From Narcine bancroftii (Eukaryota), in NCBI RefSeq assembly GCF_036971445.1, contig NC_091473.1, forward strand, positions 205,840,001-205,904,000: a stretch of 64,000 nucleotides of DNA. The letters run 5' to 3'. Of the stretch, positions 1 to 64,000 are shown one piece after another (position 1 is the first letter of the stretch; each line of letters begins with the position of its first letter). The notes beneath the pieces are model-generated. The model was not told the DNA's origin, ran no database searches, and was given only the letters and a program-made list of their open reading frames with translations. The translations under genes were made by a program, and so were the position numbers.

Positions 1-2057
1 GCCAGCTGTGTTTTAAACCAATTATCTCCATAGTTTGCATCATTTATTTGTTCCATTGCACACTGTTCACATAACGCATAAAAATGTGACACGCTGCACA
101 CCACGTCCGTTTAATCATTGTACCGGCTACAGTACATAATGTGCCATCATTTATCAGTATTTCAGAAAATATCGGCAGAAATTGTAACAGAAAACAATGT
201 CATTTTCTGTATTTATTTCGGTTATCAGCCAATTGAGTGGAAGAAGGACAATGTAAATAAAAAGGTCCCTGGAATAATGCTTGAACTCTATTTGAATATG
301 TGGTATTCAGATTTGAAATGAATCTGGGCTAATATTATAAGGATAAGGTTAATTGCAATAGATGCTTTAGAATCTTTGAATCGAAAAGTTAACCTGCAGC
401 ACAAGTAGCGTATATTGGGAAAAGATATTTAATTTAATTTGGCTTCCTGTTCCATGCTCTTTTATGGGCTATATTCTCGAATGCATAGTGATCAAATCAG
501 AACAATGAAGATGTCAAGTATCAAGGGAATGAGCACATCATGAAAAAGTAAATTATTCCATTCATTTGCACGCTTATAATATTAATGTGTCAGTCTAGCA
601 GTATACTATTAACATTATATGAAGCGCGAAAAATGTCGGTGCAAATATATTGGACATATCTAATTTATCTGGCATATTTACCAAGCAGAAGTGGTGCTAT
701 ATGTAAAGTAATGCGACCAGAGCACGTGAACATAATGTTAAAGGTGGAAGCTACATGCGTAAAAATTTTTAAAGTAAAACCCATAACATTGACTGGAATA
801 AACCGGAAAATAAAGGCCAAAGAAAATGATAAGGGGGTCTAAAACGATAAACGGGTTTGGTCTGAAAACTTCCATCAAAAGAGTGAAGAATGCGTTTGCA
901 GTGGAACATGGCATATGGAGAGACAAATATCCACCTCAAACGCGCCAATATAAGATAAAGAATTATCGGACCAATTATTGAAATGTCTGTTTAATAATAA
1001 ACGGCGGATTACTGAATTAATGCATAACGTGTAATATAAACATGGATAAACGAAAAGCATTAATCCACATCGTTGTTTTGGTGGTCACATCTTCCATATA
1101 TCTTGACCACAGTGCGTCAGTGGAGCAAAAGAGCAAAGAGTAGATTTAAATTACAAGAATATATCTCTCAGCTATTATATAGGTGTTTGAAATCGTTTGT
1201 ACTGACTTACAGTAGCTCTTGATAATGTTAGTATATTTTATTTGATTCTCTGCATCCTTGAAAATTATGGACCGGATGTTCAAGCGATTCTTTCGCTTGT
1301 TGCTTTTCAAAATTTCCGATTAAGTGCGAGAATTGCACCTTTTGGTGATAGCCGGAGGGCTAGCGGAAATAGAAGTTTGATGGGACACAAAATATAGCTT
1401 TTCAGTTTTTCGGCGTTTCATTCTCTGAAGTGCAGTTTTGGAAAATGTGGGAGTACTGATCGAGCTACATTTCCTGCTTTGTTAAGAATGTTAATCGGCA
1501 TCTTCCAAGTCTTTTCACTTGAAGAGTTTGTAAGTAGTCCATAAATGCATTTTTGCCTCCACTGGTTGCACCGCATTCCATCGCAAAATACAAAATACAT
1601 GCGTCTATGCAGGATAATTTGAACAAGTAAATTGCCTTAAGTGCGTATAAAATTGTTGAAAACCGGGAGAGGCAAAGGAGGTAAAGACAAATCATAAGTG
1701 TGGTTAGTGCAAATATGCTCTCAATTGTTAGTATTGATTGGATGTGTGGAAAGGCCTCTTTCTGGGTGATGTCTCTGACAAATGCCGTAGTATTATCCTT
1801 AGCTTCTGAGATAATTGTCGTTGTGCAGAATTTCGAAGTTTGGAACTCAGTTTGGATAACTATTTACAAAAAATGTCTTATTCAAACTGGACCGGTGAAA
1901 AAGNNNNNNNNNNNNNNNNNNNNNNNNNNNNNNNNNNNNNNNNNNNNNNNNNNNNNNNNNNNNNNNNNNNNNNNNNNNNNNNNNNNNNNNNNNNNNNNNN
2001 NNNNNNNNNNNNNNNNNNNNNNNNNNNNNNNNNNNNNNNNNNNNNNNNNNNNNNCGC

Positions 2058-2097
2058 ACGTGTGTGCATATGTGTGAGTATATGCATGCGTGTGTGT

Positions 2098-2155
<58 letters not shown>

Positions 2156-2157
2156 GG
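2058..2157. repeat. (TG)n(AG)n microsatellite next to the assembly gap 1904-2054
   Basis: Direct reading. Confidence 0.95.
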
Positions 2158-3482
2158 AAGTGGAAGTACATTTAGACAATGAGAGAGAATACCTGTTGTA
2201 GAATTGCTGATGGATTGAGAGAGAGGGTAGCGGATGTACATGAGACAAAGAGAGAGAATACCGATTGTAGAATTACTAATGGATTTTGATAACATCGAAC
2301 GAAAGTTGGGTCATGAAGATTCGTTTGCAAAATCATGGGATAACGAGAGAAGCATACAGACTCAAGGGCAAACAGATATCTATGTGAGAGCTTACACGGG
2401 AGAGACAGAGACATTGAAATAGATGGACAACTGTTGCTGAAAAACATTGAACGCACCTAAATGAAGAAGACATACAGAACCATAGAACTTGCCCAATCGG
2501 ATAAAAATGCCCCACTCAAACTGATTCCACATGCCTATATTTCACCAACATCTTTCTAATCCGACGACGTTCCGTCTATTCGTATTTACTATTGCAATAG
2601 CATGTACCTCGACCAAACCAGTCATTATGTCACATGATTACATTTTTCGGGATAGCAGGTTACAATGTAGATTGGATTGGAAAATATGCTGAAATTGTGA
2701 TGCCACTAAGAAAAATAATGAAGGAAACAGGACACACAGGCATGAAAATCTTTTACAGTGGAATGAGGAGGAAGAAACAGCTTTAACACCATTAAGCATG
2801 AATTACAGTTATCTCTTGCCCTAGCCTTTCCTATTTCCGAGAAGAATTTTAATCTATATATATCCAACAGGCAGGAAGGCTGTGCTACCGTAGCACTAAT
2901 GCAGGAAACGTGGATAAGGAAAGAAAAACAGCAAATAGCATACTAAAGTAGAAAATTGAATGAGGGGGCTTTGGGATACCCGCCCTGATACCAGGCACTG
3001 GGAACATTACGCTATGTGTATGACAAAGCACCTGTGGCTGTGGACATCCTTGATCGTGTACACAAACCATAAGAAAACAGAGTTGGCGGACAGGGGAAAG
3101 TGTGTGCTGACACCAGCCAGGATAGCAGAATTTCAACTTTATTGACATTTTCAGGTAAAACGATGCAGCAGGAGTAACAATGCTAATAATTTCCCGTTTG
3201 GTTATGAGGGAGAACCCCACGATTGTGTAGGAGAACAATGGTATTTGCTAAATTAATCGAGAATTTACAGTCACAACCCCTGGATGATGAAGACAAGAAG
3301 GCCTTGTTTGTAGTCGGCTCTTGTTATTTGGATCACAGTGGAAATGAATGCCGGATTTGCAGTGGTAGAACAGTCGGACTATAATGTAATCAAATTAGAA
3401 GCTTTCTTGCAAGCTTGCTCAACTAAATTGGCAGAAAATAAATCTCTGGCAGCAGCATGAGAAATGATGGAAGGTGGAAATG

Positions 3483-3709
3483 TTTGCGGCGGCCGTGTGG
3501 AGGGTTTTGCGGGCCCACAGGGCGGCCACGCGAATTGCAGAACCAGAATACGGACACTGCATACTCCCCCATTGGACCGGACGTGAGAGATTCCGAATGC
3601 CGAGGAGCGGCACGTTGAGTTATTAAGTTTCCCGCCGGAAGGCGCGGTACACTTAGCAAGGCAAAATTTTGTATTACTTTTCAGCAGCTCTATCGTAGTA
3701 GCCGCTAAA
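3483..3709. mobile_element. ~230-bp GC-rich insertion (solo-LTR or MITE-like) within ERV1 RNase H
   Basis: RNase H homology breaks after EMMEG and resumes at DIYTD. The termini TTTGCGGC / GCCGCTAAA are imperfect inverted repeats. Confidence 0.45.
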
Positions 3710-5669
3710 GTTTGATATTTACACAGATTAAGCACATGCCCATTGGTTTCCGTGTTTGTTGTTTGGGAGAGTGCAGGTTCAAGAAAAGTAACGGAGACCA
3801 CACTCAGCAGCATCAAAAAAAATTCAGATTTGATTAAAGCATTAACGAATCTACAGTACTGGCCGTCATTAAATGCCAACCACATAAGAAAAGAAATGAC
3901 ATGATAACAAAGGGATTTCATGATGCGGCAAAGCAGACAGGAAAACTTCCCCAGGTGAGTTAGTTGTTACTGCATTTCAGGTAACGCTGGATCTAGAACC
4001 CTCAAAGGAGAACACAATCGTAATGTAGGAATGATACTGAGATTTTTGACAAATGAAGTAATTCCAAGATTTGGTAAACCTACAGAGATCAGATCGGACA
4101 CCGCCTCCAAAAAGTAGTTAAACTGGTATAACAAACTCTGAGAATAAATCAGAGGTTTGGATGTGTGCATCATTCCCAGTCACAGTGTATGGTGGAAAGA
4201 ATTAATGGGACTCTGACAGCTAAATTGAACAAGATCAGTGTGAGCACTAGGCTCAATTGGATCAACGCACTGCCGCTGGCATTGAAGAGTTAACGAATGC
4301 TGAATAATTGTATGACAAATATGACACCACAAGAAATGCTTACTGATAGACCGAAATGGAGGGCCTCGTATAAAGGGCCAAGTTTGGAACAGCTGGACAT
4401 GTAACTCAAACAGTACATGCAACAGCTAATTATGATACATAAGTCTATCCATACAGAGGAAAAACAAAAGGTGCTGAGACTGACCAGCGGGAAGTACCTA
4501 TTAAATCTGGAGGTCAGGTTTATGTACAGGCTTTCCGCAGGAAGTGGAATGAGGCGAGAAGGGAAGCGCCATTCACGGTAATCAAGGCGTCACCTACTGC
4601 TGACCAAGTAGATGGTTGAGCTACATGGTGCCATCTCAATCACGAGTGCAACCTGATACTGAGCCTGAGTTAAGTGAGACAGAAGAAGGGACGACAGAGG
4701 AAGAACAGGAGTATCTGACAAGTAATACATCCCCGCAAGGGTTTGATTAAGTAGTAAGTGAGGTTTGAGAGCCATCGATAGATCTGTCGAAGTCAGTCCT
4801 TCTCATGCTAGTGGGGGCGAATGTGGTTTGGGGACAAACAATGACGCACCCACAATGAAAACATACCTCCCCACACATGTGCTGATTTGGAAACCATCAA
4901 TTTTGTAGACTTGGCCTGGTAATATGCCACAGAAATCGAAAGAAATAATCCGGGAGGCAAGGAGCATAATCTCTTACTCCTTGCCGTGGTCGCATGCACC
5001 TATCAACCATTGATGTAAGTGGGCAAACTTTACCACAAAGACAATGTCTCGACAGGACTGTTATTACTTTTCAAGTGTAACACCAGTACAATATAGAGTT
5101 CCCATGCCATATAATGACTCAACATGCACTGCATGCCACCTTAAAAGATTGGCACACTGTGGGGGGCGGGGGGCATGCAGGGGAAAATCTCTATGTATGA
5201 TGCAGGCCTCTCCCAGGACTGTCCGCACACTCGGAACCAGGTGCAACAATAATACCCCGTGTACAACTACCCGTAGAAAATAAGATTATGCCGCTCGAGG
5301 GCCTGCAGCTAGTCATGAAGTAAAAATTTAAATGCTTCACACAGGATGGTAAAATTTCAGTAGGGATTTTTAGTGGCAATTAAATAGATTTCGCGATTCG
5401 AATAGGAGGAGTATATTGCTGGAGCACAGTTTCAAATGACCAAATATCACTCTTGCAGATACTTGCTAGTCGTGTGGTTTGGAGGGAGGACTGAGACTGA
5501 CGCTCCCTATAAGATGGTGAAGTACCAGTCATGAATGATGATTCTCCTGGAGATAATTGTGACCCAGAAATGCAATTAGATTCCTGACTCCAACAAACTA
5601 TGACAAGGAGAAAAAGAGGGTAAAAATGTTGCAGTCAGAGGACAACCATACATATCCTGGAAGTCATAG

Positions 5670-7690
5670 GGAGTCTTGGTTTTCGAGGAATATTGGAAAT
5701 TTGGTTAGGAGAAAAACGGCGGTGTACAAGAGGTATAAAGAGCAGGGAGCTGAGAAGTTGAAGGAGGACTACAAGGAGTGTAGAAATAATCTTAAGAAAG
5801 AAATTAGAAAGGCCAAAAAAAGGCATGAAGAGGCTTTGGCTGACAGAGTAAAAATAAATCCAAAGTGTTTCTATAAGTACATTAAAAGTAAAATATTAGT
5901 GAGAGATAAAATTGGACCCCTTGTAGATAGCGAGGGTAAGCTGAGTGAGAAGTGTGAGGAAATAGGGGAAATTTTGAATGATTTCTTTGCCTCGGTATTC
6001 ACTAGGGAAAAATTGTTGAACCAGTTGAAGTAAAGAAAAATAGTGGGGAGGTCATGAAGCATATAAGGATAACCGAGGAGGTAGTTATGGCTGTGGTAAA
6101 AAAGATAAAGGTGGATAAATCTCCCGGACTGGACAAAATATTCCCTAGGACACTCAGGGAGGCTAGTGGACAGTTAGTGGGGCCATTAACAGAGATATTT
6201 AGGATGTCACTGGCCACGGGGGTGGTACCAAAGGATTCGAGGGTGGCGCATGTGGTTCTTCTGTTTAAGAAAGGGTCCAAATGCAAACCTGGGAATTATA
6301 GGCCTGTAAGTCTGACGTCTGTGGTGGGCAAGTTGATGGAAAGTGTTCTGAGGGATGCAATTTACAAATTTTTGGAGGTACAGGGATTGATAGGGAGTAA
6401 TCAGCATGGTTTTGTCAGGGATAGATCATGCTTGACAAACCTGATTGAGTTCTTCGAGGGGGTTACAAAAAAAAGGTTGATGAAGGGAAAGCTGTGGATG
6501 TTGTCTATTTGGAGTTTAGTAAAGCTTTTGACAAAGTTCCCCACAGGAGGTTAGGGAAAAAGGTGGAGGCATTAGGTATAAATAAGGAGGTTGTGAAATG
6601 GATTCAGCAAGGGTTGGATGGGAGGTGTCAGAGAGTAGTGGTAGAAAATTGTTTGTCCAATTGGAGGCCGGTGACTTGTCGAGTTCCTCAGGTTCGGTCC
6701 TGGGTCCACTATTAATTGTTATATATATTAACGATCTGGATGTAGGGGTGGAGAATTGGATAAGCAAGTTTGCGGATGACACAAAGATTGGTGGTGTTTT
6801 GGACAGTGAGGTAGATTACCGTAGATTAAAAGGTGATTCAGGAAGGCTGGAGGTATGGGCTGAGAAATGGCTGATGGAATTTAATACAGATAAATATGAG
6901 GTGCTACATTTTGGAAAGGCAAATTTAAATAGGTCATATACATTGAATGGTCGAAAATTGAGGAGTGCAGAGCAACAAAGGGATTTAGGAGTTATGGTAA
7001 ATCGTACCCTCAAGGCTGATACTCAGGTAGATGGTGTGGTGAAGAAGGCATTTGGAATATTGGCTTTCATAAATCGGAGTTTTGAATTCAAGAGTAGGGA
7101 GGTTATGATGAAATTGCACAAGGCATTGGTGAGGCCAAATTTGGAGTACTGTGTACAGTTTTGGTCACAAAATTATAGGAAAGATATAAACAAAATAGAG
7201 AGAGTGCAGACAAGGTTCACGAGAATGTTGACAGGATTTCAGGGTCTGAGTTACAGGGAAAGGTTGTGCAGACTGGGGCTTTTTTCTCTGGAGCGTAGAA
7301 GATTGAGAGGGGACTTGATAGAGGTGTTTAAGATTTTAAAAGGGACAGACAGAGTAAATGTGGATAGGCTTTTTCAATTAAGAAATGGAGTGATTCAAAC
7401 TAGAGGACATGGTTTAAGATTGAAGGGGGAAAATTATAAGGGGAACATGAGGGGAAATTTCTTTATGCAGAGGGTGGTGGGGATGTGGAATGAGCTTCCG
7501 GCAGACGTGGTCGAGGCGGGATCATTGGTTATATTTAAGGAAAGACTGGATCGTTACATGGATAGGAGGGAACTAGAGGGTTATGGACTGGGTGCTGGTC
7601 ATCGGGACTAGGAGGGTGGGGATTTGCTATGGCATGGACTAGTAGGGCCGAACTGGCCTGTTATGTGCTGTAAGTGGTTATATGGTTATA
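5670..7690 (+). mobile_element. CR1-clade LINE, 5'-truncated, frameshifted
   Basis: RT motifs GNYRPVSLTSVVGK, QHGF, FSKAFDKVPH, GSVLGP, FADDTK and RRRLRGDLIEVFKI; the tail is GGTTATATGGTTATA. Confidence 0.93.
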
Positions 7691-8311
7691 TCCCAAATCA
7701 TGTTAAAGCATGGAACGAGATTGCAGGTGGATTTGAGTCAATGGTTCATGGATAAGGCCTGGTAAAATACAGAATGGATCAATTATATTTACCACCACCA
7801 GGAAAACTTTATTCATTATACTGATGATGCTCTTTTGTAGAACAGTTGGATGCGACTAGTAAAATGACATTGCAGAATAGACAGGCCTTAGATTGTTGTC
7901 AGGAGGGAAAAGCGGGATTATGCATGCTGTTTGGAGAACATTGCTGCATTGATGTACCTAATGAAATGAATCCGGAGGGATAATTTACTAAGGAAATGAA
8001 CAAATTAAAAAAAATTAAGAAAATAAGTTAAACCAAATGCAGTATTTATGCATCAGTTTGTTGATTGGTTAGAAGCCAGGCTATGTGTTTGGAGAACATG
8101 GTTTACCAATATTTTGTTGACTTCTGGCATTGTCATGCTATTCTGTGTACTTTTATAGTGTTGTTCTCATCCCTTTTAAAAGTTCCTTCTAATGTGAGCG
8201 ACAGCAATGTATTCACAAAGCTCCCAGAAGGGCTGAAGCAATTTTCCCAGCCTCAGACATGACTAGACAGTTTTTGGTTCAGTGGCCCGGGGGTGGAGGT
8301 GGGGGGGGGGG

Positions 8312-8329
8312 TGGAGAGAGAGAGAGAGG

Positions 8330-8354
<25 letters not shown>
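8312..8354. repeat. (GA)n microsatellite
   Basis: Direct reading. Confidence 0.9.
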
Positions 8355-8362
<8 letters not shown>

Positions 8363-8697
8363 AGTGGATAATGAAGATTGAGCACGAAACTGCAAATAAA
8401 CCAGTTTTATGGATAGCTATTGCAATACATCTGAAATCTAAAATACGAATTATTTGTGACGAATGTAAAATACAATTGCATATTTTTGTTGAATTCGAAG
8501 AATGACTTTCTTGTCGACTTACAATCTGCTACACCATGTCACATGAAAGTGGTATGTGAGTGGAAAGGGAAGATTGAGAATCACTGGTCTGACTCAATTG
8601 TTACTGAAATATATTGCTTTGCGTAAAATTGACATTGACCAATTTCCTTTGGTGTTATGAACCGTGCACATAACGACTCAATAAGGAACGATTAAAG

Positions 8698-8826
8698 CAA
8701 TGGTTTTCCACTTTTGCTTTCGACTCACATACCACCTTCAGCAATCCCTTACTAATCACAGAACACCTATGGCATAAGGAATACTTAAGTTGTATGTGAG
8801 TGTAATGAAAAGGTTGAGAACCACTG
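8698..8826. mobile_element. hAT-like MITE (plus a half copy at 8545-8586)
   Basis: Long imperfect TIRs CAATGGTTTTCC..ACTCACATACCAC / TGTATGTGAGT..GGTTGAGAACCACTG; the right arm is repeated at 8545-8586. Confidence 0.65.
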
Positions 8827-9760
8827 AGGGAGCTGAAGAATTTGTGAAGACATTGGGATTGCTCTTCCAGGAATCGATGTAGTTTGGCATGGTTCCGGTG
8901 GACTGGAAGATCACGAATGCCATTCCACTATTTAACAAGTGTGAGCGACAGCAGAAAGGAAAATGATAAACCTGACTTCGGTGATTGGGATGTTGTTGGA
9001 GTTGATTGTTAAGGATGGGATTAAGGACGTCGTGGACATGCATGAAAAATTGTGCAAAGTCAACATGCTTTTCTTAAATGAATATAATTACTGAGAAATA
9101 TATTGTAAATTTTGAAGCTATCACAAGGAGGATTGACCTGGGTATTGCAGTGCATGTTGTGTATTTGGAGTTTTAAAAGGTCTACGGCAAGGTGTCACAT
9201 ATAAGGCTGATAAAGAAGCTGAGATCCTATAGAAATACAGAAAGGATATTAGCATGGGTGGAGAATTGGCTGGTCGGCAGGAAGCCGAAGGTAGGCATAA
9301 GTTCTGGATGGCCACCGGCTACCAGGAGTGTTCTGCAGGGGTCAGTATTGGGGACTCTTCTTTTCCATTTGTATGTAAAGGATTTTGATGATGGAATATT
9401 TTGCTTCATGTTTAAAGTTTCAGGCATCATAGGCTTCATCTCACATAGATGACAGTGGACGTGATGCGAGGATTCTGAAAAGCTCCAGATAGACAGACTG
9501 ACTAGGAGAATGAGCACATATATGGCAAATCAAACACAATATTCGTAAAACAGGGTCATGCAGTTTGGTTGACGAAATGGATGAGCACACTATTATTTAG
9601 ATGTGGAGAAAATTCACAATCTTGAGGTATAACCCAGCTGGAGTCCTCGTGCAGTATATCCCATATTTTAACTGCAGGATGAATGAATGGTGATAAAGGC
9701 AAAAGAAACTGTTACATTAATTTCCAGATGGACATCATACAAGAGCAGAGATGCTGGTAG
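8827..9760 (+). mobile_element. Old, degraded CR1 LINE fragment
   Basis: GMVPVDWK..NAIPLF, ILAWVENWL and SVLQGSVLGTLLF..YVKDFDDG, with many disablements. Confidence 0.75.
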
Positions 9761-10238
9761 ATCAACGCGGGATTATGGTGATCAGTACTGGGTAATTACC
9801 TGACATTGAATGGATGAATTTAAGTTTAATGCTGCCTTTTGTTATGTTAACGACGGATACTTATTGGAGTAAAAGATCCTTGCAATTTTTCTTTTCGACT
9901 TTACTGAAGACACATGAGTCTCATAAAATGTTCTTGCTGCATAAATGACCTCAGTGCACGAAATAAAATGTGTTTTGTCACATCTTCTATTTCATACAGT
10001 TTTCTTTATCATTGAAGCCAACCACGAAAGTCCCAGAGAAAATAACACTTTTTTCTCCCCACCTTGTGTAACTAAGCTGCCTCAGATGCATGCTATTCTA
10101 TGCTAACTGTTTCCCCGCATAAACAGACTAGTAGGCAATCGTTGAGTGCACTTCATATCTTCGCAGATGAATTCAATCTAAATCCATATTTGCTCAAAAC
10201 TAAGACATCCTTTAAGATGAGACAGCAGGACAAACGGG

Positions 10239-10290
10239 CTCACGCTGAATAATGCGATGTTCACTGATTCCGTGCTCTATTTATATCATG
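10239..10290 (+). pseudogene. Possible FR3 scrap of a decayed V
   Basis: LTLNNAMFTDSVLYLY resembles the LTI....DSAVYYC pattern; no RSS. Confidence 0.2.
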
Positions 10291-11707
10291 AGAAAATGGA
10301 AACGTTACCATGATTCGTCATTTCTGCATAAAACAAATAAGAAACGAAAAACAGGCTGTTCCAATGAGGAATCGAAACAATTCAGGCGCTGGTATTTTTG
10401 ATGCAGAAATAGTAATGGGTGAAACTCAGCAAGTACGGCAGAATCCATGCTCAGAAACGGTCATCAAACGTTTCATTTAAGAACCCTTTACCCTGACTCG
10501 ATTATTGTTTCCGACTAGAAATATTGATTGCCCATTTCATTCCACTGAGTCCCTTCACCTTTGACTGTTAAAAAAACAGAATACACATGAATCCGTGAAG
10601 TAAGGGACAAGAAAGGCGGATTTAAATCTGTCCGCTATTTGTCATATCATAGTTGATCATGGATGTCATTTCCATTTTCAGGCCCAATTTGTGTATTAGA
10701 ATATTTGGATGACGTCATTCTTGATTATTATAACAATGAAATATATGAAGCGGATGGACAGGGGTCATATATTTACTTCTTTGAAGCTATGTTTACAAAT
10801 CCAAATAAGAAAGGTGTGTATATTTCTCATCCTTTATTTGGTTCCAAGTGTAAAAACAAGGTTAATATTGCCTTTGTCATCACTCATTGGAACACAGCCA
10901 CAAATTATCACACCGACGATTTGCCTGTTTAGTGGAATGTAGTTACTGCCAGCTTCGGCCCAATTGAAAATGTATGAAATGGGAAAGAAACACCTATGAG
11001 TGTATTGGTTAAATTTCAGAACAAATGAGACGTACGTAGATTGGAAGAAATGCTTAACAAGAATACATTGGGTTTGGTGTGGTTGGAGAGGGAGAGAGTT
11101 TGTGCTTAGCGGATGAGAAACTGCCAGGAATATCCTACTCACCGGACATTACAGCACTGTTAGTACATTCGATTAAAGACAAAATTTGTATCAGGTCGAT
11201 TTTCTCAAATTCAACCTCGCCAAAACGCAACTATGTCAGCTGTGTCTTCTTATTTGCTTTTTATACCAGTCACATTTTACACTGGAAAGTTCATAGCATT
11301 TGCAATATTGCACTTTTTCGTCTGCTGCAGCGAAGGATATTTAATAATTGAAAGCAATATTTTAAATGGAAAGTCATTGAAAAAATGATCATGGATACAG
11401 CTCTTTTCCGAATGATGTTGGAAAGTCTGAGGGGCATACACAAGTTAATTTAGAACAGAATATCCGTAGTCAAGTGGAAATCGCATGACTCTATGATTAT
11501 ACTTAACTTCTTGAAACCTAAAGTCTATAAGAAGGAAAACGAAAAGGTTCGATATTCGAATTTCCGCTATTCTGCCACTTTATTTTTGAGCGTCAATTAA
11601 TTTATTTAAAAAAAAATCTTAGACTAATATCAGGGATAGTGGCAGTTCTGACAAATTTGCGCAGTGGGGTGATATTTTCAATTCATGTTTTCCGCCGAAT
11701 ATTTCAG

Positions 11708-12049
11708 GACATTGTTGATGGGACGCCGTTTCTCAGACACTGTGACCACAGCGACTGAAGGAGATGATGCGAGGTTGAGCTGTAACTATACAGTGACAAG
11801 TGAAAGTAATCCTGGATTAATATGGTACCGTATGTATCCTCTATGATCAAAGGACCTTTTGCAGGTTAAAACGCAAAGTGATGGCAAAAGGAAGAAAATT
11901 CCCGGAGAAAGTTTTTCGGCTGACCTGGATATTTCAAAGGGAATGATTCTGCTAACCATATAGGAAACGCAGCTGGGGGATGTGTCCATGTTTTATTATG
12001 CTCTCAATTCCACACTGGTACGGAACTGAGTTGACACTATTCATAATGT
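11708..12049 (+). pseudogene. TCR V pseudogene with degenerate RSS (different family from the intact V)
   Basis: After a TTTCAG acceptor: ..DAVSQT (frameshift) TVTTATEGDDARLSCNYTVTSESNPGLIWYRMYPL*..FSADLDISKGMILLTI*ETQLGDVSMFYYALN. It has stops and the 2nd Cys has become Tyr. CACACTG at 12011-17 is followed by 23 nt and TCATAATGT. Confidence 0.85.
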
Positions 12050-12186
12050 AGTAGAACATCTCGTCGTGCATCAACGCATGAACGGCTCTTTGAAAATGAT
12101 TTGCTTTTCCTTTCATGGTCAGAAACCGAATGGATGACTTGGAATGATTATCAAATTTTACCCGACTGAGAAAATCACATTTATCA

Positions 12187-12575
12187 GATTACAGATTCAG
12201 TTTACTGCCATGTAATAAAACAACAAAGGACTATCACTCGAAACTGTCTTTAGTCTGCCATATGTGAAACCAACATTAGGTCATTAGCAATAGCATCCCC
12301 GGCGACCTGACAGTGAGCGCAAGGGATGCTAATGAAAGTCCCTTCCAAGGTCACCATAACTCCAGCCCAGTTCAAACCATCAGAAACGGGAGCACAGATC
12401 CAAACGTCCACCATGAGGAGAATGTCTTCAGGGCCCTTGAGTCTTCTGGATTCCTCCTTGCCCTCAGCTTCACGTTAAATCCTCGTTCAGATACCAAGTT
12501 TCCCTAAGTCATTCTCCAGCAGCCCCCAGCACCTATGAGTCATTTCACCCCAAGTCGCCAGTAGCCCGCAGTTTG
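12187..12575 (-). repeat. Non-coding interspersed repeat, same family as 58040-59090
   Basis: The reverse complement shares GACTTG.GG.GA..., GCTGCTGGAGA and GTTT.CTGATGGTTTGAACTG with the 58.4-58.6 kb region. Confidence 0.45.
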
Positions 12576-13582
12576 TGTGTATTCATTGCCCGAAAGTCTC
12601 CATCACCACCTTCAGATTTTCTTCATACGCAGAAGGCATCACTGATCTGTCAACCTTGCTACTCAATCTGAAAAGGGATATTCTCCCTCTTATTACTTCT
12701 CTGCGCCATTCCGCTGCACTCCGTTATTTGAAAACCTCTTGTGTCCTCTGTCGACAACAGCCGCCGTCTCCTAAAGCCCCGACTCCATGGTTGAAAGATT
12801 TTAAAATATAACACAATCAAAGCATTTATCAGGCTCTTGAAACCATTCCTGGAAACGCAGCAGTCGATCTGTGTGGTATGACCCCGTGCGCGATTGCTGT
12901 TACTTTGTTCCCCACGAGTCTGCCCCAGTGGCAGCACTGTCATTACACAAACCCCGGAAGTGCCATCTGTACATCTAAATCCGGACTCATCGATACTTGA
13001 GGAGCTAATTCCAAATCTTAGTGGTGCGTTTGAATAATGGGAGTGATCTCCATCATCGCCTCCCCCCTTTTCTCATCCGAAGTTATACCCTTGTTCCTAG
13101 CCCTTGACATTTGGAACAATTTCATTATAATTAAAACAATTACAGTATTGGTAAAATACGACTCAATAATTTGTAAATTCATTCTACCAGTCTTGTCTAT
13201 GTCCGCAATTTTTTTGGCCTTTGAAATATACATCCCCATTTAACCTGTTTAATTGACTGTAACTTCAACCTTATTTTACAGTGCATGACACCGCAAACAT
13301 CTGTGACGAATGATTGGTTGTAATGGCACCGGAAGGATGTGAATTTCACTCCTTATTACATCATCATTTGGCACACATAGTGTGGACAGCGAGTTAATTT
13401 TTCAGGGAAGAGCTTCGCTTCTCCTGTCAAAGTTGCTAGATTCCCATCCCATTTTGAAAACAAATTCCTGTTCACAAACCGTGCACTCCTTAATCTCTGA
13501 AGTCTAGATCTTATTTACCATGATGGGAAACAATTATACGTTATGCAGTGTAAATAAAAATTACTCTATCCGTTCAAAATAT

Positions 13583-14110
13583 TGTGAAATAATAGGTGTT
13601 AACAATCACTAATCTGGAGAAAAAGTCTTGGAGAACAAGTTCAGCTTTTTTTCGAGTCTGCAGAGTCGGGTAGTCCTGGTCTGGTGACGCACCGGTTGTT
13701 CAGAATCATCACTCTTTTGTACAGTCCCGCACTCAACATCACCACACCTTCATTTCCTCTCTTCCAATCTGAATCTCAATACATTACAACCTTCTCCTTT
13801 GCCCTTCCATTACTGCAGATACCGCACAGTACCTCCCACATCATACATCGCATGTTATGCTAATTTGTCCATCCCCTTCTTTATGGCATCTAAGTTAATA
13901 TTCATGTCTTTATTAAGCAAGTGCAGTTGTTGCCATGGGTACCTTAGGTCACCGTGCCAGTCTGAACCAGATTCCGGCATCATTGAGACTTCTAATAAGA
14001 AGGAACCCACTAGCTAGTACGGTCTACACTCAAGCTCTAATCTACATACTTTGCATTCCATCACTTGTCACAGAATGTGAAAGTTTAAACACTTCCAGCC
14101 ATATTTCACA
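13583..14110 (-). mobile_element. Solo LTR of the ERV2 family (528 bp) with a perfect ATAT TSD
   Basis: TGTGAAAT...ATTTCACA termini; the reverse complement is colinear with the LTRs at 26349 and 31713. ATAT occurs at 13579-82 and 14111-14. Confidence 0.88.
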
Positions 14111-17100
14111 ATATCATATTTAGAAAATATATGAAAACATAAATATGCAACGAAAATACTGGGGCCATCTTACGTGAGCAATTGAGTCTCAGAATATTGT
14201 GGGTGTTAACAGATACACTGAATGTAATATACACAGAGCTTGAACGGTGTTGCAAAGCTATGACCATCAATTTAACAATCAGGCATGGATAGGGAAATGG
14301 TGTTTCAGTCTGCTAAGCGCACCTCTCTTGCATGAGTCCACGTACACCTGCTCAAATATAAACACAAATGAATCACATCAATAGCGTAACTAACTCTAGA
14401 TCCGTTTAGCCGTCATGCCAGGATGTTTCACTTAACTCAGGGTCGCCCTTTTTGATATTATGCTATTTTGTATTGGACCAGTTATGGTAAGTTTAAATTA
14501 CGTGATTGCCAATTAAACTGCACTAGGATTCTCTTCATGTGCCACGCACTGTCGCATTGGCATATACCACTAATATCTCCGTGAAGTTAGACTTTGATGG
14601 CTCATTTCATTTGGTTTCAGTAGTCAGTACTCCTTTGATTTGAGGAAAATTATTTATGAAAATTAACTAAATTCTGAATCCTCTTCATGCCGTCTCTATT
14701 CATGCAATGCCATATTTCACGGTCTTCACAATCGACAACGTCTACACCCACCTCTATTTCGGGGAAGTGGTAAACACCTGTAAAGATCAATTCAAAATCT
14801 GTCACGTTCGTTCTTCCTCCCCACCACCATGCAGCAGAAGATAATCGAGATTGAAAACAGGAATACACCACTCAAATACGTCAGTCAGCTTCGTTTGTAT
14901 TATCAGGCTCTTGAAAAGGCCTCTGCAATGGTCAACTACGATGGATTGCTCTATTTTATTCTGCATTTGCCTCCATTGTCTGCGAGCTTTATATGTAAAA
15001 TTGCACTCTTTATATATGGAACAAAATGTAAAACTATATACAGCACCTATATTTTATTATGGCATGACATGGTATACACAATCGTTTTGATTTGTCAGGA
15101 TCTAAATCAAACCAAAGTCATTCAATATGCATCTGCATACATAGAAAAGAACAATATAACATAGTCTCCTGTGTTCATTTCAATTCTCAGCTAATTAAAT
15201 ACGAGGAGGACAATATCCATACAATTGCACCTGCGAACTATGCCTGAACATTATTGGTATATGTGGCGATCTGATTTGAAATGAGGCTGGGCCTAATTTC
15301 ACAAGCAACAATTGAATTGCAATACCTGCCTCAGAATCTTACATTTATTCAATGCAGCAAAAGTAGATACATGACTCATATGCTGAAAATATTTATTTAC
15401 TTTAATTTGGCTATTCGTTGGTGGAACCATCTTGGGCAGCAGTGTCTGATCTGACCCATGTTCTTTTCTGTGCAATGTTCTGAAATACACAATGCTTAAA
15501 TCGGAACAATATACGACATATTTAAAAGTCAACTGTGTCATTCATTGGTCCAAATGTGTTATAAGTATTATAACATTCAAAATATGCGATGCACGATAAC
15601 CCCAGGTGAAATCAAATTGGGCAAATTTCATATAATGACTTTAATTTAATTATTCACCGATAATAACCCGTAAAATGTGTACTGCACTGAGGCGAGTGAT
15701 AGTGAATATAACATGAACATTGAAAGCATTAACGCTATGTGTAAGGCGTATAATTTAAATTCAAAACTGAATAATGATTGGAAATAGCAGGAAAATAAAG
15801 GCTGAAATTACTGACCAGGAGATGAAATACTACAAATGTGACTGGAATTTATGGTCGACAATACTTTTTCAAAAGACTAAAGCATTAGTTTGTAGTGGGA
15901 CATGGTATATGCACTGACTCCATTTAGCTCAAATGCGCCAGGTAAGACAAGGTGTGATAGGGACAAATATTCAAAGATCTGTTTAATAATAAATGGAGGA
16001 TTAACTGGAATAATGTACAATGTACAAAATAATCAGGGACTAATCGATGAAAAATCGGTGCGGTGATCAATATCTTTCATATACTGCTTTCTCATCTCCG
16101 ACATCTGGACAGTAGGACATGAGCGACAACGGAGCAGATTGAGAGAAAGTTGAGTGTGCTTGCAGATAAACAGGCGACTGCATCAGCCACTTCCGATATA
16201 TTATGCAAGACCAATCTCATAATTTTTGCTGCTGAAACCCTCGATCATCGTCGTGACATTACGTAATATGCATGTGCCTATCATGACAGTTTTTAATGAC
16301 AATTGAATAACTTGCCCCAACAGAGGTCACTAATGGAAACATTGATATTCTGTTTTATAATGGTTGGTCAATTATATACCATTTCCAAAGAGTTTTATAT
16401 TTTTTTTAAATTTGACGCATTGAATGTCAGTTCCAGTGTTTCGACCCAATGATTTTCCTTTTATATTCTTACAGTTATTGAAAGAACGCAAAAACCTTCT
16501 AAATATGATTCATAATTCACCATCACCGATGATTAATTCATTGCCATGTTATTTCCTTAATAATACGTTTCCACCCGCTGAAATACTGAAGAGTTCAGAG
16601 AATGTGCGTTGAAATCTTGTCTTCTCCTTTCTTTTCCAGAACCCTTAACGATGTTAGTGAAATATCGTTTGCACTGGCTAACGATGCTGTCAGTTGAACG
16701 AGATGTCGTCCAACTGGGATTCCATTGGTATTTTGAATTAAAAGTGAGTGATCACTCAGCCGGCGTCGTTTTCTTGCGGATGAAAATTTGTTTGCAATTC
16801 CCACTATGGATGCGGTACAGGAGAATGGTAGAATGGGGAGAAAATGTTATTCGCACGTGGTAGGAAGAAAAAATAACATAAAGCAAAAATAACAGAAAGA
16901 AAAATCCAAACGTCAGCTGGTCTCCACGAAAATGGCCATAATATGCATCAAATATCGCTGCATCGTACGTCCAGGCACAAAGTGGGGACATCATATAGGA
17001 TTTATATTATCAGACTGCAAGAAGATGCAATTCGCGCGCAGCTGTCTGAAAAGTATTCAGCAAAGCTTGAGAAATTGTTGGTAAATAGAAATTAATACGA

Positions 17101-17342
17101 TAAAGAACATTACACGGATTTTTAGACACCTCACTGCTTCTCACGCCATTGTCTCTATCAAGCCACGGGGCAGGAAAACTTTTGTGGAAAACGTCTTTCA
17201 CCGCTTTGTTCGATATCTCTGAAGTTTAAGAACGACCTGATGTTACATCGAGCTTATCATTCGAGAAAGCACCAGGGAAACTGTTGGATCTTAGATTTAG
17301 CAAGAGTGTCTTGTTATGTATAATGGATAAATCCACTATCGG

Positions 17343-17348
<6 letters not shown>

Positions 17349-17384
<36 letters not shown>
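17349..17384. repeat. (AT)n microsatellite
   Basis: Direct reading. Confidence 0.95.
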
Positions 17385-17386
<2 letters not shown>

Positions 17387-17897
17387 AGTGCATTTTTTTA
17401 AAAAATGGCTAATAAATACTGAGAGATGATGATGTACGGTTCAAGATGTGTTTGATTGACATCTTCCTCACAATGATGATCCCATTAAATGGTCCATATG
17501 TAATGCCACGGATACAGCGCATGACACATGATAGAGGGTTTCTCAACGTGTGAGAAGAGAAAAGTTCAAAGAGTAAAGGGGGGGAGAAAGCGAGAGTGAG
17601 ATGGAGGTGCAGGGAATTGCGAAGACAGAGCGTGAGAAGGAAGGCAAAACAGGGTACCAGAGAGATCAGATAGAGCGAGCGAGAGAGTGAGTGAGAGAGA
17701 GAAGAAAGAGAAAGATAGAAAAATAAAGAAGGAAAAAGAAATCAAGATAATGATAAGTTGGTGGAAAGCGACAGAAGGAGGGAGAAATGAGCTATTACTA
17801 CAAATGACCGAGAAACATGGCCAGGATAGAGAGAATGTGATAGTGTGAAAAGTTGCAGAATGGGTAAGATATGGTCACGTACGCAGGAAGCAAAAAG

Positions 17898-18625
17898 TGT
17901 TACAGAGTGCAGAGGATCCCAAAACCAGCAGCATTAGATATGCACAACAACACAGGGTTATTTAAACGAAAGTTATTTTTAATTATAATTGAATAATTGA
18001 ACAAGAAAACAGAATTAAACTTTAACTTATTACTTAATCAACGTAACTACTTATTCTCCCCCCCTCCCCGCACTAATACTAAATGTAATGTAGATTTAAG
18101 ATTAGAAAAGTTCTTTAGATCACAGTCCAATCTCACTAGTTGCAGGCAATTCTTATACTGTGCACAGAGTTAGCATTAACAAAGTTCACCAGTGTTTGGT
18201 GCTTAACAGGCAAATGGTTACCAGTCAGGAGGGTTCTTGAGATTCATTTTACAGTATATCCGCACGTGATTCCTTCTCAATCAGTCTTGCAGATGAAACC
18301 CGACACCTTCAGGGTTCTCCAGATAATCCTCTTCCTTTCAGGTCACCTTTCAGATCACCTGTCTTCTCCCTTGACCAGGTAGAATTCCAAAGTTTGCCAG
18401 CTTGTCCTTCAGGAACTGATTTTTGTGTCTCACCTCGCTGTTTTCCACCCTCCCTCTATGAGAGCAAAACTATTCTCCTCTGTTTGCAAATATCACATAC
18501 TCTCCCAGGCAAGCTGTTGTCGATAATTTGTTGCTTCCTGCAAAAATTCCTGCAAATATTCTGTGTTTTAAAATGTGTGTGTTCAAACTGCTCTAACGAT
18601 TCCTCCTTCTAAATATGCTGTCACA
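17898..18625 (-). mobile_element. Solo LTR (family B)
   Basis: TGTTACAG...CTGTCACA termini; colinear homology with 20401-21257; flanks AAAG/AAAT. Orientation is inferred. Confidence 0.7.
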
Positions 18626-18960
18626 AAATTAATGGCGGAACTGAGAGCGAGGGCCGAGAGAACCAGAGAGAAATACATAAAAGGTAATGGAGGAAAAGAA
18701 AGACGAATAGAATAGAGAGAAATGGAGGGGCAGGCAGCAATAAAACTGATCCTGAATGTTATATCGATGGTCACCAAAGGGCGTTCTCGCCCTGGCAATC
18801 TTCTGTCCTTACTTTCCCAGAACGATGCTACAAAACGACCAATCCACAGTTCATGACATGGTTGCACTAAAGGTGACTCTGTAAGTCAAAAGAGTCGCTC
18901 ACCCCACGTCGTGATTAGACCTCAGAACAGGTACGTCACCTCAGAAGCCAGGAAGTGAAC

Positions 18961-19193
18961 NNNNNNNNNNNNNNNNNNNNNNNNNNNNNNNNNNNNNNNN
19001 NNNNNNNNNNNNNNNNNNNNNNNNNNNNNNNNNNNNNNNNNNNNNNNNNNNNNNNNNNNNNNNNNNNNNNNNNNNNNNNNNNNNNNNNNNNNNNNNNNNN
19101 NNNNNNNNNNNNNNNNNNNNNNNNNNNNNNNNNNNNNNNNNNNNNNNNNNNNNNNNNNNNNNNNNNNNNNNNNNNNNNNNNNNNNNNNNNNNN
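18961..19193. other. Assembly gap (other gaps at 1904-2054 and 25784-25949)
   Basis: Runs of N. Confidence 1.
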
Positions 19194-19478
19194 GGAGAAA
19201 TAGAGAGAGAACGGAAGATGGGAGGGACAATGTCACAGAGAGAGAAAGGTAGAATCAGAAAGATAAATATTTAACTGAATATATACCGAAAAGATGATAC
19301 ATTGAAATAACGCACATATTGATTGGTGACTTTATGAACTCAGCTCCATTTATCAGTATTCCTGCAGGTGAACTTCGCCCTCTGTCTGCCGCTAATATGA
19401 CATTGCTCTCCAATATCGCTGAAGTGGTGCTAAGTTCGTCAAAGGAAACAGTCTTTAGATTGCGCCTGCCTCGGTACC

Positions 19479-19782
19479 ATGTGTCCCGTGTGTTGGTTCC
19501 TGATGATATTGACCACACTTCCCGGTGAGTTTTTGTCGAATTGTTCACCGAATTCCCCACAGGTTCAACATGCCCGTGGATTGTTCATTCATTGTGTCCT
19601 TTGTTGCACTAACGAATGGGATATATTCTGTGATGCCAAACCCTCGTGAAAATATGAATGACGAAGGAGAGAACATTAGAATGAACTGTACTTTCACGTT
19701 AGCAAATGAATATTTTTATTACATTCAACATCGCGCGAAATCTCCAAAATATGCACTAAAGATGTATAGTTTTCATCTTTAA
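19479..19782 (+). pseudogene. TCR V pseudogene, 3'-truncated (leader 19479-19524, exon from about 19610)
   Basis: The 46-nt leader MCPVCWFLMILTTLP+G has a GTGAGT donor; the 85-bp intron ends in CAC instead of CAG. The exon TNGIYSVMPNPRENMNDEGENIRMNCTFTLANEYFYYIQHRAKSPKYALKM aligns to FR1-FR2 of the intact V. No FR3 or RSS is present. Confidence 0.8.
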
Positions 19783-20400
19783 ACTTTTGATTGCTAACCA
19801 TTTGGCGCATGAATTGTTTCCTCTCACTTTCAGCCCACCTGTCCTCTCAGTTTTTTCCATCTTTTTCCTGCACTCACATTTTCCTCTAACTGCATTTGTT
19901 TCTGTTCCCTAACTTTTCTCTTTTATTGTTTAGTTTTGAAAAAGATTAATGGCTTGGTGTAATCCAATGCATGATTTAGAGTTTCAAGCAGAACATTTAA
20001 CAGTGCTAATTTGAAGAAAAAGAGCAGAACAGACCGTTAAGTCAGTCACGAACGGAGAGGAAAAATCTGTCTTTTTCTCTCTCTTGGGTCGGGCTGTGGG
20101 CAAGGGAATGTGCTCCCATTTTAATCGTAATTATCATATCTATAATATGAAATGATAATTCAGTTTCACATTCTGTAGTTGATAGTGGTCTGTTCATTAT
20201 TAAATATAATTTTTATTACTCATATTTCCTGGAGAAAAGTTTAATTTCAGCCTTATACTGCACAGTAAGGGCAGGAGATGCCAGAAATATTAACTTAACT
20301 TTGATTGCTAAGTGATATACTAGACATGTAATTGTGATCCCCATTGTTTCGTCCCCTGTGGCTTGCATTATCTCTCTAGGCCTTATTTTTTCCCACCCAC

Positions 20401-21257
20401 TGTTCCGAATCCAGAGGACACCAAAACACAGCAGCAATAAATATTCATCATGATAAATAGTTACTTAAACAAATGTTGCTTTTAATGATTTTTGAATGTG
20501 AAAATAGAAACAAACTTTAACTTATCTCTATTGACTTACTTAACCTTCCTCTAATTCCAGGTGCAGGCGTGCGTTATGTGGGTTTAAGATTAGAAAGGTT
20601 CATTGATTCACAGCCCAATCCAACTGGTTGCAGGCAATTCTTGTACTGTGCACGGACGTTAACATTAATAAAGTTCACCAGGCTTTGGTGCTTAACAGGT
20701 TATCACTCAGGAGATTTCTTGCTGATTTTCAGAGAGAGGGATAAAGAGAGAGATTGCTCGTTCCAGGACATCCACAACTGATACCTTTTTAATCAGCCAC
20801 TCGAGTGTCTTGCTGATGAAACTTTCCACCTTCAGTGTTCTCCAGATTATAACCTGTTATTTTTCAGGTCATCTATTCCAAGGGAAACACTGGGCAGCTA
20901 GTCCTCTACTTTGATAAGAACTTCTTCTAAAGCATGCAAGCTTTTTTGTTTAGAACGAATATCTGTGTGTCTCCTATCTCTCTCTCACCCCCTCCAACTC
21001 TGAGAGTAAAGCCGATTTTTCTGCTCTGTGACTGCCAACTTCACATGACCTTCCAGACAATAAATATTTTTCTAGACATAACTGCTGCTGCCTGTTGATA
21101 CATTTGTTGCGGTTTGCAAATAACAGTGCATTATGAATTCTCTGAGAATTCTGCAAAATCTCTTTGCAAAACCTGTATTTTAAAGAGTTTTCGTGGAACC
21201 TCCTCTAACAAACCTTTCCAAATTGATTTCCCAAACACCTCTATGTACTCTGTCATA
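20401..21257 (-). mobile_element. Solo LTR (family B, second copy)
   Basis: Shares TTGCAGGCAATTCTT.TACTGTGCAC and AAAGTTCACCAG..TTTGGTGCTTAACAGG with 17898-18625; flanks CCAC/TCAC. Confidence 0.7.
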
Positions 21258-21259
21258 TC

Positions 21260-23430
21260 ACATTAGTCGTTTTGTATTGGCTGTGTTACTACCATTATAA
21301 ATTCGTCCCCCTTCTCTTTCTAACTGGAATATGAACGGACCGACCCCTTTTCTGATATATCATTACGTTTTTAACTCCATCATATATTTGCCTGGCCAGC
21401 AATATTCTGGCCTACTCCTCAATTCCTACCTCTTTTCTTTGAGTTGAGCAAGTTACTGTCCAATTGAAATTTCTACCCTTAATCTTTACCATACTTCGGA
21501 CACAAATAACATATTGGCTCTCCCGGGATCCATACATCACTCATTTCTTTCTCCAAAGGAGAGATTACTTCTGATTTATCACACACTTGTGCTATGTTCT
21601 CCATTTGTTCGTCTGCACCCACTTCAGGGTCCTGACCTTCGCATGGGGGATTTCCCCTTTTAAAAACCAGTCGAAGGAAGGACGTCAGAACTAGGACAAC
21701 ACGTTATGTTGGATAGTACATTTATCCACTCACCGGGCAAATCCTCAAGCCCATATACTCTGTGTGCTCAGGGGCGACATTCTGGGTTCATCTGGAGTCC
21801 ATCAGGAAGCGAAGGATCAGTTGATCTAACACCTTAAGAAAGTATCCCATGGGCCCGTTCCTTAGTCTTTAGAATCTAGTCCAACTGGTCACTGATAACA
21901 TCCAGTAGGCATTCCTTAATCAAGACTCCTGTCTGGTTTGTCAAATGTTGTATTGAAACTGGCGCTTCCCAATGCAAAGAGCTCAGCACACAGTGCATGT
22001 ACAGTAAACTCATTATTTGACACCAAGTTCACCTAAGAGGACCCATACAGCTTTCAGTCACTGCTGGTCTCTATTAAATAAAGGGATGCACAAAATTCTA
22101 TACATTCGATAAAACAAGTTAAACTAAACGATTCAATCATTATTCTATATAAAAGGTTAATTAACATTACATACAAGGTAAATCACACCCTACATATCCT
22201 CCTCCCCTATACCCCGGTAACAAGGTAGAATAATAAGTACACTGAGTTATATTTATTCCACATAAGGTTGGTTTCTTTTCATGATTTCCCTCGACATCAA
22301 GCTGTTTGTCCAGTTTAAAAAAAACTTTATTCTTTAGTTATCTTCACTGCCTGACACGCTTAACCCAGTCTCTCTCATGTCGTGAAATCCTTCACTATCT
22401 CTCTTTTTTTTCTCGCTTTTCGGATTTACCTTTAGACTTAATTTTTGATTCGTACTTTCAATTCATAACACATGTTTATATGGAAGTTACCTTCCTTTGG
22501 CCATTTTGCTAACAATTTTGCCGTTCTTCTTTCCCATTTTCAGAGGTATTTACAATATAGTTTTTAAATACTGCGAACGGTCTGCTTAATATCTCAACTG
22601 CACTTGCTTTACTCATTGTATTATTTTGTTCAGCACAGTTCGTCATTCAGTCCAGTCGAAATCATTATTTCTGTCCTGTCTCTTCTTTTCAGTCACGATG
22701 CTATTTTTACACCACTTGTATTTTCTCCAGTACAATACTAATTTTCCCTAACAATTTGAGGTTTTATATTATCTATTTGGTCCGATTTTCTTTAGTTTAC
22801 ATGTTCTTCCCGTGCAGTCCCCTATTTATCGAGGACAGTATCTGCAGAACGTCGAATCCTGCTCGTGCAATCCTCTATTTACCTAGGCCGGTAGTCGCCG
22901 GATGCCACTCCCGCTTAGACCCCTATTTACCTCGAGCGTTATCCAGGAGGACAAACCCACTCCACGTGGAATTTTCTTCAATCAAACTCTATCCCTTATT
23001 TCTACTAATCCCACAACACAGTTTTCCTTATCAATTGTCCGAGCCTCCTACAAATTCAATTTGTCAGCTAGTTATATCGGATCAGAGAGATATTCTGATG
23101 TCATATGGCCCTTCTATGTCCCAGGAGACCATCTAATTCCCAACAGATTTTAGTCCGAATTTAAAATGAAAACCGCTCAAATTTTTTTGCGAGTGGCCAC
23201 ACTTTATCTGTTGGTTTGGAAAAGATCCCCGAGGGGCTGGGAAGCGTTCTCGACCAGCCACCCCTTTTCTGATGACTCTGTTTCCGATCCTGCTGGCAGT
23301 GCCAAATATGTGGTGGTTTGCTGAGGTCCAAAAACAAGTTCAGACAACGCGGAGGATTCTTTAGCAATGCTTACTCTTTATTCGCAAGTTAAAGTTTTGA
23401 CAATTTAAAGCCTGGACTCTTAAACGCCCG
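21260..23430 (-). mobile_element. Probable heavily decayed retroviral gag-pro remnant
   Basis: Purine-rich minus strand and a protease-like YLIETSS near 22070; otherwise weak. Confidence 0.35.
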
Positions 23431-23504
23431 TTTCTACGAGAATTCATTTGGATAAACAAAGGATATGCAGGCATCTTGCATTTCACCTACCAATGGGATT
23501 AATC

Positions 23505-23520
23505 AACATCACGTCATGTG
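23505..23520. promoter_or_regulatory. CRE-like motif in the V promoter
   Basis: TCACGTCA at 23509-23516, about 120 bp upstream of the leader ATG, with a CCAAT just upstream. CRE-like elements are typical of TCR V promoters. Confidence 0.45.
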
Positions 23521-23635
23521 AGATGGAAACGCCCCTTCGACTTGCCAAAACAAAACGAGCTCCTGATCTTCCTTCCTGTCACCTATTTGATCCGACACAC
23601 ATCAGCTGGTCCAAGTTGTTGCCAGACCAGATACC

Positions 23636-24072
23636 ATGATCTCGCTCTGGCCCACATTGATGATATTGTTTGAATTCGCCGGTAAGTCTTTATTAAAATG
23701 AATATTGTGACGACCGTGACTTCCACGTCAGACAGGTTACCAATAACTTCTGTTATATGTTCCAGACGTGTATGGCGATACATCAATGTTGCAGTTTCCG
23801 CGTGAGCTGGTGGCCGAAGAAGGAGAAACTGTGAAACTAAATTGCAGTTATCCGGCATCATACGCTGGTTACACTGCGTTCTGGTACACTCAGTATCGCA
23901 GAAAAGCACCAAAATACCTACTGAAGATTTTGCCCTCGAGCAACATACATCGGTCCCATGGAATCTCAATGAAGTTTTCTGCTGTCTATCAGAAAGAAAT
24001 TCGGTCGATTCCTTTAACAATCACAGATGTCTGTGTGTCTGATTCTGCTGTGTATCTCTGTGCCATGAGGCC
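23636..24072 (+). CDS. TCR alpha/delta-type V gene segment, apparently intact (leader exon 23636-23681, intron 23682-23765, V exon 23766-24072)
   Basis: The 46-nt leader is MISLWPTLMILFEFA+G, followed by a GTAAGT donor and a TTCCAG acceptor (phase 1). The V exon reads DVYGDTSMLQFPRELVAEEGETVKLNCSY...AFWYTQY..KAPKYLL...LTITDVCVSDSAVYLCAMRP. It has the conserved Cys, Trp and Cys, no stops, and is followed directly by an RSS. Confidence 0.93.
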
Positions 24073-24110
24073 CACACTGCGAAAAAAAGCAGCAGACCTG
24101 AACAAAAACG
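24073..24110 (+). promoter_or_regulatory. Recombination signal sequence (23-class RSS, 22-nt spacer)
   Basis: CACACTG (24073-79) + 22 nt + ACAAAAACG (24102-10); consensus is CACAGTG/ACAAAAACC. Confidence 0.9.
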
Positions 24111-26880
24111 CACCATGGAAGATCCAGCGTTTCCAACAGAGGGGGCACTCGCACCCGAGTACAGAGGTCATCCAACTAAGAAATCACTAAACACATATTC
24201 TGCAACCATTTCCAATTCCAAATCAAAGATGTGAAGATACGATTAATATATTTGAAGTACTATTTCATTCTATCAACAAGATGAATTCTCTTCAGCGTTT
24301 GTGCATATATAACTGTTGAGCTAGATATTTCTACAGGAACAATAGGCCTTAGAGCGCCTCGACGATCCTGTTTGATTCTTTCATGGGGGGATTAATGTAT
24401 AAAATCTGAAATAACTGACTTAAAAAAATGAAAGTATATTATAAACTTCCAAAACGTACCTGTATACTTTTGGATCAGACAGCGAGAGAAAGGAAAACGG
24501 CAAGAGACAAAGAAAAAAAAAATGAGTAATGATACAAAGAAAATCGAAGAAAAACAACCTTGCTTGAAGATGCAGCCTGAACCTTAGGTTGCTGAACCTC
24601 TTGGAGTGACACACGTGATGACATCCTTTTTCCATCTTAAGGCAGCGACACCTCCTGAGATAACCAGGGAGGGAAGGTTAAGCCAAATCTCTCCAGAAAC
24701 TTGCAGAAGTTTATCCTCGTGCATGCGCAAAGGAGACGCATGACAGCGCCATTTCCATTTTTGCTCGAATTATGGAACTGGAATCTGATATAGAAGAGCT
24801 GCAGGAACACCTGTTGCTTTGACAGCTGGTAATCAACGGAAAAAGGAAGATCAAGAAGAATTGGATGAAGATGAATAAGATGATGAAGTGGAAGTGATGT
24901 ATGCTTCTGAATTTGAATGCCGATATATAATGGGAAAATATCATGTTATAAGTGCTTATATTAGAAATGTCAGATGTGATATGAAGAACATTAAAAGTGA
25001 CATGTTTAAACATACCTCACAAGTTAATAAAGATAAAGCAACACTTCAAAGAGTTGACCTGAATGCGAAGATTGTGAAATGATATGGATATCTGCATGGC
25101 TAGAATTGACAGTCTCAAAAATTCGGATTCTCTCTGGGAAAAGCAGAGGAAAAAAAATATTGAAAAGATGGGTATGTGGGAAAATCAAAGTAGACAAAAC
25201 AAGTACAAATTACTTGGTCTTGAAGATGATTTTGAAGGAACTGAAGATCCTGTGGAACGATTTTCAAAAGTGGAATCCCAGCATTATTGAAGATAATTTT
25301 CAAATTGGAATTGAATTGGAAAGCACTCATAGAGCTTTACGGAGGATGCCATAGTCAAATCAAATTGATTAAGTGTCTGCGATACCAGGACAAAGAAAAT
25401 ATCTTATTACTCGCAGTTCAAAAAGCAAGACAAAATATATGTCAAATTGTTATTGATGGAAATAAAATTTAAATAAGGCGGTGGTGGATAAAGAAAAGAA
25501 TTTAATCCAGTGAAAGCGATTTTTCGGAAGAAGGGTTTTTAGTTTACTTTCAGACATCCAGCTACTTTAACGATTTTGTTTTGGCAATGAAATACTCAAG
25601 TTTGTTTGTAACGCGAAAGACAATCACTTCCTACATTTATAGACCAGCAGGAATTGCTGAAAATGCAAATCACACCGAAGACGGCCGTCACGAAACAAAC
25701 TGTGCTGTCAATAAGAGTTGCAATTGCCTACGGAATCTCAGAGTGATACAAACGTAAATTGATGATGATCGTGAAATTGCGGANNNNNNNNNNNNNNNNN
25801 NNNNNNNNNNNNNNNNNNNNNNNNNNNNNNNNNNNNNNNNNNNNNNNNNNNNNNNNNNNNNNNNNNNNNNNNNNNNNNNNNNNNNNNNNNNNNNNNNNNN
25901 NNNNNNNNNNNNNNNNNNNNNNNNNNNNNNNNNNNNNNNNNNNNNNNNNCGTTTGATGTTTTTCTAACTTCCTTGACCCGTTATGTGCCATATTGAGGCA
26001 GCACCCATACTGTGAAGGGAAGTAGAGCTATGTTTTATTTACTCAGTACGCTTTGAGTGGTATTTATTTTTATCTTTATATATAATTTGTTTGTTCATGA
26101 ATTATTAATTATGTTCTTTTAAAACATCTTTATTTTGTCCTACGAGACAGAGACGATCAGGAACTGATTAGAATTGATGAAGGAGACCTTGAAGAATGGG
26201 ATTGGAAGAGAATTGGATCTAAGACAATGGATGAAAACAATATATTAAATTTTCTTAGTTTTCATGTGAATGGGTGACTAATACAATGAAAACGAAATGA
26301 ATATGAAATCGTATGAAAAAGATGAAATAGATGCTGGATTGCTACGACTATGAAATATTGATGAAAATGATTAAATTCGCACCATTCTGTGAAAAGTAAT
26401 GGAATGCAAAGTATGTAGATAAATGCTTGAGAGTAGAAAGTACTGGAAAATTTCCCCCTTCTTATCAGGAGCACCAAGGATGCATGGATCTCTTTCAGTC
26501 GGGTACAGTGACCTAAGTTAGATTATAGCTAGTACTGCGCTTGGTTAATAGAGACATGAACATTAACTTAGGCGCCCTTAAGTATGGATTGAACTAATTA
26601 ACATAACATGTGATGTATGAAGAGGGAGGAACAGTGTGATAACTGAATTAATGGAAGGGAGAAGGAGAATGTTGTAATGTATTGGGATTCTCATTGAAGA
26701 AAGTAAATGAAGGTGGGGTGGTATGAGCGCGTAACTGTACAAACGAGTGATGATTCTCAACCTCCGGTATGTCTCCAGACCAGAGGCACCCCACTTTGCC
26801 GTCTCGAAATGAAGCTGAAAATGTTCTCCAAGATAATGTCTCCAGAGTAGTGACTGTGAACACTTTATATTTCATAAGCT

Positions 26881-26898
26881 TGGGGACTCGCCCGGGAT
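26881..26898 (+). promoter_or_regulatory. Primer-binding site, tRNA-Pro
   Basis: TGGGGACTCGCCCGGGAT versus the canonical Pro PBS TGGGGGCTCGTCCGGGAT (2 mismatches), 4 nt after the LTR end. Confidence 0.85.
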
Positions 26899-29800
26899 CC
26901 TCAACTTCCACCACTTAGCGACTGGATATCGAAGAACGAGAAGGTGCACCCCACTGATTTCTGTGGTCTCCGATTTCCTTGCTTGCCGTCATCGGTTTGA
27001 GCGAGTGATGTCCGGATAGGAGATGCTGGAGAACAGGACCTCGGAAAGCTCCGGTAGAGGGAGTGGAACAGTCAGGATAACTTTCGTGCACGAGAACAGG
27101 GTAAAAAGAATTGACTATTAAGTACTACTCGGGCGACCGGGACTCTGTCAGGAGTGAGTTATCTGACAAGGATATGGGTAATAAGAGTATTAAAGAGAAT
27201 AGGGTACTCCAGAGTGGAGATCCTGGAATTGAAATTCCGTCCGGTAGTCCCTTGGGGCCGATGTTAGGAGACTGGGGTCCGTGAAAGACCCAGGGAAAGA
27301 CTAAGGAATCTATGGTAAAGTTTTGAAATTACAAATGGCCTCAGACTCCGATTCTGGGGTCTTCGCTTTGGTGGCCCCGACTGGGGACAAATGAAGATTG
27401 GATATGTCAAAAATGACATTTATTCGTAAATGGAAAAAGCTCTCCGGACCCGGAGAAGTCAGATTATGCAGCGTGCTGGATCGGAGTGACCGAAATGATT
27501 AAGGTCACTGTTGAAACGAGGAGGAAGACGTACCTCCCTGGGATAATTTGAAGCACCTGTCCCCCTCCCCTCTTATGATAGTCAGAGGGGAGCGGAGTAT
27601 CATCAGGATGCTGGTGATATCCCTCCCAGGAATGACCGATTGGAGAGCGAACCCGTTGGAAGGGTAGAGGCCAGTTCCACTGAGTCTGAGGAGGGAAGAC
27701 AGAGGAGCACGGACGGACCAGAAAGACCAGAGGTGACGAGGTGGAAATACTACAGGATTATATAAAATCCTTTCCGTTATGGAGAAAGGAACTGAATGAT
27801 CAAGGCGATTGGCAAATGTTCCTTTGAGGGAGGATCCGATAGGAGAAGGGGTATTGGGATTCGTCAACATTCCTTTACCAGTACAGAAAGGACAAACTTT
27901 AAATAGGAGATGGAAAGTCTCTTAGAATACCCCCTAGGCTTGGCTGCACAGTTTGATGAATTCTTGGAACCTAACGTTTATATCTTGTGTGAAATGCAAT
28001 CAATATTAGGAATGTTATTCACTGCAGAAGAAAGACTAATGGTCCGGCAGGCAAGAATGAGAATTTGGGAGAGAGAGCATCCCGCCAACCCTGAGACCAC
28101 CAGGGAGCTGCCGCAGAAACTGGACTTTCAATTGTTCAGCCATACTGGGCCAAGCAGCAGGGGGAGGGAACGAGGAATATGTGGGATTTAAGAGATCTAA
28201 GTCTAAAAAGGAATTAGAGAAGGCTGGCAGCTGGGGCGGGGAGTATTTGGGATCATGAATTCATTAAAGAACTCATTGAAAAGTGGCGCCTATTAGCACA
28301 ATAAAGTAAAGAGACAGACTTGCAGGTTCCCAAACTAACGCTGTTAAATTGGCAGAAGGGGGACGGTAAACCTATGGATGACCTCCAGAATGAATGTGCA
28401 CATAGAAAGGAGCAGGACAGGAAAAATAAGGAAAGGAAAAAAAAAACAAAGTGTAAGTAGGAGAAGCCTCCTCTACAGGAGATAAACAAAGACTATGTAG
28501 TCAAATAGAAGTCCTAAGTCAAATGGAGGAGGGAGAGACGAGTGTCCCCGAGTACTCATCGGGGATCCCATAACGACCACCACTAGCATATCATCTGCCT
28601 GTATCTAGAACCCAAGCCTGCAATATCCAAAGCATTAATGCTCGAACCCAGAGCCACGATAAATCACTATAACAAAGAAGTGAAGAGTTAAAGAATATCT
28701 GTGTTAAATTCTAAAACCTTTTGTTAAAACCTGTTCGTCTGCATTTGAACAGTTTACAATTAAGCTTTTCTCAGTAATGACAGAGAGAACTCAGCAGAAA
28801 AGCATATAGCAAGGCAAATTGGCAGGAATCCCATAAGAAGAGATAACGCAGCCAGTTTGTACAGAATACTACAGAGCAGAGAATGAAGACAGCCAGGAAT
28901 ACTCTTAAACGGGCCACGCAAGATACCAATTTAAAGTTTAAAGGTGAGCACATACCCATGATAACGATGTGATTCCTTAACTTACTGAGGCAGCAGATAA
29001 AGTCGCTAAAGTATCTAAATGGTTAACAGGATTGGGATCACAAGACGTGTCCTCTTCAACGAGCCTTAGACCTTCCATCCAGGAGATTATACTCCAGACC
29101 AGAGGCACCCCACTTTGCCGTCTCGAAATGAAGTTGATAGAGAAATTGAGCATTGGAAATGTTCCGGTTGTTATTATGTTGATGTACTTGAGTTTTGGGT
29201 AACCCCAGCAGGCAGGGTGTTAGTATTGTTGGAAAGTGGGACATTTCGAACAGGAATTTCCAGAATTAAGGAGGAAAAGGGATGCTATCCCTCTGCTGAC
29301 TTTTAGGGAGGATTATTGTGATCAGGTGTTTCTTCCAGATGGGACCCAACAAAAAGGATGCCGTTTTCCTGGTGGACACAGAGGACACTAGATCATCATT
29401 AAACGTTATACCGGAGGGAATTAGATTCACTTGTCAACAATTAAAGGCATCAAGGGAAAAAGGGGAAGAGTTTTCCGTAACTAATTTGGAGCTCATTATG
29501 ATTGGAACGGATCATGAAGAAGTGATGTGGCAATTATTATGCATTCTGGATATTGGGGGTGACATTCTGGTTACAATTGCATTTAAAAAGAGGGTAAAAT
29601 CTTTGGAATACTTAACAAGTAAGGGAAAAAAGAAAATTATTCCCAAAAGGATTAAGGGAATATTGGTACGGGTTCTCCCGAAAACAATGAAGAGACTGCT
29701 GGCTTATTGTCGACTGTGGATAGATTCAGATGCACAAAAGACTAGAAACTTATTCTTCACCTCTGGAATACTTCACGAAACAATGCAAAAGATAAAAATA

Positions 29801-30364
29801 ACATTGGACTTTCATACCAATGGCATTGCCCCTTCCTCAAGATGGGTAAAACGAATGAATCAGACATTGCCCAAATTGGTGCTAGAAACAAAGTTACCCT
29901 GGACTAAATGCCTACCTATTGCATTCTGCAAATCCCAACAGCACCTCTAAGGAATGTCGGATTGTCCCCTTATGAGTTACTATTCGGACTTCCAATTTTG
30001 GGAAGAGAAGGGGAATTACCTACTGTTGAAGTCACTGACAAATTTCTAAGGAACCATGAATTGTCGCCCGATTCTTCTTTATTTGTTGTTAGGAAAAAGG
30101 TTCTGTTGGCCCAGACACCTCGCTCGACATTGCCATTCAAAAACGACGTGAAAGTAGGCCAAGCTTCATCCAAGTTGGGAGGTCATTGTTAACCTTTCTG
30201 ACCACTGAGACAGTGATAGGAACTGCAGAAGAAGATGGACACATCACACCAGAGTGACATGACCGGTGAGGACCCCGGCTGAGCCGCCAACTTTGCACAT
30301 ACATCCCACCGCAAACCCGCTCAAGATGCAGTTGAAAAGACATTGATGGTTATTCGAATAGAAA

Positions 30365-30672
30365 TAGGCCATGATTTGAGGATAATAGGCAAACCATTTA
30401 GGACCGAGATGAGGAGGAATGTCTTTACCCAGAGGGGGGTGAATCTGTGGAATTCATTGCCACAGAGGACAGTAGAGGCAGGTTCATTAAATATATTTAA
30501 GAGGGAATTAGATATATCTCTTCAGTATAAGGGTATTAATGGTTACGGAGAGAAGGCAGGGACGGGGTACTGAACTTTAAGATCAGCCATGATCTCATTG
30601 AATGGCGGAGCAGGCTCAAAGGGTCGAATGACCTACTCCTGCTCATATCTTCTATGTTTCTATGCTTCTATG
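30365..30672 (+). mobile_element. CR1/HER1-type 3' fragment inserted in ERV2
   Basis: MRRNVFTQRGVNLWNSLP, the 3' UTR GATCAGCCATGATCTCATTGAATGGCGGAGCAGGCTC, and a (TTCTATG)n tail. Confidence 0.85.
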
Positions 30673-33600
30673 TGAAACATAAGTTAAATATCTATGTACA
30701 TCCCTCCTCCTTCGGTAGGAAGAAATATGAGATGGTGATGGATATGCTGAATAGAGTTGTTTAATGGGAACCAGGGTTGGGCTGATTGGATTCATACCAC
30801 ATTAAGGAGAGGAATAGAATCCATCGTAAAGCCCCCAGGGCCAGTAAAATTCACCATTACCATTCCTGAGTGTTTTAAACCGCAGGTGATACGATTCGAT
30901 GCTTGTTATTTAATAATCGAAGAAGGATCAAAGGCTTATCTGAAATCGTACAGATAGTAGAGGTAGAGGACTTTAAACAGATGATTGAGGATTTGACAGG
31001 ATATGGGGATAGAAATGCCTTCGGAGAATGGGTAAAATATACGGTGAAGTGTTTGAACAAGAGCAATTGCTAAACATGCGCTTCTGGATGTTGATAACAC
31101 ACGTGGTTCTACCTCTGTTGGGATGGGGGAAAACAGACAAGAAATGAGGTACATCATGGCTTTGAATCTGGATAGAGAGGCCTGGGGTAACCAGTGCTGT
31201 AAATCTCTGCCTTGATGTTCCCTACTCTGAAGAGGAATGATGTCTGTATTCCGCCAGCATTCTGGGCTGTGTCAGGGAATCACACAGCCTGCATTTCAAG
31301 ACAAGAAAGACAATTCACAAAGGACCAAAGAAAGTTACAACTATGCACAAAAGTACAAGACATGACAGAGGAGAAGGGAGGGAACCACGCAGCCTTGAAT
31401 GTACCTCGAGTGGATCTATGGTGGTTCTGTGGAGGCAGGATTCTTAGACAGATTCTTTCTCCCAACTGGAAGGGCACCTGTGCAGTCATTCAATTAGCCA
31501 TACCCTTCATCACGGCATTTGAATGGGAGAAGGTAATAGGGATAAAGAATAGTAAGAAGGAGTTCCTTGGGACGTTTTTCGATAACAAAATTTATATTGA
31601 TTCAATTGGGGTATCAACGGGAGAACCTAATGAATTTTAGGCACGATATCTGATAGCAGCAGGGTTTGATGCAGTTTAATCAGAAACACATGGTAAATAA
31701 AAAAGGGGGAATTGTGAAATATGGATGAAAATGATTAAACTCGCACCATTCTTTGAAAAGTAATGGAACACAAAGTATGTAGACAAAAGCTTGAGAGTAG
31801 ACAGAACCGGCTTGTGGGCCCCTTCTTATCAGGAGCACCAAGAAGGCAAGGATCTGGTTCAGGCTGGTACAGTGACCTAAGTTAGTTTATAGCTAGTACT
31901 GCGCTTGCTTAATAGAGACATGAATATTAACTTGAACGCCCCAAAGGAGGGAATGAAATAATTAAAATAACATGCGATGTATGAAGAGGGAGGAACTGAT
32001 TGATACCTGGATTGATGGAAGGGAGAAGGAGAATGTTGTAATGTACTGGGATTCTGAATGGACGAAGGTGAATGAAGGTGGGGTGATGTGAGTGCGGGAC
32101 TGTACAAAAGAGTGATGATTCAGACACTCTGGTGTGTATCCAGACCAGAGGCACCGACTCTGCAGACTGGAAATAAAGCTGAACCTGTTCTCCAAGACTG
32201 TCTCCAGAGTAGTGATCGTGAACACTTTATATTTCAAACGAGACACCAATTCGATAGAGAAGTTTAAATTAAAAAAACGTTAGTCCAATTGTTTGCTTCA
32301 TCTTTTAATTCGAAGGCGAAAGGGGTAGCAATATTAATTAAAAATAATTACTGATAATAATTGTAGATAGTATAATGGATCTTGGAAGAAGAAAAATTTT
32401 GATAAATTGTCAAATTTTTTTTGAAATGTGGACACTTATGAGTATTTTATACCAAATGTGAATTATGAAGAATACGTGTTTTATTTTCGGCTCAAGCGCA
32501 GGGAAAGGTTATTTTTGATTGTTGACTTATTGAGTTACTGGATAAATAAGTTAAAACAATAAGGAGAGCTAAAGCGGCTCAGGCTAATTTATGTTTAATG
32601 CAGCAATTACATTTAGATGAAATATGGCGAAAGATGAATCCTAAAGAGAGAGATTATTCTTATTATTCTCATAGACATAATTATATTTGCTAATAATTTT
32701 TTAAATATTAGAACAGTTGCGAGAGAGAACTAATAATTTTGAATATAAAGCTAGAATATTATCTGATCTGTCTCCACTGTTATTGACATGTTCAATTCTT
32801 GAGGGAAAAGGTGTGCTGTATAGATAAAGGTTTAATATTTCATTATTAAAAAGAGTGGATTTTTGTTATTTCATAAGAAAATAAATTTAATTAGTTTTAG
32901 AAATGAATTCTAATTCAGTAAACAATAAATATATTATTTGGCATGCATCCAAAGCGTATTTATGATGTCAAATAATGTTATTCGAATAAAATTAAAAATG
33001 AATAAATAAAAGAACCAAATCAATTAGAACAACTTTGAGGTAGATTTGAAAAGAAATGTACAAAATAATTCGTGTGAAATTAAGAAAAAATAATTAATAA
33101 GTACAAAATCTCCAATATAGTATTATTCATACATTCAGAACTGGAAGATTATATTTTATCACCAGAGATATTACGAATTAGGTAAAAGGGTTCATAAACC
33201 TTAAACATTGCAATAGAGAGCAGATCAGACATCTCGAGTGATTAATGCAGTTAAAAAGTTCCGGACTTATTGCATGTGGACTACAAGAAATACATTATAT
33301 ATTGAAGAAGTTAGATTCTGAATTATAACAATCGGGATAATTGCATGATGAAAATAAAATTAATGGTTTTGTAAAAGAAAAAAAGTTACCTGTTTTAAAT
33401 AATCAAGAAAAAAATGAATTGACTTTAGTATTGAGTTCATTAGAAAATAATAAATCGTCAGGAGAAGAGGGATCTCCCGTAGAATTTCATAACAAATTTA
33501 TGGATCTTTTAATGAGTCAATTTAAGAAGGTGCTAAATCAAGCAATATAGTTGCATTCTCTACCGGAATCTTTTTCAACTGAAATTATGACAGTAACAAC

Positions 33601-34819
33601 AAAGGAAGATAGAGATTTAATGAGACCAATTTCATAATTAAATATTTTATTATAAAATAATAGATAAAATGTTAGGAAATAGATTGGCAAAATATTTATC
33701 GAAGTTAATACACATAGATCAAAATTGATTTGTTAAGGAGCAGAAATCTGCAGATAATTTGTTTGATTATTTTATAAACAAAGATTGATTTTTTTATACC
33801 TTTAGTTTACAGGATGGGAATACTGAGTGTAGCAGTGCTTTTAAATGCTGAGAATGAATTTGATAAATTAGAATGAGATTTGCTCTTTAAAGGTTTGGAG
33901 AAATGTTAATTGGGATCAATGTCTATAGATTAGGCTAAACTGTTATATAATAAACCTTGTCTGAAGGTAGTGACTAATGCTCAAATTACAACATCTTTTG
34001 ATTTAACTCGATCAAGTAGGGAAGTTTGTCCACTGTCACCAGCTTTACTTGTTTTAGCAATAGAATATTAGACTGAATTAATAAGTCAGGATTCCAAGAT
34101 TTTGCGTATTAAGATAGATCAGGATGAACTTTAAAATAAATTTATTTGCAGATGATGTTTTGATTTATTTAACAGATCCTTTAAATTCTTTACAACAACC
34201 TAAATTCAGAATAAAATAAAAGCGAGGAATATCTGGTGATAATATTAATTGAGATAAAAGTGGAATTATGCCTTTAGTTAATGGGATTGTGCAAAATGTA
34301 ACAAACTAATTGAATTTAGATGGTCAGATGTTGGAATAGAATATTTAGGTTTTCGTGCACAACCAGATTTAACAACATTACTTAATTTGTATTATTTGTC
34401 CTTATTAAATAAAATTAAAGAGTATTTGATAAGATGGAATATGTTATCTATTACGTTAAAAGGTAGAGTAAATTGTGTTAAGATGAATGTTTTTCATCGA
34501 ATACAAAAATTATCTTAATCAATTCCAATTGAAATTCCTCAAAACAAATGTAAGGAATTAAATGTCGGTTTTACAATGTTTCCATGGGAAAGAAAAATAG
34601 CAACAGTTTCTTTGTTAAATGTAACATGGAAATATGATTTAGCAGGTTTACAGTTCCCCAATTTTATGAATTATTATAAATATGCCCAGTTGATATTAAA
34701 GAATGCAATGTATGGTTTCAATAAAATTCCAGCATGAGTGAATATAGAAATGAATGACATTGGGGTAATAAATCCTCAAGAATTCATTTATAAATGGAAT
34801 CCAAGATTGTTAATCCTTT

Positions 34820-36925
34820 TCTTTTCTTTTCTTTGGCTTGGTTTCGCGGACAAGGATTTATGGAGGGGTATGTCCACGTCAGCTGTAGGCTTGTAGGTGA
34901 CTGACAAGTCCGATGCAGGTCAGGCAAGCACGGTTGCAGCAGTTACAAGGCAAAATTGGTTGGCTGGGTTGAGTGTTGAGTTTTCCTCCTTTGTCTTTTT
35001 TCAGTGAGGTGGGCTCTGCGGACTTCTTCAAAGGAGTTTGCTGCCCGCCTAATTGTGAGGCACCAAGATGCACGGTTGGAGGCGATATCAGCCCACTGGC
35101 GGTGGTCAATGCGGCAGGCACCAAGATATTTCTTTAAGCAGTCCTTGTACCACTTCTTTGGTCCACCTCTGTCTCGGTGGCCAGTGGAGAGCTCGCCATA
35201 GAACACGATCTTGGGAAGGCGATGGTCCTCCATTCTGGAGACGTGACCCACCCAGTGCAGTTGGGTCTTCGGCAGCATGGATTCGATGCTTGCAGACTCT
35301 GCCAAGCTCGAGTACTTCGATGTTGGTGATGAAGTCATTCCAATCTATGTTGAGGATGGAGCGGAGACAGTGCTGATGGAAGTGTTCCAGGAGCTGTAGG
35401 TGATGCCGGTAGAGGACACATGATTCCGAGCCGAAGAGGAGCGTGGGTATGACAACGGTTCTATACACGCTGAAATTTGTGTGTTGCTTCAGGTGATTGT
35501 TTTTACAGACTCTTGTGTAGTCTTCCAAAGGCGCTATTTGCCTTGGCGAGTCTGTTGTCTATCTCTTTGTCCATCCTAGCATCAGATGAAATGGTGCAGC
35601 CGAGGTAGGTAACCTGGTTGACAGTTTTGAGTTCTTTGTGCCCGATTGAGATGTGGGGGGTTGCTGGTGGTCATGATGGGGTGCTGGCTGATGGAGGACC
35701 TCAGTTTTCTTCAGGCTGACTTCCAGGCCAAATATTTTCGCAGTTTCCACAAGACAGGACGTCATGCGCTGGAGAGCTGGCTCTGAATGTGCAACTAAAG
35801 CGGCATCGTCTGCAAAGAGTAATTCACAGACAGGTTGCTCTTGTGTCTTGGTGTGAGCTTGCAGGTGCCTCAGATTGAAGAGACTGCCATTCGTATGGTA
35901 CCAGATGTAAACACCGTCTTCATTGTTGGGGTCTTTCATGGCTTGTTTCAGCATCATGCTGAAGAAGATAGTAAAGAGGATTGGTGCGAGGACGCAGCCT
36001 TGCTTCACATCGTTGTCAATGGAGAAGGGTTTGGAGAGCTCATTGCTGTATCCGACCCGATCTTGTTGGTTTTCGTGCAGTTGTATAACCATGTTGAGGA
36101 ACTTTGGGGGGAATCCGAGTGCTCTAGTATTTGCCAAAGCCCTTTCATGCTCACAGTGTCAAAGGCTTTGGTGATGTCAACAAAGGTGATGTAGAGTCCT
36201 TTGTTTTCTTCTCTGCACTTTTCTTGGAGCTGTCTGAGGGCAAAGACCATGTCATTAGTTCCTCTTTTTTCGCGAAAGCCACACTGTGAATCTGGGACGA
36301 CATTTTCGGCGACAATAGGTATTAGTCTATTAAGGAGAATCCCAGCAAAATTTTTCCTGCAATGGAGAGCAGCGTGATTCCCTTGTAGTTTGAGCAGTCT
36401 GATCTCTCACCTTTGTTTTTGTACAGGGTGATGATGATGGCATCACGAAGGTCCTGAGGTAGCTTTCATTGGTCCTAGCAGAGCATGAAAAGCTCATGCA
36501 GTTTGGTATGCAGAGCTGTGCCGCCAGCCTTCCAGACCTCTGGGGGGGGGGGAATTCCATCCATACTTGTTGCTTTGCCAATTTCCAGTTGTTAAATCGC
36601 CTTATATGTCTCTTCCCGCGTGAGGACTTCATCCAGCTCTAGCGTCAAGGTTTGTTGAGGAAGCTGGAGCAGGGCGGATTCTTGGACTGAGCGGTTGGCA
36701 CTGAAAAGGGATTGGAAGTGTTCCGACCATCGATTGAGAATGGAGATCTTGTCGCTGAGGAGGACTTCGCCATCTGAGCTGTGCAGAGGACTTTGGACTT
36801 GGGGTGAGGAGTGTCTCATAAAAACCTCTGAAGTCGCCAATGTCGGCGCTAAGCTGGGTTCGTTTGGCGAGGCTAGTCCACCACTCATTTTGGATCTCCC
36901 GGAGTTTGCGCTGAAGGTGGCTGCG
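34820..36925 (-). mobile_element. RTE-clade LINE, 5'-truncated (copy 1)
   Basis: MVFALRQLQEKCRE, KAFDTV, KQGCVLAP, LLFADDAAL, WVGHVSRMEDHRLPK and a C-terminal C-x2-C..H motif. Confidence 0.92.
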
Positions 36926-37309
36926 AATAGAGAAACATCCATCCTGAAATATTGAATTAAGCTTTGGAATAAAGTTCATGAAGAGATTGGAGGAGAAGAG
37001 TTAATTTCAAGAAGAACACTGTTATTTCAGAATAAATTTATTCCACTTCCTATGGGAAAACATTTTTCAAAGATTTGTAAACATTATGGCATTAAGAAAA
37101 TTGAAGGCTTGTTTTGTAGCTGGGATATTTATTACTTTTAGTGGAATGATTGAAAATTGAAGGTATTTCAAAATACTCGATTTTGTTATTATCCAATTAA
37201 AAGATTTTTTTTCTGAAAATGTTGGTCAAGATTCAATATTACAAGCAGAAAGAAGGGCAGAGTTTTGTTATTTCAAGTATTATCATTTTCTCTTACATCT
37301 ATTCTTACA

Positions 37310-37700
37310 CTTTGGTTCTCACCTTCGTATCCAGTTTCAATGCAGGTGTGCCTCTTTAGCAAAACTTCTTGCAAGAATATTTGTGCCCCTCCAGTTCAGA
37401 TTGAAAGTGTACCGTTGGAATAGGTCCCACCTTCCCTGGAAAACAGCACTATTATCAATGTCAAGGAAACCCTCTCTTCTGCAGCTTACCTTCAGTGCTA
37501 TTCTTAAACGCACATCCACGTGGCACTGGTAGCAATCCTAAGATTGCTATCCGATAGGTCCTGTCCTTTAACCTAGCTCCTAACGTCATAACTCACCTTT
37601 CAGAACCTCCACACTCTTCCTGCCCCACATGGACCACGACATCCCTCCCTCCTGAGTATCAGGAAAATTCGATACGATGCAGGCCAATGTGCAGAACCTC
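37310..37700 (-). mobile_element. CR1 ORF1 (esterase-like) fragment
   Basis: CRREGF..D....FQGRWDLF....NLNWRGTNILA. Confidence 0.6.
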
Positions 37701-38253
37701 GTGACGAGCATATCTTCCAATGTGAATATGCATTGTACCTTTAATCCTCTGTATTAGAATACATCTCAGATTCCATTTCTTGACTGTGTACTTTCGGAAT
37801 ACGTGTCACCTCCCAAATATACATCTCATATTCTGAATTAAACCATCTACCTTTCAACTGTCCACCAGCCCAACCGTTCAAGATGAAATATTTGGCAAAT
37901 GTCTTCACAATCTAAAATTCCAGACACTTCAGATTCATTCAGAAATTTCATAATCCCGACACGTACAGTTTCAATTAAATGATTGACGTAGATGATAAAG
38001 AGAAATGGTCCCTGCACATAAGCAAATATACAAACTACGTCACCTCTAAGCTATTACCCAATTACATACTGGAGAAACAGCATTTCACAGAAAGAGAAAA
38101 TTGCTCGGTCATATCAGGGACTGGAACATATTATAAAGAATCACGTCTCTTCCATTAGGTCCGGCGGTAAGCACAGTGTTGAGACACTGATCCTTAGTAA
38201 TAATTTCAATGCTCCACAGTGCTTTTCTCCAAAAACGCCTCCTGTGGGAACCT

Positions 38254-38530
38254 AAGTTTTGTTTCAGTTCCGGATTTGTAAATTTCTGTGCTTTGCTGCA
38301 TGATCGTACGGCGATGCGCCAGTTGAATAATGGAATGTTAGAATGAACTGCAGTTATCCATCAGCAGTTATTGACGAGACTGTTATTTGGTACATTTGGT
38401 GAACTGAAGAATAGTCAAAATATCTTCTTGAGGTATTGAGTAATTGATTTGAAGAGCGATCACGATTCTCTAGTCTGGAGTTATGCTGGTTATCATAAGA
38501 GTTTCAGTTTATTCCTTAAACTTTCTCTGT
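38254..38530 (-). pseudogene. Possible highly degenerate, inverted V remnant with RSS-like end
   Basis: The minus strand reads ..SSITADG*LQFILTFHY.QLAH.AV..HAAK, then CACAGAA + 21 nt + ACAAAACTT. The fit requires frameshifts. Confidence 0.35.
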
Positions 38531-38991
38531 GATCCTTGTATTTGATGTCAAAGTGTTTGTGTGTGTGCCATGACGCCGGGAAGCAGCGGGTCCGAACATC
38601 GACCAAAACCCGAGAGTTCAAGCGAGCAGTCACCAGAAGTGACACTTCCAGGTCTAAAGACTAGTGATCATACGTAGAGCAAGTTTCTTCTGTTTATACC
38701 TGAATGAACATGGAATTTCATCGTTTTTTCACGTCCAATTGGTTTCAAACTTAGGAGAAGATATTCTTTGATTCAACCAATCATATTCTGTAGCTGGTAA
38801 ATGAATGACAATGCAAGAGATATTTTGGAGTATGAAGGATATTGTACCTATTGTGCAATACGGATGAGGTGTTAGTGTTGGATGCTTGAGCCGACTGGAA
38901 TGAAGAAAAGATAAAAGTGGAGTGAATATTCCATCGAGATCTAAACGAGACTGATAGAATCCAGAAATCTTTTTTTTTCAGATTAGATACA

Positions 38992-39037
38992 ATGATTTCC
39001 CTCTTGTCCATTTGGATTATAATGCACGTTTTACGTG
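38992..39037 (+). pseudogene. Orphan TCR V leader exon
   Basis: 46 nt, MISLLSIWIIMHVLR+G, then a GTGAAT donor. The context CAGATTAGATACAATGATTTCCCTC resembles CAGACCAGATACCATGATCTCGCTC of the intact V. No V exon lies at the expected ~85 bp distance. Confidence 0.7.
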
Positions 39038-40047
39038 GTGAATTCATGTTTCGAAGGCATTGTTTGTATTATCTTCCTGAGTGCTCAGAGTTTAAAATTA
39101 ATTATAATACCTTTATTGTCAATCGTATTGTACAATATACAAATGTGCAAATACATATATTCGTATTTGGTGTAATCCAAAGCCTAGCTGATGAGTAAAC
39201 AACAGTATGCATTAAAAATTGTAAATAGATAATAAATACGAAAGATAAGTGAATAATAAATATTCATAATTACCATCGTGCAATAACATAAATGGGTTAC
39301 AATAGTTTCTGAGAAATGTTGTTGACATCTTTGGCGATCATTCAATGAATCAGTTGAAAGCCGAAGCAGGAAAAAGTGTAACATTGTATTGCCATTTTAT
39401 GGTAGATCCAGTATCCGGGAGAATCAACCAAACATTGACTATGGATATTCTGCAGAGCTGTCAGCTGATCTCATAGCCAGGTATGCTTTATATTATCTTC
39501 ATAATTCCTGTCTTCGACTTTGCCACGCATCATTGAAGGTCTTTGAATTGCCTCTATTTTTCATTCCTTTCTTCTATTGTTAGAACCCCGGGCAATGCTC
39601 ATGACAACACTTCGTTTGGCTTACATCAGACAAAAGTTGGAGTATATCACATTTTTACGTGGTAATATGTGAAAGTAAAGGGAACATTTGAAACCAATAC
39701 TGTTGCAGATCAGTCGTGGTTTCGACCAAATTGGAACATCAAGACAGGCCACCGAGAGACCAACACTTGCTTGATAAACAGAAGTACCTGCCTTTCTGCG
39801 GCAAGTTACAATTTCCGTGCACTAATTAGTTGCACATTGCAGATAACAATGAACGTACTATCACTAGCTTTTATCAAGTATATCTGTTCATCAACAAAAA
39901 CTGTTATTCATAGTTTACATATATTTATGCCCCTTCCACAAGATGTCCAGAACTCACTCACTTGCGACATTTCAAGGAAAGCAACAGAATTATTATGAGC
40001 AATTAACTTATTGGCATTCTTATCTGGGTAACTACGTCGTTATATGT

Positions 40048-42176
40048 TCTCTTTCTTCTCTTTGGCTTGGCTTCGCGGATGAACATTTATGGAGGGGTAA
40101 ATGTCGACGTCAGCTGCAGGCTAGTTTGTGGCTGACAAGTCCGATGCGAGATAGGCAGGCACGGTTGCAGCGGTGGCAAGGGAAAATTGGTTTGTTGGGG
40201 TTGGGTGTTGGGTTTTTCCTCCTTTGTCTTTTGTCAGTGAGGTGGGCTCTGCAGTCTTCTTCAAAGGAGGTTGCTGCCCGCTGATCTGTGAGGCGCCAAG
40301 ATGCACGGTTTGTGGTGATATCAGCCCACTGGCGGTGGTCAATGTGGCAGGCACCAAGAGATTTCTTTAGGCAGTCCTTGTATCTCTTCTTTGGTGCACC
40401 TCTGTCTCGGTGGCCAGTGGAGAGCTCGCCATATAACACGATCTTGGGAAGGCGATGGTCCTCCATTCTGGAGACGTGACCTACCCAGCGCAGTTTGATC
40501 TTCAGCAGCGTGGATTCGATGCTCTCGGCCTCTGCCATCTCGAGTACTTCAATGTTGGAGATGAAGTTGCTCCAATGAATGTTGAGGATGGAGCGGAGAC
40601 AATGCTGGTGGAAGCATTCTAGGAACTGTAGGTGATGCCGGTAAAGAACCCGTGATTCGTAGCCAAACAGGAGTGTGGGTATGACAACGGCTCTGTATAC
40701 GCTAATCTTTGTGAGGTTTTTCAGTTGGTTGCTTTTCCAGACTCTTTTGTGTAGTCTTCCAAAGGCGCTCTTTGCCTTGGCGAGTCTGTTGTCTATCTCA
40801 TTGATGATCCTTGCATCCGATGAAATGGTGCAGCCGAGATAGGTAAACTGGTTGACCGTTTTGAGTTTTGTGTGCCCGATGGAGATGTGGGGGGCTGGTA
40901 GTCATTGTGGGGAGCTGGCGGATGGAGGAACTCAATTTTCTTCAGGGTGACTTCCAAGCCAAACATTTTGACAGTTTCTGCAAAACAGGACGTCAAGCGC
41001 TGAAGTGCTGGCTCTTAATGGGCAACTAAAGCAGTATCGTCTGCAAAGAGTAGTTCATGGACAAGTTTCTCTTGTGTCTTGGTGTGAGCTTGCAGGCGCC
41101 TCAGAATGAAGAGACTGCCATCCATGCAGTACCGGATGTAAACAGCGTCTTCATTGTTGAGGTCTTTCATGGCTTGGTTCAGCATCATGCTGAAGAAGAT
41201 TGAAAAGAGGGTTGGTGCGAGAACGCAGCCTTGCTTCACGCCATTGTTAATGGAGAAGGGTTCAGAGAGCTCATTGCTGTATCTGACCCGACCTTGTTGG
41301 TTTTCGTGCAGTTGGATAACCATGTTGAGGAACTTTGGGGGGCATCCGAGTCACTCTAGTATTTGCCAAAGCACTTTTCTGCTCACAGTGTCGAAGGCTT
41401 TGGTGAGGTCAACAAAGGTGATGCAGAGTCCTTCATTTTGTTCTCTGCACTTTTCTTGGAGCTGTCTGAGCGCAAAGACCATGTCAGTAGTTCCTCTGTT
41501 TGCGCGAAAGCCACACTGTGAATCTGGGAGGACATTGTCGGCGACAATAGGTATTAGTCTATTCAGGAGAATCCCAGTGAAGATTTTGCCTGCAATGGAG
41601 AGCAGAGTGATTCCCCTGTAATTGGAGCAGTCTGATTTCTTGCCTTTGTTTTTGTACAGGGTGATGATGATGGCATCACGAAGGTCCTGAGGCAGCTTTC
41701 CTTGGTCCCAGCAGAGCTTGAAAAACTCATGCAGTTTGGCATTAGAGTTTTGCCGCCAGCCTTCCAGACCTCTGGGGTGGGGGGGGGGGATTTCATCCAC
41801 ACCTGCTGCTTTGCCACTTTTCAGTTGTTCAATTGCCTTATATGTCTCTTCCCGGGAGAGGACCTCATCCAGCTCTATCCTTAAGGGCTGTTGAGGGAGC
41901 TGGAGCAGGGCGGATTCTTCGACTGAGCGTTTGGCACTGAAAAGAGATTGGAAGTGTTCTGACCATCGGTTGAGGATGGAGATCTTGTTACTGAGGAGGA
42001 CATCGCCGTCTGAGCTGCGCAGCGGGCTTTGGACTTGGGGTGAGGGGCCGTACACACCCTTTAGTGTCTCATAAAACCCCTGAAATCACCAAAGTCGGCG
42101 TTAAGCTGGGTTCTTTTGTAGAGGCTAGTCCACCTCTCATTTTTGATCTTCCGGAGTTTGCGCTGAAGGTGGCTGC
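40048..42176 (-). mobile_element. RTE-clade LINE, 5'-truncated (copy 2, apparently chimeric)
   Basis: Same RT motifs as copy 1, with an identical truncation point and right flank. Confidence 0.92.
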
Positions 42177-42521
42177 GAATAGAGAAACATCATACTGAAA
42201 TATTTAATTAAGATTTGGAATAAAGTTCATGAAGAGATTGGAGGAGAAGAGTTAATTTCAAGAAGATCACCGTTATTTCAGAATAAATTTATTCCACTTT
42301 CTATGGGAAATCAATTTTCAAAGATTTGTAAACATTATGGCATTAAGAAAATTGAAGTTTGTTTTGTAGCTGGGATATTTATTACTTTTAGTAGAATGAT
42401 TGAAAATTGAAGGTATTTCAAAATACTCGATTTTGTTATTATCCAATTAAAAGATTTTTATCTCAAAGTGTTGGTCAAGATTCAATATGACAAACAGAAA
42501 GAGGGGCAGAATTTTGTTATT

Positions 42522-45500
42522 TCAAGTATTATCATTTTCTCTTACATCTATTCTCTGTAATAAAACAGAATTCCACTGAAATACAAATTGATGTGAATAA
42601 GATTCAGATATACCAGCCATTCCTACCCTGACCCAACTAGGGCTGCACGAAACATCCAGCCGACGATTAATAAATCTTAATTGAGTTGCTTCATAATAAT
42701 TTTGAAAATGAGGTAATTGTAAACCTCCCAAAGCATATTTACAAGTCAATATATGTATCGCTACTCTGGCTTATTTTCCCTTCCATAAAATTTCTCGAAC
42801 TACTTTCTTTAAATCCTGAAAAAAGATTCCAAAAGTAAACAAGGAATCGACTGGAAAAGATACTAAATTCGCGGAAAGATACAAATTACTCGATCTATTA
42901 ATGACAAATCTATTAATCCTTCTATTTTATAAAATCCACGTTAATCTTTTGCATTAATGGTACATCGTTTAAATTATGCAATGATTGAATATTGACATCA
43001 ATCATTATCCCTAAATACTTAATTTTATCAGTCCAACTGCGAATGGTAACTCATCTACATTGGTCATAATTTACCTCAGAATTTGGTAATATTTTACTTT
43101 TATCCCAATTCACTTTATATCCTGATAATTTACTATATTGTTCTAAATATTCTTGCAAGTAAATTAAAGATCCTACCGGATTAGTTACATATATCAAATC
43201 GTCATCAGCAAAATAATTAATTAATCGTCTATTACCCTTACACCTCTAATATTCTCATTCTGACTACTAGCTTGAGATAACGGTTCAATGACCAATGCAA
43301 ATACAGCTGGTGACAAAGTACAACCTTGACGAGTTGAACGCAATAATTTAAGGAAATATTTGGTTTGACCAGTTTTCGACGCCCAAGCAACGGGATTATT
43401 ATATAATGCCTTCATTCAACCAATAAAAGGTCCAAAATTATATTTCTCCAAAGCCTTAGATAAAAAATTCCATTAGACCCTATCAAAAGCCTTTTCAGCA
43501 CCTGGAGCAACTACCATTGGTAGGTTAGATATGAAGCGTTGGTCAGCGAAATCTTTCTAAAAGTATTGTCAGAGGCACACCTATCCTGAATAAAACCAGC
43601 CTAATCAGCATGTACCAATTGTGGTAAATACTTAGCAAGTTTACTCGCCAAAAATTTCGTTATTATTTTGTAATCTACATTTAATAAAGATATTTTCCGA
43701 TATGAAGCTACATTCAAAGGATCTCTATCGTTTTTGGTATTACCATTATTACTGCACTTCGACACGAGTCTCGTAAAGCTTTCACTTGTGTTACCCGATC
43801 AAGTACATCCATAAATAATGAAGACAAATCATCATAAAAAATTATAAAATTCAACAGTAAATGCATCATCTCCTGGAGATTTCCCGGTAGGCATTTTTTG
43901 AATAACATCCTTTATTTCTAAGTCTGTAAAAGTAGAATCCAGTTTCCTCACATCACCTTCCCCTAATATTTGCAAATTTAATTCTGACAAAAAAGATTCA
44001 ATGGAACCATCATCTCGAACCCCCTCAGAATCATATATTGACTAGTAAAATGATAAAAATTGGTCATTGATTTCCTGAGGTTTAAAAGTAAATGGGCTAT
44101 CCTTTGTCACAGCATTAATAGTTCTCGATGCTATTGTTCTGTTTTCAACTAGAATGGTTGGGGGAGGGAACAAAATAGAACAGAGCAGTAAGGAGAAGGT
44201 TAGAATGCAAACAAAGAAAGTTTGTAGTAAGTATTGAATATGGATGGGCATGTGATAGAGAAGGGAAATGCTCTGGAAGAAGTTGAAGGGCAATTGGCAG
44301 GAAAAGTAAATAATGTTGTTATTAAAGATGAGGGAAAACAGGGATTAAAAATTGGGATATCTCTGAAATTCATATATTTAAATGGCAGGAGTATTGTAAA
44401 AAAGGTGGATGAGCTGAAGGTGTGGATTGATACTTGGAAGTATGATGTGGTAGCGATTAGTGAGACATGGTTGCAGGAGGGATGTGATTGGTAACTGAAT
44501 ATCCCTGGGTTTCGTTGTTTTAGGTGTGATAGAGTCGGAGGGGCAAGAGGAGGTGGGGTTGCATTGCTTGTCAGGGAAAATATTACAGCGGTGCCTAGGA
44601 ATCATAGATTAGAGGGCACATCCACGGAGGCTATTTGGGTGGAACTGAGGAGTAGGAAAGGAGAGGTTACACTTGTAGGGGTGTATTATAGACCACCCGG
44701 AGGGGACCGAGACCTAGAGGAGCAAATCTGTAGGGAGATAGTAGATATTTGTGATAAGCACAGGGTTGTAATTATGGGAGATTTTAATTTTCCACATATA
44801 GATTGGGAAACACATTCTGTGAAAGGACTGGATGGGTTAGAGTTTGTGAAATGTGTGCAAGATAGTTTTTTACAACAATATGTAGAGGTGCCGACGAGAG
44901 AAGGAGCAGTGTTAGATCTACTGTTGGCAAATGGGATGGGTCAAGTGACGGAGGTTAGTGTTGGCGAGCACTTCGGGTCCAGTGATCATAATGCCATCAG
45001 CTTCAATGTCATTATGGAAAGAGAGAAATCAGGGCCAAGGATTGAGGTTTTTGATTGGGGAAAAGCTAGATTTGAGGAGATGCGAAAGGACTTGCAGGGT
45101 GTGCATTGGGACAATTTGTTTTATGGGCAGAATGTAGTAGAGAGATGGAAGTCTTTTAAAGATCAGATTTTGAGAGTGCAAAAGCTTTATGTTCCTGTTA
45201 GGTTAAAAGGAGGGGCAAAAGGTTTGAGAGAACCGTGGTTTTTAAGGAATATTGGAAACTTGGTTCGAAGAAAAAGGGAGCCGTACATTAGATATAAGAA
45301 GCATGGAGTTAAGGAGATGTTTGAAAGATACATTGAATGTAAGAGGAATCTTAAGAGAGGAATTAGGAAAGCTAAAAGAAGGTACGAGACAACTATGGCA
45401 AGCAGGGTGAAAACTAATCCAAAAGAGTTCTACAAATATGTTAATGGTAAGAGGAAAGCTAGAGACAAAATTGGTCCCTTAGAAAATCAGTGCGGAAAAC

Positions 45501-48500
45501 TGTGTGTGGAGCCTAGAGAAATGGGGGAGATATTGAACAGTTTCTTTTCTTCGGTATTCACTAAGGAGAAGGATATTGGGAGATGTGAGATTAAAAAAAG
45601 CAAATTGGGTAAATATGGGGAATATAGAGATTACAAAAGGTGTAGTTTTAAGGCTTTTGAAGAATATAAAGGTGGATAAGTCTCCGGGACCAGACGGGAT
45701 CTTCCGCAGGACATTGAGAGAAGTGAAGGAGGAAATAGCAGAGGCTCTGGCGGTAATTTTCCAAATGTCATTAGATATGGGGATAGTGCCGGAGGATTGG
45801 CACATTGTGCATGTGGTTCCGTTATTTAAAAAGGGTTCAAAGAGGAAGCCTGGCAACTATTGGCCTGTAAGTTTGAGGTCTGTGGTAGGTAAATTAATGG
45901 AGAAAATTCTTAGAGATAGTACATAAACATCTGGATAGACAGGGTCTGATCAGGAGCACTCAACATGGATTTGTGGGAGGAAGGTCATGTTTGACCAATC
46001 TGATTGAATTTTTTGAAGAGGAGGCTAGGAATGTGCATGAGGGTAGCGCAGTGGATGTTGTCTATATGGACTTCAGTAAGGCCTTCGATAAGGTACCACA
46101 TGGAAGGTTAGTTAGGAAAGTGCAGTCTTTAGGTATAAATTTTAAGATAGTCAAATGGATTGAACATTGGCTGAAAGGGAGAAGCCAGAGAGTGGTAGTG
46201 GATAATTGTCTGTCAGGTTGGAGGCCAGTGACCAGTGGTGTGCCTCCAGGATCTGTATTGGGCCCATTGTTTTTCGTTATATACATTAATGATCTAGATG
46301 ATGGGGTGGTGAATTGGATTAGTAAATATGCAGACGATACTAAGATAGATGGAATAGTGGATAATGAAGAAGGTTTTCAAGGATTGCAGAGGGATTTGGG
46401 CTGCTTAGAAAAGTGGGCTGAAAAATGGCAGATGGAATTTAATGCTGATAAGTGTGAGGTGCTTCATTTTGGTAAGAAGAATCAAAATAGGACATACGTG
46501 GTAAATGGGAGAGCATTGAGGAATACAGAAGAGCAGAAAGATTTAGGAGTGACGGTACATCGTTCCCTGAAGGTAGAAACTCACGTGAATAGGGTGGTGA
46601 AGAAGGCTTTTCGTATGCTGGCCTTTATCAATCATTGCATGGAATATAGGAGTTGGGAGGTGATGTTGAGATTGTATAAGACGTTGGTGCGGCCTAATTT
46701 GGAGTTCTGTGTGCAGTTCTGGTCGCCTAATTATAAGAAGGATATAAACAGAGTGGTGAGAGTGCAGAGAAGGTTTACCAGAATGTTACCTGGGTTTAAG
46801 CATCTAGAGTATAGGGAAAGATTGGACAGATTAGGTCTTTATACTTTGGAGCTTAGAAGGTTGAGAGGGGATTTGATAGAAGTATTTAAGATTATGAAAG
46901 GGATAGACAGAGTGGATGTGGATAGACTATTTCCGTTAAGAGGAGGAAAGATTAAAACAAGAGGACATGAGTTAAGAATTAAGGGGCAGAGGTTTAGAGG
47001 TAACATGAGGGGGAACTTCTTTACTCAGAGAGTGGTAGCCGTGTGGAATGATCTTCCGGGAGAAATAGTGGCGGCGGAGTCAATTGTATTATTTAAGAAA
47101 AGGTTGGACAGGTATATGGATGAGAAGAAGATGGAGGGTTATGGGCATTGTGCAGGGAAGTGGGACTAGAAAGGGGTGTTTGGTTCGGTGCGGACTAGAA
47201 GGGCCTAATGGCCTGTTTCCGTGCTGTAATTGTTATGTTATGTTATGTTAATTGCCAGACTAAAACCTTATGGGCTCTGTCCCCAACTAATAATAACGTT
47301 GCTTAGATCTTTGAATCAAACTTGCAAATTGATATGTTTGTAGTGTATTATATCGTATCTTCAATTTAGTCAAAGCTGCCTTATTATCCTCCATACAATT
47401 CCTCTGAGATTCTTTTTCCAAATCAACTATCTGTTTTTCCAGTGACCCAGTCTTCACCAAAAATTTCTTCTTTTCCTTTGATGCATAGCTAATAGTTTGA
47501 CCACGTAAAAACGCCTTCAAAGCATCCCATAAAGTAAAATTACTCTGAACTGTATTCAAATCAAAAAAAGAAACAATTTGATCCTTAATGAATTTTACAA
47601 ATTCCGTTTTTTTCAATAACATTGCATTAAACCTCCATGGAAAAAAATTGATTGAATTACTTCCGGCCCAAAACAAGAAATATATAACAATGAATGATCA
47701 GAAATTATTGAACTCTTATAGTCAGCTTGAATAAAACGAAATTGCAAATGTGCTGATGCGAAAAAGAAGTCAATTCTTGAAAATGAATCATGACTCGAAA
47801 AATAAACTGAAAAATCTTTTGCAGTAGGATTTAACCATCTCCAAACCTCTATCAAATTTAAGACTTCCATCAAATATTTTGATTTTTTAAAGATTTTCTG
47901 AGATTTATCCAATAATGTATCTAATACACAATTGAAATCTTACCCAATCAAAATATTTTCTTTAGCAGGACTTAGAGTTAAAAAAGCTTCAGGCACAAAT
48001 TGTTCAATGCATTTTCTTGTGAATCAAAATCGCCACTGCTCTTGCTTTCGAATTGAAAGAAGATTTAATTAATTGAACAACCCAGTCTCTCTTCAATTTT
48101 AAATGTTATTTTTCAGTTAAATGAGTTTCCTGCAAAAAAGCAATATCGACTTTCATTTTTTAATATAGACTAAAACACGTTTATGCTTAATAGAGTTACT
48201 TAAACCCTACACAATAAATGTTGCAAAATTCAAACTAGACTTTGTTATCAGAATAAAATAATAAACCCTCCTTCTATTTCTTCAATGCACAAAAACATCC
48301 TATCCTTAATAAGAAAAATTAAAGCTCCCCTTGCTAAATAGCCCCTAAATGAAACAGCCATTAAACACACCCCAAACAAAATAAAGCTAACACAAAGAAA
48401 TGTTTTTCTTGAAAAAACGTAGAAACTACAAAAGTAGTAACTCCCCACTTAATTGGGTGTGTAAATAAATATAATACCCCCACAGGTGGCGGATGAATTT

Positions 48501-50230
48501 CAAAAGCTTCAGTGACATCCAAACCCCCAACCGGACTTATAAAATTATAAGTCTAAGTCAGCTTACAACCGCAATGGATTCAATTCCAACGCTTTTTCTG
48601 GATCATCAATATCAATTAAATTCTTTGATATTTGCCTTCCCATTCCCATTTCCATTCTTCGTATCAGGTGTCTCCGTCATAGGTAAAGAATGCCTTTCAG
48701 TAGCCCTGTCTGGCAAAGAATTAACAATAATTAAAGCATCATGATCACTCTCAAAACACTGTGATTGGAAATTATCATAAAACTCTTCATAACTGCAGGT
48801 TTAGTGTATCTAAAAGAAAAATTATATCCCTTCATTCAAAGCACTTCTTTAGCAGAGTTAAATTCTTTACGCCTTTTAATAATTTCTAGACTTAAATCCG
48901 CGTTAAAAAATACCTTATTTCTCTGTACCATTAACCATGACTGATATTTATGTGCATTTTTGTCTGTGACTCTCAAAATAGTTTCCTTATCTTGATACCA
49001 TAAACAACAAATCAAAATATCTCATGGAGATTGACCCGGATATGGTTTGCTTCTTCAAGCTCTCTGTGCCCTATCTAATTCCAAACCATCTGGAACAAAT
49101 TCCAATCCCAATGCTTCAGGGATTCAATAAAAATATATATATTGGATCTGAACCCTCAATTCCTTCCAGAATTCACACTATTTCGATATTATTCCGGCAG
49201 CTTTGGTTTTCCAAGGTGTCTATCTTCTTCAATAAGCCCTTCTTCTGAATTTTCTATCCAACAAAGGAATCTTCCACTTTTTCCATTTTTCTTTATTACG
49301 TTCCCTTTGTTCTATACAGTCTTGAAATGCACCTTACACTTTCTTAAAATTGTCTTGAACTGTATCCAGCATATTCAAGTATCTTAACAGTAGAAACTTC
49401 TTCACAAATATTATTCATTATTTCAGACATGTTCATAAATCCATGATCAATCTGACTAGACATTTGTGTTGACATACTTCCGATATGATGAGCTATAGAT
49501 TCCAAAATTGTAAAAACATCATCAAATATAGTGTCACTAGTCTCTCCTTGAGCCCTACCTTCTTTCACATCAGTTGCAATCAATGATTCTTTTTCCATTT
49601 CTTCAGTTTGAAAATAAGTTTTCCATTGTTGTTCTTTAATTCTATAAACGATTTTGGCACTTTGCTGCTGGTCTGCATGCCTTCAGACCCAGTCCCGACA
49701 TGATCAGCCCATTGCCTACCAACTTTGCTGACAGCCCAAACTCTATCAAGAAGATCGCGGAACCGGGACGCACCGTGCATGCCCAGCAGCGTCGGGACCC
49801 GTGCATGCACCTCTTTAAACATGCTTTATCGGGCCAGCGCGCTGCTGGGACCCACAGTTGGGTCGTGCTTCGGGCTCAACACTGTAGACTCCCGCAACTA
49901 TACAGTGCGCCTGATATCGCGAGCCCGCTGATTAAGATATGAAGAAAAAATTGGAAGTGTGTTGCTGCTTTGGTGGCTGTCCGATTGATTCCGTGGATTC
50001 CACTTGGTAAGTGGGCCTCATTTCTTTGCTACTCTTAAAAGAAAATTTCTTCTGAATCTGTGCTTTTGATTTATTTGTGTGATCAGCAATTATAGTCTTT
50101 TAACAGTCAGATAACTTAAAAGCAAACTTTCAAGGGTTTTTTTTTTAGTACTTTAATTCAGATAGTTATTAAGTTCAACTCGGGGAAGATGGAATTACAT
50201 TTCTTCTTCCTTCGCCATCAGGCCACGTCC
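42522..50230 (-). mobile_element. L1-clade LINE, decayed, interrupted by CR1 at 44149-47250
   Basis: RSTRQGCTLSPAVFALVIEPL, GGLQLP, SFSRIDFF..ISDHS and LWDALKAFLRG. ORF1 remnants lie at 48.6-50.0 kb; WQ|LKTEQ is split by the CR1. Confidence 0.85.
44149..47250 (+). mobile_element. CR1-clade LINE with near-complete ORF2 (APE endonuclease + RT), frameshifted
   Basis: YLNGRSI, AISETW, GVYYRPP, MGDFNFPHIDW, SSDHN, DFSKAFDKVPH and YADDTK; (TGTTA)n tail. Confidence 0.95.
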
Positions 50231-50659
50231 CCCGCATGTGTATCTTTAGCTTCACATGCGGCAGCGTAGCAACAAATCCGATCAAAGAAAAAGCTCAGAT
50301 TTTCCAGCGAACACCGACTAGTGGGCCCAGCCAGGTAAACAGAGGGGTTAATCAAAGGTCTGCAATACCATAACCGGAAGCACTTCAGCGTTCACAGCAA
50401 AGTTAACATTGCATCAAATGAAGTCAATAAAATAAAGAATTAAGCAACAAGAACAAAGAAAAAGAAACAGAGGTGAGGGTTACAGTTTTTTGTTTAATTT
50501 CAGTTTGATTTCAGCACACAAGGCCAGTCAAGGGAATACTTGGAAGCAAATATCGTTGCTGTGGACGTCAAGACCGATGAAACAGAATGATCAGCTTCCC
50601 TTTCTCGCATCTTTGAAGCGAATATACAGTCTCTGGAAAATAAAATTAATCAGAGGAAT

Positions 50660-50971
50660 TGAGCGGACAGAGGTACAGGAAGAATGACACAGATATAAGG
50701 ATGCGGCAATTTCCGCTTCATGGTTCATACCTCCTTCAGCTTGGATGAGTGATCCTCTTCAGAGGCGCTACTTTTTTGTAAAACAGAGTTAAAGTGCTCA
50801 CCTTTCATCTACGAAGGATTTTTTTGCCATGTGAGATGGTAGTGAGAATGCTGAAGGACGAAACGAACTGCTCACCCTTACCATCCGAGACTGTCATTTT
50901 CATGAAACAATATTTATTGTTTATCTGTATGTATACACTACTATGACTTTTACACTTGTATCTCATATACT
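50660..50971 (+). pseudogene. Possible highly degenerate V remnant
   Basis: EVQEE..C..W..ENAEGRNELLTLTIRDCHFHET.IYC, then TACACTA + 22 nt + TCATATACT. The fit requires frameshifts. Confidence 0.3.
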
Positions 50972-51840
50972 TATACACTCATATCTTTATATATATATAT
51001 GGAATGAAAACACACTCGTTTAAATAAATTTCACTTTCAAATATCTAACGAAAAATATAGGTTTAGCTCTACCAATGAAGGTTCTATTACTGGGCAGTGA
51101 AGATACGAAATATTACTTTTTGCTCATATTATAATAACCATGAAGAATGTCCAATATGGGTCTCCTTGTAATCTAATTCTGATACAAAATTTTCTATTAT
51201 CTATCATTTTGGATCTTCGCTTGCCATATCTTTAAATAAATGAAATGATGCTACAGAAGTAAACATACTTTGAGGATATGGATACATTTTAGTAAACAGT
51301 TACGTTTATTGAGATTTTCCCTTTCTCGTTTTTTTTCTAACTATTTTTAAACCTTCTATGATTGACGTAGCTTTTAAAGGATAGCATAGATTAGGTATTA
51401 AATGTTTCGAAGATATATTTGTTAAGGGGTGTCCGTCTTCCTTCAGCTAAATGTAGTTCACTACATACACGTTGTTGTTTTCTATGGATCATAGATTTGT
51501 TGGCGATTCCAATTGCATACATTTCCTAATAGGAAATTCCTAAGAATTTAGAAGATATAAATTTTAAGTTTAAACCATTATATAATCATTCAACATCTAC
51601 CATTTATGGTATGCTGTTGGGAACACGTGTGGTTCCTTTGAATAAAATTTAAATAATAACCTAGGAACAAGACCTAGAGTTTTCAAATTCGCAAGAAATT
51701 TGAAAAATAATTTTAAAAATATGGTTAATATTTCATCTTGATGTACTCGCCGCGCTCTCCTACAATTTAAATTAAGAATACTGAAAATTTCTTTCGAGCA
51801 AGAAAATAATTGCATAACTAAAGTTTTTAAAAATATGGTT

Positions 51841-52107
51841 GACGACTTTGCCGATGTTTCAATAACTTAGAGACACTTCAGATGACAGCCAAAGAAGGGA
51901 AAACTGTAAGGCTGAATTGCAGTTACCCTCCTGCCCTGATAGCCCACACCGTTTAGTAGTACATCCTATATCCTGATGAATTATGCAGATATCTACTACC
52001 GAGCAGTCAGATGAATTCAGATCCAGTTATTCTTGATTTCTGTTTGAAATAAACGTTAGAGATCTTTTTTATTATCTCTGACTCCGCTGTCTCCGACCTT
52101 GCCACAT
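51841..52107 (+). pseudogene. TCR V exon remnant (no leader, no RSS)
   Basis: DDFADVSIT* (frameshift) LQMTAKEGKTVRLNCSYPPALIAHTV**YILYPDELCRYLLPSS...IISDSAVSDLAT is a clear paralog of the 23.8-kb V. The conserved Trp codon is now TAG. Confidence 0.8.
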
Positions 52108-52680
52108 TAGAACTCAATGTTTCCGAAGGTATTCTCTTTTCATTTCTTTCTCCTATTTTTAGGGGCACAGGTATTGCTTATGCAGACTCTTTGTTTATAT
52201 CAAGGCAATCTAAGGTTGACGTCGGTACATTTAATTTTTAAATAGGTAATTAAGAGACAACAAATGGAAAACCATATCCTTTGAAACCAACAGTGTGAAA
52301 GATTAGTGGTCAATCGGAAAATTAGGACATCACTGCAGTTCCACCCAAAAACCAAGATTGACCTGCTAAACATAAGAACCTGTTCTGATGCAGAAAGTAA
52401 TAATATCAGTGCACAAATAAATTGCACCTTGTGGATGACCATGGACGCACTATCATTAGCATTATTAAAACATGAATTCAGAAATAGATTTAGATTTAGG
52501 CATTGAAAAGAAAAAATGACTATTAAATATATCTGTTGCATGAATTGTAGATGAAATCCACCTCAGAGGTTACATATTTTTATGTCTCTTCCTCAACTAG
52601 TCCAGCACCCTCTCTCTTGTAATAATTGAAGGGAAGACATATGGAAGAATCATGAGGATTTTCCTAACTGTTAATCTTTG

Positions 52681-55600
52681 GCTGGTCCGGGCGAAGGGTT
52701 GGCGGCGGAGGCCTTGATCCGGGCAGAGAGTGGGAGGCGGCGGCCCCAGTCTGGGCACAGGGAGAGCTGCGGCGGCCCCGGCCCCGGTCAGGGCGAAGGC
52801 TAGGCGACGGCGGCCCCGATCCGTGCAGGAGCAAGGGGGAGACGGCGGCCCCGGCCTCGGTCGAGTGAGGCAGGCGGAGGCCCCGATACGGGCAGAGAGT
52901 GGGAGGCGGAGGCCCCAGTCCGGGCACAGGGAGAGCTGCGGCGGCCCCGGCCCCGGTCCGGGCGAAGGGTAGGCGGCGGCGGCCCCGATCCGGACAGGAG
53001 CAAGGGGGAGACGGCGGCCCCGGCCTCGTTCGAGTGAGGCAGGCAGAGGTCCCGATCCGAGCAGAGAGTGGGAGGCGGAGGCCCCAGTCCGGGCACAGGG
53101 AGAGCAGCGGCGGCCCCGACCCCGGTCCGGGCGAAGGGTAGGCGGCGGCGGCGCCGATCCGGGCAGGAGCAAGGGAGAGACGTTGGCCCCGGCCTCGGTC
53201 GAGTGAGGCAGGCGGAGGCCCTGATCCGGGCAGAGAGTGGGAGGCGGCGGCCCTAGGCCGGACACAGGGAGAGCAGCAGCGGCCTCGGCCCCGGTCAGGG
53301 CAGTATGGACCCACCTAGGAGGGGAGGCAGACCCCTTCAGCCCGGGTAAGAAACCTGCATAGGAGAAGGCCACTCTGATATAAAACCTACGACCCAAGGA
53401 CCTAGCTGCCACGTCCCAGCTTGCTTGGCCACGGCACACGAACCATGGGTGTAAAGGGTGGGGCCAGTACTGCGTGCACTGCACTCCACCTAAAAGCTCC
53501 TTAGCGCAGGCCCGAGATCAGGTCCACGTCCTCCCCCTCCACGTCCTCCTCCTCCACGTGCTCCCCCTCAAAGGATGCTCACAAACTCAAGCTAGCATAC
53601 TGGAACATCAGAACCATGCTAGACAAGGCTGACAGCCACCGACCTGAATGTCGGTCGGCCCTCATTGCACATGAACTCCTCAGACTTGACATCGACATAG
53701 CCGCTCTCAGTGAAGTCCGCCTGGCAGATGTAGGCAGCCTCCAAGAACGCAGCGCGGGCTACACACTCTACTGGTCTGGCAAGCCTTCGGATGAATGACG
53801 CCTCTCTGGCGTAGGTTTTATGGTCAAGAACTTCATTGCCTCCAAACTCGAAAAACTTCCGACAGGCCACTCGGACCGAATCATGTCCATGCGACTCCCC
53901 CTTCAAAACAAGCGTCGCATCACCCTCATCAGTGTCTATGCTCCAACCCTCCAGGCGGAACCAGCAGAAAAGGACAAGTTCTACTCTGACCTGGGCAAAC
54001 TCATCCAACGCACCCTTACAGCCGACAAGGTTGTCATCCTTGGCGACTTCAACGCTCACGTCGGCAAAGACTCAGAAACCTGGCCAGGAATCCTGGGCAA
54101 GCATGGCGTAGGCAGGTGCAACGACAATGGGCGCCTCCTGTTGGAGCTCTGCACAGAACAGTGGCTTGTCATGACAAACACCCTTTTTCAGCAGAGGGAC
54201 AGCCTTAAGACTACCTGGATGCATCCCCGATCCAAACACTGGCACCTCCTGGACTGCATCCTGGTGCGAGAAAGTGACAAACGAGATGTGCTCCACACCA
54301 GGGTCATGCCCAGCGCGGAATGCCACACTGACCACCAGCTGGTTCGCTGCAAGCTCAAGCTTCACTTCAAGCCAAAGCCCAGGAACAGTAAAGCCCCCAG
54401 AAAGAGGTTCAATGTTGGAAACTTGCAGTCAGACGAAGCGAGAGGAAACTTCCAGGCAAACCTCAAAGCAAAGCTCGACGATGCAACCCGCCTCACAGAA
54501 CCGTCCCCTGAAACCCTCTGGGACCAGTTGAAGGCTACCATACTGCAATCCACTGAAGAGGTACTGGGCTTCTCCTCCAGGAAAAACAAGGACTGGTTCG
54601 ACGAAAACAGCCAGGAAATCCAGGAGCTGCTGGCAAAGAAGCGAGCTGCCCACCAGGCTCACCTTACAAAGCCGTCCTGTCCAGAGAAGAAACAAGCCTT
54701 CCGTCGCGCATGCAGCCATCTTCAGTGCAAACTCCGGGAGATCCAAAATGAGTGGTGGACTAGCCTCGCCAAACGAACCCAGCTCAGCGCGGACATTGGC
54801 GACTTCAGGGGTTTTTTATGAGGCTCTAAAGGCTGTGTACGGCCCCTCACCCGAAGTCCAAAGCCCGCCGCGCAGGTCCGACGGCAAAGTCCTCCTCAGC
54901 GACAAGATCTCCATCCTCAACCAATGGTCAGAACACTTCCAATCACTTTTCAGTGCCAACCGCTCAGTCCAAGATTCTGCCCTGCTCCAGCTCCCTCAAA
55001 AGCCCCTAAGGCTAGAGCTGGATGAGGTCCTCACCCAGGATGAGACATATAAGGCAATCGAACAACTGAAAAGTGGAAAAGCAGCAGGTATGGATGGAAT
55101 CCCCCCCAGAGGTCTGGAAGGCTGGCGGAAAAACTCTGCATGACAAACTGCATGAGTTTTTCAAGCTTTGTTGGGACCAAGGTAAACTGCCTCAGGACCT
55201 TCGTGATGCCACCATCATCACCCTGTACAAAAACAAAGGCGAGAAATCAGACTGCTCAAACTACAGGGGAATCACGCTGCTCTCCATTGCAGGCAAAATC
55301 TTCGCTAGGATTCTACTAAATAGAATAATACCTAGTGTCACCGAGAATATTCTCCCAGAATCACAGTGTGGCTTTTGCGCAAACAGAGGAACTACTGACA
55401 TGGTCTTTGCCCTCAGACAGCTCCAAGAAAAGTGCAGAGAACAAAACAAAGGACTCTACATCACCTTTGCTGACCTCACCAAAGCCTTCGACACCGTGAG
55501 CAGGAAAGGGCTTTGGCAAATAATAGAGCACATCGGATGCCCCCCAAAGTTCCACAACATGATAATCCAACTGCACGAAAACCAACAAGGTCGGGTCAGA

Positions 55601-56829
55601 TACAGCAATGAGCTCTCTGAACCCTTCTCCATTAACAATGGAGTGAAGCAAGGCTGTGTTCTCGCACCAACCCTCTTTTCAATCTTCTTCAGCATGATGC
55701 TGAACCAAGCCATGAAAGACCTCAACAATGAAGATGCTGTTTACATCCGGTACCGCACGTATGGCAGTCTCTTCAATCTGAGGCGCCTGCAAGCTTACAC
55801 CAAGACACAAGAGAAACTTCTCCGTGAACTACTCTTTGCAGACGATGCCGCTTTAGTTGCCCATTCAGAGCCAGCTCTTCAGTGCTTGACGTCCTGCTTT
55901 GCGGAAACTGCCAAAATATTTGGCCTGGAAGTTAGCCTGAAGAAAACTGAGGTCCTCCATCAGCCAGCTTCCCACCATGACTACCAGTCCCCCACATCTC
56001 CATTGGGCACACAAAACTCAAAACGGTCAACCAGTTTACCTATCTCGGCTGCACCATTTCATCAGATGCAAGGATCGACAATGAGATAGACAACAGACTC
56101 GCCAAGGCAAATAGCGCCTTTGGAAGACTACACAAAAGAGTCTGGAAAAACAACCAACTGAAAAACCTCACAAAGATAAGCGTATACAGAGCCGTTATCA
56201 TACCCACACTCCTGTTCGGCTCCAAATCATGGATCCTCTACCGGCATCATCTACGGCTCCTAGAACGCTTCCACCAGCGTTATCTCCGCTCCATCCTCAA
56301 CATCCATTGGAGTGCTTTCATCCCTAACGTCGAAGTACTCGAGATGGCAGAGGTCGACAGCATCGAGTCCACGCTGCTGAAGATCCAGCTGCGCTGGGTG
56401 GGTCACGTCTCCAGAATGGAGGACCATCGCCTTCACAAGATTGTGTTATATGGCGAGCTCTCCACTGGCCACCGTGACAGAGGTGCACGAAAGAAAACGT
56501 AGAACGACTGCCTAAAGAAATCTCTTGGTGCCTGCCACATTGACCACCGCCAGTGGGCTGATATCACCTCAAACCGTGCATCTTGGGGCCTCACAGTTTG
56601 GCGGGCAGCAACCTCCTTTGAAGAAGTCCGCAGAGCCCACCTCACTGACAAAAGGCAAAGGAGGAAAAACCCAACACCTAACCCCAACCAACCAATTTTC
56701 CCCTGCAGCCGCTGCAACCATGTCTGCCTGTCCCGCATCGGACTTGTCAGCCACAAACGAGCCTGCAGCTGACGTGGACTTTTTACCCTCTCCATAAATC
56801 TTCGTCCACGAAGCCAAGACAAAGAAGAA
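52681..56829 (+). mobile_element. Near full-length RTE-clade LINE (copy 3) with GC-rich tandem 5' region
   Basis: WNIRTMLD, IAALSEVR, ISVYAPT, LGDFNAHVG, CHTDH, RT with LLFADD and C-terminal CSRC..HKRAC. It has few disablements and a possible AATCTT TSD. Confidence 0.93.
52685..53301 (+). repeat. GC-rich tandem repeat, 169-bp period, ~3.6 copies
   Basis: GTGGGAGGCGG recurs at 52730, 52899, 53068 and 53237. Confidence 0.9.
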
Positions 56830-57115
56830 TCTTATGTATGTACTTATATATTCCTGCTTTTTAATTGATAAGTGTTCTAATAAGGCGTCTCTCCTTGATT
56901 CTATCTCTCCCAGAGTGAGCCCACATAAGGAAAGGAGAGTGTCCTTCTTCAGATTGGGTCGGTTGTGAGGGACAATTTATGAATGATCAACTAAATACCC
57001 GTAATATCTCGAGGAGAAGAGTATGATCCTAACCTGCATTTCCTCACAGCAACATGATTGGACGCAGAAGCACTGTCGTATCGATTGGAGGAGATTTGTT
57101 GTCAAACCAAACACC

Positions 57116-57720
57116 ATATCCTTCTTCTGCTCCATATTGATTATTATTCCGCGTGCTCCAGTAAGTGTTTGTTTTAATGGACCCTGTGGTGACCGTGGCT
57201 TCGGTGGTCGTCCACATCGCTCATTGTTTCCACATTTTATTTCCAGTTGTCAAAGGTGCTGATTGAAGCACCGAACAAGCGCCTGAGCTGTCTGCCGATG
57301 ATTGCCAAACTGTAACATTGAATATCAGTAATCCTGCACATTATCTAGTTATACTCTATTCAAAAATATTCAATATCCTTGGCATTAAAAATTAAAACAC
57401 GAAAGTCTGCAGACACAGTGTTTGAAAAAAATCCAAAACAAAACATAATGCTAAAGAAACTCAAATGGTCAAACAGTATAGCTTATCCAGCAAAGATTTA
57501 AAAAAATATACACAGCCAACGTTTCAGTCTTGAGTCTTGAATTAAGGGAGGAAAACCGATATTCACTAAATATGTTACCTTCTTGGTCCGGAGACCGGGC
57601 ACTTGTGTTTACAGCCAAGTGTTCGGCTATGAATCGATTGTTTCCGTCTTTATCTCAGCCGTGCATGTGTTCCATGAACCCCACACCACGGCAGAGAAGC
57701 AACAAATCTGAAGAAAATAA
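57116..57720 (+). pseudogene. TCR V pseudogene with a ~170-bp insertion in FR2 and a degenerate RSS
   Basis: The leader 57116-57160 has ATG->ATA; the GTAAGT..TTCCAG intron of 86 bp resembles the intact V intron. The exon reads VKGAD*STEQAPELSADDCQTVTLNISNPAHY.SYTLF..QYP [insert ~57385-57555] RYSLNMLPSWSGDRALVFTAKCSAM..CSMNP. CACACCA (57682-88) is followed by 23 nt and AGAAAATAA. Confidence 0.8.
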
Positions 57721-58039
57721 AACCCTGAGGTTCGAGCGAGAACCCACGAGCGGTTCTTCTCTCCCCGGTAAACAGAAGTATTGCAAGTGAAAAATGCATT
57801 TGAGCTTTCAGCATGTACGATGCAAAGCTTCTCATCTAAGGAGCAGATAATCAATACTCCCGACGTTCATCACTTCATTTAAAGATGGTGTCGGGAAGTT
57901 ACAATGAGTTTGCAAGAGGAGAACATTTGGAAATTAACTGCATAAACAAGTTATCTGATGCTGAACTTCATAGAAGACAGAGGTTGAAATGAGGGTGGAG
58001 ATAAAAATGATGGTGCTGTCGAAGCCTCAGTTACGGCAG

Positions 58040-59090
58040 CGCTACAATGTTGGTGCGGTCCCACGAAGAGCCGGAAGCTGCGACACAGCACTCTTGCGGG
58101 GTCCAACCCTCCAGAGCAGTGCAGGCTTTGAATGGGCCGTTAAAAGAGCCGACGGTGGGTTTATTTAAAATAGCGCAATCGCGGGGTCTGTGCCCATGTT
58201 GGCGACGGGTTTGATCTGCAGTCACCAGGGGTGCAGATTCCAGGGAGGCAGAAGAGTTTTTCATGACACCATAAACCGGCGCCATTTGAGCAGGAGAAGT
58301 AGAGGAAATGTCCTACAGGATAGTGGCCATGGTGGCGGGTCATTGAGGGGTTCTGCGGTTGAAGGAAGCACATAAGCAGCACGCTTCCGCTGACTTGAGG
58401 CGAGGAACCCACAGAGGCTTTGGGTTGCTGGAGACAGCAGTCAAGGGCTTAGCACTAGGTTGTGAAATGCTGGAAATGGGGTTGAAATTGGCTGAAAGGT
58501 TACCAGGTATTGGAACCAGGATTCAAGAGGGGGATGAGTCCGCTGGAGGGTTCCGAATCATATTGGAGGTTTGGATTTGAATCTCAGTTTGCTGATGGTT
58601 TGAACTGTAATCATTAACTGTGTTAATCCTGCGGCATGAGATTGTGGCAATGCCTTCTGTTAGATCAGGTATCATTGAGAAAAATTATGCAAATAGAATC
58701 TTCAAACTAACCTGCACACCTCACCGAAAATGCCCACCCGCACTGCTCCAATTTGTTAATTCTATCAATGAATTTGTCCGTCAAAATGTTTAATTAAATT
58801 TCCAACAATACCACCCCAGTTACCCCATTGCTCCATTCACCCACCACACATGGTTTATTATGTATTATGTGGCTGCGGAGGCTGCGGTGCGGCTGGATGC
58901 GAATGCACCAACATTTAGAGACTCCAAGTGAACTCTTTATTTCTTACCTTTCTTAGTCAGGCTGTAATAGGTGATTCAGGATGTTTTTGCCGGTGACGAA
59001 TCTATCCGATTACAGCAGTCAACATCAATTTTGTGAAATACTACGCTGTTTTATTACGTGACGATAAATTTAATATTGAATTATGAATCT
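58040..59090 (+). repeat. Non-coding interspersed repeat (SINE or non-autonomous-like)
   Basis: Homologous to 12187-12575; ends in an AT-rich TGAAT-type tail. Confidence 0.4.
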
Positions 59091-59681
59091 TAACTCTCGA
59101 ATCTATTGAATTGGATCCTCATAGGTGACTTTAATAAACCGTGTGTGTTCTGGGTGAATGTGGGTGAATTTCCTCTGCTTTTCAATCGAATTGCATCGCC
59201 CTGCATGTCCTATTGCTTTTGCGATCAGGAGAAAAATCGCCTTGATTTTTCTAATCCAGTCGTTTTGTTGAAAATTCGAATCACAATGCAACAAATATTT
59301 TGGGGTACAACATTCTTTGTGTCTGTTGTGAATTGCTAAAGAAATATATTGCAGACATTGCAAGAGAATTACATATATTTCACACACTCGCACGCGTGTT
59401 CTCAACACTCAATCATAGCGAGCGAGTGGGAGCTGGGGGGGGGGGGGGCGCGGGAGAAAGAAAGAGAAATGTATGATCTGCGATCAAGCACGGGGGAACG
59501 AGAATCGTATATCCAAAAAATTCCTCATTTGTAAGTGGCCAGGAAATCAGAACCGCAGATCCGCTCATATTCTCGCGTTAAGCAAAGAACCTGCGCCTGA
59601 TCAGTGTCACATTAGAAATATCAAATCCGCAGCAGACACACGGTGATACCTATCCACTCTTCCCCATTTGTTTCCTAATCG

Positions 59682-59830
59682 CTCAACTCTCTCTGGTTGA
59701 CGCTGAAAATGTCATCTGTGTTTCGCGGTGAGACCCATTTTTAATGGATCTGCCGTGCCACGTGTCTTCAGTACAGTTCCAATCTGATCACAGCTTTTGT
59801 GCTTTGTTGCAGGGGACTTTGGCGACGGTT
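59682..59830 (+). pseudogene. TCR V 5' remnant (leader without ATG, intron, first codons), cut off by a Gypsy element
   Basis: A 46-nt leader-like exon (L)NSLWLTLKMSSVFR+G is followed by an 85-bp GTGAGA..TTGTTGCAG intron. The exon starts GDFGD (compare DVYGD and DDFAD) and V homology stops at ~59830. Confidence 0.7.
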
Positions 59831-62800
59831 TGTTATTGCGTACTTAATTATGCGTCGAGTAGGTTGGTGAGGTAAACCAAACAAATTACCTTACTGAACA
59901 CAATGAAACATGCTAGACAAGGTGGAGAGGGGAAGAGAGATCCCACGGCGTGGCGTCTGCTCCCTGCCAATATGAGATTCGAATAATGCGCCCTCGTGCA
60001 GCTCGCACATGCGCAGCATGCTGTTGCAAGTACGGTGGCTGCAATGCGGTTATAGTGGGTGCAAAGAACCTGATGAAAGCGGCTATCTACGTCACGGACA
60101 TGTCACAGTGAATATGTATACCTTCCACTAGTGCAATAATACATACATTCAAGCTCTTTACATTCAACCCAGTTCAGTCCTGTATTTTGGGTTGGGCTTA
60201 TAGACACGACCAGCGCATGTTTTGTAATTGCCTTCCGATAATATGGATGGTTAGGGCAACTTGTCCTGATTGTTTCTGCTGTCCAAAGGTTGAGGGGCAA
60301 TGTCCATCACTTCTCCTGTTGTTACGGGGGGACGGCTCTTGTCTATCCAGGGCCCATGTTCCAACTCCAAACGTGTCGATATGTCTTGGTTGTTTTGAGA
60401 TGGAGTGGCTCTCCAAGTGCGATGATGCGTCATCTGTTCTTCCTGTATATTCGCCTCCTAACGAACCAAGTATGACTTGGGTTGTGCCAGTTAGTTTAAA
60501 TTATACCCAGGTGCTCGTAACCTTGTTTTATAGTAACCTTTATTTGTGCTAGCCTTCTTTTTATTAGCTGGACCTTGATGTCTTTCGGGTCCTTTGGTTG
60601 GGCCCCAAGAAGTCTCCTTGCCACTGGTAGAGTAGTCTTGGTCTGCCTGGACATTTACCAGTGCGCTGGAGAGCCCATGGTGGTGTTGCACGGCATGTTC
60701 CTTAAGTTTAGTAGGGTGAGGAAAATGTCTGCCTTCTCTCTGTGGAAATTCTCCATTAGATGCCTGGCACTGCTCACCGCACTTCGATTCAGTCCATTTG
60801 ATTATGTGTACTCTAGGCTGCTGGTGATCTGGATGAAGTGTCATTCTGTCGCCAAATTGCGAAACATCTAAGATGTGGACTATCTACCATTGTCCGAGAG
60901 AAGTGTGAGCTGCCCCGTGTACCAAAAATAATCAATTTTAGTTTGGTGATGACAGCCACAGAGCTTGAGATCTGGAGCAGGTCTATATCAAACCAGCCTG
61001 AGTATGTGTCTATTAGTATTAGGTACTGTTGCCTCCGCCATTCAAAGATGTTGGAATCGTCGGTCGACCAGGGAAGGTCGGGTACCGGGTATAACTGCAA
61101 TGGCTCTTTCTGCTGGTGTGGCTTGGGACTGTTGAGCACCGAGCAGGACTATACCTCTTCATCTATGTTCTCTGCCATATCTGGCCAGATGTAAATGTTC
61201 CTTATTCTGTGTTTCATTGTTTCGGCGCCAGGTTGCCCTCTGTGCAAGATCTCCACATACGTATTCTGCAATGTTCTGGTGATGCCTGCCCTAGGTCCCT
61301 TCAGGATTACTCTTTCATCAATAAGCAGTTCGTTGCTGTAAGGAATAAAAGGTTGCACAGCTGGTGGCCGGCTGCACTGCTTGGCTGGCCAGCTGCCCCT
61401 AATGAAGATGCCCATAGTAGTAAGGGTTCCATTTTCTGCCGTGTGCTTTCTTAGTTCATCCATCCGGGCTGAGGAAACATGGGTTCGGTCATCATGTGGA
61501 AACTGTCCTCTTCCACGACCAGCTGGACCAGGTATTTTTAAGGTGCCCGTGATAAGGAAACGGCTAAATACATTTATTGCAGCATTTGTGTACGAGTGTA
61601 ACAGGGTATTTCTTGAGCCTGAGCTCATACCCTGGAGTCTCTCCAGCGCTGCGTGAATTGGCTTGTTTATTGTGGTCACCAGAGGTAAGTGGTTGGTTAC
61701 TGTGGTGACTGGCCTGCCATCAACATAATCATTCATTTTCGAGCAGGCGAAAACTATCGCCAGTAGCTCTTTGTCAAGTAAGCATACTTCGTCTCTATGT
61801 CTGTACGTGGCCGTCCTGCATTCATGCTTCCCTAGGCAGTACTGTGAGGCAACGCAGGTCAGCATCATCAGTCTACGTACGCCATATTAGGAGAGGACTG
61901 GAGGGAACCACATGTGTTTCTTTATGGCATTGAAGGCATTTTGTTGTTGTTCGTGCCAGGTCCATTCAACGTCTCTATAGGTCAACAGTTTAAGGGGGGC
62001 TGTAAATTCACTGAAGTTTGAGATGCCTTCAGGCCATTGCTGGTGAACATGTTGCCCATATTGCTGTGTTAATTTAGAAATAACCTGCTCTTGTAGAGGT
62101 TGAGCCGCAGGTTTACATTCACAGCCTGGTCCAACACCTTTCTGCGGTTGGTGTCATGTTTTTCTTGTTGAATATGATGGATTAGGGGTACTTTTGGAAT
62201 ACCTCACAAGTCGACCTGATGCGAACTAGCATTCTGAAGAAACTGTACCAACCAAAAGCAGTGCTGAACGTGGTCAGTATTGAACAGCGGTAGTCGAGCA
62301 AGATGTGCCTGACGAGGTCTTCAACACCTTGGACCGAGAATACCATTGCGCTGGCCATCCGTGCAGCAGGTTCGTCCACGCCGTGAATGGAGCAATGTGT
62401 TTTTTTTTACAGAGGTCTTGCGGATTTATGCATATTCTCATTCACTGTCTATCTTCTTTTGGTGGCTATCATGGAGGAGACTATTTGGTTGGTTCCTTGG
62501 CTGAAGTTATGAAGCCAAAGTCCTGCATTCTGTCCATCTCAGCCTTTAATTTATTTTTCATTTCTACTTGAATGCGGTGCACCAGACGGACTACAGTTCT
62601 TACCTCTTGTTTCCAGCCGCATGGAGTACATCACTGGCAGCCTGCAGAGCTCGTGAGTACAGTGAACGTTTCAAAACGTTTCTGTGAGATGTCATACTTG
62701 GAGGGGATCATCTGATGGACCTATGTGCTAAATGAAACAAACCCCATGTCGTAGTATACACTGAGTCCTAGCAGAGTCATGACGTCCTCGAGGACCATGA

Positions 62801-63365
62801 AGGAGGTTAGCATGTGGATCTGTCCTTGTAACAAACATCCCAGACACATTGTGCAGCTGGTCTGGATTCTGCTGACTCCATAAGCAATAGGCTGATAGAC
62901 GATGCATGGTTTGACTTGTTTCGTCTATCTCAGCCTGTTAAACGCCCTCAGTGACATGAAATTGCATTTTCCCCAGTGTCGACTTTCATCTCAGCTGACG
63001 TGCCTTTGACTTCCATGGATCCGACGATCTCTGCTGGGTTGCCTGCCATCCTTGTGGTAAGCCCATCAACGTCGTACTCATCGTCAGTTTTGCTCTCTCT
63101 CTGCTCTGCTTTCTAGTGGTCGATGGTCCCTCCGGGTCTAGTCCATGCAGTGGTTTGCTTCCTGGATCTGCAGCACCAGTTGATGTGGTTTCATTTGTCG
63201 CAGTTCCTGCAATACTGCCCGAACGCCGGACAGATCTCCCTTTTTAAAATGTGATCTCATCTGAAGTTTGCACTTCTTGTCTTGAACGTAGGGTGGCCGG
63301 GCTGGATTGGCTGGCTCTTCCTTCTGACCTGATTCCACTGTCTCCTCGCCGGTTCTGTCTGTATC
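59831..63365 (-). mobile_element. Decayed Ty3/Gypsy LTR retrotransposon
   Basis: RNase H-like KELLAIVFAC..TNHLPL, LHRGQPG...IWPDMAENI and integrase QQKEPL..PDLPWS..YLILIDTYSGW. The left end begins TGTTATTGCG (LTR-like). Confidence 0.8.
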
Positions 63366-63374
63366 GTATCAATG

Positions 63375-64000
63375 CTTATGGCCTGGTGGAGGGATAAAAT
63401 GGGACCACTTGGAGATCACGAGGTAGGCTCCGTGAAATCCAGAGGCGATGGGAGGAAATGTAAACTATTTTTTTTTAGTAGTCACCATGGAAAAAATATT
63501 GAACGAGATGTAGTGAAGAAATATGGTAGGGAGGTCATGGATAATGTTAGAATCAATGAGGAGGTAGTGTCAGCTATAGGGAAAAGAGATAAAGGTGCAT
63601 AAATCTCCAGGTCCTGACAAAATATTCCACAGGAACCTGAGGGATACTAGTGAACAAATAGTGGGCGCGTTGACCGAAATATTTAAAATATCACTGGCTA
63701 TGGAGGAAGTGCCGGAGGATTGGAAAGTGGCTCATATTGTTCCACTGTTCAAAAAGGATCCAAAAGTAAACCTGGTAATTATAGGTCTATACGTCGGACG
63801 TCAGCAGTGGGTAAATTAATAGAAATTGATCTTAGAGATGGTACATATAACTACTTGTAAAGACAGGGATTGATTCGCTGTAGTCAGCATGGTTATATTC
63901 ATGGTACATCATATCTAACAAATCTTACAGAATTTTTAGAAGAGGTTACTAAAAAGGTTGATGAGGGGAAGGCATTGGATGTTGTCTTTTTGGACTATAA
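63375..64000 (+). mobile_element. CR1 LINE fragment running off the window
   Basis: KSPGPDKI..EVPEDWKVAHIVPLFKK..SQHG..TNLTEFLEEVTK. Confidence 0.85.

What the first reader, a model, noticed from the sequence alone, without database searches (positions are those of the whole stretch)
11708..59830. Hidden TCR alpha/delta V array: one intact segment among at least six broken paralogs
Seen: a stereotyped cassette (45-46-nt leader, 84-86-bp phase-1 intron, V exon, CACAC-type heptamer) recurs in whole or part at 11.7, 19.5, 23.6, 39.0, 51.8, 57.1 and 59.7 kb, all on the + strand. Only 23.6 kb is open. Known: TCR V loci evolve by birth and death. Inference: this is a probably poorly annotated chondrichthyan TRA/TRD V region with very low functional density (1 per 64 kb). 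Most remnants are barely visible in an ORF track.
Basis: partly seen in the sequence, partly recalled or inferred. Interest (0 to 1): 0.7.

Follow-up and report, generated by a model that had tools for sequence, protein, structure and literature searches.

The report
T-cell receptor V amid copied fossils
One intact T-cell receptor alpha/delta variable gene piece, likely from a shark or ray, sits among seven broken relatives that were likely already dead when large DNA blocks were duplicated, an ordinary way these immune gene arrays grow.

Summary
Confirmed and ordinary. The window holds one open V segment (23636-24110: leader, 84-nt intron, V exon, 22-spacer RSS) and seven dead V remnants. All remnants are significant against shuffles. 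The window lies mid-way in a 1.76-Mb V array. Downstream on the same strand come 3 D, 2 J, a C, 35 J and a second C-like exon: the TRA/TRD layout. RNA contigs show two close paralogs spliced or joined to J-alpha segments. The window's own V has one exact contig but no joint. Two corrections. First, the remnants are not recent broken copies of the intact V. They come from several families. Each recurs in 4-11 positional copies with shared lesions and none is intact, so they likely died once and were multiplied by block duplication, as described for cattle TRA/TRD. Second, one intact V per 64 kb is typical of this array (47 open among at least 223 V-like loci). The scan already noted this pattern in a neighbouring block. 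Its value is as annotation of a poorly annotated elasmobranch locus.

The parts
11233..12017 (+). V pseudogene, family with 52-nt leader and long intron: leader 11233-11284, dead donor, 423-nt intron, exon 11708-12010 with frameshift and stops (11844, 11961), heptamer 12011, nonamer lost
   Evidence: stop at 11844 in 5 of 5 block copies
19479..19765 (+). V pseudogene: intact 46-nt leader and donor, 85-nt intron, acceptor AG lost, exon truncated after about 50 codons
   Evidence: no AG in 4 of 4 copies
23636..23681 (+). Leader exon of the open V segment (46 nt, phase 1)
   Evidence: junction spliced in RNA contigs of a close paralog
23682..23765 (+). 84-nt GT-AG intron
23766..24072 (+). Open TRAV/TRDV exon (V-set domain with both Cys and the Trp)
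   Evidence: 179-nt exact contig in run X1
24073..24110 (+). Recombination signal: heptamer, 22-nt spacer, nonamer (23-type RSS)
38179..38603 (+).
   Evidence: stop at 38517 in 10 of 10 copies
38992..39454 (+). V pseudogene: 46-nt leader, intron enlarged to 287 nt, acceptor AG lost, exon truncated
   Evidence: no AG in 9 of 9 copies
51841..52103 (+). V exon remnant, no leader found, three in-frame stops
   Evidence: all three stops in 6 of 6 copies
57116..57716 (+). V pseudogene: 45-nt leader (start lost in this copy), 86-nt intron, stop at 57264, exon split by an insertion of about 170 nt, decayed RSS at 57682
   Evidence: stop in 5 of 5 copies
59682..59830 (+). V pseudogene: 46-nt leader without start codon, 85-nt intron, exon cut off after about 30 nt
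   Evidence: start codon absent in 11 of 11 copies

Best explanation
The window holds one open T-cell receptor alpha/delta V segment and seven broken V remnants inside a long tandem V array, likely of a shark or ray, and the remnants were likely dead before large DNA blocks were duplicated and carried them along. Shown: the array lies upstream of D, J and C segments in TRA/TRD order. Close paralogs of the open V are spliced or joined to J-alpha in RNA contigs. The window has collinear copies elsewhere in the array, and the remnants share lesions across those copies. Inferred: in thymocytes RAG would join the open V through its 22-spacer RSS to a 12-spacer J-alpha about 1.2 Mb downstream by deletion, or to D-delta; the product would then splice to C-alpha or C-delta. 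Also inferred: the blocks arose by unequal crossing-over and were kept for their one or few working V genes, the dead ones hitchhiking.
For: Protein: Pfam V-set E 4e-12. Most of the 60 best PDB hits are TCR alpha chains, two are V-delta1 constructs and a few are antibody scFvs. Layout: 93 of 99 genome matches lie on C11 205.15-206.87 Mb. Downstream on + come three 12/23-flanked D, two J, a C1-set exon, 35 J with 12-RSS and a second C-like exon. TRA 'TG' end signature (PMC10322711, passages) in 39 of 45 V ends and 29 of 35 J-alpha starts. RNA: the 84-nt intron is skipped in one contig in each of 3 runs (one study). Two contigs run from a family V end into J-alpha segments (22 of 22 and 29 of 30 nt match). 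Blocks: three collinear copies, mostly 85-93% identical, cover 82%, 66% and 60% of the window. The 7 remnants have 43 other positional copies and none is an intact V. Every remnant has a lesion shared by all its copies. The four lineages put in a tree are each one clade (bootstrap 100) with no intact member. The open V's own position is intact in 5 of 8 copies.
Against: No contig shows the window's own V spliced or joined to J; the joined contigs come from paralogs. Its spacer is 22 nt, not 23 (9 of 47 open V share this). Its pN/pS against paralogs is 0.59-0.66. Five of the six other pairs give 0.36-0.49; the sixth gives 2.49 on one silent change. Selection on it may therefore be relaxed. The two C exons were named by position: PDB searches gave only Ig constant domains, or nothing significant. 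The RNA runs are of one study, and their RNA status is a guess by the tool. Gene conversion between blocks could also spread lesions and was not tested.
Confidence: 0.92

Rival explanations
1. Each remnant died on its own after single-gene or block duplication, so the dead copies record many separate losses.
For: Some lesions are private to one copy: stop 11961 in 1 of 5, start loss at 57116 in 1 of 5. The open V's position has been lost three separate ways: a stop, a 1-nt deletion and a deletion of the gene.
Against: Every remnant carries at least one lesion shared by all of its 4-11 copies. The tested lineages are clades on long stems without an intact member.
Confidence: 0.04
2. The open V is itself a young, non-rearranging relic: an open frame that is no longer used.
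For: 22-nt spacer, private substitutions against all intact paralogs, higher pN/pS. Its nearest twin (95%) is frameshifted. No joined contig for this copy.
Against: Leader, splice sites, both Cys, the Trp and the nonamer are intact. The paralog at C11:206,231,000 has the same 22-nt spacer and is joined to J-alpha in a contig. A 179-nt contig matches this copy exactly where the nearest paralog differs at 11 sites.
Confidence: 0.2
3. The array belongs to an Ig light or heavy chain, TRB/TRG, or a non-rearranging Ig-superfamily cluster.
For: A few antibody scFvs are among the PDB hits, including the top row by summed score. IgH-like clusters lie close by.
Against: The V-D-J-C-J(35)-C order is that of TRA/TRD (established knowledge). 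No C1 exon was found between the V segments except one decayed inverted exon. V ends join J directly in RNA.
Confidence: 0.02

Closest known systems
Elasmobranch TCR alpha/delta translocon in the antigen receptor complex (PMC12227049, abstract and section 6 read; nurse shark V alpha/delta, PMC5931798, passages read)
   Same: Translocon TRA/TRD with IgH-like miniclusters close by. V segments available to both chains. Closest named proteins are from Chiloscyllium and Leucoraja at 41-47% identity.
   Different: Here the whole V array was mapped. The nurse shark paper had only 17 germline V and no complete locus.
Bovine TRA/TRD homology units with 'collateral' pseudogene expansion (PMC4289303, passages read)
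   Same: Multi-gene blocks of 15-157 kb replicated repeatedly. Pseudogenes at equivalent places share lesions, so some were dead before duplication.
   Different: Cattle: 138 of 371 pseudogenes (37%). Here 176 of 223 V-like loci are not open (79%), but my count includes deep fragments that an IMGT-style annotation may omit.
Atlantic salmon TRA/TRD (PMC8559430, passages read)
   Same: Large TRAV array with many pseudogenes (123 of 239).
   Different: Teleost locus with 104 functional V, against about 47 open V here.

Membership tests
TRAV/TRDV gene segment | Leader exon, phase-1 intron, V-set exon with Cys, Trp, Cys | tested here: met
TRAV/TRDV gene segment | 3' RSS of the 23 type | tested here: met
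   heptamer, 22-nt spacer and nonamer with one mismatch each; 33 of 47 open V score best at 23, 9 at 22, 5 at 12
TRAV/TRDV gene segment | Upstream of D-delta, J-delta, C-delta, J-alpha array, C-alpha | tested here: met
   3 D, 2 J, C, 35 J, C-like exon on the same strand 1.0-1.2 Mb downstream
TRAV/TRDV gene segment | Constant exons identified as C-delta and C-alpha by sequence | tested here: inconclusive
   first exon is C1-set with Ig hits only; second has no Pfam test at the right coordinates and only weak PDB hits, E 0.075; named by position
TRAV/TRDV gene segment | Family rearranges to J-alpha in transcripts | tested here: met
   two contigs of paralogs run into J-alpha segments
TRAV/TRDV gene segment | This copy itself rearranges | tested here: inconclusive
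   exact 179-nt contig inside the exon, no junction
TRAV/TRDV gene segment | Use with D-delta/J-delta (delta chain) | not tested
   no delta joint seen in the contigs laid; no dedicated test
Fish-type TRA microhomology signature (PMC10322711) | TG at positions 8-9 from the V Cys codon and at the J start | tested here: met
   39 of 45 V with Cys in register and 29 of 35 J-alpha; the window V has it
Elasmobranch IgL/IgH minicluster | Each V followed within kilobases by (D), J and C | tested here: not met
   no intact C1 exon among the V segments in 1.76 Mb
Non-rearranging IgSF V gene | No RSS; V exon ends in a splice donor | tested here: not met
   RSS present; family joined to J in RNA
Homology-unit (block) expansion of TR loci | Collinear multi-gene copies with shared lesions at equivalent places | tested here: met

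The most novel reading that the evidence does not exclude
This is the most fossil-laden TRA/TRD V array yet described: about four of five V-like loci are dead, because a handful of ancient pseudogenes rode along on repeated block duplications. The complete germline map (47 open V, 35 J-alpha) would let TCR-alpha somatic hypermutation, shown in nurse shark, be tested against true germline in a second cartilaginous fish.
Probability: 0.3. Interest if true: 0.4.

Novelty: new member of a known kind. Interest (0 to 1): 0.2.

Why it matters
Modest. It annotates a T-cell receptor locus in a lineage where automated pipelines label these segments hypothetical. It also extends to cartilaginous fish the cattle observation that pseudogene counts in V arrays are inflated by block copying. 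The germline list is what studies of shark and ray TCR hypermutation have lacked (PMC5931798 states it had no complete germline locus). The mechanism is not new.

Tried and rejected
The search for homologous proteins found nothing at E 0.001 or better; this is a sensitivity limit of the word search, not evidence. One search was translated in the wrong frame and redone. The look-up of sequencing runs listed no holder on record as RNA. Laying the three runs on 19200-25780 at 96% gave cover on a high-depth repeat at 20.1-21.4 kb, the open V exon and low-depth pieces at 24.9-25.6 kb. It gave none on the 19.5-kb remnant or most unique DNA; contigs show presence only, so this is no evidence of silence. 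PDB searches could not name the constant exons, and the Pfam query for the second C used wrong coordinates. A donor first placed at 59696 was wrong and was corrected to 59728. A mere artefact of collapsed or doubled assembly is rejected for the window: its copies differ by about 7-20%. One stereotyped cassette for all remnants is rejected (11.7 kb differs). Very low density as a special trait of the window is rejected. Paper searches listed no gene-by-gene elasmobranch TRA/TRD V census, but most subscription journals are missing from the library. I recall nurse shark locus papers there and did not see them. No supplements were read; Table S1 of PMC12227049 may already list V positions in related species.
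Full report
Observation. The open segment reads ATG 23636, 46-nt leader, 84-nt intron, exon 23766-24072, and gives a 117-residue open product. An RSS follows at 24073 with a 22-nt spacer; it is the only + strand hit of the scan. The RSS consensus used in that scan is recalled. The single protein finds remnants at 19.6, 38.3 and 51.9 kb at E 5e-9 to 7e-8. It finds 11.7, 39.3 and 57.2 kb only at E 0.013-0.033, which 20 shuffled windows can reach (best 0.003). Better queries settle these. A DNA profile of 7 intact paralogs hits six remnants at E 1e-10 to 1e-21, against a shuffle best of 0.027 in 20. The 11.7-kb remnant matches another family at E 1e-66. Much of the rest is retroelement DNA: long reverse-transcriptase-like frames were recognised by eye, and about 31% of the window matches DNA outside the V core.

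Identity. The protein is a V-set domain. Its best solved relatives are mostly TCR alpha chains, with V-delta1 constructs second and third and a multi-domain antibody first by summed score. I looked up 8 of the 150 listed relatives. Three are from Chiloscyllium and Leucoraja (41-47%, named hypothetical or uncharacterized), three from teleosts (one named TCR alpha V), and two are unnamed, including the closest at 56%. The window is C11:205.840-205.904 Mb of a 3.3-Gb genome, and 93 of 99 matches lie at C11 205.15-206.87 Mb. I fetched 205.10-207.16 Mb. Downstream on the same strand lie three D with 12 and 23 signals and two J. Then come a C1-set exon at 207.005 Mb, 35 J with 12-RSS at 207.05-207.13 Mb and a C-like exon at 207.130 Mb. 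This order is that of TRA/TRD (established knowledge). The C exons are named by position only. [quoted passage not shown] The TG end signature of fish TRA (PMC10322711, passages) is present in 39 of 45 V ends with the Cys in register (2 of 47 dropped) and in 29 of 35 J-alpha. Earlier scan notes call this genome an electric ray; I did not test that.

Expression. Three runs of one study hold the sequence; the tool guesses they are RNA. In each, one contig skips the 84-nt GT-AG intron. In X1 the listed variants of that contig match the paralog at 206,231,000. One X2 contig of that paralog runs on into the J-alpha at 207,063.5 kb (29 of 30 nt). One X1 contig of the older subgroup, matching no single genomic copy at all sites, runs through 8 unmatched bases into the J-alpha at 207,121.5 kb (22 of 22 nt). 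The window's own V is matched exactly by a 179-nt X1 contig, where its nearest paralog differs at 11 sites, but that contig spans no junction. So the family is shown to rearrange to J-alpha, and this copy only likely does.

Why so many dead segments. The array holds 223 V-like loci by tblastn, 220 of them on +. Of these, 47 have an open exon plus RSS, in 12 families. The script found a leader for 41 of 47, a few doubtfully. A DNA profile adds 111 hits outside that census, some being split pieces, so 21% open is an upper bound. The finder is also strict and may miss a few open exons. The window's one open V is typical: 12 of 28 bins of 64 kb hold exactly one and 4 hold none; the array mean is 1.7 and the core mean 1.4. 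The window is part of a duplicated block. Three collinear copies, mostly 85-93% identical, cover 82%, 66% and 60% of it, and older copies at about 84% recur about 100 kb apart. At 76% identity or more over 70% of length, the seven remnants have 5, 4, 10, 9, 6, 5 and 11 copies including the window's, and none is an intact V. Shared lesions: a stop in 5 of 5 (11.7 kb); a lost acceptor in 4 of 4 (19.5); stops in 10, 9, 9, 7 and 5 of 10 (38.3); a lost acceptor in 9 of 9 (39.0); three stops in 6 of 6 (51.9); a stop in 5 of 5 (57.1); a lost start in 11 of 11 (59.7). Private lesions also exist (1 of 5 at 11961 and at 57116). In a tree of 47 open V and four of the seven remnant sets (39.0, 57.1 and 59.7 kb left out as too fragmentary), each set is one clade at bootstrap 100 with no intact member. 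The 11.7-kb set groups with families 4 and 6, and the 19.5-kb set with families 1 and 2, not with the window V's family. By contrast the open V's position is intact in 5 of 8 copies; the others carry a stop, a 1-nt deletion, or a deletion leaving only the RSS. I infer seven old deaths multiplied by block copying. Unequal crossing-over, and selection for the working passengers, are inferred; gene conversion was not tested.

Against. The window V has a 22-nt spacer and a pN/pS of 0.59-0.66 against paralogs. Five of the six other pairs give 0.36-0.49 and one gives 2.49 on a single silent change. Counts are small, and it may be decaying. The RNA evidence is from contigs of one study.

Comparison. 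Cattle TRA/TRD grew by homology units of 15-157 kb, with shared lesions and 'collateral' pseudogene expansion; pseudogene shares given are 37% in cattle, 19% in human and 16.5% in mouse (PMC4289303, passages). Salmon has 123 of 239 (PMC8559430, passages). The 79% here is higher, but counts deeper fragments. Nurse shark work lacked a full germline locus (PMC5931798, passages). Searches listed no elasmobranch V census; the library lacks most subscription journals and I read no supplements. The scan's own notes report the same pattern 261 kb downstream, seen after I had reached this reading; they are not independent support.

Verdict. A real, new member of a known kind; interest 0.2.

Noticed in passing
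G000:C11 205285741, 205333207, 205910012 (L037), 206085032, 206189749: All five open V of one family have a nonamer-like motif 12 nt after the heptamer (2 mismatches) as well as one at 23 nt (3 mismatches). This is a possible dual 12/23 signal, more likely a chance feature of the spacer.
   Followed up: partly
G000:C11 206786514-206786792, minus strand (L185): Decayed inverted C1 exon with two stops inside the V array, 34% identical to the C-delta exon (E 1e-6). No J-like motif was found in the 78 kb upstream.
   Followed up: partly
G000:C11 206490531, 206513403, 206910310, minus strand: Three open V segments are inverted. The first has an extra Cys in CDR1 and no convincing leader, which recalls the supporting V of NARTCR (recalled, untested). 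The last is highly divergent and faces the first D.
   Followed up: partly
G000:C11 207063.5 kb (L021), run X2: One base differs between a rearranged contig and the germline J-alpha: allele, error or somatic mutation; one contig only.
   Followed up: no
G000:C11 205.15-205.24 Mb: A young array of about 10-kb tandem units, each with two open V and several remnants; some V exons are identical between units.
   Followed up: no
G000:C11 205755051 (L098): In one block copy the open V is deleted up to its last codons, leaving an orphan RSS.
   Followed up: partly
G000:C11 207.5-208.2 Mb and 215.6 Mb: Repeated multi-exon C1 clusters with identical scores, likely IgH miniclusters; twins on small contigs C138 and C529 may be haplotigs.
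   Followed up: no
window 34819-37305 / 40047-42554 and 5677-7681 / 45236-47236: Internal repeats at 88% and 71% identity over LINE-like frames; a further LINE-like element lies at 52.7-56.8 kb.
   Followed up: partly
window 20300-20900: Short repeat with very high depth in all three runs, likely a SINE.
   Followed up: no
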